A stretch of 64,000 nt of DNA. Source: Octopus vulgaris. Its lineage: Eukaryota. How positions within the stretch are numbered: the stretch's first letter is position 1; each line of letters starts with the position of its first letter. The stretch is taken from assembly GCA_951406725.2 (NCBI GenBank), contig OX597825.1, positions 78,988,001-79,052,000 on the forward strand. Reading direction: 5' to 3'. Made by a program: the position numbers and the translations under genes. A model generated the notes under the pieces. It was given only the letters and a program-made list of their open reading frames with translations. It was not told the origin of the DNA and did no database searches. Positions 1 through 64,000 of this stretch are shown here, piece after piece.

Positions 1-572
1 GAGTGTAGTGGCTGCTTTTTACATGCTATCGGCACAGGTGCCAGACGAGGCTGGCAATCGGCCATGATCGGATGGTGCTTTTTATGTGCCAATGGCTTCC
101 ACACAGTTTTCATCTACCAAATTCCCTCACAAGGAATTGGTTGGACCAGGATTATGTTGCCCAAGGTGCTGTGCAATGGGACTGAACCCAAAGCCACATG
201 ATTACAAAGTAAGCTTCTTAGCCACACAGCAATGCCTTGAAAAGGAATAAGCAACAAAGATCTTCAGTGTAAAGTGGTATTCAAAACATTCAAAACACCC
301 GTTTGAGACTTATAGGAGACAACAGCCTCACAGGAGGGACTCAAATCATGCACTGATCATGTTCCCTCTGCCTCATAAAATAATTCAACAACACTTAAGA
401 GTGCAGTTTTATTAATGTTCAAAGCATGATGGAGTGTTCCACTTTCGTTCAAGACAGAACAGAGCAACACATCCAATAAGACATGTGTCTATCACTAAAA
501 TCACACAGTTAAAATATGACGAACAATTTACAGCAGCTGATTTAGGAACATGGAGTGCCAGGTACTCTAGAT

Positions 573-998
573 CAGGGGTCTACAACCATTGGGCTACAGA
601 ACAGCATCAGGCCACACAGAAAGAATACATTTTTCATTTTTATTTCTATTTTACTGGTTATCACAGTCTGCAGAAAATTATTGCTTCTGTCTGAGCCTTG
701 TTCCCACACTTGTCAATTTTTTTTCTTTTTTATTTCTATGAACCGATAAATTAAGCCCACAAGCTAACTGAAACAATAATAAGACCACTAACTTCCTTTC
801 TTGTATATACACACACACACACACATATATATTACAATGTAACAATTACATTATGTGTGCAATAATTAAATTAATATATATATCATGCAATTTGTGATTT
901 GTCATGTGCAGGACTAAATTCCCACCCCACCCTTGGTCCATCAAAAAACTGTCTTGCGTGAAACTGGTCTGTAGTGCAAAAAAGGATGCTGACTACTG
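573..998. mobile_element. hAT-type MITE
   Basis: Ends CAGGGGTC... / ...GACTACTG; 8-bp TSD ctctagat/ctctagac. Confidence 0.75.
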
Positions 999-1109
999 CT
1001 CTAGACATATGGTTCTGTTGCTTTCTGAACTAAATTGGTGTGAGAAGCAACTACAGTATATTCTTCGTACTTTTCTTCTATTATTATTATTATCATTGTT
1101 ATTGTTGTT

Positions 1110-1446
1110 AAGGCAGAAAGCTGGCAGAATTGTTAGGATGCTGGGCAAAGTGTTTAGCAGCATTTCATCCGTTTTCATGTTCTGAGTTCAAATTCCACCG
1201 AGGTCAATTATGCTTGTCATCCTTTTGAGGTCAATAAAGTAAGTACCAGCTGAGCACTGGGGTTGATGTAATCAACTTACCCTGCTCCTCCAACATTGCC
1301 GGCCTTGTGCCAAAATATGAAATCATCATCATTATAATTGTTATTAAGACAGTAAGATGACAAAATCATTAGCACACTGGGAAAAATACTTAGCAGCAGT
1401 TTGTCCATCTTTATTTTTCTGAATTCAAATGCTGCCAAGGTCAACT
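1110..1446 (+). mobile_element. Same SINE family on the plus strand (one full and one partial copy)
   Basis: aaggcagaaagctggcagaat...ctgagttcaaattccaccgaggtc...ggccttgtgcc. Confidence 0.8.
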
Positions 1447-1860
1447 ATGCAGCCAGCTATGCTCCCAGAGCAACCACCCACGTTACTGACTTGGTCACCT
1501 AGGTAATGGAAGCTATCAACTACTTCTAGGTTCCCCCCCCCCCTGATATGTGATGGAATATGTTTGCTGTGCATCTTAGTGTTTATTGCCCCTGTGCATC
1601 TGCCACACACAAAACTATCATCCCAGTTAACCTTCGTTTGATATTGCTGCACCTCACATGTGTCCACAGCTTACACCAGTTACATCTTATGGGAGTTTCT
1701 ACCTATGCCTTTTCTACAGATCGAGCAGGACAATCTACCTGAAGGGATTTGTGATCTGTCTGCCTTACTACTTACTAAGACTGGTTTTGCTAGGTTAACT
1801 CTAACACCCTTCAACTCTAGACCTTACTTCCACACATGAAACTTCTCCAGCTTGACATGA
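1447..1860 (-). mobile_element. Decayed LINE ORF2 fragment (RT C-terminal region with Cys-rich insert; RTE/CR1-like)
   Basis: Frameshifted pieces VRVNLAK, CSICRKG...CNWCKLWTHVRC and LEVVDSFHYLGDQVS, typical of the end of a LINE RT. Confidence 0.75.
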
Positions 1861-2519
1861 ATACAATTTTTTCTTTTTTTTATTATTGTAAACAGATACA
1901 GAACCATAAATCTAAATGCAAGTAAATGTTATGTTGTGACACTCATGCATCTCTTAAGAATATTGGCAACCTAACTAAAGTAGTTACAAATGATATTCAA
2001 ATGTGAATCACAGACTTTGCTAACTACAAATCTGATTCTTCTCTACTTTGCATAATAATAAATGTTAGTTCAAACTGACTTGGTCGTTCGTATTTGAATA
2101 AACATTCAATCAACCACATACATGTAACATATTACAACATCTTGTTCACAGACAGACTGTCTTCTATCTCTAGCTTATTCTACCAGTACTTCAGTCAATG
2201 ACCTCACCTTTTCTGAAGAAACCAATTATATACCATTTCCTGCAAGCTTATCTGACACACCTGTCTTGTTGCTTTTTATCATCCCTGCATACATCATATT
2301 CTTTTCTACTCTAGGCACAAGGCCTGAAATTTGGGGAGAGCAGGCCAGTCAATTAGATTGACCCCGGTATGCAAGTGGTACTTAATTTATTGACCCTGAA
2401 AGGATGAAAAGCAAAGTCGACCTCGGTGGAATTAGAACTCCATAAAGACAGATAAAATACCTCTAAGTATTTCACCCAGTGTGCTAGCCACCTTCTGCAC
2501 ATATCATATTGCCATGTCC

Positions 2520-2960
2520 CCTATGGACCTTTCTCATTCAATCTACTTCTGTAACATATCATAATTCTAGAATTCTGACCATGGCCATGTTTTTTCTGCA
2601 GATATTGAAGCTGGACATGGACAACATCAGTTTCTCAAGTCACAAAGGGCCTGCAAAGGTCGTGCTACAGTCACAGCTCATTTGAAACTGTCTTAGATAT
2701 ATTCAATGAGAATCAACCAGGAATGTCTAACAAGAACAATTTCTTTACGTTGAAATAAAGGAAAAGTCTTCAGCTGAAAACTTTTGAAGACCTCCGGCAA
2801 TAAGGGTTGATCATATATGTACAGCCTGGAGTCTCCTAGCCAAGATTTTATATTGCAAATCAGCAGTTGCCCATGCAGCAACTCTTCCTTCTCTACACCA
2901 TGGATGTTGTCCAACATAAAGACAAAGACTGATAAAGCTGGTCATCAGTGTCATCACAAG
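2520..2960 (-). mobile_element. Possible decayed L1/Tx1-type RT fragment
   Basis: ADLQYKILARRLQAV..STLI resembles the RT motif DYKILAKxLANRL; many stops. Confidence 0.35.
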
Positions 2961-3697
2961 TAAACTCAGAACACAGAAACCTAGAACAAACACCAAAAGG
3001 CAGTTTATTTAACAGTCTTAACAATTCCACCAATCCATAAGCCCAGACTTGTTTTATAGGTCAAAGTCAACCCCAACAGGAAATGAACTGCGAATGTAAA
3101 GAGCTGGTTAAAACAACAATGCTGTGAATTATTAGTCAGACTCTAAAGCAATTCCATGAATCTATGACCTACTGAGCACAACAATTAAATGAATAGACCC
3201 ATAGAGTCATTCTAATCATATAGGCTCATCTAATACATCCTCTCATATGCATAGAAGTGGCTCAAGTGGAAGATACACTAAATTGCCTTAACAGCTATAC
3301 ATGTACAAATATTTTACATAATGAAAGACTAATGTTGTTGTTTAGTTTCCAAACCTGCTTTGATCTAGCTGATACAAAGATACTAAATTCTGTCTTTTTA
3401 ACATACTCAGGACAATACTGTCTAATCATTAATGTTAATGAATCCTTCCATTTTTGGTTAAAGATAACAAAATGTGATTTGAGGGAATATTGTCATTCGT
3501 AGCAGGTTGAGCAACTGTGTAGATGCTATTTTGCTAGATCATATTAATTTAATGAGTACAGACCTGATATCACAGTTAAGACTGATTTCTTGTTAATTTT
3601 CAATATCATAAAAGAAACTGATATTTTTTTGAAAAGTCCAAAAAGATAATATTTGACTTAATAGACTAATGTACTATAAGGTAACCTAGTCTAATAT

Positions 3698-3713
3698 ATG
3701 ATGATGATGATGA

Positions 3714-3744
<31 letters not shown>

Positions 3745-3860
3745 AAGAAGAAGAAGAAGAAGAAGAAGAAGAAGAAGAAGAAGAAGAAGAAGAAGAAGAA
3801 GAAGAAGAAGAAGAAGAAGAAGAAGAAGAAGAAGAAGAAGAAGAAGAAGAAGAAGAAGAA

Positions 3861-3895
<35 letters not shown>

Positions 3896-3931
3896 ATGGA
3901 TAGACAGACAGACAGATAGATAGATAGATAG
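3698..3931. repeat. Compound microsatellite (ATG)n-(AAG)~48-(GAC)11-(GACA/GATA)n
   Basis: Directly visible. Confidence 0.98.
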
Positions 3932-4798
3932 CATAATATTGTTTCTGTTCAAATACTGGTTATGAAATTGAGCTTCATAATAACAATTAGTGGTAATTTC
4001 ATTTTCAAATTTATATTCTGAATAAATAATTTTCTTTTTTTTTTTAAATCTGTTTGAATATGAAATTATACAGTAACAACAAGTGTTTATTGTATTTTCC
4101 CAATTTGAAGATCAAAAGCAAAAGTTATGCTTCTTCTAAATTCAAAGACAAACGGACATAAAAGAAATACAAGGTAACTCTTTCAAATGGAAATCAAATT
4201 TTCTACCAAAGAATTCACTCAAAGATTAATAAATAGGCAACTTTAAGATTTCTTTTTTTATTTTGAAAGAGGCATTTGTTTAATAATGTTGTTGTTGTTA
4301 TCATTACTGACAACATATTTATTGAAGAAAGAGAAAATTTTGATAAGATTACTACGACTAAAAGCAGTTATTGATTTAAGAGATAAAAAAAGAAGTAATT
4401 TGTCTTGGTGCTAGGACACATTAACTGTAGAATAATCTTCATGTAGGAACTGGAGAATATATGATTTCAGCTAGATATAATGTAAACCAAGAGGAAAGTC
4501 AGAGTGAATGAAATCTTCTAAGTGACCAACAAAGACGAAGAGCTGCTATTGTGGTTGAAAGTGGCCACTATATTTTATACACACACACACGCATATATTC
4601 TTTTGCTTGTTTCAATCATTTGACTGCAGCCATGCTGGAGCACCACCTTTAGTCAACCCCAGGACTTATCGACCCCAGGACTTATTTTTTTGTAAGCCTA
4701 GTACTTATTTTATTGAGCTCTCTTGCTGAACTGCTAGATTACAGGGACGTAAACACACCAACATCAGTTGTCAAGTGATGGTGGGGTAATAAACAGAG

Positions 4799-4859
<61 letters not shown>

Positions 4860-5109
4860 TATATATATATACACACACACATATATATGCCTACCCTCTG
4901 CACACTACCGATGTCATCCATGAGAAAGGCAAAAGCCAACACAGCTTGGCACTAGTGAAGCCACAACTCATTTCTACAGCTGAGTGAACTGGATCAACAT
5001 GAAATAAAGTGTCTTGCTCACAACACACAGCCCAGTCCAGAATTCAAACTCCCAACCTCACAGTTGTAAGTTCAATGCTCTGACCATTGAGCCATATATA
5101 TATACGATG

Positions 5110-5370
5110 GACTCTACTGTTGAAGACAACATATGATTTGTTTATAGTGATCAAATGTATGTGCTGTACCTGTACATTAGCTCACTCCCTCTATCAAATT
5201 GACGTTGCCTGAACAGGTGCACAGTCTACCACAAGTCAGGTGTTGAAGTGATTGCAGAGCAGTGTGAAGTGAAGTGTTTTGCTCAAGAACACAACGCACC
5301 ACCCAGTCGAGGAATTGAAACCACAATCTCGCAATCATGAGTACAACATCCTAACCACTAGGCCATGCAT
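5110..5370 (-). mobile_element. CORE-like SINE, third family (copies at 8485-8775 and 47575-47880)
   Basis: attagctcactccctc...ttgctcaagaacac...aaccactaggcc shared between copies. Confidence 0.75.
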
Positions 5371-5417
5371 TCTCATGTATGATACATACACACACACACA
5401 CATACATACATATATCC

Positions 5418-5454
<37 letters not shown>

Positions 5455-5939
5455 TAGTGGCCACTATCAACCATCGTAGCAGCTCTTCATTCTTCATTAT
5501 GCGTGTGTGTGTGTGTGTAGTGTGCAGTGTAAATGAGTGATTAAAAACTTCACCAGGTGGTCTCAGGTTTGATCCCACCTTCTACTGTGCTGACAGATGT
5601 CTTGTGAGTGAACGAAATTTGATAGACAGAAATAATGTAAGAGCCAGTCAAGTACACACTCACATGTGTAAGTGTGTTGGGTCTGTGTGTGTGTGTGTCT
5701 CCCTGTGAATCTTAGTATTGACACTGCCAAGCAAAAAGTTTGGCAGTTTTTTGGGGTGGGGGCGTCAACATACGAAGGAAGAACTGTACTTTACTTCCAA
5801 ACAGGTATGGTCTGGTGTCAAGAAGGGCATCTAGGTGTGTAAGACCTCAAGAAGTCCTTCCAGCCTATACCAGCAAAAGCTTCCCTCCAGTTACTATTAT
5901 TATTGTTTCTACTATACTCAAAGAAAACAAATGTATATA

Positions 5940-5980
<41 letters not shown>

Positions 5981-6139
5981 CAGAATATATAATATTCATT
6001 TAATTTACTTCAATTGATCAACAGACCAACTGAGTAAGTAAACCTATCAGTAATCTACCCATAATCTCTACTGGAAAAAGCTATAAGCCAAATTTGCTCC
6101 AATAAAGGAATTATATGTAATAGTTATTTTAACATGTTT

Positions 6140-6141
<2 letters not shown>

Positions 6142-6235
<94 letters not shown>
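6142..6235. repeat. (AT)n-(AG)n microsatellite
   Basis: Directly visible; one of many AT/AC/AG tracts. Confidence 0.95.
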
Positions 6236-7559
6236 TATGACTCAGAAGCCTACTATGGATCCCTAGCTCCAGCCTCAACTGTAAGTTTGGAACCTAACGG
6301 ATGAAAAATTATAGCAGTTATGCACTTACCTATTGGTTTAGATCATCAATGAACTAACCCCTCATATTCTTACATACATATACACATGCATACATGTATT
6401 ACAATCCATCCACCAGCTTAGTGTTATACATGTTCTATATATTAATCTATGAGATTAGTCTTACTTATAGTCTATATATTAGTCTCCCGGTTGGCACTAT
6501 CAGTTTTTAACCGTTAATCTATGCATTACACTCTCATAATAACACTCTGAGTCTATGGTTTTTAGCTGAACTGCTATGTCGCACATAAGCACCTATTTCA
6601 CTACTGCCTCTACTACTATTAACACCACCACACCACTATAGATTTAAAAATGATAATAATCTTATTCAAAGGTATTCACATTCAATCACAAATCATTAAA
6701 AATATGTTTGCTACAGTTTCAAATATGGCTTGTGTGGTGATCAGGACAGCTGAGTGACAACTTGTTCTTCAATCTATTCTTAAATTATATTTCAAATCAT
6801 CATCATCATCATTGTCATCGTTTAACGTCCATTTTCCATGCTGGACAGTTTGACTGAGGTCTGGAAAGCCAACGGCTGCACCAGGCTCCAATCTGATCCA
6901 CCAATGTTTCTACATCTGGATGCCCTTCCTAACACCAACCACACCATCTTTAAATTTTAATAAACTGAAAATATATCTCTTTAACTCAAACAAGTATCCA
7001 CAAGTTGGCACACAGGCATGGTTTTACATATGAAGTAAATGCTACAAACTAAACCAGATGATCTGGTACTTATTTCCAACATTTAGATGAGACATGTAGA
7101 ATAAAGTGACTGTCCACAAATACAATTAAACAGCTGCAACATATTTTAATTAACATTAATTAGCAAAATATTGCTAATCCAATATCCAATATCATTTTCT
7201 TATTTTACTGCTACTTAAATCATATTTTTGCTTTTTTACAGATGGCAGTTTTTTTATTTGTGAGAGTTCTGAAGCATTCTTTGCTAAGAGAATTACTTCT
7301 TCCTTCCAGAGAGTAGGAGGGGAAAACTTTGAAATGTTTTCCTATGAATTGATTTGATTTAATAATTGTCCAGAATCAGATAATTAACAAAAATCACAAA
7401 TTAAAATCACAGATGTGGCTGTGTGGTAAAAAGTTTGCTTCCCAACCACATGGTTCCAGGTTCAGTCCCACTATACAGCACCATGGGCAAAGCAAGCAAG
7501 TGCTTTCTAATATAGCTTGAGTGGAGTGGATTCGGTAGATGGAAACTGAAAGAAGCTTG

Positions 7560-7606
<47 letters not shown>

Positions 7607-7607
<1 letters not shown>

Positions 7608-7765
7608 TCATCGTTTAACGTCCATTCTCCTGGCTAGCATGGGTTGGACGGTTCGACCGGGGATCTGGGAAACCAGAAGGCTGCACCAGGCTCCGGTCTG
7701 GCTTCCCAGATCCCCGGTCGAACCGTCCAACCCATGCTAGCATGGAGAACGGACGTTAAACGATG

Positions 7766-7767
<2 letters not shown>
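7607..7767. repeat. Near-perfect inverted repeat of a SINE 3' end
   Basis: 71-bp arms (7607-7677 and 7697-7767), 4 mismatches, 19-nt loop, (AT)n on both sides. Confidence 0.95.
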
Positions 7768-7827
<60 letters not shown>

Positions 7828-7837
7828 AATTTAATCA

Positions 7838-7894
7838 TCTATAGCCTGATATGATATTTCGGAATATAAAATTCCTTCTTCAGATATGCCTAGA
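7838..7894 (-). ncRNA. Type I minimal hammerhead ribozyme motif, sense to the CRTC pre-mRNA
   Basis: Minus strand: ATAT-CTGAAGA-A-GGAAT(tttat)ATTCC-GAA-ATAT-C-ATAT, with a perfect 5-bp stem II. Confidence 0.6.
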
Positions 7895-7970
7895 AATTGA
7901 TGGAGTCACTGCTATAATCAGTTTTCCAAAAAGCCGTTGGAAAACCAATTATAGCAGCAACTCCATCAAT

Positions 7971-8029
7971 TCCTAGGGATATCTGAAGAAGGAATTTTCA
8001 TATTCTGAAATATCATATCAGACTATGGA
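7971..8029 (+). ncRNA. Type I minimal hammerhead ribozyme motif (Penelope pLTR-like)
   Basis: GATAT-CTGAAGA-A-GGAAT(tttcat)ATTCT-GAA-ATAT-C-ATATC: catalytic core, stem II, palindromic stem III and 5-bp stem I. Confidence 0.6.
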
Positions 8030-8167
8030 TGATCGAATTACAACAGTGATTATAGCCCACTGTTGTTATTAAAGTGCATTGTTGTGCTATTCAAAACACT
8101 TTAATCTTTACAAACAATACACAATGCTTCAAGCACACTACAATACTCTCCTATATATATATATATA

Positions 8168-8472
8168 TGGCGGAGGCGCAATGGCCTAGTGGTTAGGGCA
8201 GCGGACTCGCGGTCGCAGGATCGCGGTTTAGATTCCCAGACCGGGCGTTGTGTGTGTTTATTGAGCGAAAACACCTAAAAGCTCCACGAGGCTCCGGCAG
8301 GGGGTGGTGATCCCTGCTGTACTCCTTCACCACTCTTTCTTCTGTTGGCCTGCTCGCTTAGCCAGCCGGGTGGCGTCATTCGAAGGCTAAAACAATGCGA
8401 ACGCATTGTGACCAGCGATGTGTAACAACATCTGATGGTCTGGTCGGTCACGTGATAGTGATAGTGACGTGA
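8168..8472 (+). mobile_element. Young tRNA-derived SINE inserted in (AT)n
   Basis: A box TGGCCTAGTGG, B box GGTTTAGATTCC, CpG-rich body, (GTGATA)n tail. Confidence 0.85.
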
Positions 8473-9289
8473 TATATATATGGCAGACTCTCCGGCTAAA
8501 GATGACAACTGAGCGATCAGCTTTTGCCAAATGACCTGCACAAACTATTTGTTCATCGTGATCAAATGTTCATGCCGCACATTAGCTCACTCCCTCCATC
8601 AAATTGATGTTCTCAGAACAGGTGCACTGTGTACCACACGTCAGGTGTCTAAGTGATCACAGAACAATATGAGATGAAGTGTTTTGCTCAAGAACAAAAC
8701 GCAAGACCCAATCTGGGGATTGAAATCACAATCACTAGATTACGAGTGCAACATCCAAACCACTAAGCCATGTGCCCTCACACACACACACATCTCTGTG
8801 TGTGTGTGGAGGTGTTGTTCCCTATTACTGCTTGATAATCAATGTTGATTCGATTATGCCTCCATAATTTCTCAGTTTGGCAAATGGTACCGATAGAATA
8901 AACACCAGGTGGGACCGGTTTGTTTGACCAAACCCTTCAAGGCAGAGCCCCAGCATGGCTGCAGTCCAATGACGAAAACAAGTTAAAGATAAAAGATCTA
9001 AAAACCAGCCTTGAATTCAGGTTTTTTGTTTTGACTACTGCTAAGGACATCTTGCTTATATCTAAAAGTAGATGTCTTTCAGGAATTTGATGTGTTTTTT
9101 TCTGAATGAGAGAGATAAAGAAGAGAGTGTATGAGAGAGATTGGGGGGGAAAGAGAGAGAGAAAGAGGGAACGAGAGAGAGAGAGAGAGAGAGAGTATGC
9201 ACGAAAGTATATATGTAACATGGTAGTTATATTTGGAATTATTTAGTAAAACTGTTCAACTTTAGAGACTGTAATGGTTTAATACTAAC

Positions 9290-9386
9290 CTTTGTTCGAT
9301 TGACTTGTGAATCATCACAAGGTGGTGGCGTGACATGTACTTGCGGAGCTATATGATGATGTACTTGTTGAGGTGGGTGGTGATGC

Positions 9387-9420
<34 letters not shown>

Positions 9421-9622
9421 GATGATGATGTTGAGCATGGACTGTTTGTTGATGTTGTTGTGGCTGCTGATGTGAATATGTATTATGTGGAGACTGCATG
9501 TGTGATGAGGAGTGCTGCTGGTGAGTAGATTGTTGAACATGGTGGTGGTGGTGATGGTGTGGGTGTGGGGTGCGATGGTGCATGGGAGGAGAGTAGGTGT
9601 TAACGTGGTGAGGGGCGGTAAC

Positions 9623-9659
<37 letters not shown>

Positions 9660-9802
9660 GCCACCGGCTGTTGTCCTCCTCCATGAGGTTGCTGTCTGTG
9701 AGGCACCTGGGAATACATGCATTGAAGCACACGAGAAGATGACTGGGATGATGCTGACCCAGAGACGCCAGTCAACCCACTGTTGGGATTGACACAGGAC
9801 AC
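9290..9802 (-). CDS. CRTC1: CRTC coding exon, Ser/Gln/His/Pro-rich low-complexity region
   Basis: 513 nt (171 codons), tgtcttag|GTG ... AAG|gttagt, phase 0/0, in frame with the previous exon. VSCVNPNS...Q12...H-run...Q12...VNRTK. Confidence 0.85.
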
Positions 9803-10669
9803 CTAAGACACAGGGAACAATAAAATATCTGCAAACGGCAACACAAAAAAAACAGCAAACCAAAGAAAAAAAAAACAAACAAAAAATTTTATATATATAT
9901 ATATAATATATATATATATGCATACATATATATACATATATAAACATATATATATAAATATACAAGCATAAAATATAAAATAAAATAAAATAAAAATGTA
10001 TCCCCCAAAAAACAGTATAGATGTATTTTTTGCTTTCTTTTTTTTTAAACACATATCATGGGGATTATTATTGATTTTGTTATTTTTTATATAATAAATT
10101 ATATAGATTTCTACTGAGTCAATGAATGAATGAGCAGGGCTCTAGGCTGAGATTTAACAGCAAATACATGCTGCCGGGTATAGCATGCAAGCAAGGAAAC
10201 GACAGACTGTATTTAAGATCGTTGGGTTTCAATATAAAGGAAGGTATATATATATATATACACACATACACACACATTATATATGTGTGTATGTGTATAT
10301 ATATATGTAAGCATATAAATATATATGTGTGTGTGTGTGTGTAGGATAAAGAAAGCAGAGAGAGACACTGAGGATAGCAAATGTTTGAAAAACTGGATCG
10401 GAAGGGTAATTAAATTTAGCACAAGTAACAAGATCTTGCTTAAGGTTCCGACTGTGAAAATGAGCAATAAGAACTGGTAGGGCATTAAATACTTTGCAGA
10501 TTTATTGCAACGAAGGCTACAGTTAATCACTCACTCACATACTGAGAACAGTGGCTGCAATACAACAACAAGAACATGCCCTATGAAGCAATAAATGGCA
10601 GAAACCTAAGTAAAATCTCTGCTAGGCAAAGCTATTGAATGATGTGTTTATTTATCAATAATAATGATA

Positions 10670-11931
10670 ATGGTTTCAAATTTTGGCACAAGGCCAGCAA
10701 TTTTGGAAGAGGGGTAAGCTGATTACATTAACCCCAGTGTTCAACTGGTATTTATCTTATTGACCATGAAAGGATGAAAAGTAAAGTCAACCTCAGCAGA
10801 ATTTGAACTCAGAATGTAAAGGTGGATGAAATGCCACTAAGCATTTTACCTGGCATGCCAATGATTTTGTTAGCACACCACCTTAATAATAATAATAATC
10901 CTTTCTACAATATGCACAAGGCCTGAAATTTTGGAGGAGAGGTCCAGTTGATTTGATCAACCCCAGCAAGCAACTGATATTTAATTTATCGACCCCAAAA
11001 GAATGACAGCCAAAGTCGACCTTGGTGGAATTTGAACTCAGAACACAGTGACGGGTAAAATACTGCTAAGCACTTCGTCAAGCATGCTAATGTTTCTGCC
11101 AGTTCGCCACCTTAATAATAATAACAATCCTTTCTTCTATAGGAACAAGGACTGGAATTTTGGGGGAGGAGACTAGTTGATTACATCAATCCCAGTGTTT
11201 CACTGGTACTTAATTTATCAACCCTGAAAGGATGAAATGCAAAGTGAACCTTGGTGGAATTTGAACACTGAACAGCAATGGTCAAAATACCACTAAGCAT
11301 TTCGCCTGGCATGCTAACAATTCTGCTAGCTTGCCACTTTAATAATGATAATAATAATCCTTTCTACTAAAGGCACAAGGCCCAAAATTTGTGGAGAGGG
11401 GCAAGTCAATCACACTGACCCCAGTACTTGACTGGTTCTTAATTTATTATCCACGAAAGGATGAAAGGCAAAGTCAACCTCTGCAAAATTAGAACTTAGA
11501 CATAAAGATGGATGAAATATCACTAAGCATTTTGCCTGGCATGCTAACGATTCTGCCAGCTTGCTGCCTTAATAATAATTCTTTCTGCTATAGGAACAAG
11601 GCCTCTGAAATCTTGTGGGAAGGGGCCAGTTGATTACATCAACCTCAGTGTTCAACTGGTACTTATTTCATCAACCACAAAAGAATGAAAAGCAAAGCTG
11701 ACCTTGGTAGACTGAAAACAGAAAGTAAAGATCTAGAAGAAATGCCATGAAGCATTTTGTCCACTGTACTAATGATTCTGCCTACTTTATAATAGTAATA
11801 ATAATAATAATAACAACATACCCTAATATAGGCACAAGGCTAGCATTTTTGAAGGGAGGCTTATAATCAACTATACTATCCCTAGTATCTGACTGGCACT
11901 TTATTTTATCAACTTCAGAGGGATGAAAGGC
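10670..11931 (-). mobile_element. Head-to-tail array of ~6 tRNA-derived SINEs (Meta-domain-like core) with (AAT)n spacers
   Basis: ~220-bp units ggcacaaggcc...ggatgaaaggcaaagtcgac...tttgaactcag...gccagc..cctt. The minus strand carries B box GAGTTCAAATTC. Confidence 0.9.
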
Positions 11932-13044
11932 AAGCGTATACAAAGGAAGGATTTCATAACAAAATAACCACTAGCCAAGGTCTATATAATACTGATATTT
12001 AAGATGTAAAAACCAATCAGTATCAAATATATAAATCCAATCAGTACAAAGTTGTACTACATACACACCATATTACCAAAGAGATAAAATAATACAAATT
12101 GTAACTAAGATTTAAATGTAGTTATTTTTGGCTATTCCCGGCAAGTTTGTAATTGTTTTACAAAAATTCTGGAAAGTTTTAATCTGAATCACTAAGAATA
12201 AAGTTTATTGTACAGTAAAGATTTCCCTAGAATATGAATGAATGTCTTATTGAAAGATTATGATTCTCGAAGAATATCACAAAAAAGGGCTTTTCAATAA
12301 CAGGGAAAAACTTCAAGTCAACAATGTACAAGTAAGTAAAATTTGTGGTAGGAATATATGAATGCTTATACCAATGATGAAGTGACAAAATAAAGGAGTA
12401 CAACTGGTATGGAATAGCTAACTCTATGGATAGAGAAGAAATTCAAGTTAAATAATCATAACTGTACATGTACTGAGTTTTAAGATTTTAATGAACATGA
12501 TAATTAGACATCAACTGAAGTCTAAACAGAGCAACAAGCTGACAGTTGGAACTCAATGTACTGAATAGCACCCAGGAAGCTATAGATACACGTTGTTGGA
12601 GTTCTGAGAAAATAATGTCTGAAGTTAATTAATTGGTAACTGTAATAATATTTATTTGTAACTTAGTAAATCTGAAGAAAGCCCTTAACGAAGCTAAACA
12701 ATAAGGAAACCAGTACCGTACCTAGAATTTATAAGAGCAGAATGCAGTGAATTAACAAGATTAATGAAGAGAGGTCTTTTCTTTTTTACTGTAAAAGCCT
12801 CAATGTGGAAATATAGCTCCTAGAATTTAAATATCTGTATATGCAGGAGATCTGTAAGTGTTTATTTAAAACAACAACAGAGTGAGGGCTTCTTGTAGCC
12901 AAATGGAACATTTCACAAACTAACAGAAAAAGAACAGCTTTTGGGTCATCAGTTATGAATTTAGGCCATGATGTGAAATAATAATGAAATACAGCTTGAA
13001 TGGAAAGAGGAACTAGTGCAGGCTAGAATTAGGTTATTGATGAA

Positions 13045-13083
<39 letters not shown>

Positions 13084-13987
13084 ATGACTAAAGAATGACA
13101 GGGCAAAGAAAACAGACTAAACTATTACTATCTTTGTTTTTACTCACTTCATAACAATAATTGCATCATGTTATGAAGCAAACTTTGGTGTACATTTTTA
13201 CAACTAGGTGACCTTTTCTAACATCTAGCACTAGACTGTACAAGCGGATTCAAGCTTCAGTGAAGTAGAATTATAAATGAATGGTATGACAATTGGAGGG
13301 AATCAAGAGAGAGATAAATTAACTGTATGATTTGTAAGAAAAGTATCTTGTATAATTATCAAGTTAGGTAAGAATGAAGAATCTGTGAATCTCTTACTCA
13401 AAGATAAAACTTGAATAAGGAAATATATATTTTCATTTTCATAAACATACATTCCCAAGATGAAGCAAAAAATACTTTACACAATTTTCAGGGGGAAATA
13501 CAATTATGTGGTAAAAAAATTAAATGAATAAATAAAGGTAACATAAAACATGGTACAATAAACATGCAGGAATTCTAAGAACATTAGAAAGGGAACTGGG
13601 GGAAAAAAACTGAAAGCAACATATAGGAGATGGCTTAAAGAATAGTAAAATGCTAATAGATATTAGATAAACACATAAATTGCATGTAAAGTTAGGGCTT
13701 CTTTGGAATTATTATATATATATGTGTGTGTGTTGGAACATTTGTATTCTCTAATTACATTGTCTTAGTATGAAAGATAGAAATGCTTTACAATTCCCAT
13801 GCAAACAGTATAATAGTAAGATGTCCTTTTAGTCAAACATGGAGCTCTCTTTAGAGACAATAAAAATGCTGAAAGCAATACTAAAATCTTTTTTAAGATC
13901 AGTATTACTGTCCATTAAATGTCACTGCCCTCATGATGGTTTCATGTAAAGCTGAAACCTCAGTTATTTACTTGTTTTGCATTTTTA

Positions 13988-14212
13988 CACTTTTGGTATC
14001 AACCAACCCAAGACTGGACCTCTGGTCCTATGACACAAACTCCCCATTTTGAAGTCATATAAACACAATCTTTCCATCAATATTGCGTGCTCATTTCTGC
14101 TTCAAATACCAGATTAATAAGGACAAAGTCATTTTATTAAACTTCTCGTTACTTTAAAAATTAATTGCAACAAAGCGCAGGGCATTTCAACAGAAATATG
14201 GAAACAAAAGGG
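13988..14212. mobile_element. piggyBac-type MITE (degenerate left end)
   Basis: Right end AACAAAAGGG-TTAA; interior similar to 18489-18694. Confidence 0.6.
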
Positions 14213-14513
14213 TTAAACAGTTCCATTTACCCATGGCAACCTATGTAGAACCTTGTTCATTTACTTGATTCTTTCATCACCATACCAGTAAGCATGGTGA
14301 AAGATATGGTTCACTGATGAGGTTATAATAATACCAAAACATGTTCCAGATTGTCTCTGGGACTTGCCAGAAAAATGAAAATAACTATAGTAATTGACTA
14401 GTATTGTTTTTCTTTAGTGTATATTTTTTCTAGTTAACTTTTTAATACTCCCTGTATTAAATAGGCTAATAGGAACTGACTGTTTTTATAAGGTTGTAGC
14501 GCTGAATTATTAA

Positions 14514-14733
14514 CCCTTCTGTTAACCATTTTTCTGTTGATATACATTGTTTTTGTTTGAATTAATTTTGAAAATAATGAAGAATTAAGTAAATAACTTT
14601 GAGATTATTAAGTTGATGTTTGCAACTTAAACTAACAAAATTTTGATGGAAAGTTTTCATTTAGATCATTCTAAAACAGGAAGTTTGTACCAATGAACTA
14701 GGGATGGCTTCAGGCAGATTGGTATCAAAAGGG
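14514..14733. mobile_element. piggyBac-type MITE, same family, opposite orientation
   Basis: TTAA-CCCTTCTGTTAACC ... GGTATCAAAAGGG-TT; interior similar to 18489-18694. Confidence 0.7.
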
Positions 14734-15442
14734 TTTAAACTATTTTATTACAGCAACTTAATACACAGCAAAAAGTTGTGTTTCATCAATGAGGTCAACA
14801 CAAGACAAAAACCATGTCTGGTGTTGTCTCTCCTCACTTCTTGGTTAAGTGAAAATAAGGTTAGTCATTGTCTAACACTGTTGGGTCTTTCCCACCTCAT
14901 TCATTGCAGGTTTTAATCTCTCGTTAATTTTTGAACAGTTAAATATGCATATTGTATTAAATATGCTAACACTAACTTATTAGGAACTGTGCTACATTCC
15001 TTTCCTATACAGAGCTGCTAGAGAGAATACAAATGTGGAATTGGTGAGCAGATTCTCTCATTTGTTCAACCAAACATGTACTCTAATTTTACAGACACAG
15101 AAAATTTTGTGTGTGTGTGTGTGTATGAAGGAGGGGAGTTTTCAGCTGGTAAGATTATGTATGAAACCAATGACATTTGTGTAGAAAGAATTTGATGTGT
15201 TCAGTTCAGAACTTACACAACATCAGGAAATCTTTAAGGGGATATCTGATATTTATCTAAGAGAGCAAACATACAAACACATTTAGCTGAATATTTCGAC
15301 AATGAAAATGATACCACTTTTCAGTATTTAATGTAGCTAAGCATAACCTTGAACTTCTATCATGATAAGTAATTTGAATAATAAAGATGATGATAATGAT
15401 GATGGGTTTTTGATCTAAGCACAAGGCCACAAATTTTCAGGG

Positions 15443-15497
<55 letters not shown>

Positions 15498-15921
15498 TAA
15501 TAATGATAAAAAAAAATAATAATAATGGTTTCAAATTTTGGCACAAGTAACAATTCTGCCAGCTTGCTGCCTTATCCAATAATAATAACAGTTTCTAACA
15601 TAGGGGACCATTTAGCTTAATGGTGGAACACTCAGCCAGTTCAACTCTCATAGCTGCCTGCAGGCAGCTTTTTTTTAAAGGAGCAGGCATGGTTGAGTGG
15701 TAAGAAGTTTGCTTCCCAACCACATGGTTCCAGGTTCAGTCCCATTGCATGGCACTTTGGGCAAGTGTTTTCTACTATAGCCTTGGAATGCCCAAAGCCT
15801 TGTGAGTGGATTTGGTAGATGGGGGGGGGGGGGCAGCAGTTATTCAACTAAAACCCTTCAAGACAGTGCCCCAGTATGGCTGCAGTCAAATGACTGAAAC
15901 CAGTAAATGATAAAAGAAAAT

Positions 15922-16455
15922 TAGGTACAAACCCTGAAATTTGTGGGAGGGGGTTAGATGATACCATTACCACAATACTTGACGGGTATTTGAGTTTTAG
16001 AGAATAATAATACTTTCTACTATAGGAACCAGGCCTGAAATTTGAGGGAGAGGGGGATAGTCAATTACATGAACCCCAGTATTCAACTGGTACTTAATTT
16101 ATCAACCCCAAAAGGATAAAAGGCAAAGTTGACCTCAGTGGAATTTGAACTCAGAACTTAGCAACAGATGAAATACTGCTAACCATTTCGCCCAACATGC
16201 TAACGATTCTGTCAGCTCACCACCTTGATAATAATAATAATTCTTTCTACTTTAGGCACAAGGCCTGAAATTTGTGGGGAGGGGACGAGCTGATTACATC
16301 GACCCCAGTGTTTCACTGGTACTTAATTTATCAACCCTGAAAGGATGATAGGCAAAGTCGACCCTGGTGGAATTTGAACTCAGAATGTGGTGATGGGCGA
16401 AATACCACTAAACATTTCATCCAGCAATGCTAATGATTCTGCCAGCTCGCCACCT
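15922..16455 (-). mobile_element. Tandem copies of the same SINE family
   Basis: Two full units and one partial unit with AAT spacers. Confidence 0.85.
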
Positions 16456-16492
16456 TAATCATTATAATAACAATTTTTTAAGACTGAAACCT

Positions 16493-16848
16493 TGTATGTG
16501 TGGTAAGAAGCTTGCTTTCCAATCTCGTGGTTCCAGTTTCACTCCCACTGCATGGCACCTTGGGCAAGTGGCTTCTACTATAGCCTCGGGCCGATCAAAG
16601 CCTTGTGAGTGGTTTTGGTAGGTGGAAACTGAAAGAAGCCATTGTGTGTGTGTGTTCCCCTGACAACCAGTGTTGATGTGTTCACATCTCTGTAACTTAG
16701 CAGTTTAGCAAGAGACCAATAGAATAAGTGGTAGGCTTCAAAAAAAAAAAAAAAAACCAATGAGGTATATTTATTGGACTAAAATTCTTCAAAGAAGTGC
16801 CCCAGCATGGCCATAGTCTAATGACTGAAACAAGTAAAAGATAAAAGA
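16493..16848 (+). mobile_element. CORE-like tRNA SINE (representative; other copies near 7410, 15685, 22230, 24360, 25645, 49600, 54455, 57495)
   Basis: tgtggtaagaag..ttccaggttcagtccc head, ccttgggcaagt core, tgactgaaacaagtaaaagataaaag tail. Confidence 0.85.
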
Positions 16849-17401
16849 TGCACACACACACAAACGGAGATATGTATTACTCTTTCAACTTATTAATAAA
16901 AAAATTTATAATATTTAAATTATATGATTAGGCGTTAGGAAGGGCATCCAGCCGTAGAAACACTGCCAGATCTGACTGGGCCTGATGCAGCCTTCCAGCT
17001 TCACAGACCCCAGTTGAACCGTCCAACCCATGCTAGCATGGAAAACGGACGCTAAATGATGATGATGATTGTTCAAGGTTATGCAAAGCTTTTATACATT
17101 TTAAAGAACCAAAATGAAAAATATTTTCTTAAGCAATTTCTCAGAAAATATTGGAAAGACGCAACACAATATCAGAAATTTATTACAGATTAATTTAAAG
17201 TAAAACTTTCAATTGGGAAGAGTATGTCTGTATGTTTGCATAATCTGACTATTTAGTTGAGGTCATCCAAATCTAATTCTATAGGAACTTGCAGTCTATC
17301 ACTAAGTTAGACTTCACAACCAGCCCACCACACACACACACATACGCACAGGCACACACATACACACAAATATACGAGAATAAAAATGGGAGGTGTCTTA
17401 C

Positions 17402-17711
17402 AGGTGGAGAAAGTGGCAATCTCATTTGGTTGACATTTGTTAGTACCAACGGACTTGGACTTGACTGTAGGTTCCGTCGAGCTGACACAGACTGCTGGGG
17501 CGGTGATACTTGAGTAGGAGACATGTTCATATTTGGAGACAGATTTATATTACTGCCAGTTGTGACGGATGAAGCAAAGTTCTGCTCTTCTTCATCAAGT
17601 GGTGTCACTAATGGTGAAGGAAACTGAAGTACTGATAAGTCAGGCAATGATCCAGCATGATTGGAAATTGGGATGTGCACACCAGAGTCCTGTTCTTGTG
17701 ATGGGTAGATG
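17402..17711 (-). CDS. CRTC1: CRTC coding exon carrying the GSLPDL second phospho-site
   Basis: 310 nt, ctgtttcag| ... CCT|gtaaga. Reads IYPSQEQDSGVHIPISNHAGSLPDLSVLQFPSPLVTPLDEEE...PLSPP, matching CRTC GGSLPDLTNxHFPSPLPTPLDPEE. Confidence 0.95.
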
Positions 17712-18488
17712 CTGAAACAGGGAGAAAGAGACAGGTTTATTTCTAGCCGCAGATCACTAAAACAACACTAGACAAAGAGTAAATACAATTACTGACATTG
17801 GACAAAGAGAAAACATAATAAAAATAGACAAATAATTAAACATAATTAACACAAATAATAATAGATCTTTCATCAGTTTTGACAACAAGCATTCAGTTGT
17901 TTAATCAACTGAACTACCTCCTCATTAAATTAACATGTAAGTGGCTGAGTATTCCACAGACATGTATATCCTAAGATCAAATTAGCATGAAAAGCCAAAC
18001 CTTTAAATTACAGGTATAATCCATCTGATAGGCTTCTACACAGTTTCCATGCATTGAGTTACAGTCACAGAAGTTTTGGCTAATCTGAGGTCATGTATAA
18101 TAATAAAAAAACACTTGCCTAAGATGAGATATCCTACAGGGAGGGTGGACCTAGGACCTTATGACAGTAAAGTGAAATTTTTAACCACTCAGTTATGCAT
18201 CAACATTAATAATTCTTTCTACTATAGACACAAGGTCTGAAATTGGTGGGAGGGGCCAGTCAATTACATCAACCCCAATATTTAACTGGTTCTTATTCAT
18301 CATCTCTTCATCTCTGAAAGGATGAATGGTAAAGCTGACCATGGCAGAATTTGAACTCAGAACATAAAGATTTACAAAATGATGCCAACAATTAGCAACA
18401 ACAGGCAAAAAGTAAACAAAGCTTAATCTTTTCAATACCAACCCACCTCAGAAAGCCCCTTGGTTCTACAATAAAGATTTTTTTTTAA

Positions 18489-18694
18489 CCCTTTCGATAC
18501 CAACCCAGCTCTCTAGTACAAATGTCTTGTTTTCATAAGTTTTGAATTAAAATCTTCCACCAAACCTTAGTCGCAATTTATGTTCTTAACACTAACTTAA
18601 TGATAACAAAGTTATTTTACTAAATCCTTTGTTATATTTAAAAGTAATTGAAAGAAACACAGAGCATCTCAAAATAAATGCGGTAACAAAAGGG
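18489..18694. mobile_element. piggyBac-type MITE
   Basis: TTAA-CCCTTTCGATACC ... GGTAACAAAAGGG-TTAA. Confidence 0.8.
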
Positions 18695-19700
18695 TTAAGT
18701 GAACTATGTTAGTTGCTTTAAAAGACACTGTTCGATCGTGATCATTACCAGCATCACCTTACTGGCACCTGTGCCGGTGGCATGTGTAAAAGATTCGAGT
18801 GAGGTCATTGCTAGTACCGCCTGACTGGCACGTAAAAGCACCCACTACACTCTCGGAGTGGTTGGCGTTAGAAAGGGCTTCCAGCTGTAGAAACTCCGCC
18901 AGATCAAGATTGAAGCCTGGTGCAGCCATCTGGTTTGCCAGCCCTCAGTCAATCGTCCAACCCATGCTAGCATGGAAAGCGGACATTAAACGATGATGAT
19001 GATGATGATGATGATGTGTTTTCCTCCAATGCCTGGTATAACAGTATCATTAGTGCTAAATGGCAGAATAGATTCATTGGTAAGAAACAATTACAGATGT
19101 CTCATACAGACAGTAGCTGAGAGAGTCTCAACAAAGTTAGTACAGGGAAAAAATGGATAGGATTCAGTTTGGGTCGACACCACAATGAAGAACCAAAACT
19201 GTCAAATTTTGAATGAGACAAGTACATAAGTTCTTTAAAAAAACCCATTCCTCAATACAGTTGTCAATCTGAGGGGAGCTATGATTGGGCCCCATATTTT
19301 GCAGTCTGGTGGATGCTAAGGAAGCTATGAATGAATGGAAGCTTTGTACAAAAAAGCAGAAAGCAAGGTTAAGACTGGAGTCAGTTCAGGTAAAAATCAG
19401 GCAGTCTCCAGGCAGCCTATTTTCAACTTGATATAGAGGTGTGTATGTTCATATCGATATCATCGTTTTAGTATCTACATTTCCATGCCTGTATGAGTCA
19501 GATGAACTTCATTTCTACACCTAGATGCTCTTGATGCCAACCCTCACCTGTTTCCAAGCAAAGTAATATTTTCCCCTAATCCTTCAAACACAAACAGCAC
19601 AATGGCTGGACATATTTCGATGGAGGATTGCAATTTGTATAACCATGACATTTGTCTACAATTAGCATGAAATTACTATGAATATTGAAAGTAGACTTAC

Positions 19701-19744
19701 TTGATGTTGGGAACTTCACAGGATTTGGGCCGGACTTGACCAAG
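19701..19744 (-). CDS. CRTC1: CRTC coding exon (RPKSCEVP; start of PxIxIT-like calcineurin-docking motif)
   Basis: 44 nt, ttttctattttag| ... |gtaagt. Reads LGQVRPKSCEVPNI(N), matching CRTC1 RPKSCEVPGINIFP. Confidence 0.95.
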
Positions 19745-20469
19745 CTAAAATAGAAAATAATATGAGCATTTAATTCATGATGATAAAAAGGAATTTTAAT
19801 TAAAACAACATCAATAATAGCTAAAATGTTCTAAATACCTCATGACTGGTTAGTTAACTATTTGACCTCAGAACTAAGATGTGTTAGTAACATTGATCAG
19901 TTTTACAGAATGGAGTGAAGTCAGCAGTTAATCAATAGTTAAAAGAACGGTTTCAAAGATAAGAAATGTAGTGACAGTAGTGGTGAAATTATTTAAGCTC
20001 TAACTCAGACCTATAATCACAAGCCTTCATCCAGCTGTGATCATGCCCTCCTTTACGTAGACGTAATATTTTATGCCATATGTCCTGCCTTTTTTAAGGC
20101 AGTAGGATGTTATCTGCGAGAGATCTGGCTGTAATCTCTAACCTGATGAATAGTCACACAAAGGCTCCCTACTTGACTTGTGTTGGTGTACATGATGAAA
20201 GTGGTAGTGAATAAGAAATTAAAAAAAAATAAACTGGTGGTTGTACAGATGGTGTAAGTGATGAAGTTGTTGGTGTTATTGTTGTTGTTGTTTAGCCCCA
20301 GGTCAACCCTAACTGGACAGATCTATGATTAAAGGTATACCATCTTTTTGTACATCTATAACCACTGAAAAGTTTAAAGGAAATTGCTCAATCATCTCAT
20401 AAATGCTAATTTCATCAAACAAAAAACAATAATCAGAAATAAGAAAAGATAAATACACAAAACAACTAC

Positions 20470-20531
20470 CTTTTTAGGGTCCCAGTACTTCATGTTATCT
20501 TGAACTGAATTTTCCTCAGCTACTTGAAGAA
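20470..20531 (-). CDS. CRTC1: CRTC coding exon
   Basis: 62 nt, tttttcag| ... AAG|gtagtt. Reads VLQVAEENSVQDNMKYWDPKK, matching vertebrate CRTC1 WDTKK. Phase 1 in, phase 0 out, consistent with its neighbours. Confidence 0.92.
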
Positions 20532-20917
20532 CTGAAAAATCCAATTCAATAAATGTGAAAAAAAATGTGGAAAAAATAAGAATATTTAATTATCAATGTC
20601 TGTAGACATATTTAGTATAAATCATTCAAAATGCAAGAAATTCTCTTTCAAGATGTTAAGAAACAGGAAAGAGGTAGTGAACCAGTCCTACCAAGTACTA
20701 CGCCATGTAATAGGTAGTTTGCAAGACAACAAACCCAGAGAGGGAGGATGCTGCATCGGTTTGTTAGATGGAGCTCCATAGGTTAAGGTATGAGAAAAGA
20801 GATTGTGGTAGAGCAGGTTCTTGTTGTAGAGGGGCTACATGGCTACTCACACTTAGGAGAAAGAGTGAGGATGAATTAGAGGTATCTCTAAGGAAATAGA
20901 TAGGGGTGATGAGATGT

Positions 20918-21093
20918 CCATCATCATCATCATTGTTCGACCGTGGTCGAGACAATGGAATTTACCATGCTACGCCAGACTTCACGGTCCATCATGGCAT
21001 TACGGAGGTCCTGTTGATGGATGCCTGTATCCCTGGAGATTACATCAGGGTAGGAGAGTGTGTGCCCTCTGAGATGTCCAGGTGGAACTTCAG
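20918..21093 (-). mobile_element. RTE-like LINE 3' end with (TGA)n tail
   Basis: RGHTLSYPDVISRDTG...AMMDREVWRSMV...* followed by tgatgatga. Confidence 0.7.
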
Positions 21094-21563
21094 GTAGCAG
21101 AAGCAGTTGTGGGTAAGGGAAATGGGGGTTTGGAAGAGTGTATGGGGGGAGGGGAAATGGGACAGGGAAGTAGATAACATTTGTAAAGATTGTGGAAGGG
21201 TTGAGGGGAGGGGTGTATGAGTTGAGGATATATATAAAGGCATCTAGCCATAGAAGCCATGCCAAATTAAACTGGAGCCAGGCACAGCTCTTTGCTTTGC
21301 CAGCTCTGGTCAAACTGCCCAACTCATACCAGCATGGACAATGGACATTAAATGATGATGATGATGATGTATTGGAACAAGCTGCCAGACGAGATGGTGA
21401 AGATGCCGACGACCGCTTTGTTCAAAGCCTCCCTGGACCTCAAGTGGCCTGGACTCTTTACATGAACACCACCCTGTACTTAACTCCATGTCCCCCTACA
21501 TGGCCTTGCTATTTGCTTTTGAGCCAAATTAACTAACTAACTAACTAACTAACACATATATAA

Positions 21564-21595
<32 letters not shown>

Positions 21596-22172
21596 TTTTT
21601 TTTTGGGGGGGGGGCTGTCTGCTCCTTGCAGGGCTTGACCTGCAATTATAAATTGTTCTTTCCTAGCATCATGACATCTTAAATGACTTTTGAGCCCTGA
21701 AAGGGGCTTGAAGGGCTGATCACATATATACTGCAGCAATGTCTCATTTTAGCATTGGCTCCATTTCCCACATTTTTCTCTTATGAACGTTCAAGTGTCA
21801 CGTCAACCCTCCACATGTGCTGCAGGTTTTCCGACAGACATTGCATTAAAACTGGTCATCTAGAATAAGATTCCAATAGCTCATGTATGCCTTACCCACA
21901 TGGGTACGCTGGTGCAATCTCATATCAGTGTGAGATACACATAATTTTATGTACAAAGAACGTTTAAAAAAAAGCAACAAGAAACTCTCGCAACACTATT
22001 AGTCTGGTTTTTATGAATTTTTACTTTATTTTAACATGTTTACTCTGTTAAGCTCAAAATCTTTAACACTGCTCCAAATCATAACTTTCCATACTTTCCT
22101 ATCAGCTGCAATTGATTCAAGACTTTTGTAACATAATTTAAGGCATCTGATTTAAAGGGCCATTCTATCTTT

Positions 22173-22212
<40 letters not shown>

Positions 22213-22364
22213 GTATTATATATATAGGTGCAGGCTTGCTTCCCAACCACATGGTTTTAAGTTCATTCCTAATGCATGACACCTTGAGCAAGTATCTTCT
22301 ACTACAGCCTCAGGCCAACCAAAGCCTTGTGGTAAATGGAAACTAACTGAAAGAAGCCCATCAA

Positions 22365-22397
<33 letters not shown>

Positions 22398-23018
22398 CAT
22401 ATCTGTGTGTGTCTTTGTTTCCCACTATTGCTTAACAACCAATGTTGGTATGTTAACATCCCCATAACTTACTGACTTGGCAAAAGAGAACAATAGAATA
22501 AATGTCAGGCTTAAACATAAAGTAATGGGATTAATTCAACTAAAAATGCTATAAGACAGTGCCCCAGCATGGCCACAGTCTAATGACTGAAACAGGTAAA
22601 AGATAATGGCACAGGCATAGCTGTATGGTCAAGACATTCATTTCCCCAACCATGCAGTTTTGGGTTCTGCTCCACCGTATGAAACTTTTGGCAACTGTCT
22701 GGCAACTGTCTTCTGCAATAGCCACAGGCCAACAAAAAGCCTTGTGAGTGGGTTTGGGAGATGGAAATTTAAAGTGTAAATGCATGCATGTATGTGCATC
22801 TGTGTATTTACACTGACAACTACTCCTATGAATGTGTGGTAGGTGTTGTTAGTCTAATCACTCCATGCCTTTGAAGTCATGTGGAATAAAAGATCTCTTA
22901 TTTGAAAGGCCGGTAAGGGTTAGCATCAAGAAAGTCATTTAGCTATACATAACATTTTTGTACAAGCATGAAAAAAAAAACCCCAGCAAATGAATAAGAA
23001 TATAAAAAGAAGACTTAC

Positions 23019-23110
23019 CTCTTTTATGAGTGGGAGGTGTGTTGGAAGTCAATATATTGTCTACTTGTTGCACCATTGTACTTGTATGTAATGCCGAATC
23101 TGAGTTGGTT
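23019..23110 (-). CDS. CRTC1: CRTC/TORC coding exon carrying the main SIK/AMPK-14-3-3 site
   Basis: 92 nt, acceptor ttttttgtag|, donor AG|gtaagt. Reads (R)TNSDSALHTSTMVQQVDNILTSNTPPTHKR. RTNSDSALH is the CRTC hallmark (CRTC1 S151/CRTC2 S171). Phase 2 in, phase 1 out. Confidence 0.95.
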
Positions 23111-25728
23111 CTACAAAAAAGAGTTTACGGTTAGTGAATTGTTACCAGAAAAATGTGTGTTTATGTGTATGCTTTTAAGTGAGATGGAGGACAAATAAGG
23201 ATTCAATATTTATCAAAAGAAAAAAAAAACATAAGCAAATCACAGCTGAAAGATAAGAAGGTTTAAGTCAAGATTTTAATTAGAATAGATTCCTGGAAGG
23301 TTTTAAATTGCTTTCAGTTTTCAGGATTAAAACAGATACATCAAACAAAAAAAAAAAAAGAAATTGATCTAAGAAACAAATTCTACACAAAATGTTTTAT
23401 ATAATCCAAAATTCTAGGAAGGGCAAATATGTACGTCTGTTTTAAGATATCAATCATCAAGAGATAATAGACAATTTTGGCATAACAAATAAAGTGAAAT
23501 AACATTAAATTATCATATTTTGAAAGCTGGAAGAAAAACAAAAAAAAAAGAGAAATTATTTTTATTTTAATTTAATAATGAATACTCTATTGATTGAAAC
23601 TAAAATGGTATTTAACTAATTTACCCTAACTTTCCTATTATTGTAAATTAATAGCATCTCTGTTATTCACTTTCTCTCTGAAATTTCAGCATCCATCAAA
23701 TATAAATCATTAGTTAAAAAAATACAACAAATACTTTTATTATAGATCTTTAACTTTGCCATATGTAAAATTTTAAAAATTTAAACTGGGGAAAAATATG
23801 CATTAAAATAGAACAAGAGTTGTTGTTAAGTTTCAAATGAAAGAATGAAAATTCTCCATCATTAATCCAATGACAACAACTCATTTCTGTTATAAACAAA
23901 TCTCTAAACCAAATAAGAAAAATCTCCCCTTTTATATTCTTTGATTATCATCAAGTAACTAAACCACAATTGCAACAACTAAAATGAGGATTTTTAATAT
24001 TGTCACAACAAAAAAATTTTCTACACTATTTATTTTGAAAATGTTTTAAAATTCTAACAGAAAAGTAGTTCCACTAATTGATTCATAGTCTATCATCGTC
24101 ATTGTTTTAAGGCCCACTTTTTCATACTAACATGAATCAGATGGAATTCACTGAGACAGATTTTCTATTGCTCGATGCCTTGCTGTCAACTCCCACCTGT
24201 TTCCAAGTAAGGTAATATTTCCCACTGGCCAGACAGGTTTTCGTGAACAAGTGGAAATGAAGGGCACCTTTTGTATGACAGTGATGCTCAGTTACAACTA
24301 CCATACAATGTCAAGAGAAGGAGACACCAACACTCACACACATACACATATCCATATATGAAGGGCTTCTAGTTTCCTTCAACTAAATCCACTTGCAAAG
24401 CTTCGGTTGGCCTGGATCTATAAGAGGAGACACTTGCCCAAAGTGCCATACAATAGGACCGAAACCTAAACCACATGGCTCAGAGCAAACCACTCAACCA
24501 CACAGCCATACCCATACCTACACCTATCTGTTCCCTCTAGTAATACAACTCACACAACCTTTATAAATCCTATGAACAAACACAATAATAATAACTTACA
24601 TATAGTTAAGCACAAATTAATCAGGGCATTTTGCTAAAAGCTTTAACTGAAACTAGCACACATGTTTTGCATATTCTCATATAATAATGAACTGGTCTAA
24701 TCAGTTACCTTTACACTCTAAATTAACTATCAATCAAGTGAAATTATTTCAATACAAAACTATCCATAAGAATATGCTAAAGTCCCACGTTAGTTACAGA
24801 TACTGAAAGCCTGTGTTGTAAATAAATTTTTGAGAGCTGAATTATTGTCCAAGGCCATTTATGTTGCTGTTCTTGTTATTTAAACTGAGGTCAGTTTGTG
24901 ATCATTCTACATTTTACTCAAGGAGGGTATAGTTAGAACTAAATTATTGAAAGCATCTTTCTTAATTGTGGTTTAGCCTCAGGTCAACCTTGATCAAGTA
25001 AACCAATGATCAGAGTCATTCCAATCATGATCATCCATATTTCTGTTGGCACAGGCGTGGATGTGTGGCACCTGGAGCCCAAGGTTACAGCGACATAAAC
25101 AAACCAGTGCCAGTCGTCAAGCAGTAGTGGGGACAAACACAAACACTCACACAATGGGCCTCTACACAATCAAATTTACTCACAAGGGCTATAGCAGAAG
25201 AACTTGCCCAAGGTGCTGTAAAGTGGGACTGAACCTGAAACCACGTGGTTGTAAAGTGAGGTTCTTAACCACACAGTAATGCCAGTGCCTACATCACAAT
25301 AATTTTTAGGGCTTAGTTAAAGGAGGTAGGGCAGTGCTACTCACCTTTAATGTACTGTCTCCAAGTGAGAAAAAAATGGAAGGTATGCACAGACAGCAGA
25401 CCTTAACCAAACACTCTCAACAGAATGAACTTCACACAAAAAAAACCAGGTGATGGTATTAAATGGCAAGACAAATTGTTATCCAAAACAGGTGTAATTC
25501 ATTCAACGGTTTGAATGGTTTCTATCTACCAAATTTCATGCTTATGACTTTGGTTTACTTACTTGATCTAGAACAAAACTTCTACAATGCACTCCTTGAG
25601 AGATACAAAGAAAATTGAAGTTAAAGGAGGTAGGGCAATAAATCTTTTACTTGCTTCAGTTATTTGACTGCAGCCATGCTGGAGCACTGCTTTGAAGGGT
25701 TTTTAGTCAAACAAATTGATCTCAGAAC

Positions 25729-25760
<32 letters not shown>

Positions 25761-28700
25761 CATACATACACACACACACACAACAAGCTTCTTTCAGTTT
25801 CCCTCTACCAAATGCACTCACAAAGCTTTGGTTGACCCGAGGCTATAGTAGAAGACACTTGCCCAAGATGCTACATAGTGGGACTGAACTCAGAACCATG
25901 TGGTTGGGAAGCAAACTTCTTACCACACAGCCAAGAAATCCAGAATGAATGGCTACATTTTTATTTACCACTACCACCCTCTCTATAGTTTCTTGACACA
26001 AGCAAAAAAGGGAGCCTCTATATGTTAGATCAACCAACTAGAAATAACAATCAAATCTACCTGAAATTATATTGTACTGTCTTGAAATGAGGAGGAAAGA
26101 TCAGATAACATAGTATTTGGTGTATGTAAAGATAGGAAGGTCATGACAGAAATGTCTCTGATCCGACATCTGCTGGACCCAAGTAAACTTTGGGTAAACT
26201 ATAACAACATGTGACATTATTTAGAATAGATAAATTTAGTTGAAACATTTTAAAAGAAATTGTAATTCAAGTCAACATTTGAATCAAAATGAAGTTATAT
26301 ATATATTATTACCAGAAATTAAAAAGGGAAGTTTGACAATAGAATTATCAAAATACAAAAACAAATCTATTTGTAAAAATTAATTTGAAGATAGCAGCTG
26401 GTATTGATTTTAATCTCATCAACCACTTGTCAACAAAATTTCTTTTGATATGATTCTTTAAGCATCAAAATATTGGAAGTATCTATAAGGGGATGGGAAA
26501 GAATTGTTAAGTCATGTAAGATAATTGTAGACCATTCTATCTTAAAACCGATTATCATCATCATTATCACCATCATTTTGAGATCCATTTCTCCATGTTA
26601 TTAACTCAAGTTAGACTGGCCCACAATAAAGCCTCTATCCAAGTCAACTTACTTCTGCTTACTAAATGATCAACTGTAAAGCTGAAATGGCAAATATTGT
26701 CAAGACAGGCCAAGGAAATCAGGGTGAAGTCTTCCCAAAGAATATAATGCAATGATTATAGCAAGATTTGAAATCATGATCTTGTTATCAACAGCTCACC
26801 TTGTAAAAAAAACAAAAACCACACAAATATAAATATAAAAGCAAAACTTCATCTAATAACAATGTGGTAAAAACAAAATAAGAAAACTACAAGATTTTCA
26901 CACAAGAAGGAGTATAGTTGGTTTGCTCTTTAATTGTGATAGAATTACAATATGATGATGATGATGATGATGATGATGCTTGTAGTGTTCCTAAGAAGGT
27001 TTAATATCATGTTAAAGCAACGAGTTGCAGCTTCTGTACCCAGCTGGTTATAGACATAATTGCTGTATTCTCCTATGGATCATATTTGCAAGGCTGACTG
27101 ATCCATAAATATCTCTTCAACCTTACACCATATGGCTGCATGACATTGATTTAAATGACAACTGCAAGCTACATGCATGCACGTGCATGCGTGGACACGC
27201 ACACACTCAGCTGCGTATCTATTTCAAAATGGACGTTCCTATAAAAATAATTAAGTTTACATAGGATGGCAAGACCTCGAGCAATTGTTATATTTAATAT
27301 CCATCAAAAGGATTAAAAATAAACTAAAACCTGATATGTGTGTGTGTGTGTGTGTGTGTGTTCACTGAAAAAACCCCAAATAGTGCAAATGTTTAATGTT
27401 GCATATGATAATAGGTTCATTAACCCTTCACACATGCTACAGAATAAGAGAGAGAGAGAGTTTATGCTTGAATAGATGCAGGGTTTGGAAATTGAAGAAA
27501 GTAAACTAAAGAAATTCTAAACCAATGAGAAGATTGAAAGAAATAATAATATTGAAGGTGCATCAAGGAAGATTTCACTTCTTCATCTGTTAGCAAAAAA
27601 AATCAAAAAAAGGAAAATCAATTTAATTTTACTTCTGATATTGACTGATCTATTTATATAGTTTTAAAAATAACTCCCAAGAAATGGCTAGGTGTTATGA
27701 AAAAAAAATCAAAATAGGATTTGCTAACATATATTAAAACTGAAAGCGTATAACACATGAAATCCAAATATCTATGTTCAAATCACACACAGTACAGCAC
27801 AATCGCAGAGACTGCATATTTTGTGAAACATTACTAATGAATTGTTGAAAATAATAATTCTAAAATAAATGGTCTTTCGATTGTTGTTGTTTAGCCACAG
27901 GTCAACCATGACTGACAGATCTATGATCAAAAGCATTTCAGACATGACCATCTAGTCTTTCATTTCTTTAAATATATCCTATAACTACGTTATCTAATTA
28001 TCCTTCCCCTTTTTTTTTTAAGGCTGTAGGATATGGTTTCAGAGAACTGCTGTTTTTAGTAGAACAAACAACCACATAGAGGTTCCTTCATTATATTAGA
28101 ATCAATTAGAGATAAGGAAAGAGTCTAATTGTACAATGTGCTTTAATTACAAACCTACTCACAATTATCTGAGAACATCCATGCAGTGATCAATGTTCAA
28201 AAAAGCACAGAAGAGGTTAACAACAGGTGTAACAAGGGAGACCCAGCTGACCCATGGTGGCATGAAGACTACATTGAGACTAACTCTTAAGTCACTTAAG
28301 AAAAATTTGTTTGCCATGATCATCATCATTTAACATCCATTTTTCCATGCTTGGAGACAGAATTTGTTGAGGCAGGTTTTCAGGATCCAGATGCCCTTTT
28401 GATCCCCAACCCTCATCTGATCCCATACAAGGTTAACATTTCCCATGGCCAGACAGGTTTTTTTTCCAGAAAAGACTGAAAACAAACATCGCTTGTATGT
28501 GAGTGATGTTTGTTTACAACTATCATGTGATACTCGTGCACGCACACACACACACACGTTTATATGCATACTTTCTGTTTACCAAATCTACTCAGCAAGG
28601 ATTTGGTAGGCCCAGGACTATAGTAGAAGATAATAACCCAATTTGCTGTGCAGTGGAACTGAACTTGAGACCACATAGTTAGACAGCAAGCTTCTTAACC

Positions 28701-29855
28701 ACACAGCCATGCATGTATGCTCTGATAATATCTTTGTGGATGATTAATAATCTAAGGTTTAAAATTACATCTAAAAGATGTTACAGAAATTAAAATTATT
28801 AATAAATTATAAAAATGTTTCAAAACTGAATAAACTATAGGAGCCTCTTTATGGTAGGTCAACCTGCTAAAAATAGCAGGAATATCCCCCTCAACTGATA
28901 GTCTATTGTCTTAAAAAGAGATAGATACATTGGCTCACACAGTCTTATATAAGTTATGCTGAAGGAACAGACTACATTGTCATGACTGGAAGACCTTTCA
29001 TCAGAAATCTGTACATGCAAGGCAAACTTGCAACTAAACAAAAACCGCCAGTGAACTATTTCTCAAAAAAATTTAATTAAGATAATTGTTTGTTTTTATT
29101 TTCTGTTCATCTGAGATCATTAAAAAACCAATTAATAATTAATGAATAAAGATTTAGCTGAACAATTCACTTCTTATTTAGCCAATACGAAATATTTTTA
29201 AGGGAAGCATCAGAGGAGAAACATTACTATAGCAACCCACTGGAGTATTAATTTACACAAGATTTGGAATTCATTAACCAGCAATAATAGCCAGGTATGT
29301 TTTGCCTTTTTCTTTAAAAAAAAAACCAAAAAAAAAAAAAACATGCTTGCAAATGCACAAATGTAAATTTAAAACAAACATCTAGATTACATGACCTGAT
29401 TTTAGAAAGTTTTTAAGAGCCCAACTAAACATTGGTTTTTGAAGATTTGTCTGTGTTTGGTCCCTCTTTTCATCTACACACTCAACGAATAATCTTTAAA
29501 AAAAACTTAAAAGGGTTAAAGAAAAATTATATATTTATTCAATATTGCAGCTTCTAACACATTCCTATCATTTATAAATATATGCTAAGGAAACTCCAAG
29601 ACCGGAGACAAAAACTATGTAACATATTTGTTAGAATCTATTTAAAAAGACAAATGCCTGCCTTATGATTTGTCTGTCACTGTTTGACACTGTCTGTTTG
29701 GACGGGCAGCCTAATTTTTGATTATCAAGCCTTATTACAACTCCTAGGAGAAACACAGCCTTCCATGTGATGCTTGAGGTAGTGTCTCTCCTAGTATATA
29801 TTAAATTTTTTTCTTTTTGAAATCCAGTTACAAATTATCATCACACAACAGTTAC

Positions 29856-30320
29856 ATCATCATCATCATCATCATCATCGTTTAACGTCCGTTCTCCATG
29901 CTAGCATGGGTTGGACGGTTCGACCGAGGATCTGGAAAGCCAGAAGGCTGCACCAGGCTCCAGTCTTATCTGGCAGTGTTTCTACAGCTGGATGCCCTTC
30001 CTAACGCCAACCACTCCGTGAGTGTAGTGGGTGCTTTTTACGTGCCACCTGCACAGGTGCCAGGCGAGGCTGGCAACGGCCACGGTCGGATTGGTGTATT
30101 TTATGTGACACCTGCACAGAAGCCAAACGAGGGGGAGCTGGCATCGGCCACAAGTCGGATAGTGCTTTTTACGTACCACCAGACCAGGAATCCTGGCTGG
30201 TTCAATTCGATTTCGATTTCGCTTGCCCCAACACGTCTTCGCAAGCAAGGGGGTTGGCATGGGTGCCTGTCGTACGGTCAGATTGGTGTATTTTACGTGC
30301 CACCGGCACGGAAGCCAGTG
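29856..30320 (-). mobile_element. Young retroposon with (ATG)n tail and internal tandem units (relatives near 1, 6800, 16930, 18735, 63880)
   Basis: (cat)n-cgtttaacgtcc...gctagcatgggttggacgg; repeated ggtg(c/ta)ttttacgtgccacc units; CpG-rich. Confidence 0.8.
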
Positions 30321-31013
30321 ATCATATATGTTATATATGTTGTTGAGTGGTGAAAGTGCGCTTATCCTGTCATAAAGCCACCTTCCCTTCTCTCAAATAT
30401 AACCCCACTCGGTCAAAGAGGATTTTTTACTTTTCGTCTAAGTTACTTGGTAACCTCACTACCACTTGGTGGCATGAACAAAAACATCCAGTACACACTA
30501 TGTTAGGAAGGGCATCCAGCTGCAGAAACTGTGGTTATGAAAGGAAATTTTTAATCACACACCCATATTGCAATCTGTATGTATGTAGGCGTATGTATGT
30601 GCATGTATGGTTGTGAGCCACTTTGGAAAAGCGACTTTTACTGCAGCTTTGGTCTGACCAATGCCTTATACAAAAGTAGACAAACTGTATGAAAGCCTGT
30701 TACGCACATGTGTGTGTGGGTGGGTGGGTGCTTGCATGTGGCTGGGTCAAAGTTTACATTTTGAAAACCACATGAGAGCATTGAGCAAAAAAGATTTTTC
30801 TGCTGACATTCTCAGTCAAACTAATCTTGTAGCTCTGCACCTTTGAAGACAAGTGGGATAATATTTAAAAAACAAAACACTCTTATTTGCAAAACAGGTA
30901 AGAATTAGTGACAAGGAGGGCATCTAACTGTAAAATAATGCCCTAATAACATGTATTCATCCAACCCATACTAGCATGGAAAAATAGATGTAAAATGAGC
31001 AAATGCATAATCG

Positions 31014-31062
<49 letters not shown>

Positions 31063-31562
31063 CATACACCACATATGCCAGTATGGAAGGTGAACATTAA
31101 ATGATGATGATGATATATATCTGCTTCTAAATAAAATTTTTCATCTAAATAACTATATGTACATGGATCACTGCCTGTGCTTTTGCTTATCTCATCTAGC
31201 GTATGCTTATATACAATTCATCACTATTGTATATATATATATATATATCGGAAAGAAGTCAGCATTGATGCCTCATAAATTTGCTAAAGTAACAAATAGA
31301 CACTGCAAGGTAGACATTTTAAGCCAGGGGAAAACACACAGCTCTATTCCTGCATTATGTACTATTTATATTCCTAAATTTAAATTTAAATAACTCTTCT
31401 GATAAATACTTTTGTAGTATGTTTATCATATTAGTAAATTCATTAAAAAAAAACAGAGAAAATAACACATTACAGAGGCAACAGAGATTTTAGAAATAAA
31501 TGCTTTCAAATAGACATAGCTACTTCAGGGGTGATATGAAACATTTTTTTTTTCTTTTAATA

Positions 31563-31835
31563 CAGTGTTCTCCACTGGGATCCAGAGTCCATGCAAGCAA
31601 AATAGTAAATTGGTGACCTATAGTAATATATTAAGGGTCCATGAAAAAAATTTTGCTTAGATGTATTTCTTTCTCTAACATTTTATAGAGTTTGACTTAC
31701 ACAAGTTAGTGTGAGAAAAACAAAATAGCAATTTTGAAAGAGACTAGTTTATAAACATAAAATGGCTGCAGGGGTCCACCAGAATAGAACAGGATCAAAG
31801 AGGTCTACAGATGAAAAAATGGTTGAGAACTACTG
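31563..31835. mobile_element. hAT-type MITE
   Basis: Ends CAGTGTTCTC... / ...GAGAACTACTG; perfect 8-bp TSD ttttaata. Confidence 0.8.
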
Positions 31836-32488
31836 TTTTAATACAACTGTACCATTACCTGAAGAACTGGTTATGGTGAAACTAATTGTTTCAATAGACT
31901 GAAGGATAATATTACTGAATTACATTTTGTGTTATCATCAATTTCCAGTTTTTCATGTGTGCATGGTTTGGATGAAGATTATTGAAGAAGGTTTTCTATG
32001 GTCAGATGTCCTGCCTATTGCCAGTGCCTATTCGTTTCTGAGCAAAGTAATATTTCCTCCATGACCAGACATGGAAATGAATGACACTGATTATATGACA
32101 GTTACAACTGTTTACATCATGGAAACACACACACACATATACATATATATGTGATGGGCTTCTTTCAGTTCCCACCTATCAAAACCACTCACAAGGCTTT
32201 GGACAGCTTGGAGCTATAGAAGACACTTGCCCAAGGTGCCACCGTGTGGTTGGGAAACAAACTTCTTACCAAACAGCCACTTGTTTAAAATTTGTTTACT
32301 CCTAAGATATAAAAATGTATGTGTGTGTGTGTGTGTGTAGATGCATCTAAGAGTACAGCATTTTTTACAAGAACTCTCTCACTCCTTATCACACACTATC
32401 TTTCTCTTCATTGTTGTTTGTGAGAAAGCGTGTGTGTGTGTGTGTGAGAGAGAGATAGTTAAATGTACTTCTCCTTAAGCCTCTATAC

Positions 32489-32749
32489 TACTGTTTCCAA
32501 AGTTGAGTTCTGTGAAAAAATTCTCAAGTTCCACAAGAAAACAATGGCATTTTACTTTTTTCAAAATAATAAGCTATTTGTTTCATAACTTTTTTTTTTG
32601 TATCAATAAATTCTCTAAAACAATTTCTGTTTCATTTAATGTCTAAATAAAACTAGGGTGGCAGAGTTTGTTGGAGAAATATAGGTGGGTTCTGCAATTT
32701 TTGGAAAATTGTATCAAGATTTCCTGACAACATAAGTTTGGGATTACTG
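32489..32749. mobile_element. hAT-type MITE (degenerate)
   Basis: TSD ctctatac/ctctatat; degenerate TIRs (tttccaaa / tttgggattactg). Confidence 0.55.
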
Positions 32750-34583
32750 CTCTATATCATGTATGTATGCACACACAAACAGACACAGCGAGGTCGCTTA
32801 GCTTACTAGTGGCCAGCTGGTCGTTTCAAGTGTTTATAGCTGAACAACAGTCATTGAGCTGGAAGTAGATGATCACAGAGAATCATCATCATCATTTAAC
32901 ATCCGCTTTCCATGTTGGCATGGGTTGGATGGTTTGACAGGGGCTGGCTAGGCAGAAGACTTTGCACCAGGCTTCACATCTGTTTTGGCAGAATGAAATA
33001 CGTAAATAGTGAGAGGTGTGAATTGTGAAGGATGGAGTTAGGATAGAGAGGAAGTTTGGTGTGACAAGTGGTAGGTGGAATGGTCAACATTGTAGCATAA
33101 ATTAACCAATTGTTTAAAATTTTGGGGACACACACACACACCTATCATTATCTGATTCATAATAAAGATGATTCATGCATCACACTCATTCTCTGCTACC
33201 TGTATTTTCCCCCTCTTTTCATCTAACACTTCCTCTGTTCCCTTATGCTGATCTTATCCTGCTCTCTCTGTATTGTCTCAAGTTTCATAACTGTGCAGGC
33301 CTTCATATCACAATTCTAAATGTAGTGAACAACATCTCTGCATGATTGTCTGGACCCCATGGCTATTTCATCTAAAAATGGATCTGTTTAGCTATTAGTC
33401 TGATATAACTGAACTAGTGAAGACAGTATTGAGACAGTAGTGCATGTGTTTTAGTAATGTGCAGTAGGATGAAGGCTCTCTTACATGTGTACTACATCAT
33501 CTCTAAGGAATCTTTTGAAACAATGAAGGTTAAGAGTTTAACCACAACACTACTTAAGTCTACAGTATCCAGGTATTGCTGCTGTGTAACCAGTCATATG
33601 CTCGGCATGCAAGCTACATATTTTAGGAAAGAAAAGGCAGACCTCCACACTGTATTGGAGGTATTTTGGGAGAGGAAAAAGCTTCTGACATTGGTGAAGA
33701 CATGGAGAGAAAAAAATCACAGCTCATGGATTAAGCTCAGATCAGAGCCTGACTCCAATAACTTGAACTCTGCTAAAAGCACCCAAAGACTAGATGAGTA
33801 TTAAAGCAGGTGATGGATTGAGTCTATACCTTACAACAAGGACAGACCTTCTCTTCTGTACAGTTTCTATCTAATTTCTCACAAAGTATTAATGCTCAAC
33901 ATTTTCAAACACCTTCCTAGGTATATGAAATTGTGTCACTGTAACTTTCAACTTCTCAATATAGCTAAGAGACTGCTTATGGTAACAGAGATGAGAATGG
34001 CTGGAGGGGCCATAATACAACTATACTGAATATGTTTTGCACAGAAACAAAGACACAAGCGTTTAACTGGTAAAAGCTGTTCATGTGTAAATGATAGGAT
34101 TGTGGTAGAAGAATTGCTGACTAAGAGAGGAGATAGTTGGAAGAGAAAATACAAGAGGTGGGGAAGAGACACAGAGGGAATTAGTAGAGGATGGTAAGAG
34201 TATAAAGTTGTAGTACAGCAGAGACAGTGGTTGCTTAACCCTAGGTCAGTCTTTATCAGTAAATCTATGATCAAAAGTAGCACAGCTACATAGAGTGCAA
34301 AGTGCCCTTCCATTGTTAAGACGCCAGAGTGTGATTTGAGTGAGATTTCATTACTATTTCTAGCAGGCCAAATGACCATGTAGGCAGAAGTGGGGAACCC
34401 TGTACACACAAATAAAATTTTGGCCACACTCCAATTTGAAACTACTTCTTGATGTAGTCTCTATAAAACTACGTGTAAAAACTGCTTAAGCCTTAAGACC
34501 CAAGCAGTAATTAAATATAATTACAAAGCTATGAATTTATAAAATTAAAAATTCATTATTTTTCTCAGCACAGATGCACTTAC

Positions 34584-34600
34584 ATAGGTTCTTTTATCAT
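34584..34600 (-). CDS. CRTC1: Candidate alternative first coding exon of CRTC (MIKEP(I))
   Basis: ATG ATA AAA GAA CCT AT|gtaagt: strong donor, phase 2, in frame with the 23110 exon. Preceded by CT-rich, 5'UTR-like sequence. Confidence 0.5.
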
Positions 34601-35050
34601 TTGCTTCAAGGTTCCTCCCCCTTGATGTAGACAGAAGAGAGAAAGAGATGGGGAAAATGTGAGGGTGGTGCACTGAAGGATGGAAAAGAGGAGGATGAGG
34701 GATGTATAGGAAGAGAGAGAAAGAGAGAAAGGGGGGAAAGAATAAAACACGAGAGGAATGAACGAAAGCGATGTATTGATAGTGTAATAATTAGAAGCAA
34801 GTTGTGTATGTGTGCGTGTGTGTGTGTGTGTGTGTAAAAAGAGACAACACAATGGTGGTGGTGGTGGTGGTGGGGGTGGGTGGCGGCCAGTCATCATCGT
34901 GGTAAGATTAGCAGCTGGAACACATTTCTTAGAATACTGTCTTGGAGAAAAGAATAGCGACAGTAATCTATGATATAGCAGAGCAACAGGTTATCTCGGC
35001 AACACAGGTGTGTGCGCGTGTGTGTGTGTCTGCGTGTGTGCATTTCTATG

Positions 35051-35087
<37 letters not shown>

Positions 35088-35176
35088 GTGCATTTCTATG
35101 CATGTGTGTGTGTGTCACTATATATATATAGTGTCACTCACATATGTATTACCAATGGCAGAGATAAACAGTAGCA

Positions 35177-35219
<43 letters not shown>

Positions 35220-37039
35220 TGTTGCTGAGAATACAGGAAGGAGTTTACAGCCGGCTGAAACCAGAAATGAAAACAGACTGACAGGGTTAGCAAGCAATCT
35301 GAGAGTAATCTGAGAGACAGAGAAAATTAGAACAGCAGCAGCAGCAGCAGGATTCTTTTCTTTCTCTGATTTTTCTTCCTTTCCTTTTTGCTGTTGTTGT
35401 TGTTGTTGTTGTTGTTGCTGCAGAGAGTCACATTTTCTTTAACAATAATGACAATAGAATTGGTAAACAAAATGAGTGTGAAAGCATTAAGAAGATCAAT
35501 TAGAAAGTCAGTATTAAACAGCAACAACAACAACATGAAAGAAAGAAGGGAACAAAGCTCATATGTGTCACATAATTGAATTCCTATCACAAATGACAGA
35601 CAGATCCCGCAAATACACACAGAGTAGAAGATGATGAACAAACGAGCTCTGAAAACACTATTTTAATAACATAAAAAAGAATATTAATGCATGTCATTTG
35701 ACATAAATGCATGCTGACAGCAAGGAAGACATACATACGTGTGTGTGTGTGTGTGTGTGTGCATGCGTGTGTGTGTGTGTGCATGCGTGTGTGTCAACCA
35801 CTGCTTGACAACTGGGGTTAATTTATTCAACTGAACTCTTTGAGGTGGTGCCCCAGCATGGCCACAGTTCAACGAATAAAATGATACACACACACACACA
35901 CACCGACTGACATTCATTTGTTTGGTGATTAATATTTTGGCATCTAGATGTCCAAACATCCCTTAACATTAATGGACACACAAGCGAATATGCCCACCTG
36001 CACCCTCCATCTTACTTAATAGTAATTTATGAGCACCATTACTCGATACGAAGCACAGGCAATGACAGTAATGTATGGAGAACCATTTTTCTCAATAAGT
36101 AGATGTAGTTTTTGTGGAGGTGTTTATTGTCTCTCTCACAGACATTAGCCCTCACTAATGCTGGGACATTTCCGACAAAGTTATCTTATTGTCTTCACCA
36201 TTAACAAAAGCGTTTGACAGAGTTGGGAACAAGAACCTCTAAAACCATAACTCTTTTCATCGTAAACTTTCATGCCCTGATATTGTATCTCTATAATGTC
36301 AGTTTGTGTAGCAACACAATAAAGCCAGTAGTTTAACATAAAGTGTACAAAGAAAATACAAATGTATTTATAAATATTCTTTTTCCCATCCTTCACAACT
36401 ATTGAATAAAATAATCTTCTCCCAGTTTTGAATGTAAGTTCCAATGTTTTATTGTGTTTTGGGATTATTGTAAGAAATAATACCTTTAGCATCTCTCTCA
36501 GATGGAGTTATAATTCATTATTGAAAGCATGTGGGTGGCCATATTGATAGAACATTGTATAAAATGCATTGAGGTATTTTGTTAAACCCTTTTACATTCC
36601 AAAATCAAATCCTGCTTCGGTCAACTTTGATATTCCTTCCTCATGCTGAGAATTGAATTAACAGACTACACATTTCCCCCTATAAATTTGTGGTTCTATG
36701 GCAATAATATCATTAGCCCCATGTTACTAAATACTGAGTCATTGAATTTCCTTCTGCACCGTGTTCAAAGCAATACATCTTTTACTTCCCTCCAGCCATT
36801 CTTTTAACCGAGGTTAGATTAAATCAAAAACAAAACAAATCAATGAAGACTGACTGAATGTAAAACAATTGAAACATCAACAAACCTACACATTGGAAGG
36901 TGAGGAGGGATTATGTATTACCACATGAATAGATGAAAAGAGAGATGCCAACAAAAACGGGAAGCCGTTATTCATGTGTAGGGTACTTTATAAGGTTTCT
37001 TATTGCAAACTCATCTTTCTATAGACATAGAGAATAAAT

Positions 37040-37397
37040 ATGAGAATGGAAGAGGGGAGAAACAAAATATGCAAGATTACTGACTTTATTGTTGCACAAG
37101 ATAGCAGAGTTGAAGCCAAAGAAAGAGAGAAAATTGAAATGTATTTAGATTTGGGCAAAGATTTGAGAACACAGTGGAGCATGTCAGTAAAGTTTATCCC
37201 TATTATCACCAAAGCAGGGGGAAGAATGTCAAAACAACTATTGATGAAACAGAAGAAATATTGCAATTGTCAGATAGCAGAGCTGCAGAAAATTGTTATC
37301 TTGTATTCTGTAAGAATCCTGTGCAAAGTCCTTGAGATATGAATTGGTAATGGAAGCTCATTACAATAATAATAACAACAACAATAATAATAATAAA
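37040..37397 (+). mobile_element. R4/Dong-type non-LTR retrotransposon 3' fragment (restriction-like endonuclease)
   Basis: CKITDFIVAQDSRVEAKEREKIEMYLDL...W...IPII...LQKIVILYSVRILCKVL*, then a (TAA)-rich tail. Confidence 0.8.
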
Positions 37398-38635
37398 TGT
37401 TCCTCTAATTTACAGCTTTAGTGCAAGACCACTTATTTTGAAGCCGGGTGTAAGCTGATTGGATAAACTCCCCAATGATTAACAGGCACTTATTTTATAA
37501 ATGAAAGCTAAATCAATCCTGATGAAATTTGAAAACTCACAATTCATGGATATCAACAAGAAGACAAACAAATTTGGAAGAGAAAAAAAAGGTCAAATTG
37601 TAGCAGGGGTAGAGCAAGTGCATTTATCATCACAATCAGCCTATTTCATTTATCCGTCTCAAACTCATGTGTAATAACGTCTCCAATATCATTTACATTA
37701 AAAATCTTAATTCACATAGATTATCAGGTTACAAATAGATTATCTTGTTCTATGCTGAGGTTTATGTTATATAATTACCAATCGTTTATATTTTAATTAA
37801 CTAACAGATAAGTTGTTTTGCATGTGTGCGTATATATACACACACACACACATTTCTCTTGTTATAAGAGTAAATAACAGTAAAGCGCCAAAACAAAATG
37901 TTTTCCAACAGTCTAGTCAAGACTGTCAGTTCTCAGACTTTTAAATAAACTAAAATGAAACTTCAGATAAAGGAGTCTACATGGATGTAACAAGAAAAAT
38001 AATGAAATATAGCTTATTCTTTTACAGTTTTTATGAGTGTTTTTTTTTCTTGTTTTGTTATGTGTTTTGAAACATTTAAAAATGCCAACAACAGCTGAAT
38101 GATAATAATAAAAACGAGAAAAAAAAACATCAGTAAAGCATTTAATTAACAGCATTTTAAACATCAAATTACTCTGGACTGAACTTTGCATAAAGCTCAT
38201 TAATTCAAACAACTAATTGCATAAATACATATTGAAATCAAATATCTTCTGAAAATTGTTCACAGTTAACTATACTATTTGAAAGTCATGAAATAAACAC
38301 AGATAGCATAATTACACTGTCTGTAGAATATTTTTCAATAAAAATACAATAAAATAAAAACATTTAAAGTGTACATAATCAGCAACTTTTTTGCTATTTT
38401 CTTATAAGAATCAATCTGAAGTTTAACTAATACTACATCTCATCTGTATATGACATTCTGATCAAGAGCAATAGATTATTATTATTATTATTATTATTAT
38501 AAAAGAAGTCATTATTGTTGTTGTTGTTGTTGTGTTCTGCCAATCATAAATGTGAAAAGAAAGCAAGATGCAAGAGAAAAGAAAGAAAAAAATTATTTTA
38601 AGTCCTGCTGATAAGAGTTGTAAGCCAAACCCTAC

Positions 38636-38661
38636 AGGTTTCCCACTTTCAAAATGGCCAT
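38636..38661 (-). CDS. CRTC1: Candidate alternative first coding exon of CRTC (MAILKVGN(L))
   Basis: gggATG GCC ATT TTG AAA GTG GGA AAC CT|gtaggg, phase 2, with a CT-repeat leader upstream. The donor is only moderate. Confidence 0.3.
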
Positions 38662-39314
38662 CCCAACTAACTGTCATGAAATCCTTCACTGCACACCCTA
38701 GTCCCTGTACATCAGGAGAGAGAAAGAGAGAGCGAGAGAGAGTGTGTGCTATCTCTGCACTCAGTCCATTTGACTGCTTCATAGAGCTGACTGGTCACAT
38801 ACTATTTCCACTCAGGCTCCCTAGATTCACACAGACACACTTATATATAATTATATACATCATCCTCTTGATACCCATATTGCGCTCTAACTACTTTCCT
38901 CCAGAGCATTCCTTTGGAACTGTCTTTCAGCAGCCCTCAAATTGCATCTGCTCAAAAGGAACATTAGCCACAATCTCACAGGTCTCAGAGAGCCTATATG
39001 AAAGCCAAGGCCACAACCCCTTATTTCCAGAGCAAACAATACAATATCAATATGAATATATGTATTTGTAATAATCCATTTTTCGTTGTAAATGCCCTTA
39101 TTTTGAGTATTATTCCCTTCTGTCTAATGCTAGTTCTTCAGTTTAAATACAATAATAGAAAAGCTGCTCAGCAGCAAATAATAAAATTTGATTCTTAATA
39201 CAAAATGAAGGAAAAAAGAACAAAAATTATTTTAATTAAGTACATTTATGGTTAACTGAAATAAAATTACTATGCAATTGTAGCTCAAATAAAAACTGAG
39301 GTTGTAAAACAAAG

Positions 39315-39353
<39 letters not shown>

Positions 39354-39782
39354 GCCTTGTATAATTAAACAGAAAAAAGAAAAAAAGTAATATTAGTATT
39401 CTATTCAGACTAAATAGTAATACATTTAAGCATATCTACAAATACTATGTTAACACTAAATTGATATTATAGTAAAATAGAATATGGAGCTAGAATTTTA
39501 AAAGCTCAATGTTAGTTATATGCATTTGAAGGAATGAATGATCATAGATAAAATAGACATTTCGAGTAAATGGAGAATGAGAGAGAGAGAAAGAGAGAGA
39601 GGAAGCAGGCACAAAAGAATTAAGCGATGGGAGCTGAAGAAAGATATGGTGTAATGTGCATTAACTGCATAGACATCCAATTGGACATAATATCACATAA
39701 ACTGTCTATTCTAGTCGCACAATTGCAACTGATCTATGATTGACTAGTTACTTAATGTGTATGAGTGTGTGTGTGTATCAAA

Positions 39783-39830
39783 CTTGCCTGAAGACCTAGT
39801 GCAGCCACATGTGAAACTCAGAGTAGCAAG
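39783..39830 (+). ncRNA. Hammerhead ribozyme-like motif with degenerate stem II
   Basis: CTTGC-CTGAAGA-N18-GAA-ACTCAGAGT-A-GCAAG: perfect stem I (CTTGC/GCAAG) and quasi-palindromic stem III. Confidence 0.55.
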
Positions 39831-40690
39831 AGACCAACTCAACCAAACTAAAAATATTATTAATTTCTAGTATGGTATCAAGTACTCTTTCTCCTGACAA
39901 TCAACACTAAACATGTGTGTGTAAGTGCATACTGCAAATTATTCTTAAAAAAAACAACAATTTGTACAAAAAAAAAATTTAATTAAAAAAAATTAAAGAA
40001 TGGCATTTAAAGAATAAGGAACTTGATTGAACAAAAGGCAAATTATTTAGTAAATATTTCATGATTCTGTAATTCTATCTGTTGGAATAAATTCTTTATT
40101 ACCATTTCATCCATTCAACTCATCACACACATTCACACTTTCAATACTTCACAGTAGGCTGGTCATCATATCACTTTTACAAACAAGAATTCAATCGCAG
40201 TAAGAAGTGTCATCATATTTATATTGTCTTATGAAGAGAGAGTAAACGTTATTGGCTTACAAGCATTGTTTTACTGGCTTGGATTCTAAAAAAATTAGAT
40301 ATAAGTCAAAAAGGGAGAAAAATGAATGCTTAAATGAGAAATATTCCGAGTAGTTCAGCAACAATCTATTATTGAAGTTATCCTTATACTATAATGCAAG
40401 GTTTAATTATTTATGTTAAACAATATGCGAGAGAATTTAGCCCAATGTCAAGGCTAACTTCAGAGTTTTCATGCTAAGTGTCAAGTCTTTCATATGCCAA
40501 TGCTTGTATTAACCACTACGGTCAGAGAATAAGAATTGTTAGTAGTTTTATTGCATTCATTAAATGTTTTCATGCAAAACATGCCCTGGAGCAGTAAGAA
40601 AGCAGTTCATACCAACACTGCCATCATTGCAGCCACCAAGATGCTAGGGAAAGGGGAAGGACTTAGACTGAGAGGCAATCACAAACTCAC

Positions 40691-40726
40691 CGGGGAAGTG
40701 ACACGCCATTAAGATGTGGGTATAAC
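40691..40726 (-). CDS. CRTC1: Candidate 36-nt in-frame CRTC cassette exon (LYPHLNGVSLPR)
   Basis: Branch-like cactaac, acceptor tattgcag|, donor CCG|gtgagt. Phase 2/2 and open; joins to give ...LPR-TNSDSALH. Confidence 0.7.
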
Positions 40727-41639
40727 CTGCAATATGTATAGGCTGTTAGTGTGATCAGGTTCAAAAAGCAAAACAAAGAACTCTTTATAATTTTAATTAA
40801 CAGTGGCCATTGGGTTTTGTTTTGTTTTTTTCTTCTTTTTTTTGGGGTTTTTTTTTTTTTTTTCTTTAAGAGGGATGATAGTAAATAAGGTGAGGAGTGA
40901 AGTAAAGCTGAATTTTATTCCTTGCTACTGGGTCAGCAGACTGAACTTCCATGAAATGGCAGTTCATCAAGTTTGAGATTTTATTAGGTTGAAAGCAATG
41001 TGCTCTCTGGCAAAAGACAGCCCTTTATGATGTTTAAATCTCATGTGATGAGAATTTTAGGCAAATCTCACTTCAAGCCTTTTCAACCATCATGCACAGA
41101 TATTTAAAAAACAAAACAAAACAAAAACAAAAAAAAACATTGAAACTGAAAACAAAAACAGGATAAGTAACTGAAGGTTTTAATAAAATGAAATATTAAC
41201 AAATAAAAATAACAGAACATAAAACAAATAAAGAATATATTTTAACACACATCTAAAAATAATTGTGTCAGTTCATTAAGGTTTAGTGAGTACACACGCA
41301 CACACACAACATACCTTTATAAAACTTTTTTTTTTTTAAATTATCAAAATAGCCAAATAATTAATGATTTCTGAATAAACAAACATCTATTTTTATAATT
41401 TGAAAATATTCAGCAGGTTACCCATTTCCCCAGGATGAAAGGGCATGTTATTTTTTTTTCTTTCTAGTTTTCTTACATTAATATTATAACTTACTATTTT
41501 AATCATAATTAGTAAAGGAGATTCTATTGCCCCAAACCAAATTTCACCACCCCCACCACCACCTTGAGTTTTTTTTTTTATTTAAATCAGAAAGATGACA
41601 CAAAACCTTAATATGATCAGACCAAAGACAATACCTTAA

Positions 41640-41853
41640 CCCTTTAGCATTCACATTACTGTCAAAGGTAATACTTGTCTATTTACACTGTTTTGAATTA
41701 ATCATGCATTATCTTTAGAGCTTTGAAATTTCTATGAAGTGATTGTTTATTTTAGAATGACATTATAGGGTAGGTGTTTGGGGGTAGATCTGGCTAGCTG
41801 GAACATAAAACAGGATATTTAGGCTAAATATAGCCAGCTTAAATGCTAAAAGG
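41640..41853. mobile_element. piggyBac-type MITE, second family
   Basis: TTAA-CCCTTTAGCATT ... AATGCTAAAAGG-TTAA. Confidence 0.75.
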
Positions 41854-42260
41854 TTAATACAATCTTAGTGCTAACATGCTATCTTAAAGACAATGCTTCC
41901 GCAGTGACAGGTGCTTTTATGTGGTGATTTTATTTTATTATATATTTACTGTAGTTATTGAACCATGTTGTGGCACCACCAAGAAGTGTTTAGTAAATCA
42001 TATTGATCCAAATATTTATATCAGTCTGTGACTAATTTTACTGATATATTTAACAAATCACTAAGTTTTGATTTATACAATTGTGCTGTGGCTGAGAGTA
42101 TATGTGTTTGTATATCTCTATGTGTATATGTCTAAATGTCTAAGTTTATGAAACTGTCTGTGCGTATGCCCATGTATGGTGTGTGTCTGCATGCATGTGT
42201 ATATATCAGTCTATGTGTAACTGTGTATTTTCATTTATCCGTCTTTAAATATGTACATTG

Positions 42261-42293
<33 letters not shown>

Positions 42294-42524
42294 ACTTTCA
42301 TTATCTATTATTACACTAAGTTGTTACTTAGTTGACTTTCATTGCCAATTTCACAAAATTTTGGGGGGTACCAATGTGTGTGCCTATGTAAAGCCTGTAT
42401 ATATTTATATACATATATGTTAACGACACAAACACATATTCTCTGTTATAACAAAATTAGATATGTGTACTCTTTATGATTTGAATTGTTGGTTTGTTGC
42501 CAGAAGCACGCAGACAGCACTCAC

Positions 42525-42614
42525 AGACAAATTCATATAATACTAGTGAGATGTTCGGACTGAATGAATATATGATGGACATGGGTAATGCCCAAAATCC
42601 TAAATTTGTCCAGT
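42525..42614 (-). other. Candidate 90-nt exon; has a stop in the CRTC (phase 2) frame
   Basis: Long U tract + ttttgtag| acceptor, |gtgagt donor. Phase 2 reads LDKFRILGITHVHHIFIQSEHLTSII*; the phase 1 frame is open. Confidence 0.45.
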
Positions 42615-45600
42615 CTACAAAAGAAAATACAAAAAAAAAATTATATTGGAGTGATGTTCTAGCTGCCAGTAATAGTAACATCTATTACTATTGACCATTA
42701 TTTGTCTTTCCTTGCACCAGTTTGGACTACCAAAGTATTGTTTATTAGATATTTTTCACTATTCAATAAAAGAAAAATCAAGTTACTAACTTTAGCACAA
42801 ATATTTTCCATAGTTAACTGTAAAAGAAATCTTGTCAGAAACAGTAGCCAAAGAGATAATGAATATTAATTTCTAAAATTATTCAAGAATTATAGGAAGT
42901 CAATTTATCAATAAATGTTCAAAAATTATTATGTATCAATTTAGTATAAAAAAAAAAATAATAAGAGGGAAAAAACTCCCCAAAGCAAAACATGATTTCC
43001 ATCATTTTTTGACATTGCCAAATTGTCACTGATGGATGCAAAAGTGTGTGTGTGTGTGTGTGTGTGAGTGTGATAAATCATAAGTGACATTTGATTTAAA
43101 TATTTCTTGTTTAAATACATTTTTGTTTCACGTATTAAAGGAAAAGGACCTAGGTATATTCAAGTAGCTAAGAAATTTAATTTACAATCATGGGGTCTGG
43201 GATTGATTCCACTGCTCCATAGATCAGGCCTTGGGATGAAATTGGGTAGATGGAAACTGCATGCAAAACCTTTGGATAAGTTCTACTTGTAGCTCAGCAT
43301 CAACCTTATCATATTGTGTTGTGCTGATTCAATTTGAGAATTACATGTTAATTCAATCAGTAGGTAGTTCAATTGATCAACCAACTGAATGCTCATTGTT
43401 GGATGGTCCATCATTATGTTAACACATGTTGAATTAACTGCAAGAACTAATCTACATAGATTGGTTTGCAGTTACAACTAAAATTCTTAAATCGTTAAAT
43501 GCCAATCAAAATATAATTACCAAGGTGAGATTTCAAAATAAAAGAAAAGTAATGAGTTGTTGAAATAAGGAAGAAATGATTATAAAACTTGGAGATCAGT
43601 TGAAGAAGAAAGATGTAAACAAATTTGATTTATTTACACATTAAATGTAATGAATAGTTTGAACAGAGAGCTGATATTTGAACACAAAACTTAACTCATT
43701 AATTAAGAATTCTTGAATGAATGAAATAAATAGAAAAATATATAATATGACTAAATGCTTAAGAATTGAAGATATCTCACATATTCTATCAAAAGTACAC
43801 ATCTTCATAAAATTAGATTGTTATCTCAGCAGTTTTTTTATTGTTTTTTTATGTATGATTAAAAAGATATAAAAACCAAGTATTTTCTATTGCTGCTAAC
43901 AACAAGAGATTTGTCAGTGGCATATTTATAAGTTTCAGGTGTTTTTGTTTTCTTTTTCTTTAGACAAAATATGGTCAAGATCAAGTTTTTAGGTCATCTA
44001 ACAAACGTGAAAATATGGCGAGTGAGATTTTTCTCAAGTAAGCTCTTCAAAATGTGTGCAAGTAATCCTAGCAGTATGAGGATTGAATTGTTATGGTAGA
44101 ACACAATCTCTTTGTAGTTAAAACTAAGAAAGATTTGTCTTTAGAGTTTTCTTTCTTTTCTTTGTACAGTGTTCATATGATCTAGTTGTTGAAATCAGAT
44201 CTTAATAGTTATTTATTTGTATGACTGAGTTATAATCTCTTAAAATGTGTTTTGGCAATTTTATTCTGCCAAACACAACACGAAGGTTTGAGGCAAAGCA
44301 GTGTTGTAGCTGGTTCGTTCTCCTGCATATCTCGCTTATCAATGAATAACTATCTCTTATACTACCAAATGAGACAGCCAAATGTCATTACAAGATGAAC
44401 GTAGTTCACAAACAGGGTACAGAGGTTACCACTTAGGTTGTGGAATTGATAATTTTGAATATGTCAACATATTTTTCATTATGATGAGAAAGATTAAAAA
44501 CTCTGCTAAAAACACCTACAACAAACCATACTCATTTCAAAAGTATTTATTTCCCAGACTGCACATCATGAATCTAACTGGACTATTTTGAGACCGTACT
44601 ACCTGCCCACAAGTCAAGTCACCCAGACTAACACATTCACTTTTTCAAGAACACTGCAAAACCTGAGTCCAGTTAACTAAAGATAAAAATGTAAGATTAC
44701 TTGGTGGTGATCCAGATGGTTATACTTAACCATTTCTATTGTGTGCTAGTACCATCATGTAGCCTTTCTGCTGTGGTTTAGTCTCAAAGTAAGATAAACC
44801 TTTGCTCAATAGTGTTCCAAACATAGCCCTCTTGTCTAACTAGTAGACATGTTATTAACCACAGAAAGATAAAAGATGAATTTGGCTCTGGTAGTATTTG
44901 AACTCAGAATGCAAAAGGACATAAATACATAGCATTCAATTCCTTGTTCTACAAATTCTCTCAATTGCAAATAACGGATGATCAAAATAGAAGATAAGCT
45001 GATAGAGGCAATAATATCAAGAACAAGAAAAAATATATTCAGAAAACTAAAAATTTGTATTGGTAACAAACATCTAAGAGATGAGAAAATTCTGGATGTG
45101 TGGAGAGAGAGAGGAGATTCTAGGATATAAATATGGTACATGATCAGGAAATCTAAGTAGTGAAAGAAATGGATTTGTAAAAGCAGGAAATTAATGAATT
45201 TTATATGAAGATCAACAGATGGAAATTAATAGAAACCAGTGATCTAGTCTCAAAAAAGTTTTTAAAAATATAATAGAAAAGAATGAAAAAAATGAAATAA
45301 GATTTTAAAAATTTACCTAAAGAACTTCACATAGATAGCCATAAACAATATGAATATAGTTAATCAATACCAGCTTTAGAAATGGATTTCATATCATTTA
45401 ATGCTAATGAATATGGTTATGATGATGAAGTAGCCATAAAACATATTAATCAGTGATGTCTAGTTATTTTCAAGACTGAAGTGAATCTGAATTATCAAGA
45501 AAATGTTCATTATCTTACTGTAAGTATTTAAATAAAAATATATTTTGCCCAGTTTTGTATACTCAATATGATTCAAAAACCAAACAAGAGTAACATTTTT

Positions 45601-45726
45601 ATTTATCATTTTTTAAAGCTTATTTTGTCAATAATTAAGGATATAAAAGAAAATCCTACAGAATACATAAAAATTAACAATTCCTTACTTGGGTCAAAAA
45701 AAAAAAGTAGCCTATGAAATCCTTAT

Positions 45727-45762
<36 letters not shown>

Positions 45763-45789
45763 GCATATGTCTACATAAAGTAACTCATG

Positions 45790-46180
45790 GATGGATTGTT
45801 CCAGAGTTTTGGTGTGAGCTTGCAGGCACCTCTGGTCACTGAGATAGGCATACACCAAAGAAGAGGTACAAAGACTCCCTAAACAAATCCCTTGGTTCCT
45901 ACCACACTGATCACCAGTGATCTGGTGTTGCTGCTGACTGAGAATCCTCTCAATGTCCATTGAGCAACAGCTTCATTTGAAGACACCCACAGGACCATCC
46001 TTGCAGGAAAGAGAGGGGGGGACAGAAAAACATGGACACTACAACCAGTCTTGATCAGCCTCCCTTCCCATGTGGTCTCCACAATCATGCCTGAATGTCC
46101 CAAACCAAACTCATCAGGCATCAACAGGCCTGCAGCAGACATGAATGTCCCCTATGAATCTTCATTCAAGAAGCTGATGA
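45790..46180 (-). mobile_element. Decayed RTE-like LINE 3' fragment
   Basis: GC-richer block with a WFG-like motif in broken frames. Confidence 0.35.
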
Positions 46181-46252
46181 CTGGATGGATGGGTATGTGT
46201 GTGTGTAAAATCCTGCTTCGAATAATAAAAATAATAGCAATAATAGTAATAA

Positions 46253-47203
46253 TTCTTTCCACTATAAGCACAAGGCCTAAAATGTGTGTGTGGATGTGGG
46301 AGGGAACTAGTTAATTACATCAAACCCAGCGCTCAACTGGTACTTATTTTATTAATCTTGAAAGGATGAAAAGCAAAGCTGACCACTACAGAATTTGAAC
46401 TCAGAATATAAAGCCAGAAAATAAGCTGCTAAACCGTTTGATGTGCTAACAATTCTGCCAGAGTTTGTTGTCTTAATAATAATAATAATAATAATAATAA
46501 TGGTTTCAAATTTTGCACAAGCCCAGCAAGTTCGGAGGAGGAGGTAAGTCAATTTTATCGACCCAGTACTTGACTGGTACATATTTTATTAACCCCCAAC
46601 AGGATGAAAGGCAAAGGCACAAGGTCAACAGTTTTGAGGGAAGGGGCAAGCCAGTTACACTGACCCCAGTACTTGACTGATAGTTCATTTGCTCAACCCT
46701 GGAGGGATGAAGGGCAAAGTTGACCTCAGTGGGATTTGAACTCAAAATGTTGAGTCAGAACAAATACTGCAAAGCAATCTTTCCAATACTCCAACAATTC
46801 TACCATTTTGCCATCTTGTTTTGAAGTAAGGGGGTTAGTTAATTTCATCAACTCTAGAACTACACTGGTACTTATTTTCATCAACCCTGCAGGGATAAAA
46901 AGCAAAGTTGACTTCAGCAGGATTTGAACTCAAGGTAGAAATCTTGAACAAATACTACTAGGGAGTTTGGCCAACATTGGAAGTTGAAAGAAACATTGCA
47001 AAACATCTTGTCTGACTCTCTAATGATTCTACCCTGTCTACCACTCTTAATAATAACAATAATAATCCTTTCTACTGAAGGCACAAGGCCTGAAATTTGG
47101 TGGAGATGGGATCGGTCAATTAAATCAACCCCAGTGTTTCACTGGTACTTAATTTATCGACCCTGAAAAGATGAAAGGCAAAACCGACCTCAGTAGAATT
47201 TGA

Positions 47204-47245
<42 letters not shown>

Positions 47246-47901
47246 GGCATCAAGAGGAACATAAAGGAAATTGGAATAGAGTGCCCAGTAGAATTGTTGC
47301 AAAAAGTTTTCTTCCTTGGCACGGCCAGAATAATCAGGAAAGTATTAGATAGTTGAAAAGAACAGATAGCATGGTAACGTAGGCTGCAGGCAGCAAGCCC
47401 ACTACATATGCAAAACTCTACAAGTTCCAACAAAACCCAAGATAAAAAGGAAAGTAATAATAAAAACAATCCTTTCTACTATAAGCAGAAGGTTTGAAAT
47501 TTGGTACTTATTTTATTAACCCCCAAAAGGATGAAAGGCAATGTCGACCTTGCTGGATTTGAACTCAATATGATGGACTCTCCTGTTGAAAAAAACAACA
47601 TATGAGTGTTATCTTTACCTAACAACCTGCACAAATGATTTTGTTTATAGTGACCAAATGTATGTAGCTGTACATTAGCTCACTCCCTCCATGAACTTGG
47701 TGTTACCTGAACAGGTGCACAGATGAACAGGTGCACACTTTGCATCAGATGTCAAAGTGATTGCAGAGCAACCTGAAATTAAGTATTTTGCACAAGAACA
47801 CAACACACCACTCAGTCTAGGAACTGAAACCACAACCTCAGAATCGTAAGTGCAACACATTAACCACTTGGCTATGCTCCCTCAATATAATAATGATGAT
47901 G

Positions 47902-47939
<38 letters not shown>

Positions 47940-48140
47940 TTCAAATTTTGGCACAAGGCCTGCACTTTTTTAGTGGAAGAGGGAAATCAATTGCATCAAC
48001 CCCGGTACTCAAATGGAATGTTTTACTGACCCGAAAGGACGAAAGACAAAGCCAACCTTGGTGGCATTTGAACTCAGAACAAAGAACCCAAAGAAATACT
48101 GCAAGGCATTTTGTCTGATTCTCTAATGAACCACCCTTCT
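46253..48140 (-). mobile_element. SINE cluster: same family plus a CORE-like SINE at 47575-47880 and long (AAT)n
   Basis: Repeated units with the shared ggatgaaaggcaaag core. Confidence 0.8.
47246..47462 (+). mobile_element. R4/Dong-type retrotransposon 3' end within (AAT)n
   Basis: GIKRNIKEIGIECPVELLQKVFFLGTARIIRKVLDS* (stop 47354-47356), flanked by TAA repeats. Confidence 0.8.
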
Positions 48141-48154
48141 TAATGATGATGATG

Positions 48155-48237
<83 letters not shown>
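48141..48237. repeat. (ATG)n/(AAT)n microsatellite
   Basis: Directly visible. Similar (AAT)n at 15442-15525, 47206-47245 and 47888-47939. Confidence 0.95.
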
Positions 48238-48239
<2 letters not shown>

Positions 48240-49238
48240 AGTTTGGCAAGAAAAGTGAAGAAAATTAATGAAATATAAGAAGAAACAAATCAATAACAAG
48301 TGACAACATTCAATATGAGTCGAAAGATACAACAACCACCACAGCAACAACAACAAAAAGAAATAGAAAAACAAAGAGAGATTAATATAAAATTAGAGTT
48401 AAATTCAAGACAAAAGAGATTTGCAGTTATTTCTGAATTGTTCTTAATTCACCGGGTTTTCTAAATAAAGATGATTAAGACTCATTGACAAAAATAATAA
48501 TAATAAAAGAAGCTAAAAACAATGCAAACAAAAAGAAAGAAAAAGTGGTGTCTGCAAACACATGAATAGAAACCAGTAGATTTGTTGGTTTGTTGGATGG
48601 TTTTGTTTTTTTTTTTTCTAATCTTTTTTTTTATATTTCTGCTGTTCTTTTTTGTCTTATTTTTAAGTAGCGTGTTCAGAATTCAGCAGCAGTTGCACAG
48701 TTATCAGCGTACTCCTTCCTCAAACACTAGTACAATAGTGAGGTGTTGTAGCTAAATCAAGTATTTAGCAAGCCAGACAAAACAGTACCCAACTTGTGAT
48801 ACAAATAGTAGGCTTCTTCTTCATTGGGAAAGAAACTCCACATTATTTGAAGCATGAAAAGAAATTTAATTTGGGTGCTGTGAGTACGAAGTTAGGAAGA
48901 TAAATAAATACAGAAATAAATTGCTCTTACTGACTGAATACAAATCAGGTTTTATTGAGTGAACTTATAATAATAAGTATGAAAAAAATGTGTAAAATAC
49001 TTTAACAGAAATAACCCACAACACGCTACAAAAGTGGAGTTGGGTTGTTACCAGAAAACAATAATTTTTTTAAGACTAATTTCTGGACCATTTTTTGCAG
49101 AGTGAAATATAATTAATGAAATCATCTCTAATTCACTGCAGAGAAATAATAAATATATACTGACTCCCCTGCAGCATTTTAAATTCAGTGCAATGATATA
49201 CCACCAAGGTTCACAAGCTGACAAGAAAGTTTCTATAT

Positions 49239-49381
49239 CAGTCATGGGTAACCTTTTCCCAGAAGCAGGATACATGAGTTGTGGCTCATCATAAGGTAGG
49301 CCACAACTAAAAAACTGAAGGTAATTTTTCATTATGTGTGCCATTAAGAAAGACTCACAGGCTGTAGGTTGCCAATGGCTG
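49239..49381. mobile_element. Short hAT-type MITE
   Basis: CAGTCATGGGTAACCT ... AGGTTGCCAATGGCTG; degenerate TSD ttctatat/gtctattt. Confidence 0.55.
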
Positions 49382-50892
49382 GTCTATTTAGTTGCTTGAC
49401 ATGTTTAAAAAATGTAGCCATATCTCCTTCCAATCATGTCTTGCCATTTCATACATAAAAGCAAGATACATTGGATAATAGTAATCCTAAATACTCTATG
49501 TCTGAGAAAAAGAATGGGAACATCGTGATTGGAATGTCTTTGGCTCAGTTCCGTCAGGGCAGGATTAGATTCTGAACAACAATAAATAAATCAGCTCTAG
49601 TGGCTGTGTGGTTAAGCTTTCTTTGCAACCATGTGATCTGAAGTTCAATCCCCATTATGTGACATCTTAGGCAAGCATCCTCTACTATAGCCCTAGGCCA
49701 ACCGATCAATGCCTTGTGAGTTTCATGGAAGCTGTATGTGTGTGAGTTTTATTTGTTTCAGACTTTGGATTGCAGCCATGCTGGGGCACCGCCTTGAAGA
49801 ATTTTTAATTCGAATGAATAGACTCCAGTACATATTTTATTTTTTTTTTAAGCCTGGTACTTACTCTGTTGGTCTCTTTTTCTGAACTGCTAAGCTACAG
49901 GGACATAAACACACCAACACCGGTTGTCAAGTGGTGGTGGAGGAGAAACACAGACACAAAGACATGCACGTAAGCACACACGCACACACACAATGGGCTT
50001 CTTTCAGTATATGTCTACCAAATCCACTGACAAGGTTGCCCAAGATGCAATTCAGTGGGACTGAACCCAAAATCATGTGGTTGGAAAGCAAGTTTCTTAC
50101 CACACAGCCGCACTTATGTATCATATATTACATATGTAGGTGTGTATACGTTTGTGTTTGTTCTCCCAACTCACTGCTTCACAACCAGTAAGTGAATGTG
50201 GTAGATGGAAACTGTCTGGAAGTCCATCATATATGACAGGCTTCTTTCAGTTTCCATCGACCAAATCCACACACAAGGTCCAGGGATATAGTGAAAGACA
50301 CTGGTCCAAGACCAAGTGATTGGGAAACAAGCTCCTTAACCACACAGCCACATCTGTGCCTGCAACTTTGAAATAATTCACTTTTAGCATTGAACTGAAA
50401 AATGATTGCTCTAAAAATATACAATTTATCAAATTTACAAAGCCAAACCGTCCATTCTAGCACTAAGAAGAGAAATGCAAAATGTTTGAAAAGGAAAAAG
50501 CATTACACTGACAGTAATGTAGGAAAATGAAAGAATAAATAAAATCTGATTTGAGTATACACCTGAAGAAATAGATTAAAAAAGGGAAGAAAATAAGCAG
50601 CTTCTGAACTGACAACATACAATAACAGTAGAGAACATTCTAGATTGTTGTCATGTGTTCTTTATTTATTTCTTGTTTCTTACCTGTTTCTTTGTTTTTG
50701 TATAACTCACACACACGCACACACACTTACTCTCTCTCTCTCTCTCTCCATTATTATATTTCAAGCTTTATTTGATCTGAGTATCTACCACACTCCTGTT
50801 TACTTAGTGGGGGTCTCCTGGACCTTCAAGTAATATCAAATTTGTTCCTGAATAAGCTGAGAATCAAAATTCTATTTCATGAATAATAATAA

Positions 50893-51560
50893 TTCTTTTT
50901 ACTATAGGCACAAGGTTTGGAATTTTGGGGGAAGGGGCTAGTCAATTCCTCTGCTCAACTGGTACTTATTTCATTGATCCCAAAAGGATGCAAGGCAAAG
51001 TTGACCTTGGCAGAATTTGAATTCAGAACATAAACTGGAAGCAATGCTGCTAAGCATTTTGCCTACTGTGCTAACCATTCTACCAGACACCACCTTATTA
51101 ATAATGGTTTCAAGCATCAACCGCAGTACTCAACTGGTGCTTATTTTATTGACCCCAAGAGGATGAAAGGTGAAGTCAACCTAGGCAGAATGTGAAGACA
51201 GACAAAATGCTACCAAGCATTCTGCCTGGCATGCTAATGATTCTGCCAGCTTGCTGCCATCACCTTCTTAATAATAATAATAGTAATTCTTTCTAGAATA
51301 GGCATTAGGCCTGAGATTTGGCAGGGAAGGGCTAGTTGATTACAGTAATCCAGGTGCTCAACTAGTACTTATTTTGTCAACCTGAAAGGATGAAAGAAAA
51401 AGTCAACCTCAGCAACATTTGAATGCAAAATGTTAAGCTGGAAGAAGTAATGCTAAGCATTTTGCACAGTGTACTAATGATAATAAAAATAGTTTCAAAT
51501 TGGGACACAAGGCCAGCAATTTTGGGAGATTTAGCTAGTTGATTACATCAGCCTCAGTGC
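50893..51560 (-). mobile_element. Tandem copies of the same SINE family
   Basis: About 4 units with AAT spacers. Confidence 0.8.
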
Positions 51561-52160
51561 AGACCTCTGACGTTACATGTACCAAATTTCCATCATTGCA
51601 AATACCTTCAATAAGACATAAACCTGAGAATTCCTTAAAGAGGAATCAGTATCTGCAATGAACATATTTTTACCACACATCATGAAAATGGCTTGAACTC
51701 AGAAGAGAAACCATAATTTCAAAGTTCAATCACCATGGAATTTGTTGCTAGAAAACTCTAATGAGAACAAGTCTAGTTTCTGTAACGGGATATAGATAAT
51801 TTAATCAACTCCAGTATATTTTTGTTCCTTATATTATTGACCCTCTGGAAAATAAAATACAAGCCTTATTCTAATGGGGTTTGAATTCAAAACCCAAGCA
51901 AAAACAAGAAGACAATTAGGGAACCTCAACATGGTCAACATGCTACAAATAGCAATCAAATCTCACTCAAATCATACCCAACTGTCTTAAAGGAAATAAT
52001 GAAAGGCACACACTGAATAATGTAGTCTTAGATATAATATATTTAAAAAGAAAATCAAACATAGGAATATTTTTGGCACACCTTTTATCATACATCTGAT
52101 CAAGATTGACCTGGGGGTTAAATAAACAAAATTCAAAGTGTCTGAAAAACACTCCCCTAC

Positions 52161-52163
52161 CCT
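52161..52163 (-). other. Candidate 3-nt microexon (AGG)
   Basis: gctaac branch point, ~27-nt pure pyrimidine tract, tag|AGG|gtaggg. Confidence 0.4.
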
Positions 52164-55100
52164 CTAAAAAAAAAGAAAAGAAAAGAAAAACAGTGTTAGC
52201 GAAAGCGGTGCTGAAACAATAATGCTTGTTCTTTAAAACAGAAACAACCCACTATCAAAGGACTGCAAGAAGAGAATAAAAGAAAGCTATGTTTTACTCG
52301 AAATTCTGCAATGTTGGCAGCACCAATGTTAATGTGGTCTTGAAAAGAGGCAGCCAAGTTGAAACGAAATTCACACCATAGCAATACAATAAAAACAATT
52401 CATTCACAGATTATCCAAAACACTAAGTATTTCTTTCTTCTATTTATTATTATCATCATCATTATTATTATTGTTTCTTATTTAGGTACAAGGCCAACAA
52501 TTTGGGAAGAATACAGATGATTAAAAACAAAGTTGATCTCCGGAGGATTAACAGGTATTTGTTGTGGCTCTTTATGTTCTGAATTCAAATCCCAGTGAGA
52601 TCAACTTTGCCCTTAACCCCCTTGGGGCCAACAAAAAGTACCAGTTAAGTACTAGGGTAATTCAATAAACTAACCCCCACCCTTCAAACTTTCAGGCCTT
52701 GTGCCTATGTTATAAACAATTATTAACATTATTTTGATACCAGCAATTGTAAATAATTGTAATATAATACAGTTGAGGAAAGTACTTAGCATTTCCATTA
52801 GAAAATATTTGTGGTATTAAAATAAAAAGAAAAAATATAATATTTTGGCACCCACCACAGAAAAAGAAAAGAAAATTGGCATTTTTAAAACATACAAGCT
52901 TCTGTTACTTCCTCACTGCTGTTAGAAATAATTATTAGTTTTTGGTTTTGATTTAGACACAAGGCCTGAAATTTTGAGGGGATGGTGAGTAGTCAGTACC
53001 ATTGGCCCCAGTACTTTTATTGATCCCCAGATGGATGAAAGGCAAAGTTGATGTCCTCAGTGGGAGTTGAACTTGAAACATAAAAAGCCAAGAAGAAACA
53101 CAACAAAACATTTTGCTGATGTGCTAATGAGTACCAGCCTGTCATCTCCTAACAGAAGCTACAAGAGTGACAACTGAGGCAAGTCACAAAGAGTCGAGGT
53201 AATAACCTAGAGTAAATTAAGATGTCCCACAACTATGTAAATGTCCTTCAACACTACAAATGCCTTTTTCAGGCTAAGAAACACAAATGAAACTTCTGAT
53301 TAGAACTATCAAACCAGATCGGTCTTGCTGCTCTCATCAAGTTTCTCACTGTAAAAGTTTATGAGTTTGGTCTTAGAAGAGGCCAAGCTGATGGCATTGC
53401 CAAACCTATAGAGTTTATCTGGAAATGGTAACACTCCCTTTTTTGTGAGAGCGTCAAGTCATGGACTCTCAGAAGTTATCCATAATCCTTAACCTAAAAG
53501 TTTTCTTGAATAGTCTCTAGATGAGACCATTCAGATTGTCTTCATTATTGCCCAGAATTGTCCAGAGGTCAACATCACTAATACCCTCCATTAACCCTCT
53601 TCAAATTACTTGTGTGGACAGTCCACTATTTGCATTGCCAAGTGGGCAGTGAGCAAAAAGCAAAAAGCAAGATGCTAAGTGCTCAACCTCAGTCTGTGAG
53701 TGACTCAAGATTGCAGCTCTAAGAGGTGAGTTTTGGAAAAACAAGCCTTGCAAATGACAACAACCATACCTATTCACCATCATCATTATTATCCAAGAAT
53801 CTCTATAGAGGTCAGAGTCTCATATTCAGCTTTCAGTAATCAGCTCCCTGTCAGAAAAACAAAATCTATCGAGACTTACCAAACAGATTATATACAACTT
53901 AAGAAGGTCTGCTGCAGTTTCACTAGATTCATTGTGTCGCATCAACTAATTTTACACAATTCCTGCATTCCTCAAGATACCATTCCTATCTCCCACTAAT
54001 ATTAACAATTTAATATAAAATAAAATTAAATTAAATAAATCAAATAAATGAATGAAAGAAAAATTAATGTCATCATTTAGAATATATAGTAATTATAAAA
54101 GCTGATATTATTAGAAAAATCACCTCCATTGGCCTATATAATCATTAAGTGACATTTGAAATTGTCTTCAGTTCCAGAGAAATTGACAAATACACCAGAG
54201 AGGCAAGTACAGAAGTGATAGAATCTATACAGAATTCAGAAGACAAAAAGAAGAAAAACAAAGATAACACCTAAGTAGATGTCAAGAAAACATTTTGATT
54301 GACCAGCCTTCAACCACAGTTCAAAAGGCAAACACAAACTGTCAAGAATCCTCACACTGGTTTTAAAGATCAGCCCCGAGGCTGAGGGTGGGGGGGGTCT
54401 CCTGATATCAACACAAGATCATTGGTAGGGTACTAAAATAGACACACACACAGAGGCTTCTTTCAATTTCTGTCTACCAAATTCACTTACAAGGGTTTGT
54501 TCGGCCTGAGGCTATAGCAGAATACACTTGCCCAAGGTGCCACACAGTGAGATTGAACCCAGAACCATGTGGTTGGATGGCAAACTTCTTACCACACAGC
54601 CACACTCATGTAATAAGAAGTGTTTAAAGAATAACATTGAAAGAAAAAAGGGTCAGCAGTGATGCCTGCATGATGATGTAATAACAACAGCAAGACAATG
54701 ACCCACACACCGTCTCAAAGTGTCCAGTATCAGCAAAAACTTGCATCAATAGCCACAAAGTTGATAACTTGCTACACTTGGAACTCTGCTAACAGTATAA
54801 AATGATTAGAGAAAACATATGGTGCAAGTACACACACACACACACTCTGAAAATGACTAAGCTACAATAATATAAGACATGCTTGTAAATACTGACAAAG
54901 AAAATACAGGCATGGAATCACAGACAAATAGTGCTTCTTGTAAATATTTAAATCCTGACAGGTGAAAAAAAAATATTGCCTTGAAAAAGTTGGAGAAGCT
55001 AAGTATAAATTCTTTGTTATAAAAATATTTAGAAAGTGAGAGTTGAGAAACAAAGTTGGTAACAGTGAGTGCACTGAAGCTACTTAATAGAAGAAAAATA

Positions 55101-58100
55101 TAAAAAATAAAATACTTAGATTGTTCTAATTTTACAACGTTAGAAAATAATATTGTTACATACAAAAAAAAATTTTCTCTTTAAAACAAGCTAATTAGAC
55201 TGATGATCTGAGATTGAAACTGAAACAAACAATATTTACCACCACCATCATCATCATCATTTAACATCTGCTTTCCATGTTGGCATGGGTTGGATAGTTT
55301 GACACGAGCTGGCAAGCCAGAAAACTGCACCAAGCTCAACTGTCTACCTTGGCATGGTTTCTACAGTTGGATGCCCTTCCTAACACCAAATTATTATTGT
55401 TTTGTTATTATGAAATAATAATGTGTTTCTATGAGGTACAAAGCCACAAATTTGAGAAAAAAAGTCAAATTTTCCCAGTATTTGAATGGTACTTTTTATT
55501 GATGTCAGAAAGATGAGAGCTAAAGCTAATATTGGTGCAATTTGAACTCAGGAATGTGAAAAACCAGAAGGTATTCTGTCTAAAATATTCTAATGATTCT
55601 GCCAAATGGTTTTTAACGTAAGCACAAGTTAAAAAATTGTGGAAAGTTATATAGTTGATCACATCCACCTAGCATTTGATTAACACTCAAAAAAATAAAA
55701 AGTAAAGTTGATCCAGACAAAATAGTTACTGACATTGGCACAAGGCTACACATTTCAGAAAATGGGTACAGTTAGTCTATCAAACCTAGATCTTGATTGG
55801 TACTTCTTTTATTAATCTTACAATAAAAATAAAACAATATTATTACTAAATAATAATAAACTAAACTACAGTGTTTCCAACTAGTCCTCTACATGTACAC
55901 CAAGTTTCACTATCCATACATACCAAGTGTATAGCTACACTCAGCTGATACCTTTAAATGCACTACATTGTCTAATGACCCCCTCATTGGGACCTTACAT
56001 ACAAAACATTTAACAAGAGGTTAAACAACATTGCCAAAACAGTACCTCTAAAACCATTGTTTATCTTCAGGAGTACAAAACATTTCAGCTCTGATCAATT
56101 GCTGACTCTCTACAAAGTTCAAATAAGGACAACATTGGGGCAGCACTATTATATACCAACATGGAATAGGTAGTACTGCTGGAGCTACAATTACTGCATG
56201 TGTGCACACGCACACACAACAACCCACTCCAGAAAATCATCCAGATGATTAGCAAAAATTCACTAATATACAAAAATCAGCTTCCCGAAACTAATAATCT
56301 GAATGTTGCCTCCATCCATGTCAGTCAGTAACAAAGACAATTCTCAATTCATTAACCTTACTATGTCTAGCATTCCAAAAATCCTATTCTAAACATGACA
56401 GGACAACAGCCCAATAGAATTCCTATCTTCCCCACTCTTTTCTTCTACCGTCATCAATCTACAGAAATTCAGGCTCAATATAATGCCTTAACTAACTGGG
56501 AGGGCCTATGAAGGTCATAGAGGCAGTACATCTAAATAAATTATTTAAAAATAATAGTAAATATCAGAAATTAGTAAGTAAAATAAAGGACAGGCCTTTA
56601 TAAATTAGCATAACCACCTGTTGATCAGTATGCATACACACATGTACATATGCACTAGACTCGAAAACAAACATAATTACAAACGTATATGCGGCGGGAT
56701 CACAACCAATACCCTTTGATTGATTGTAATATGGCCACATTAACAGATAGACACACGCACAAACATGATAATAAATCTACCAACAAGGCATTATCATAAA
56801 AGATCTTTAATCAAAATGTGCTAATGGACATTGCATGTCCAGATAAAGAATTGAAAGCTTCACAATAGAAGTGGAATTGCATAAAGACTTCAAACAAAAA
56901 CTGTACCTGTTATACTGGGGTCGATCAAGAGTTGCCAAAATGCAACCCAAGTTATCAGGATTACCTCTAACCAGTATCCCGAGAGAGTGTGTGTGTGAGA
57001 GAGAGAGACAGAGAGAGAGAGAGATTTTTACAATTAGGTAGTTGACATTTTTAAAAAAGCAATATAAAAACCAGCATACACACACATTTTTAGAGGGGCA
57101 GTGGACATGATCTTTGCATGGTAGACTGGCCTGGCCGAGACATCTGTAACTCAAATGTTTGCAGGAAACACTGAGTACAGAGGCAATATGTATTGTGGGG
57201 GATGGGGGCATCCAAATGCTTGCAATAAAATGAACTCTACTAAACATAATCCAAAAAACTGTTGGCTAGATGATGATGTTAAACAGAGCAACAAGTAGGC
57301 AGATATTTTATGGATGTCACCAACTCTTACCTGTTTCCAAGCAAGATCATATTTCCCCATGGCTAGACATGTTTTTCACATAAGATGAAAACAAGTAACA
57401 TTACTTGCAATGATGATGATGATGATGCTGGTTTGCAACCATCATGTGATGTCAAGACAAGGATACATACACACATGCACATCAATATACATAATGGGCT
57501 TCTTTCGGTTTCCATATACCAAATCCACTGATAAAGCTTTAGTTAGCTTGGGCTTATAGTAAAAGACACTTTCCCAAGGTACTGCACAGTGGGACTGAAC
57601 CCAAGACCACATAAGAGGATGGTTGAGAGGCAAGTTTCTTAACCATTCAGCCATGCTTGTGCCTTTGAGAAAATATGGCATGAATCAAAATCCAGTGAAA
57701 ACTCACAGAAAATAATATAAAAATTAAATAAACCTTTAAAGATGAGATGTAGCAAAGTGAAAAGCACTTCTCAAATTACAATAAACATACAAACACAAAG
57801 GGATTATTAGTGAGTGTGCACATGTGTGTTTCAAGTCCACACATACATCTCATCAACTATATTTTTCATGTATCAAAAGCCATTGAAATCTTGAAGTATT
57901 TTTCTTTAATGCATCCAATTCATGAGATAAAGACAATAGCATGAAACCCTTCAGAGTGCACAGCAAATCAAAATGTTAACATCAATGTGAAATGGCTCAA
58001 TAATGTACAACTGTACAGAACTGTAAACTACACGCTACACAACCAATCTAATAGAAAAAAAAAAGGAAGATTAAATTGGAAGATATCTCATTTCTTTACG

Positions 58101-58266
58101 TGCTTCGCTATATAATAGCTAGTTATGTATGCTATTAAAGCTTTCATAATTTATTCAATAACTAATGTATATTTGTATTTAGTGTGTGTGTGTGTACAAC
58201 TCATTCTATCCAATTTACTTAAGCCTTTGGTTACTAAGCTTACAAGCAGAATCTGTGGACAATTAA

Positions 58267-58472
58267 CCCTTTTGTCCCCATACAGCTGTTGAAATACAGA
58301 GCCTTTGTTTTTTTTTATTTTGGAATTAATGAAAAATTTAATAAAATAAATAGTTTTTAGAACATAAATTAATAAGATTTTTCGGTGGAAGGCTTTAACA
58401 TAGACCATTTTAAAACAGGCAATTTGTAACATAGAACCAGAGGCAGTCTTGAGCAGGTTGGTACCAAAAGGG
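58267..58472. mobile_element. piggyBac-type MITE
   Basis: TTAA-CCCTTTTG ... GGTACCAAAAGGG-TTAA. Confidence 0.75.
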
Positions 58473-59665
58473 TTAAAATGGGTACTGCACTGTCACAGTT
58501 ACAAGTCAAATTGCAACACAGGATAAAAACAAGTCAAGCTGATCCCTTTTTACTGTTCATATACTACTACTATTACATTGTTATCTTCAAATTTGTTCCA
58601 GTCACAGGACTGCAGCCAACCTAGGGGACTGCCTTGAAGGATTTTAGTTGAACAAATCAATCCCAGTACTTATTTTTTCTTTAAAGTCCGACACTTATTT
58701 TATCAGCCCCTTTTGCTGAACCATTAAGTTACAGGAATGTAAACAAACCGACACTGGTTGTCAAGTGGTGGAGGTGGAGAAATACAGATACATACACAAA
58801 ATACTTATATATGATGAACTTCCACACAGTACCCATCTACCATATTCACATACAAAGCAGTGGTTGATCTGGGGCTATAGTACCGCACAATAGAATTGAA
58901 CCCATAACCATGTAGTTACAAAGCAAAGTTCTTAACCATACAACCATTTCAGGTTTCAGTGAGTGTTTAATAATAAGTAACCAAAAGAAAAGTCATAAGT
59001 TATGAAGGTTAATCTGGAATTCCATTTATAAAGAATATCGCTGGTTATACTGGTGACCATGATTAATACTTCTCTCAGAGACTAACAAGACTTGTGAAGA
59101 TAAAAAGTGATTTATAGGTTTTTAATATAAACCCTCAACTCAAGTATATTATTCAACTATATATTAGAAGCATATATCTTATGAACAGCATGAGCATGGA
59201 AGATCACACTGCACTGACGTGATTTGTGCTCTAAATTAAAAGGCAGCTAAATTGATAACCTAAAGATATTTAGTGCATCTATATAGCCTTTATCTATACA
59301 AACTCAGCATCAACTGGTAATTCATTTCTTGAGTTCAAATATCACCAAGGTCGACTATACCCTTCATCTTTCAAAGATAATTACTAGTAATATAACGAAA
59401 TTGTCTTGATTCTTAAAATCTACCTATTTTGATTGTATCTTAATTTCAGGTAATTTTCAGTCAAGAATATTCTTTACAAATTAAATAAATAGAGGTAAAT
59501 ACTTTCAATAAATTGTGAAATTTGAGAAGCATAGCTTTTTAATTCCATAATTTATTGGTAAGAATTCACAGCTAACAATTAAGTTTCTGAAGTTTATATT
59601 AGTTTACTTAAGATTCTTTCAAAAATAGATATTCCAATGGGCTGCTTAAGCCTGCAATGTTATAG

Positions 59666-59709
<44 letters not shown>

Positions 59710-61175
59710 TTATATTCATATATACATTTATACATATTTATTTATATATATATTTATTTATATATATAAATAAATGACCATTAAAAAGTACCCGGTACAC
59801 TCTGGTAAATGGTGTCCGCATTACATGATGGCATGGGTTGGACTGTCTTTTGACAAGAGTTGGTAGGGCCAGGAGCTACACCAGACTCTACTGCTTGTTT
59901 TGGCATAGTTTCTATGGCTGGATGCCCTTCCTAATACCAACCATTTACAGAGTGTACTGGGTGCTTTTTAAGGGTTGCCAAGTGCATACTCACACACAAA
60001 AAGAAAAACATACACATATACAAGCGTATATAGACTCAACAAATTGCAGCAAAACAACCCATCTGTAAGAGCAGTAACTGAGTAAAAAAGTTACGGATTG
60101 GACACTTTAGTTCCAGCAGACAATTTCTCTGGTGCTGGTGGCATGATAAAATGGACCCCGACTATGCTATAAAAAGATCAGTATTCAAGAAGAACACTGA
60201 GCCATAAAAACCATGGTCTTCTCTCCACTATACATAACAACGAAGTCAGGCAGTTCTCTCTATTGTGTGCATCAGATGCTTTTTAGCCACAGTTAGGTAA
60301 ATATATTGTAATAATCTAAAACTGTTAGTGTTTAATTTGCAATTAGTCATGTGGCTAAATATAGCTACAGGAAATACTGTTTGAAAATTATTTAAGTAGG
60401 TGACGTTGCAAAAATGAAGAATAATTGATGAAAAAGTTTCCACAGATCTCCCAACAATTTTTCCCAAGCTCCTATTCACACATACTTTCCCATGTGTGTG
60501 TATTTAAGATCAACAAAAGAAAGAGAAAACTTCAACAAGATATACATGTTATTTTCAAGATATAAAGTTTATGCTCAACAGTTGGAATATTTTTAATGAC
60601 TACAGCCAAAACAAAGCTATGATCCAATGCTTCACACTTCAAAGTGAAAAACAAAACAAAAAAATACATTAAAAGCATATGAATAAAAGAAATAAACACA
60701 ATAGTGCTCCATTCATGAAGTAAATGGTGTGTGTGTATGAGAGAGAGCGAGAGAGAGTGTGAAAGAGAGAGAGAGCAAAGTTGCTCTTTATTTCAAATGC
60801 AAGTATGTAATTGTACATCTGGTCAAATAATAGTTTTCTTTTTCTATAATAATGTTACAAAACTAATTTATTTGCTAGTAAGTGCAAAAGCAGAGAGAGA
60901 GACGCTTTGAAATTTGAAAGAATGAAAGAAAAATTGAACGTATGAAATGACTTTTTTTCTTTCTCTTTTTTTGCGTAGTTTCATTCATGTGTGTTCTAAG
61001 TTTAAATCCTGCCAATACTGACATGGCTTGTCAGCATCAACACTTAACAAAGACTCTTGGCAAAAGTCATTGGTAGGAGTCAACAAGCTAAGTACCAAGC
61101 ATGTGCTTGAGTCAACTCAATCTAACTTCCATTCACATCCAAAAAGATTTCTGACAGTGTACAAAAATCATTTGG

Positions 61176-61388
61176 AGCGCTGGCAGAATCGTAAGCATGC
61201 CACACAAAATGCTTAGCAACATTTCATCTGTCTTTACATTCTGAGTTCAAATTCCACCGAGGTCAACTTTGCCTTTCATCTTTTTGGGGTTGATGAAATA
61301 AGTACCAGTTCAGTATTGGGTTTACTGTAATTAACTAGCCCCACTCCCCCAAAATTTCAGGCCCTGTGCCTATAGTGGAAAGGATTAT
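61176..61388 (+). mobile_element. Same SINE family on the plus strand
   Basis: gctggcagaatcg...gagttcaaattccaccgaggtcaactttgcctttcatc...aggattatt. Confidence 0.85.
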
Positions 61389-63822
61389 TGTTGTTTACTT
61401 TAACAGAAGATTATCAAATAAAAGTATATATGAGTGTGTGTGATTGAATGCAAGCATGTATGTAGCTGTTATGAAAAATACAGTTATGTTCAAGTTAAAG
61501 ATTTTATAATCATTTCTTAGCATTTACATACTGAGAAATCAACATCATCATTGTTTCTAAATGTCTACTTTTCCATGTAAGCATGGGTTGGACAAAATTT
61601 GCTGAGGCCGATTTTCTACAGCCAGATGTCTTTCCTGTTACCAACCCTTACCTGTTTCCAAGTAAAGTAACATTTCCCCGTGGCCAGACATGTTTTGAAG
61701 AAAGATTGGAAATGAAAGACATTACTTGCATGGTGGTGACACTCATTTACAAATATCACATAAGGAGACAGTAACATTCCAGCACATACACACACACGTG
61801 TGTGTATAAAAAAGGCTTCTTTCAGTTTCCCTTTACCAAATCCACTCACAAGTGGATTTTGTAAAGGGAATAAAAGATAAAAGTCAAGTGGATTTCCCTT
61901 GGTCAGTCAAGGGTTATACTGGGGGATATTTGCCCAAGTGGGACTGAATCCAAAACCATGTGGTTGGGAAACAAATTTCTTACCACACAGTCATATCAAC
62001 ACTCACTCGGGGAGCAGTTGTGAAACTGGAAAACAAATATTGTTGCAAGTACTTAGTTCCTTGCTCTTGTAAACCTACAATGTACGGCAGAAATAATGAT
62101 TGAAGCAATACAATAATTCTTTTCTTACACAATAAAGAAACAAAGATAAACAACATGATACCTTTATATATAATCAAAGTACAGCAATTAGCTGTCACTG
62201 ATATGTACAATGACTTTTGATAGTAAGCTTAACACACATAATATTTGGACGTGTTCAGCAAAGTTCACACCTTACAAGCAATTAGAGAAAAACATGATTT
62301 TCTTGTATCCTGCAGATATTATATTGGTTTCAAATCTTGGCACAAGGCCAGCAATTTCAAAGGAGGGGATAAGTTGATTACATCAACCAGTACTTTGGTG
62401 AAATTTGAACTTGGAATATATAGATAGGATGAACTGCTACAAAGAATTTTTCCCAGTGTGTGGTAATGATTCTGCCAATTCGCAGCCTTATCTCAGTGTG
62501 AACATCAGTACCACCAAAGGTCATGAGCATTGCTCCTTCACCTCCTCATTAACACAGGAATAAAAGATAAAAAAGAAAGAAAAAAAACAAGCTAATCAAG
62601 CTAATATTCGTAGAAATGCGAATGTTATGCAACCCCAACTTTGAAGTACCTTTCATTACTTCAGAAACACAGCCATATCTCATAAAAATATATCAGCAAT
62701 ACCACATAAAAAGCAAGTTGACAAGATAGTCGTGTGCATCAGTTGACCAACATACACAGGGTTACAGACCAAAATCAATGCAGTGACTGTAACAACACAA
62801 GATATAATTATAAAACTTGCACATGTATCAATTCTAACCTACTGATATCATCAATTAAACATAAAGCAGTATCAATAATAACCTATTACAAAACACAAAG
62901 TAAATTAAAAGTCTCCTTATTAAGAAACTGTAAGCTAGTCAGTCAGGTAAACCTTCACACAACCAATATAACAATCATAAATGCAAAGCTGGATATTGTT
63001 GAGTTTGTTAATCCAAATTGTTGGACTAATGAGTAGCAGGCTATCTCACAAGCTTTCCATATACTCTCAACATGGTACAACAAAAAATTAGGTCTGCTTA
63101 ATCATAGCTAACATGAGATACAACTAACTACCAAGAATGGTATAATTTAACATGAGTTTTCTCCACAGAGTGAGTATTCCATGAAAGTAAGACAACTTAA
63201 AGAACTGATCCTTCCAGCTAAACAAACACTAAAAATTTAGAGCAAATGAGTGAACCACTATGTTTGACCCATTAAAAACTGCATTCAAATCCTCTCTAGA
63301 ATCACATTCTCTTGTCTTAAAACAGGGAAGGATGCATTAACTAAAAAAGTAGTCAAAATACAGTGCTTCAGATGTAGGAAAAAAAATGTTTGCAGTTGAA
63401 ATAGTTGTGATCAATAAATGTTATCCTGGGGCTAAAAAGTAACAACACTTTATACAAGAATATTCAGATGTTCCAACACTTTAGTAATAGTAACGGTTAC
63501 AAACTTAAAAATCTAGAAGCATCTGATGAAAGAAAATATATAACATGAACCAATTACATTCTGCTTATTCAGTAATTACATTCACCACTACAAACTATTA
63601 TTTCAACATGCATCACCCAGACAATAAGGTCATAAGGACCTAGAAATGCTGATGCTATGGTGATCATAGGATAATTAATATTCCAAACCCTGCAACACAA
63701 AAGCACTTATACAAATGTATAGATAAAAAAGGAAAGAAACTGCCTCAAAATACATGAGTAAAAATAAAAGTGTAACCCACATACAATCTCTTTCTCTCTC
63801 ACCTCCATATAATATATATACA

Positions 63823-63871
<49 letters not shown>

Positions 63872-64000
63872 CACCATTCAAGTGTGATCGTTACCTGCAT
63901 TGCCTTACTGGCACTTGTGTTGGTGGCACGTGAAAAAACATTCGAGCAAGGTCATTGTCAGTGCCACTGGACTGGCTCCTGTGCAGGTGGCACGTAAGAA

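Follow-up and report, generated by a model that had tools for sequence, protein, structure and literature searches.

A 36-nt exon, optional among annotated octopus CRTC isoforms, turns WRR into LPR before the main inhibitory phospho-site and may loosen 14-3-3 binding

In memory, metabolism and clocks alike, CRTC acts as a gate on transcription that depends on CREB, and what makes the three mammalian CRTC paralogs differ in behaviour is described as an open question (PMC5325614, partial text). A CRTC gene of Octopus vulgaris raises the question of whether splicing within a single gene can set the residues that precede the main inhibitory phospho-site, and what such a change would do. We analysed a stretch of 64,000 nucleotides, referred to as the window (contig OX597825.1), and located the following parts of the gene.

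23019..23110, minus strand: CRTC exon 5, 92 nt, carrying inhibitory site II (Ser codon 23103-23101)
20470..20531, minus strand: CRTC exon 6
19701..19744, minus strand: CRTC exon 7
17402..17711, minus strand: CRTC exon 8, with the TORC_M match and site III (GSLPDL)
23111..64000, minus strand: in-window part of the interval from exon 4 to exon 5, which spans 70,162 nt in total and holds the cassette
93337-93273 in window coordinates, outside the window: CRTC exon 4, with the default, constitutive donor, giving WRR-TNS

Within the window, TORC_M (PF12885) was matched with an E value of 1e-9, and site II (TNSDSALH) is present together with site III. The TORC_N CREB-binding domain (PF12884, E 5e-18) was found at a single place in the genome, 63 kb beyond the window, while the TORC_C transactivation domain (PF12886) is a precomputed annotation on the matching Octopus proteins. 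The mammalian equivalents of site II are CRTC1 S151, CRTC2 S171 and CRTC3 S162 (PMC5325614, partial text).

As the earlier note on this DNA had seen at 23110, the first base of exon 5 is the third base of the −3 codon: the junction reads ag/A ACC AAC TCA, and this base completes an Arg codon. With the AG of the split codon at the end of exon 4 and A at the start of exon 5, both splicing routes place Arg at −3. The proposal that the upstream exon sets residues −3 to −5, and that splicing switches them, was borne out in the form of one conserved cassette. The exon 4 donor that gives WRR is absent from the earlier note.

40691..40726, minus strand: cassette exon, 36 nt, phase 2 to phase 2, AG/GT ends, free of stop codons
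40685..40690, minus strand: cassette 5′ splice site, strong (CCG/GTGAGT)
40727..40749, minus strand: cassette 3′ splice site, weak, with a CTAAC branch-point match at −23 and a poor pyrimidine tract

The cassette encodes LYPHLNGVSLP and ends with bases 1 and 2 of the −3 Arg codon; joined to exon 5 in silico, it gives LPR before TNS, and skipping gives WRR-TNS. It occurs once in the genome and matches O. sinensis isoform X1 (residues 131-142) and O. bimaculoides isoform X1 (residues 129-140) at every letter. Its peptide is present in 12/14 RefSeq isoforms of these two species (6/7 each) and skipped in the remaining two, isoform X3 of each, where all isoforms are models rather than measured levels. 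The one gene model labelled O. vulgaris is the skip form. Taking the annotations of both Octopus species and of other animals together, we infer that O. vulgaris makes both splice forms.

The cassette had been proposed as one of six candidate stretches in this interval. All six lie where they had been placed, with AG/GT or ATG/GT ends and the reported translations upon in silico joining; the cassette alone, a frame-preserving exon, rises above chance. Scored with splice-site weight matrices of approximate frequencies, its donor ranks 3 of the 1727 GT sites in 23111-52300, while those of the other five rank 14, 49, 79, 117 and 121, the weakest being equalled or beaten by 123 sites. Stretches resembling an ATG-containing first exon number 21; the opposite strand has 28 of them, and 20 shuffled versions average 16. 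Junction peptides of the five were found in 0/402 CRTC proteins, a count that leaves two stop-containing candidates uncovered, as non-coding or decay-bound forms cannot show among proteins. The candidate giving xG-TNS works as the 3-nt version 52161-52163 and in no other version. With chance-level scores and no protein carrying their junctions, the five look like chance and were rejected as exons. Repeats that we found do not explain the candidates at 42525 and 38636: the region 42470-42680 occurs only once, and 38560-38760 overlaps a short dispersed repeat that lies next to the candidate and does not enter it.

These results bear on a broader scheme, in which further exons and internal promoters would yield site-less, CREB-binding-less and degraded forms. 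Stretches with canonical dinucleotides do exist, the acceptor of 52161-52163 is strong and its donor fair, and alternative N-termini are annotated in insects; against these stand the lack of candidate junctions in the 402 proteins (the stop-containing pair lying outside the reach of this test), candidate counts that match shuffles and the opposite strand, and the start of 14/14 annotated O. sinensis and O. bimaculoides isoforms at exon 1. We consider such a many-way switch very improbable, and the three forms, as the earlier note had proposed them, are not supported, with Arg at −3 in both real forms.

More tentatively, inclusion of the cassette may be tissue-regulated, possibly in neurons. 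Its acceptor scored lowest among the real exons scored with the approximate matrix (the exon 6 acceptor being left out), and a second AG lies 16 nt upstream. Neural microexons dependent on the eMIC (SRRM3/4) share three of its traits, namely short length, a weak 3′ splice site and a CUAAY-type branch point, but the cassette has neither their long AG-exclusion zone nor their long UCUC-rich pyrimidine tract. TGC occurs near its 3′ splice site at −5, where it overlaps the acceptor, and at −44. On the 3′ side of the cassette, an Rbfox motif (TGCATG) at +115 and a QKI-type ACTAAC at +148 are leads only, with chance expectations here of 0.15 and 0.20 per 300 nt, respectively.

We then asked how the same junction is built in other animals, using 402 CRTC proteins. 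An optional insert at the exon 4/5 junction, with both forms annotated, is found in gastropods, bivalves, amphioxus, a hemichordate, a tunicate and vertebrate CRTC2/CRTC3, and no such insert was seen in arthropods or CRTC1-type proteins. Both forms are annotated for 21 species entries besides the two Octopus species; among entries tabulated, which were picked from our own matches and have partial isoform coverage, this holds for 13/17 from molluscs and 10/10 from deuterostomes. Proteins with site II (n = 335) comprise 185 of skip type, 134 with a junction insert and 16 unclassified, and 329 of the 335 have Arg at −3. The first residue is Arg or Ser in all 47 distinct inserts, which is what a split AG/N codon predicts. 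The octopus insert resembles those of abalone, limpet and mussel with scores reached by 0/5000 shuffles. Compared with the amphioxus insert, p was about 0.013, in one of 12 comparisons, and with vertebrate, tunicate and hemichordate inserts it ranged from 0.16 to 0.79; these comparisons do not establish sequence homology between phyla. Searching proteins shorter than 382 aa for squid or annelid inserts yielded six candidates and no hit, a weak result.

Judged by residues, the cassette shifts three positions from the mammalian CRTC1 pattern to the CRTC2/3 pattern. Exchanging W146RR of CRTC1 with L157NR of CRTC3 lowered CRTC3 activity by >50% and raised that of CRTC1 more modestly, and the authors credit the second Arg in WRR with higher 14-3-3 affinity; the exchange concerned LNR rather than LPR, was read in overexpression reporter assays and covered three positions only, the rest of the insert being unchanged (PMC5325614, partial text). 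By analogy, the two-Arg skip form would hold 14-3-3 more tightly and behave like CRTC1, with weak cAMP inducibility, and the one-Arg inclusion form would be CRTC2/3-like. We therefore favour, with some reserve, the reading that the 36-nt exon loosens 14-3-3 binding by turning WRR into LPR, so that cAMP would activate the protein carrying the exon more readily. One gene likely gives both a tightly held and an easily released CRTC, and the switch likely acts on how well 14-3-3 retains the protein, leaving site II in place. The earlier note had taken LPR for the strongly repressible form, a direction that is probably reversed, given that WRR is the more repressed in mammals (PMC5325614, partial text). 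It had also counted CRTC1 S151 among LxRxxS sites; S151 is preceded by WRR (PMC5325614, partial text), and the described pattern, Leu at −5 with Arg at −3, is what the octopus inclusion form provides.

Could inclusion instead mainly better the kinase site through Leu at −5, making stronger repression a property of the form with the exon? Of the 47 distinct inserts, 43 have Leu (42) or Met (1) at −5 while their remainder varies, total length spanning 5-24 residues; in the hemichordate insert this position is Ala, and three further inserts known from single records lack Leu or Met. The AMPK-family consensus LXBS/TXSXXXL (PMC5325614, partial text) is fitted by the inclusion form only, with Leu at −5, a basic residue at −3, Ser/Thr at −2 and Leu at +4, the skip form having Trp at −5 as in CRTC1. 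In matrices for six human kinases (PMC9876800), with positions treated as independent, Leu surpasses Trp at −5 for all six (1.12-2.24), but the loss of Arg at −4 cancels this gain (Pro/Arg 0.35-0.82), leaving net inclusion-to-skip ratios of 0.59-1.22, with SIK2 at 0.59. On these ratios we rejected a kinase on/off switch; SIK, MARK and AMPK would phosphorylate both forms. As the direct swap in mammalian CRTCs also went the opposite way (PMC5325614, partial text), we regard this explanation as unlikely.

An equally unlikely explanation is that the exon acts by its own content, as a docking motif (for instance the mollusc Y/H-L-N-G core) or as a spacer that separates the LSPP region from site II, with the terminal Leu-x-Arg merely keeping site II working. 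The middle of the insert is indeed conserved across cephalopods, gastropods and several bivalves, and vertebrate inserts have conserved cores of their own; yet tunicate inserts consist of just 5-6 residues that keep little but Leu-Ser-Arg, and three residues alone altered activity in the mammalian swap (PMC5325614, partial text).

A more tentative proposal, which we hold to be possible rather than probable, is that the cassette was present in the last common ancestor of molluscs and chordates and already switched CRTC between two forms, one tightly held by 14-3-3 and one responsive to cAMP. Following the vertebrate duplications, the skip form would have become fixed in CRTC1, while CRTC2/3 would have kept the exon, skippable and under SRRM3/4 influence. 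If so, the functional split among CRTC paralogs would descend from an older switch between isoforms that became fixed in genes, and splicing could still turn CRTC2/3 into CRTC1-like proteins. Skip isoforms of mouse Crtc2/3 would be expected to act like Crtc1. In octopus and other molluscs, splicing of one gene could serve to set CREB output.

The cassette is already in gene models; what appears new is how widely the pattern extends and its link to a tested motif, in that a published determinant at the gatekeeper site, WRR versus LNR, coincides with an optional exon. Our literature search found no paper describing the octopus cassette or its role. In an exon-orthology study that includes O. bimaculoides, 'crtc' occurs 0 times in the main text, although its supplements may list the exon (bioRxiv 10.64898/2026.09.05.749416).

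Among known systems, regulated alternative splicing of a CRTC gene also occurs at exon 13 of Crtc2/CRTC2, with events that in the mouse study include a decay-inducing neuronal exon; these concern a later exon, at the TORC-C domain in mouse, and are unrelated to site II (bioRxiv 10.1101/2024.09.09.612108; PMC8753376; both partial text). Closer in effect is the Daphnia CRTC delta-2 isoform, in which a 14-3-3 site is changed by splicing, a change proposed, as here, to adjust activity; it involves exon 2 and deletes site I, whereas the octopus cassette rewrites the flank of site II (PMC11061156, partial text). Mouse Crtc2 exon MmuEX0012798, listed as eMIC (SRRM3/4)-sensitive in table S2 of PMC8797185 (partial text), is probably the counterpart of the octopus cassette, judging by length and order alone: its 69 nt equal the length of the 23-aa insert in chimpanzee CRTC2. 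It is alternatively spliced like the cassette but longer, stands in the table row seen without functional comment, and the CRTC2 insert shares no sequence similarity with the octopus insert beyond the terminal Leu-x-Arg. The closest parallel is CRTC1 W146RR versus CRTC3 L157NR, where two-Arg and one-Arg versions of the same three positions at the same site differ in 14-3-3 binding and cAMP response (Sonntag et al. 2017, PMC5325614, in which the word 'exon' is absent). In mammals this is a fixed difference between genes, although CRTC2/3 owe their Leu-x-Arg to an insert for which skip forms are annotated; in octopus, a cassette brings both forms to one gene.

The window (contig positions 78988001-79052000) covers the middle portion of the CRTC gene on the minus strand, with a TORC_M match inside it and the only TORC_N match in the genome 63 kb past its end. 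The closest protein relatives are records labelled Octopus sinensis, O. bimaculoides and O. vulgaris, and the first 499 residues of the O. vulgaris-labelled model (P0065) map exon by exon, letter for letter. Protein mapping gave these exons, in window coordinates:

127332-127222 (outside the window), minus strand, exon 1
121352-121245 (outside the window; locus L009), minus strand, exon 2, carrying site I (GGSLPNV)
109140-109036 (outside the window), minus strand, exon 3
93337-93273 (outside the window), minus strand, exon 4, default donor, ending in AG
40726-40691, minus strand, 36-nt cassette
23110-23019, minus strand, exon 5, carrying site II
20531-20470, minus strand, exon 6
19744-19701, minus strand, exon 7
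17711-17402, minus strand, exon 8

Site II (TNSDSALH) is the main inhibitory phospho-site. As the earlier note had read it, exon 5 opens on the last base of the codon at −3 from its serine. Exon 4, ending in AG, gives the default junction WRR-TNS; the cassette begins with G and ends with CG, and its inclusion gives WRR-LYPHLNGVSLPR-TNS. It is present in 6/7 RefSeq isoforms each of O. sinensis and O. bimaculoides, with isoform X3 of both species skipping it, and the sole O. vulgaris-labelled model (P0065) is a skip form. Intact splice sites, an identical peptide and a single copy suggest that O. vulgaris itself also includes the cassette, whose donor ranks third of 1727 GT sites in 23111-52300 by an approximate matrix.

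Site II was found in 335 of 402 CRTC proteins, of which 185 are skip-type, 134 carry an insert precisely at the cassette junction and 16 are unclassified; Arg occupies −3 in 329. The 47 distinct inserts span 5–24 residues and carry Leu at −5 in 42 cases, Met in one and other residues in four, including Ala in the hemichordate Glandiceps; P0395 has a 6-residue insert ending LSR. All 47 begin with Arg or Ser, as the split AG|N codon requires. Among entries drawn from similarity matches rather than a census, both forms are annotated in 13/17 from molluscs and in all 10 tabulated from deuterostomes (two amphioxus, Glandiceps, the tunicate Styela, zebra-shark CRTC2, and four ray and one carp CRTC3). 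No insert occurs at this junction in the 43 arthropod, 2 Priapulus, 4 echinoderm and 2 Lingula sequences compared, nor in 9/9 CRTC1-type vertebrate proteins. Homology of the insert is clear within molluscs. Between phyla, inserts share no more than their position, their inferred phase and a Leu-x-Arg end, and the octopus and amphioxus inserts match at an uncorrected p of about 0.013; we lean towards a single origin over repeated gain.

Further exons proposed in the same intron fared less well. The donors of the other five candidates rank 14, 49, 79, 117 and 121, with 123 GT sites in 23111-52300 scoring no lower than the weakest, and their junction peptides are absent from the 402 proteins. Counts lay near controls: 21 ATG-first-exon-like stretches, where the opposite strand had 28 and shuffles 16, and 33 pseudo-exon donors, compared with 20 and 27. 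Exon 1 starts 14/14 isoforms of O. sinensis and O. bimaculoides. The stop-containing candidates (42525-42614 and 28163-28168) are unsupported, in protein sets that could not show decay-bound forms. The 3-nt candidate at 52161-52163 (minus strand), which would add one Gly, pairs a fair donor with an acceptor stronger than any other scored. The core of the proposed switch at site II holds up in a narrower form: one old cassette with two forms, both keeping the site.

In mouse, inclusion of the 69-nt Crtc2 exon MmuEX0012798 falls on Srrm3/4 loss, marking it as eMIC-sensitive (PMC8797185, table S2). Its length equals that of the 23-residue chimpanzee CRTC2 insert, and on that length it is probably the counterpart of the insert exon. 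In the octopus cassette the acceptor is weak, the donor strong and a branch-point match lies at −23; because another AG sits just 16 nt upstream, agreement with the eMIC code is partial.

Other parts of the gene also vary. Exon 2 is skipped in 1/7 isoforms of each Octopus species, paralleling the Daphnia delta-2 isoform (PMC11061156), and would be a second optional exon bearing a 14-3-3 site; GGSLPNV is also absent from 1/6 amphioxus isoforms and several insect isoforms. Further parallels may be an exon of 102 nt in mouse Crtc2 and a neural one of 105 nt in zebrafish crtc1a. In oysters (P0239/P0240, P0249/P0250, P0050/P0051) the phospho-site exon itself comes in two versions, TNSDSAIHTS and SSSDSALHTS, and either occurs both with and without the cassette; the pair probably reflects a duplicated, mutually exclusive exon. 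A 126-nt Esrp-dependent sea-urchin CRTC exon, SpuEX0020626, is listed in the PMC5703972 supplement. A Gln/His-rich octopus exon (9290-9802, minus strand) is absent from isoforms X6/X7 of both species and from P0065, its middle part missing in O. sinensis models. At L010/L011 (about −4607 and −18803, outside the window), PSLTQ is gained or lost via an alternative acceptor, and an optional exon of 18–19 residues lies near the C-terminus. An intronic stretch at about 29985-30392 is GC-richer (53–58%), open in all three minus-strand phases, and probably a repeat fragment.

Existing gene models already contain the cassette, the biology of site II is established, and other CRTC splice events have been published for Daphnia exon 2 (PMC11061156) and Crtc2 exon 13 (bioRxiv 10.1101/2024.09.09.612108; PMC8753376). 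Subscription papers and the supplements of an octopus-including 2026 exon-orthology preprint aside, we found no literature that links an optional exon with the WRR/LxR difference. The cassette is an instance of splicing rewriting a short linear motif.

Site II has been described as the gatekeeper for 14-3-3 binding, and CRTC1 has two Arg at −4/−3 where CRTC2/3 have one (Sonntag et al. 2017, PMC5325614). In raw peptide-array matrices (Johnson et al. 2023, PMC9876800, supplementary table 2; AMPKA1, MARK2, MARK4 and SIK1-3 rows), the Leu/Trp ratio at −5 is 1.12–2.24 and the Pro/Arg ratio at −4 is 0.35–0.82. The net octopus inclusion/skip ratio is 0.59–1.22, so site II would be phosphorylated in both forms; amphioxus and hemichordate forms are lower (0.26–0.62). 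On these matrices, the conserved Leu at −5 looks like compensation for the Arg lost at −4. In PMC5325614, swapping W146RR and L157NR lowers CRTC3 activity by >50% and raises that of CRTC1 more modestly, which its authors credit to the two-Arg form binding 14-3-3 with higher affinity. By analogy with this WRR/LNR swap in mammalian proteins, inclusion would likely weaken 14-3-3 retention and ease cAMP activation. The skip form is then probably the more tightly repressed, reversing the earlier note's direction, in which the LPR form was the strongly repressible one. The exchange brought about by the octopus cassette is of the same kind as the CRTC1 W146RR/CRTC3 L157NR swap, and offers a testable connection to the differences among vertebrate CRTC paralogs.

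What the first reader, a model, noticed from the sequence alone, without database searches (positions are those of the whole stretch)
40470..40790. 36-nt cassette exon creating an optimal LxRxxS site, with Rbfox motifs downstream
Seen: branch cactaac, gcag|36 nt|gtgagt, open in phase 2, ending SLPR so that Leu is at -5 and Arg at -3 of the phospho-Ser. On the minus strand TGCATG/GCATG occur at 40571-40576, 40580-40584 and 40470-40474, about 105-220 nt downstream of the exon. Established: downstream UGCAUG promotes Rbfox-dependent neural/muscle inclusion; vertebrate CRTC2/3 have an insert ending LNRTxS where CRTC1 has WRRTNS. Inference: one gene may toggle between CRTC1-like and CRTC2/3-like site contexts.
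Basis: partly seen in the sequence, partly recalled or inferred. Interest (0 to 1): 0.75.

Follow-up and report, generated by a model that had tools for sequence, protein, structure and literature searches.

The report
Ancient splice switch in CREB coactivator
This is a real 36-base optional exon in the octopus gene for the CREB coactivator CRTC, present with and without in gene models across molluscs, which rewrites the residues just before the protein's main off-switch serine and so likely lets one gene make both a tightly held CRTC1-like form and a more cAMP-responsive CRTC2/3-like form.

Summary
The exon is real: 40726-40691 (minus strand), 36 nt, phase 2, in an Octopus CRTC gene. RefSeq O. 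sinensis isoforms include it (4 of 5) or skip it (1 of 5). It is therefore already annotated. An insert at the same point occurs in gastropods and bivalves, with both forms in 12 of 13 mollusc species checked. Optional inserts also occur there in amphioxus, a tunicate, a hemichordate and fish CRTC3. Mouse Crtc2 has a Srrm3/4-sensitive exon of matching length. None was seen in 49 arthropod or 68 jawed-vertebrate CRTC1 proteins. All 33 cleanly parsed inserts remove the -4 Arg, and 31 of 34 put Leu at -5. In mammals, swapping exactly these three residues between CRTC1 and CRTC3 changes activity; the authors link the double Arg to tighter 14-3-3 binding. Inclusion therefore likely loosens repression rather than only making an 'optimal' kinase site. 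Rbfox control is unproven: there is one full hexamer, and the next, constitutive exon has similar motifs. Common ancestry with the deuterostome inserts rests on position; sequence support is marginal. No junction reads or tissue data were obtained.

The parts
40691..40726 (-). 36-nt frame-preserving cassette exon of CRTC (phase 2/2); adds 12 residues ending with Leu at -5 and Pro at -4 of the region II serine
   Evidence: 100% match to RefSeq isoforms P0002/3/5/6, absent from P0004
40727..40751 (-). Acceptor region: branch-point-like ACTAAC at 40750-40745, weak pyrimidine tract, a second AG at -18
   Evidence: pyrimidine fraction 0.53 and longest run 3, the weakest of the 6 CRTC acceptors in the window
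40685..40690 (-). Donor site GTGAGT
40571..40576 (-). TGCATG hexamer at +115 (candidate Rbfox site, function untested)
40580..40584 (-). GCATG pentamer at +107 (preceded by G)
40470..40474 (-). GCATG pentamer at +217 (preceded by A)
40538..40543 (-). ACTAAC at +148 (resembles the Quaking/STAR motif; label recalled, untested)
41091..41096 (-). Upstream TGCATG at -370 (position that would repress under the Rbfox rule)
23019..23110 (-). Next exon, present in all fetched octopus isoforms; holds the region II phospho-Ser (codon 23103-23101; equivalent of CRTC1 S151, CRTC2 S171, CRTC3 S162); 17,580-nt intron from the cassette
20470..20531 (-). CRTC coding exon
19701..19744 (-). CRTC coding exon
17402..17711 (-). 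CRTC coding exon with the TORC_M match (region III site)
9290..9802 (-). Gln/His-rich CRTC exon, itself absent from some isoforms

Best explanation
The 36-nt segment is an alternatively spliced exon of octopus CRTC, conserved across molluscs, whose inclusion replaces Trp at -5 and Arg at -4 of the region II serine with Leu and Pro, which would likely weaken 14-3-3 binding and make that isoform more responsive to cAMP. Shown: the exon, its frame, isoform models with and without it, and the residue swap. From mammalian work: region II is the gatekeeper 14-3-3 site, and the double-Arg context gives lower activity. Inferred: the same effect in octopus; regulated, probably tissue-dependent inclusion through the weak acceptor; and that vertebrate CRTC1 versus CRTC2/3 represent the skipped and included states of this slot. 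The splicing factor is not identified.
For: Exon anatomy. O. sinensis RefSeq isoforms include it 4 of 5 and skip it 1 of 5. Named mollusc proteins: 58 insert, 21 skip, 3 unscored of 82; both forms in 12 of 13 species tallied. 11 of 12 distinct mollusc inserts score above all 1000 shuffles in leave-one-out. Both forms also occur in amphioxus (14 insert, 3 skip of 19), Styela (4, 2 of 6), Glandiceps (1, 5 of 6) and a characiform CRTC3 cluster (7, 4 of 12). Of 34 distinct inserts, none has Arg at -4 and 31 have Leu at -5. The shortest are 5 and 6 residues, little more than the swap itself. PMC5325614: exchanging these three residues cut CRTC3 activity by more than 50% and raised CRTC1 modestly. 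A 69-nt mouse Crtc2 exon, the length of the 23-residue CRTC2 insert, is listed as Srrm3/4-sensitive.
Against: No junction read was obtained, so skipping rests on annotation models. O. bimaculoides showed only the included form (3 of 3 fetched). No mollusc biochemistry exists in what I saw. The mammalian gain for CRTC1 given the Leu-type context was modest. Octopus has Pro at -4, which was not tested in mammals. The included form matches the SIK consensus better, which could push the other way. The mollusc insert conserves residues beyond -5/-4, so it may do something more. Amphioxus (Met) and Glandiceps (Ala) lack Leu at -5.
Confidence: 0.65

Rival explanations
1. Direction reversed: inclusion mainly creates a better SIK/AMPK substrate, so the included form is more phosphorylated and more tightly repressed.
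For: The included form fits LxB(S/T)xSxxxL exactly and the skipped form has Trp at -5 (PMC8057676); Leu at -5 in 31 of 34 inserts.
Against: CRTC1 S151 in the skipped-type context is a listed SIK site. The direct swap in mammals gave lower activity for the double-Arg context. Amphioxus and Glandiceps inserts lack Leu at -5 but still lose the Arg.
Confidence: 0.15
2. Regulator question, first reader's view: Rbfox binding at +107 to +221 drives neural or muscle inclusion.
For: Three GCATG in 250 nt occur in about 1% of windows or shuffles. Downstream binding promotes inclusion (PMC10551640). The motifs at 40571-40584 are unchanged in a second organism's DNA.
Against: Only one hexamer, a 9-11% chance event. 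The constitutive next exon has a hexamer at about +230 and a pentamer at +150, and there is an upstream hexamer at -370. TGCATG occurs in 6 of 8 equivalent introns of unnamed animals in which no cassette was found. The second organism differs by about 1%, so retention says little (p = 0.11).
Confidence: 0.3
3. Regulator question, alternative: inclusion depends on the Srrm234 eMIC domain (neural short-exon programme) acting on the weak acceptor.
For: Short exon, weakest acceptor of 6, CTAAC branch motif, which are features of eMIC exons (PMC8797185). The mouse Crtc2 69-nt exon is eMIC-sensitive. The tunicate version is 15 nt.
Against: An AG at -18 means no long AG-exclusion zone; there is no long pyrimidine tract; the only TGC is inside the acceptor. 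A zebrafish neural exon table lists only an unrelated 105-nt crtc1a exon, not the crtc2 or crtc3 exon. eMIC programmes are described as largely rewired between lineages.
Confidence: 0.25
4. Evolution question: the mollusc, amphioxus, tunicate, hemichordate and vertebrate exons arose independently in the same old phase-2 intron (convergence), not from one ancestral exon.
For: Mollusc inserts show no robust similarity to the vertebrate, Styela or Glandiceps inserts; amphioxus reaches only p = 0.01-0.02 in the anchored test, uncorrected for 10 targets, and 0.16-0.24 against shuffles in the local test. Lengths vary from 5 to 24 residues. No insert in 49 arthropod, 4 echinoderm, 3 annelid or brachiopod and 1 Nematostella proteins, nor in 8 of 8 short introns of unnamed animals. 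Such same-place convergence is described (10.64898/2026.09.05.749416).
Against: Same position and phase in all lineages: 33 of 34 inserts begin with Arg or Ser, and the exception is a parsing slip. Octopus and amphioxus align without gaps at 5 of 12 residues. Even the oyster insert, inside molluscs, fails the similarity test (p = 0.42), so short disordered exons can lose recognisable similarity.
Confidence: 0.4
5. The exon is near-constitutive in octopus; skipping is rare noise and there is no working switch.
For: 7 of 8 fetched named octopus isoforms include it; no inclusion levels were measured.
Against: Skipped models exist in 12 of 13 mollusc species tallied. Unnamed assembled cephalopod-like proteins P0010 and P0304 are the skipped form. 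The acceptor is the weakest in the gene region.
Confidence: 0.15

Closest known systems
RefSeq Octopus sinensis CREB-regulated transcription coactivator 1, isoforms X1-X5
   Same: Identical exon; X1, X2, X4 and X5 include it, X3 skips it.
   Different: Annotation only; no function, regulation or conservation is attached.
Mammalian CRTC1 versus CRTC2/CRTC3 region II (PMC5325614)
   Same: The same three-residue contrast before the gatekeeper serine.
   Different: There it is a difference between paralogous genes; here it is between splice forms of one gene. The octopus insert is 12 residues against 21-24, with Pro rather than Asn at -4.
Mouse Crtc2 exon MmuEX0012798 (69 nt, eMIC-sensitive; PMC8797185 table S2)
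   Same: Length equals the 23-residue CRTC2 insert; alternatively spliced.
   Different: Identified with the insert by length and rough place in the gene only; sequence similarity to the mollusc exon is not significant.
Rbfox-activated cassette exons
   Same: (U)GCAUG downstream of a short exon with a weak acceptor.
   Different: Clustering is modest, conservation and tissue pattern unshown, and a neighbouring constitutive exon has similar motifs.
Neural microexons (Srrm3/4, eMIC)
   Same: Short, frame-preserving, weak acceptor, strong branch motif.
   Different: 36 nt exceeds the 3-27 nt definition; no long AG-exclusion zone.

Membership tests
CRTC/TORC coactivators | TORC_N, TORC_M and TORC_C domains | tested here: met
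   TORC_M on the window's own exon, E 7e-13; matching full proteins carry PF12884/5/6; N-terminus of P0006 matches solved CRTC2. TORC_N and TORC_C exons were not found in the window.
CRTC/TORC coactivators | Region II SIK/14-3-3 serine | tested here: met
   Exon 23110-23019 matches the site listed in PMC8057676 Table 2
Frame-preserving cassette exon | AG/GT ends, multiple of 3, no stop | tested here: met
Frame-preserving cassette exon | Isoforms with and without it | tested here: met
   RefSeq models, 4 with and 1 without; both forms in 12 of 13 mollusc species
Frame-preserving cassette exon | Junction reads for both forms | tested here: inconclusive
   No joint or loose end at the exon in 2 RNA-type contig sets; neither covered the exon
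SIK consensus site LxB(S/T)xSxxxL | Leu -5, basic -3, S/T -2, Leu +4 | tested here: met
   Included form; the skipped form lacks Leu -5
Rbfox-activated exon | (U)GCAUG in the downstream intron | tested here: met
   +107, +115/116, +217
Rbfox-activated exon | Motif conserved across species | tested here: inconclusive
   Only an organism about 1% divergent covered two of the three motifs
Rbfox-activated exon | Neural or muscle inclusion that depends on Rbfox | not testable with these tools
   Runs are coded, without tissue labels, and are contigs
eMIC/Srrm3/4-dependent exon | Weak acceptor and strong CUAAY branch point | tested here: met
eMIC/Srrm3/4-dependent exon | Long AG-exclusion zone and long pyrimidine tract | tested here: not met
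   AG at -18, longest pyrimidine run 3
eMIC/Srrm3/4-dependent exon | UGC close to the acceptor | tested here: inconclusive
   Only at -5, within the acceptor itself
Microexon (3-27 nt) | Length at most 27 nt | tested here: not met
   36 nt
Orthologue of the vertebrate CRTC2/3 insert exon | Same intron position and phase | tested here: met
   Protein-level position and first residue; phase-2 intron at the same codon in 8 of 8 unnamed animal loci; vertebrate gene DNA not seen
Orthologue of the vertebrate CRTC2/3 insert exon | Sequence similarity above chance | tested here: not met
   7 vertebrate inserts: best p 0.01-0.05 in single tests, most above 0.1, none robust

The most novel reading that the evidence does not exclude
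[quoted passage not shown] Vertebrate gene duplication split the two splice states: CRTC1 lost the exon, while CRTC2/3 kept it and still skip it at times. The known CRTC1 versus CRTC2/3 difference would then be a fossilised splicing switch, and exon-skipped CRTC2/3 should behave like CRTC1.
Probability: 0.35. Interest if true: 0.78.

Novelty: new member of a known kind. Interest (0 to 1): 0.6.

Why it matters
CRTC gates CREB-dependent transcription in memory and metabolism, and molluscs are classic memory models. Mammalian CRTC1 responds weakly to cAMP compared with CRTC2/3, and this has been traced to three residues before the region II serine. Here one exon switches those same residues within one gene, in many lineages. 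That gives an evolutionary origin for the paralogue difference and two direct tests: isoform-specific cAMP response in molluscs, and CRTC1-like behaviour of exon-skipped CRTC2/3 in vertebrates. The exon itself is already in RefSeq; the cross-phylum pattern and mechanism were not found in 10 literature searches.

Tried and rejected
No whole genome is held for this window, so the upstream exon was not seen. Run search: no RNA holder listed on record. Laying contigs over the whole span from the cassette to the next exon returned no data, so no direct junction test exists. On 40030-40810, 2 RNA-type runs did not cover the exon and 1 of 2 other-organism runs laid nothing; this is no evidence either way. 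Local conservation in organism E (1 of 326 against 5 of 333 differences) is not significant. No solved structure covers the region II site. The metagenome scan gave 80 loci, mostly the first exon; 8 distinct introns at the site were screened (10 loci had both flanks separated by an intron; L026 and L028 were dropped as apparent repeats of L025) and no in-frame cassette passed my filter. Skate CRTC1 isoforms differing by 12 residues, and starfish isoforms differing by 5, differ elsewhere in the protein. Two papers likely to hold cross-species exon tables were not in the library. The 2026 preprint on 20 bilaterians has no 'crtc' in its main text; its supplements could not be seen and may list this exon. 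Earlier scan notes: none. Folding and complex prediction were not run: the region is likely disordered and binding needs a phosphoserine. Rejected readings: chance open stretch (refuted by conservation), octopus-specific exon (refuted), microexon in the strict sense (too long).

Full report
Observation. The minus strand at 40726-40691 holds 36 nt between ...gcag and gtgagt. It reads as one base, eleven codons (LYPHLNGVSLP) and CG; with the first base of the exon that starts at 23110 the last codon is Arg. The region II serine codon is at 23103-23101, so inclusion gives Leu at -5, Pro at -4 and Arg at -3. ACTAAC begins 24 nt before the acceptor. GCATG lies at +107, +116 and +217, but only one is the full TGCATG.

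The gene. An open stretch at 17711-17402 matches Pfam TORC_M and is 100% identical to RefSeq Octopus sinensis CRTC1 isoforms and 98-99% to O. bimaculoides. Six coding exons map to the window, from the cassette down to 9290. The exon before the cassette lies outside the window, more than 23 kb upstream; the intron after it is 17,580 nt. Four of five O. sinensis isoforms include the 12 residues and X3 skips them. The exon is therefore already annotated as alternative. These are gene models; I obtained no junction reads.

Conservation in molluscs. Among 82 named mollusc proteins, 58 carry an insert at this point, 21 skip it and 3 could not be scored. Both forms appear in 12 of the 13 species that I tallied, the exception being O. 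bimaculoides (3 of 3 included). I tallied only species with several fetched isoforms, and the skipped Mya model also lacks other exons. Eleven of 12 distinct mollusc inserts beat all 1000 shuffles in a leave-one-out test; the oyster insert did not (p = 0.42). The exon thus likely predates the split of cephalopods, gastropods and bivalves.

Beyond molluscs. Optional inserts at the same point occur in amphioxus (13 residues; 14 with, 3 without, of 19), Styela (5 residues; 4 with, 2 without), Glandiceps (17 residues; 1 with, 5 without) and a characiform fish CRTC3 cluster (21 residues; 7 with, 4 without, of 12). An unnamed JGI cluster has a 6-residue version. Named CRTC2 proteins carry a 23-residue insert in 6 of 9. 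No insert was found in 68 of 68 jawed-vertebrate CRTC1 proteins, 49 of 49 scorable arthropod proteins (51 examined), 4 echinoderm, 3 annelid or brachiopod, 2 cyclostome and 1 Nematostella proteins; several of these are single gene models, which can miss a short exon. In 8 unnamed animal loci from metagenome records the intron falls in phase 2 at the same codon (8 of 8), and none held a cassette that passed my filter. Table S2 of PMC8797185 lists a 69-nt mouse Crtc2 exon as eMIC-sensitive, meaning lower inclusion on loss of Srrm3/4. I equate it with the insert by length and rough place only.

Homology or convergence. Position and phase agree everywhere. Sequence support is thin: octopus and amphioxus align without gaps at 5 of 12 residues, with p = 0.01-0.02 in the anchored test (uncorrected, 10 targets) and 0.16-0.24 against shuffles in the local test. 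Vertebrate, tunicate and hemichordate inserts give no robust signal. Single origin with losses and repeated gain in an old intron both remain open; I put them at about 50 and 40 in 100, with mixed histories for the rest.

Mechanism. Of 344 fetched proteins with the site, 225 skip, 105 have an insert and 14 were unclassified. The 34 distinct inserts have Leu at -5 in 31 cases and never Arg at -4. The included form fits the SIK consensus LxB(S/T)xSxxxL, but the skipped-type context of CRTC1 S151 is also a listed SIK site (PMC8057676, passages and Table 2). PMC5325614 (passages; one results section in full) calls region II the gatekeeper for 14-3-3 binding. It reports that exchanging the three residues before the site lowered CRTC3 activity by more than 50% and raised CRTC1 more modestly, and attributes the weak cAMP response of CRTC1 to its two arginines. 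That swap is what the exon does. I infer that inclusion loosens 14-3-3 binding and raises cAMP responsiveness. The tunicate exon, only 5 residues, fits the idea that the swap is the core function. The further conserved residues of the mollusc exon are unexplained.

Regulation. The cassette's acceptor is the weakest of six, as expected for a regulated exon. Three GCATG in 250 nt is about a 1% event, one TGCATG about a 10% event, and downstream Rbfox binding promotes inclusion (PMC10551640, passages). Against this: the constitutive next exon has a hexamer at about +230 and a pentamer at +150; a hexamer also lies at -370; and 6 of 8 equivalent introns without a detected cassette hold TGCATG. The only cross-species DNA was about 1% divergent. 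Srrm234/eMIC is a comparable candidate: weak acceptor, CTAAC branch motif and the mouse listing favour it (PMC8797185, passages), but the AG at -18 and the short pyrimidine tract do not. A zebrafish neural exon table (PMC12626424, supplement search) lists neither crtc2 nor crtc3. The regulator and the tissue pattern are unknown.

Literature and novelty. Ten searches (listings and abstract starts) showed no paper on this exon or on splicing as the source of the CRTC1 versus CRTC2/3 difference. PMC11333461 (passages) does not cover it in what I saw. The preprint 10.64898/2026.09.05.749416 (passages) covers octopus and amphioxus exons and has no 'crtc' in its main text, but its supplements were not visible. 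The library lacks most subscription papers. The kind of thing is known (a cassette exon remodelling a phospho-motif; splice states divided between paralogues, recalled as a general model); this instance appears undescribed.

Verdict. Real, conserved alternative exon with a specific and testable predicted effect. Interest 0.6.

Noticed in passing
proteins P0039/P0040, P0305/P0306, P0315/P0316 (oysters): Oyster CRTC has two alternative versions of the exon that carries the region II serine itself, each combinable with the insert, giving four site contexts; looks like a duplicated, mutually exclusive exon.
   Followed up: no
window 9290-9802 (-): The Gln/His-rich exon is absent from O. bimaculoides isoforms X6 and X7. 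The O. sinensis RefSeq proteins lack about 75 residues of it that the window encodes, which may be an assembly gap or a length polymorphism.
   Followed up: no
window 40538-40543 (-): ACTAAC at +148 next to the GCATG cluster resembles a Quaking/STAR site (label recalled); the next exon has one at about +165 too.
   Followed up: partly
window 40693-40701 (-): The exon ends Ser-Leu-Pro at -6 to -4, an S-x-P like the 14-3-3 motif mentioned; Pro at -4 occurs in only 3 of 34 inserts, so it is probably not general.
   Followed up: partly
proteins P0002-P0006, P0010: Octopus CRTC has further optional segments: the exon with the region I site (missing in X5), a 5-residue segment and an 18-residue segment near the C-terminus.
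   Followed up: no
proteins P0199, P0278, P0159, P0163, P0217: Some fish and frog CRTC2-like models lack the insert: either skipping, paralogue-specific loss or annotation misses.
   Followed up: no
L011, L014, L018, L022, L025 versus L047, L054, L061: Unnamed animal DNA in metagenome records carries two distinct CRTC types, both with Ala at -3+1 of the junction codon and short introns at this site.
   Followed up: partly
window 40054-40657: An RNA-type run (X1) has a 604-nt contig of purely intronic sequence; it may be unspliced RNA or DNA.
   Followed up: no
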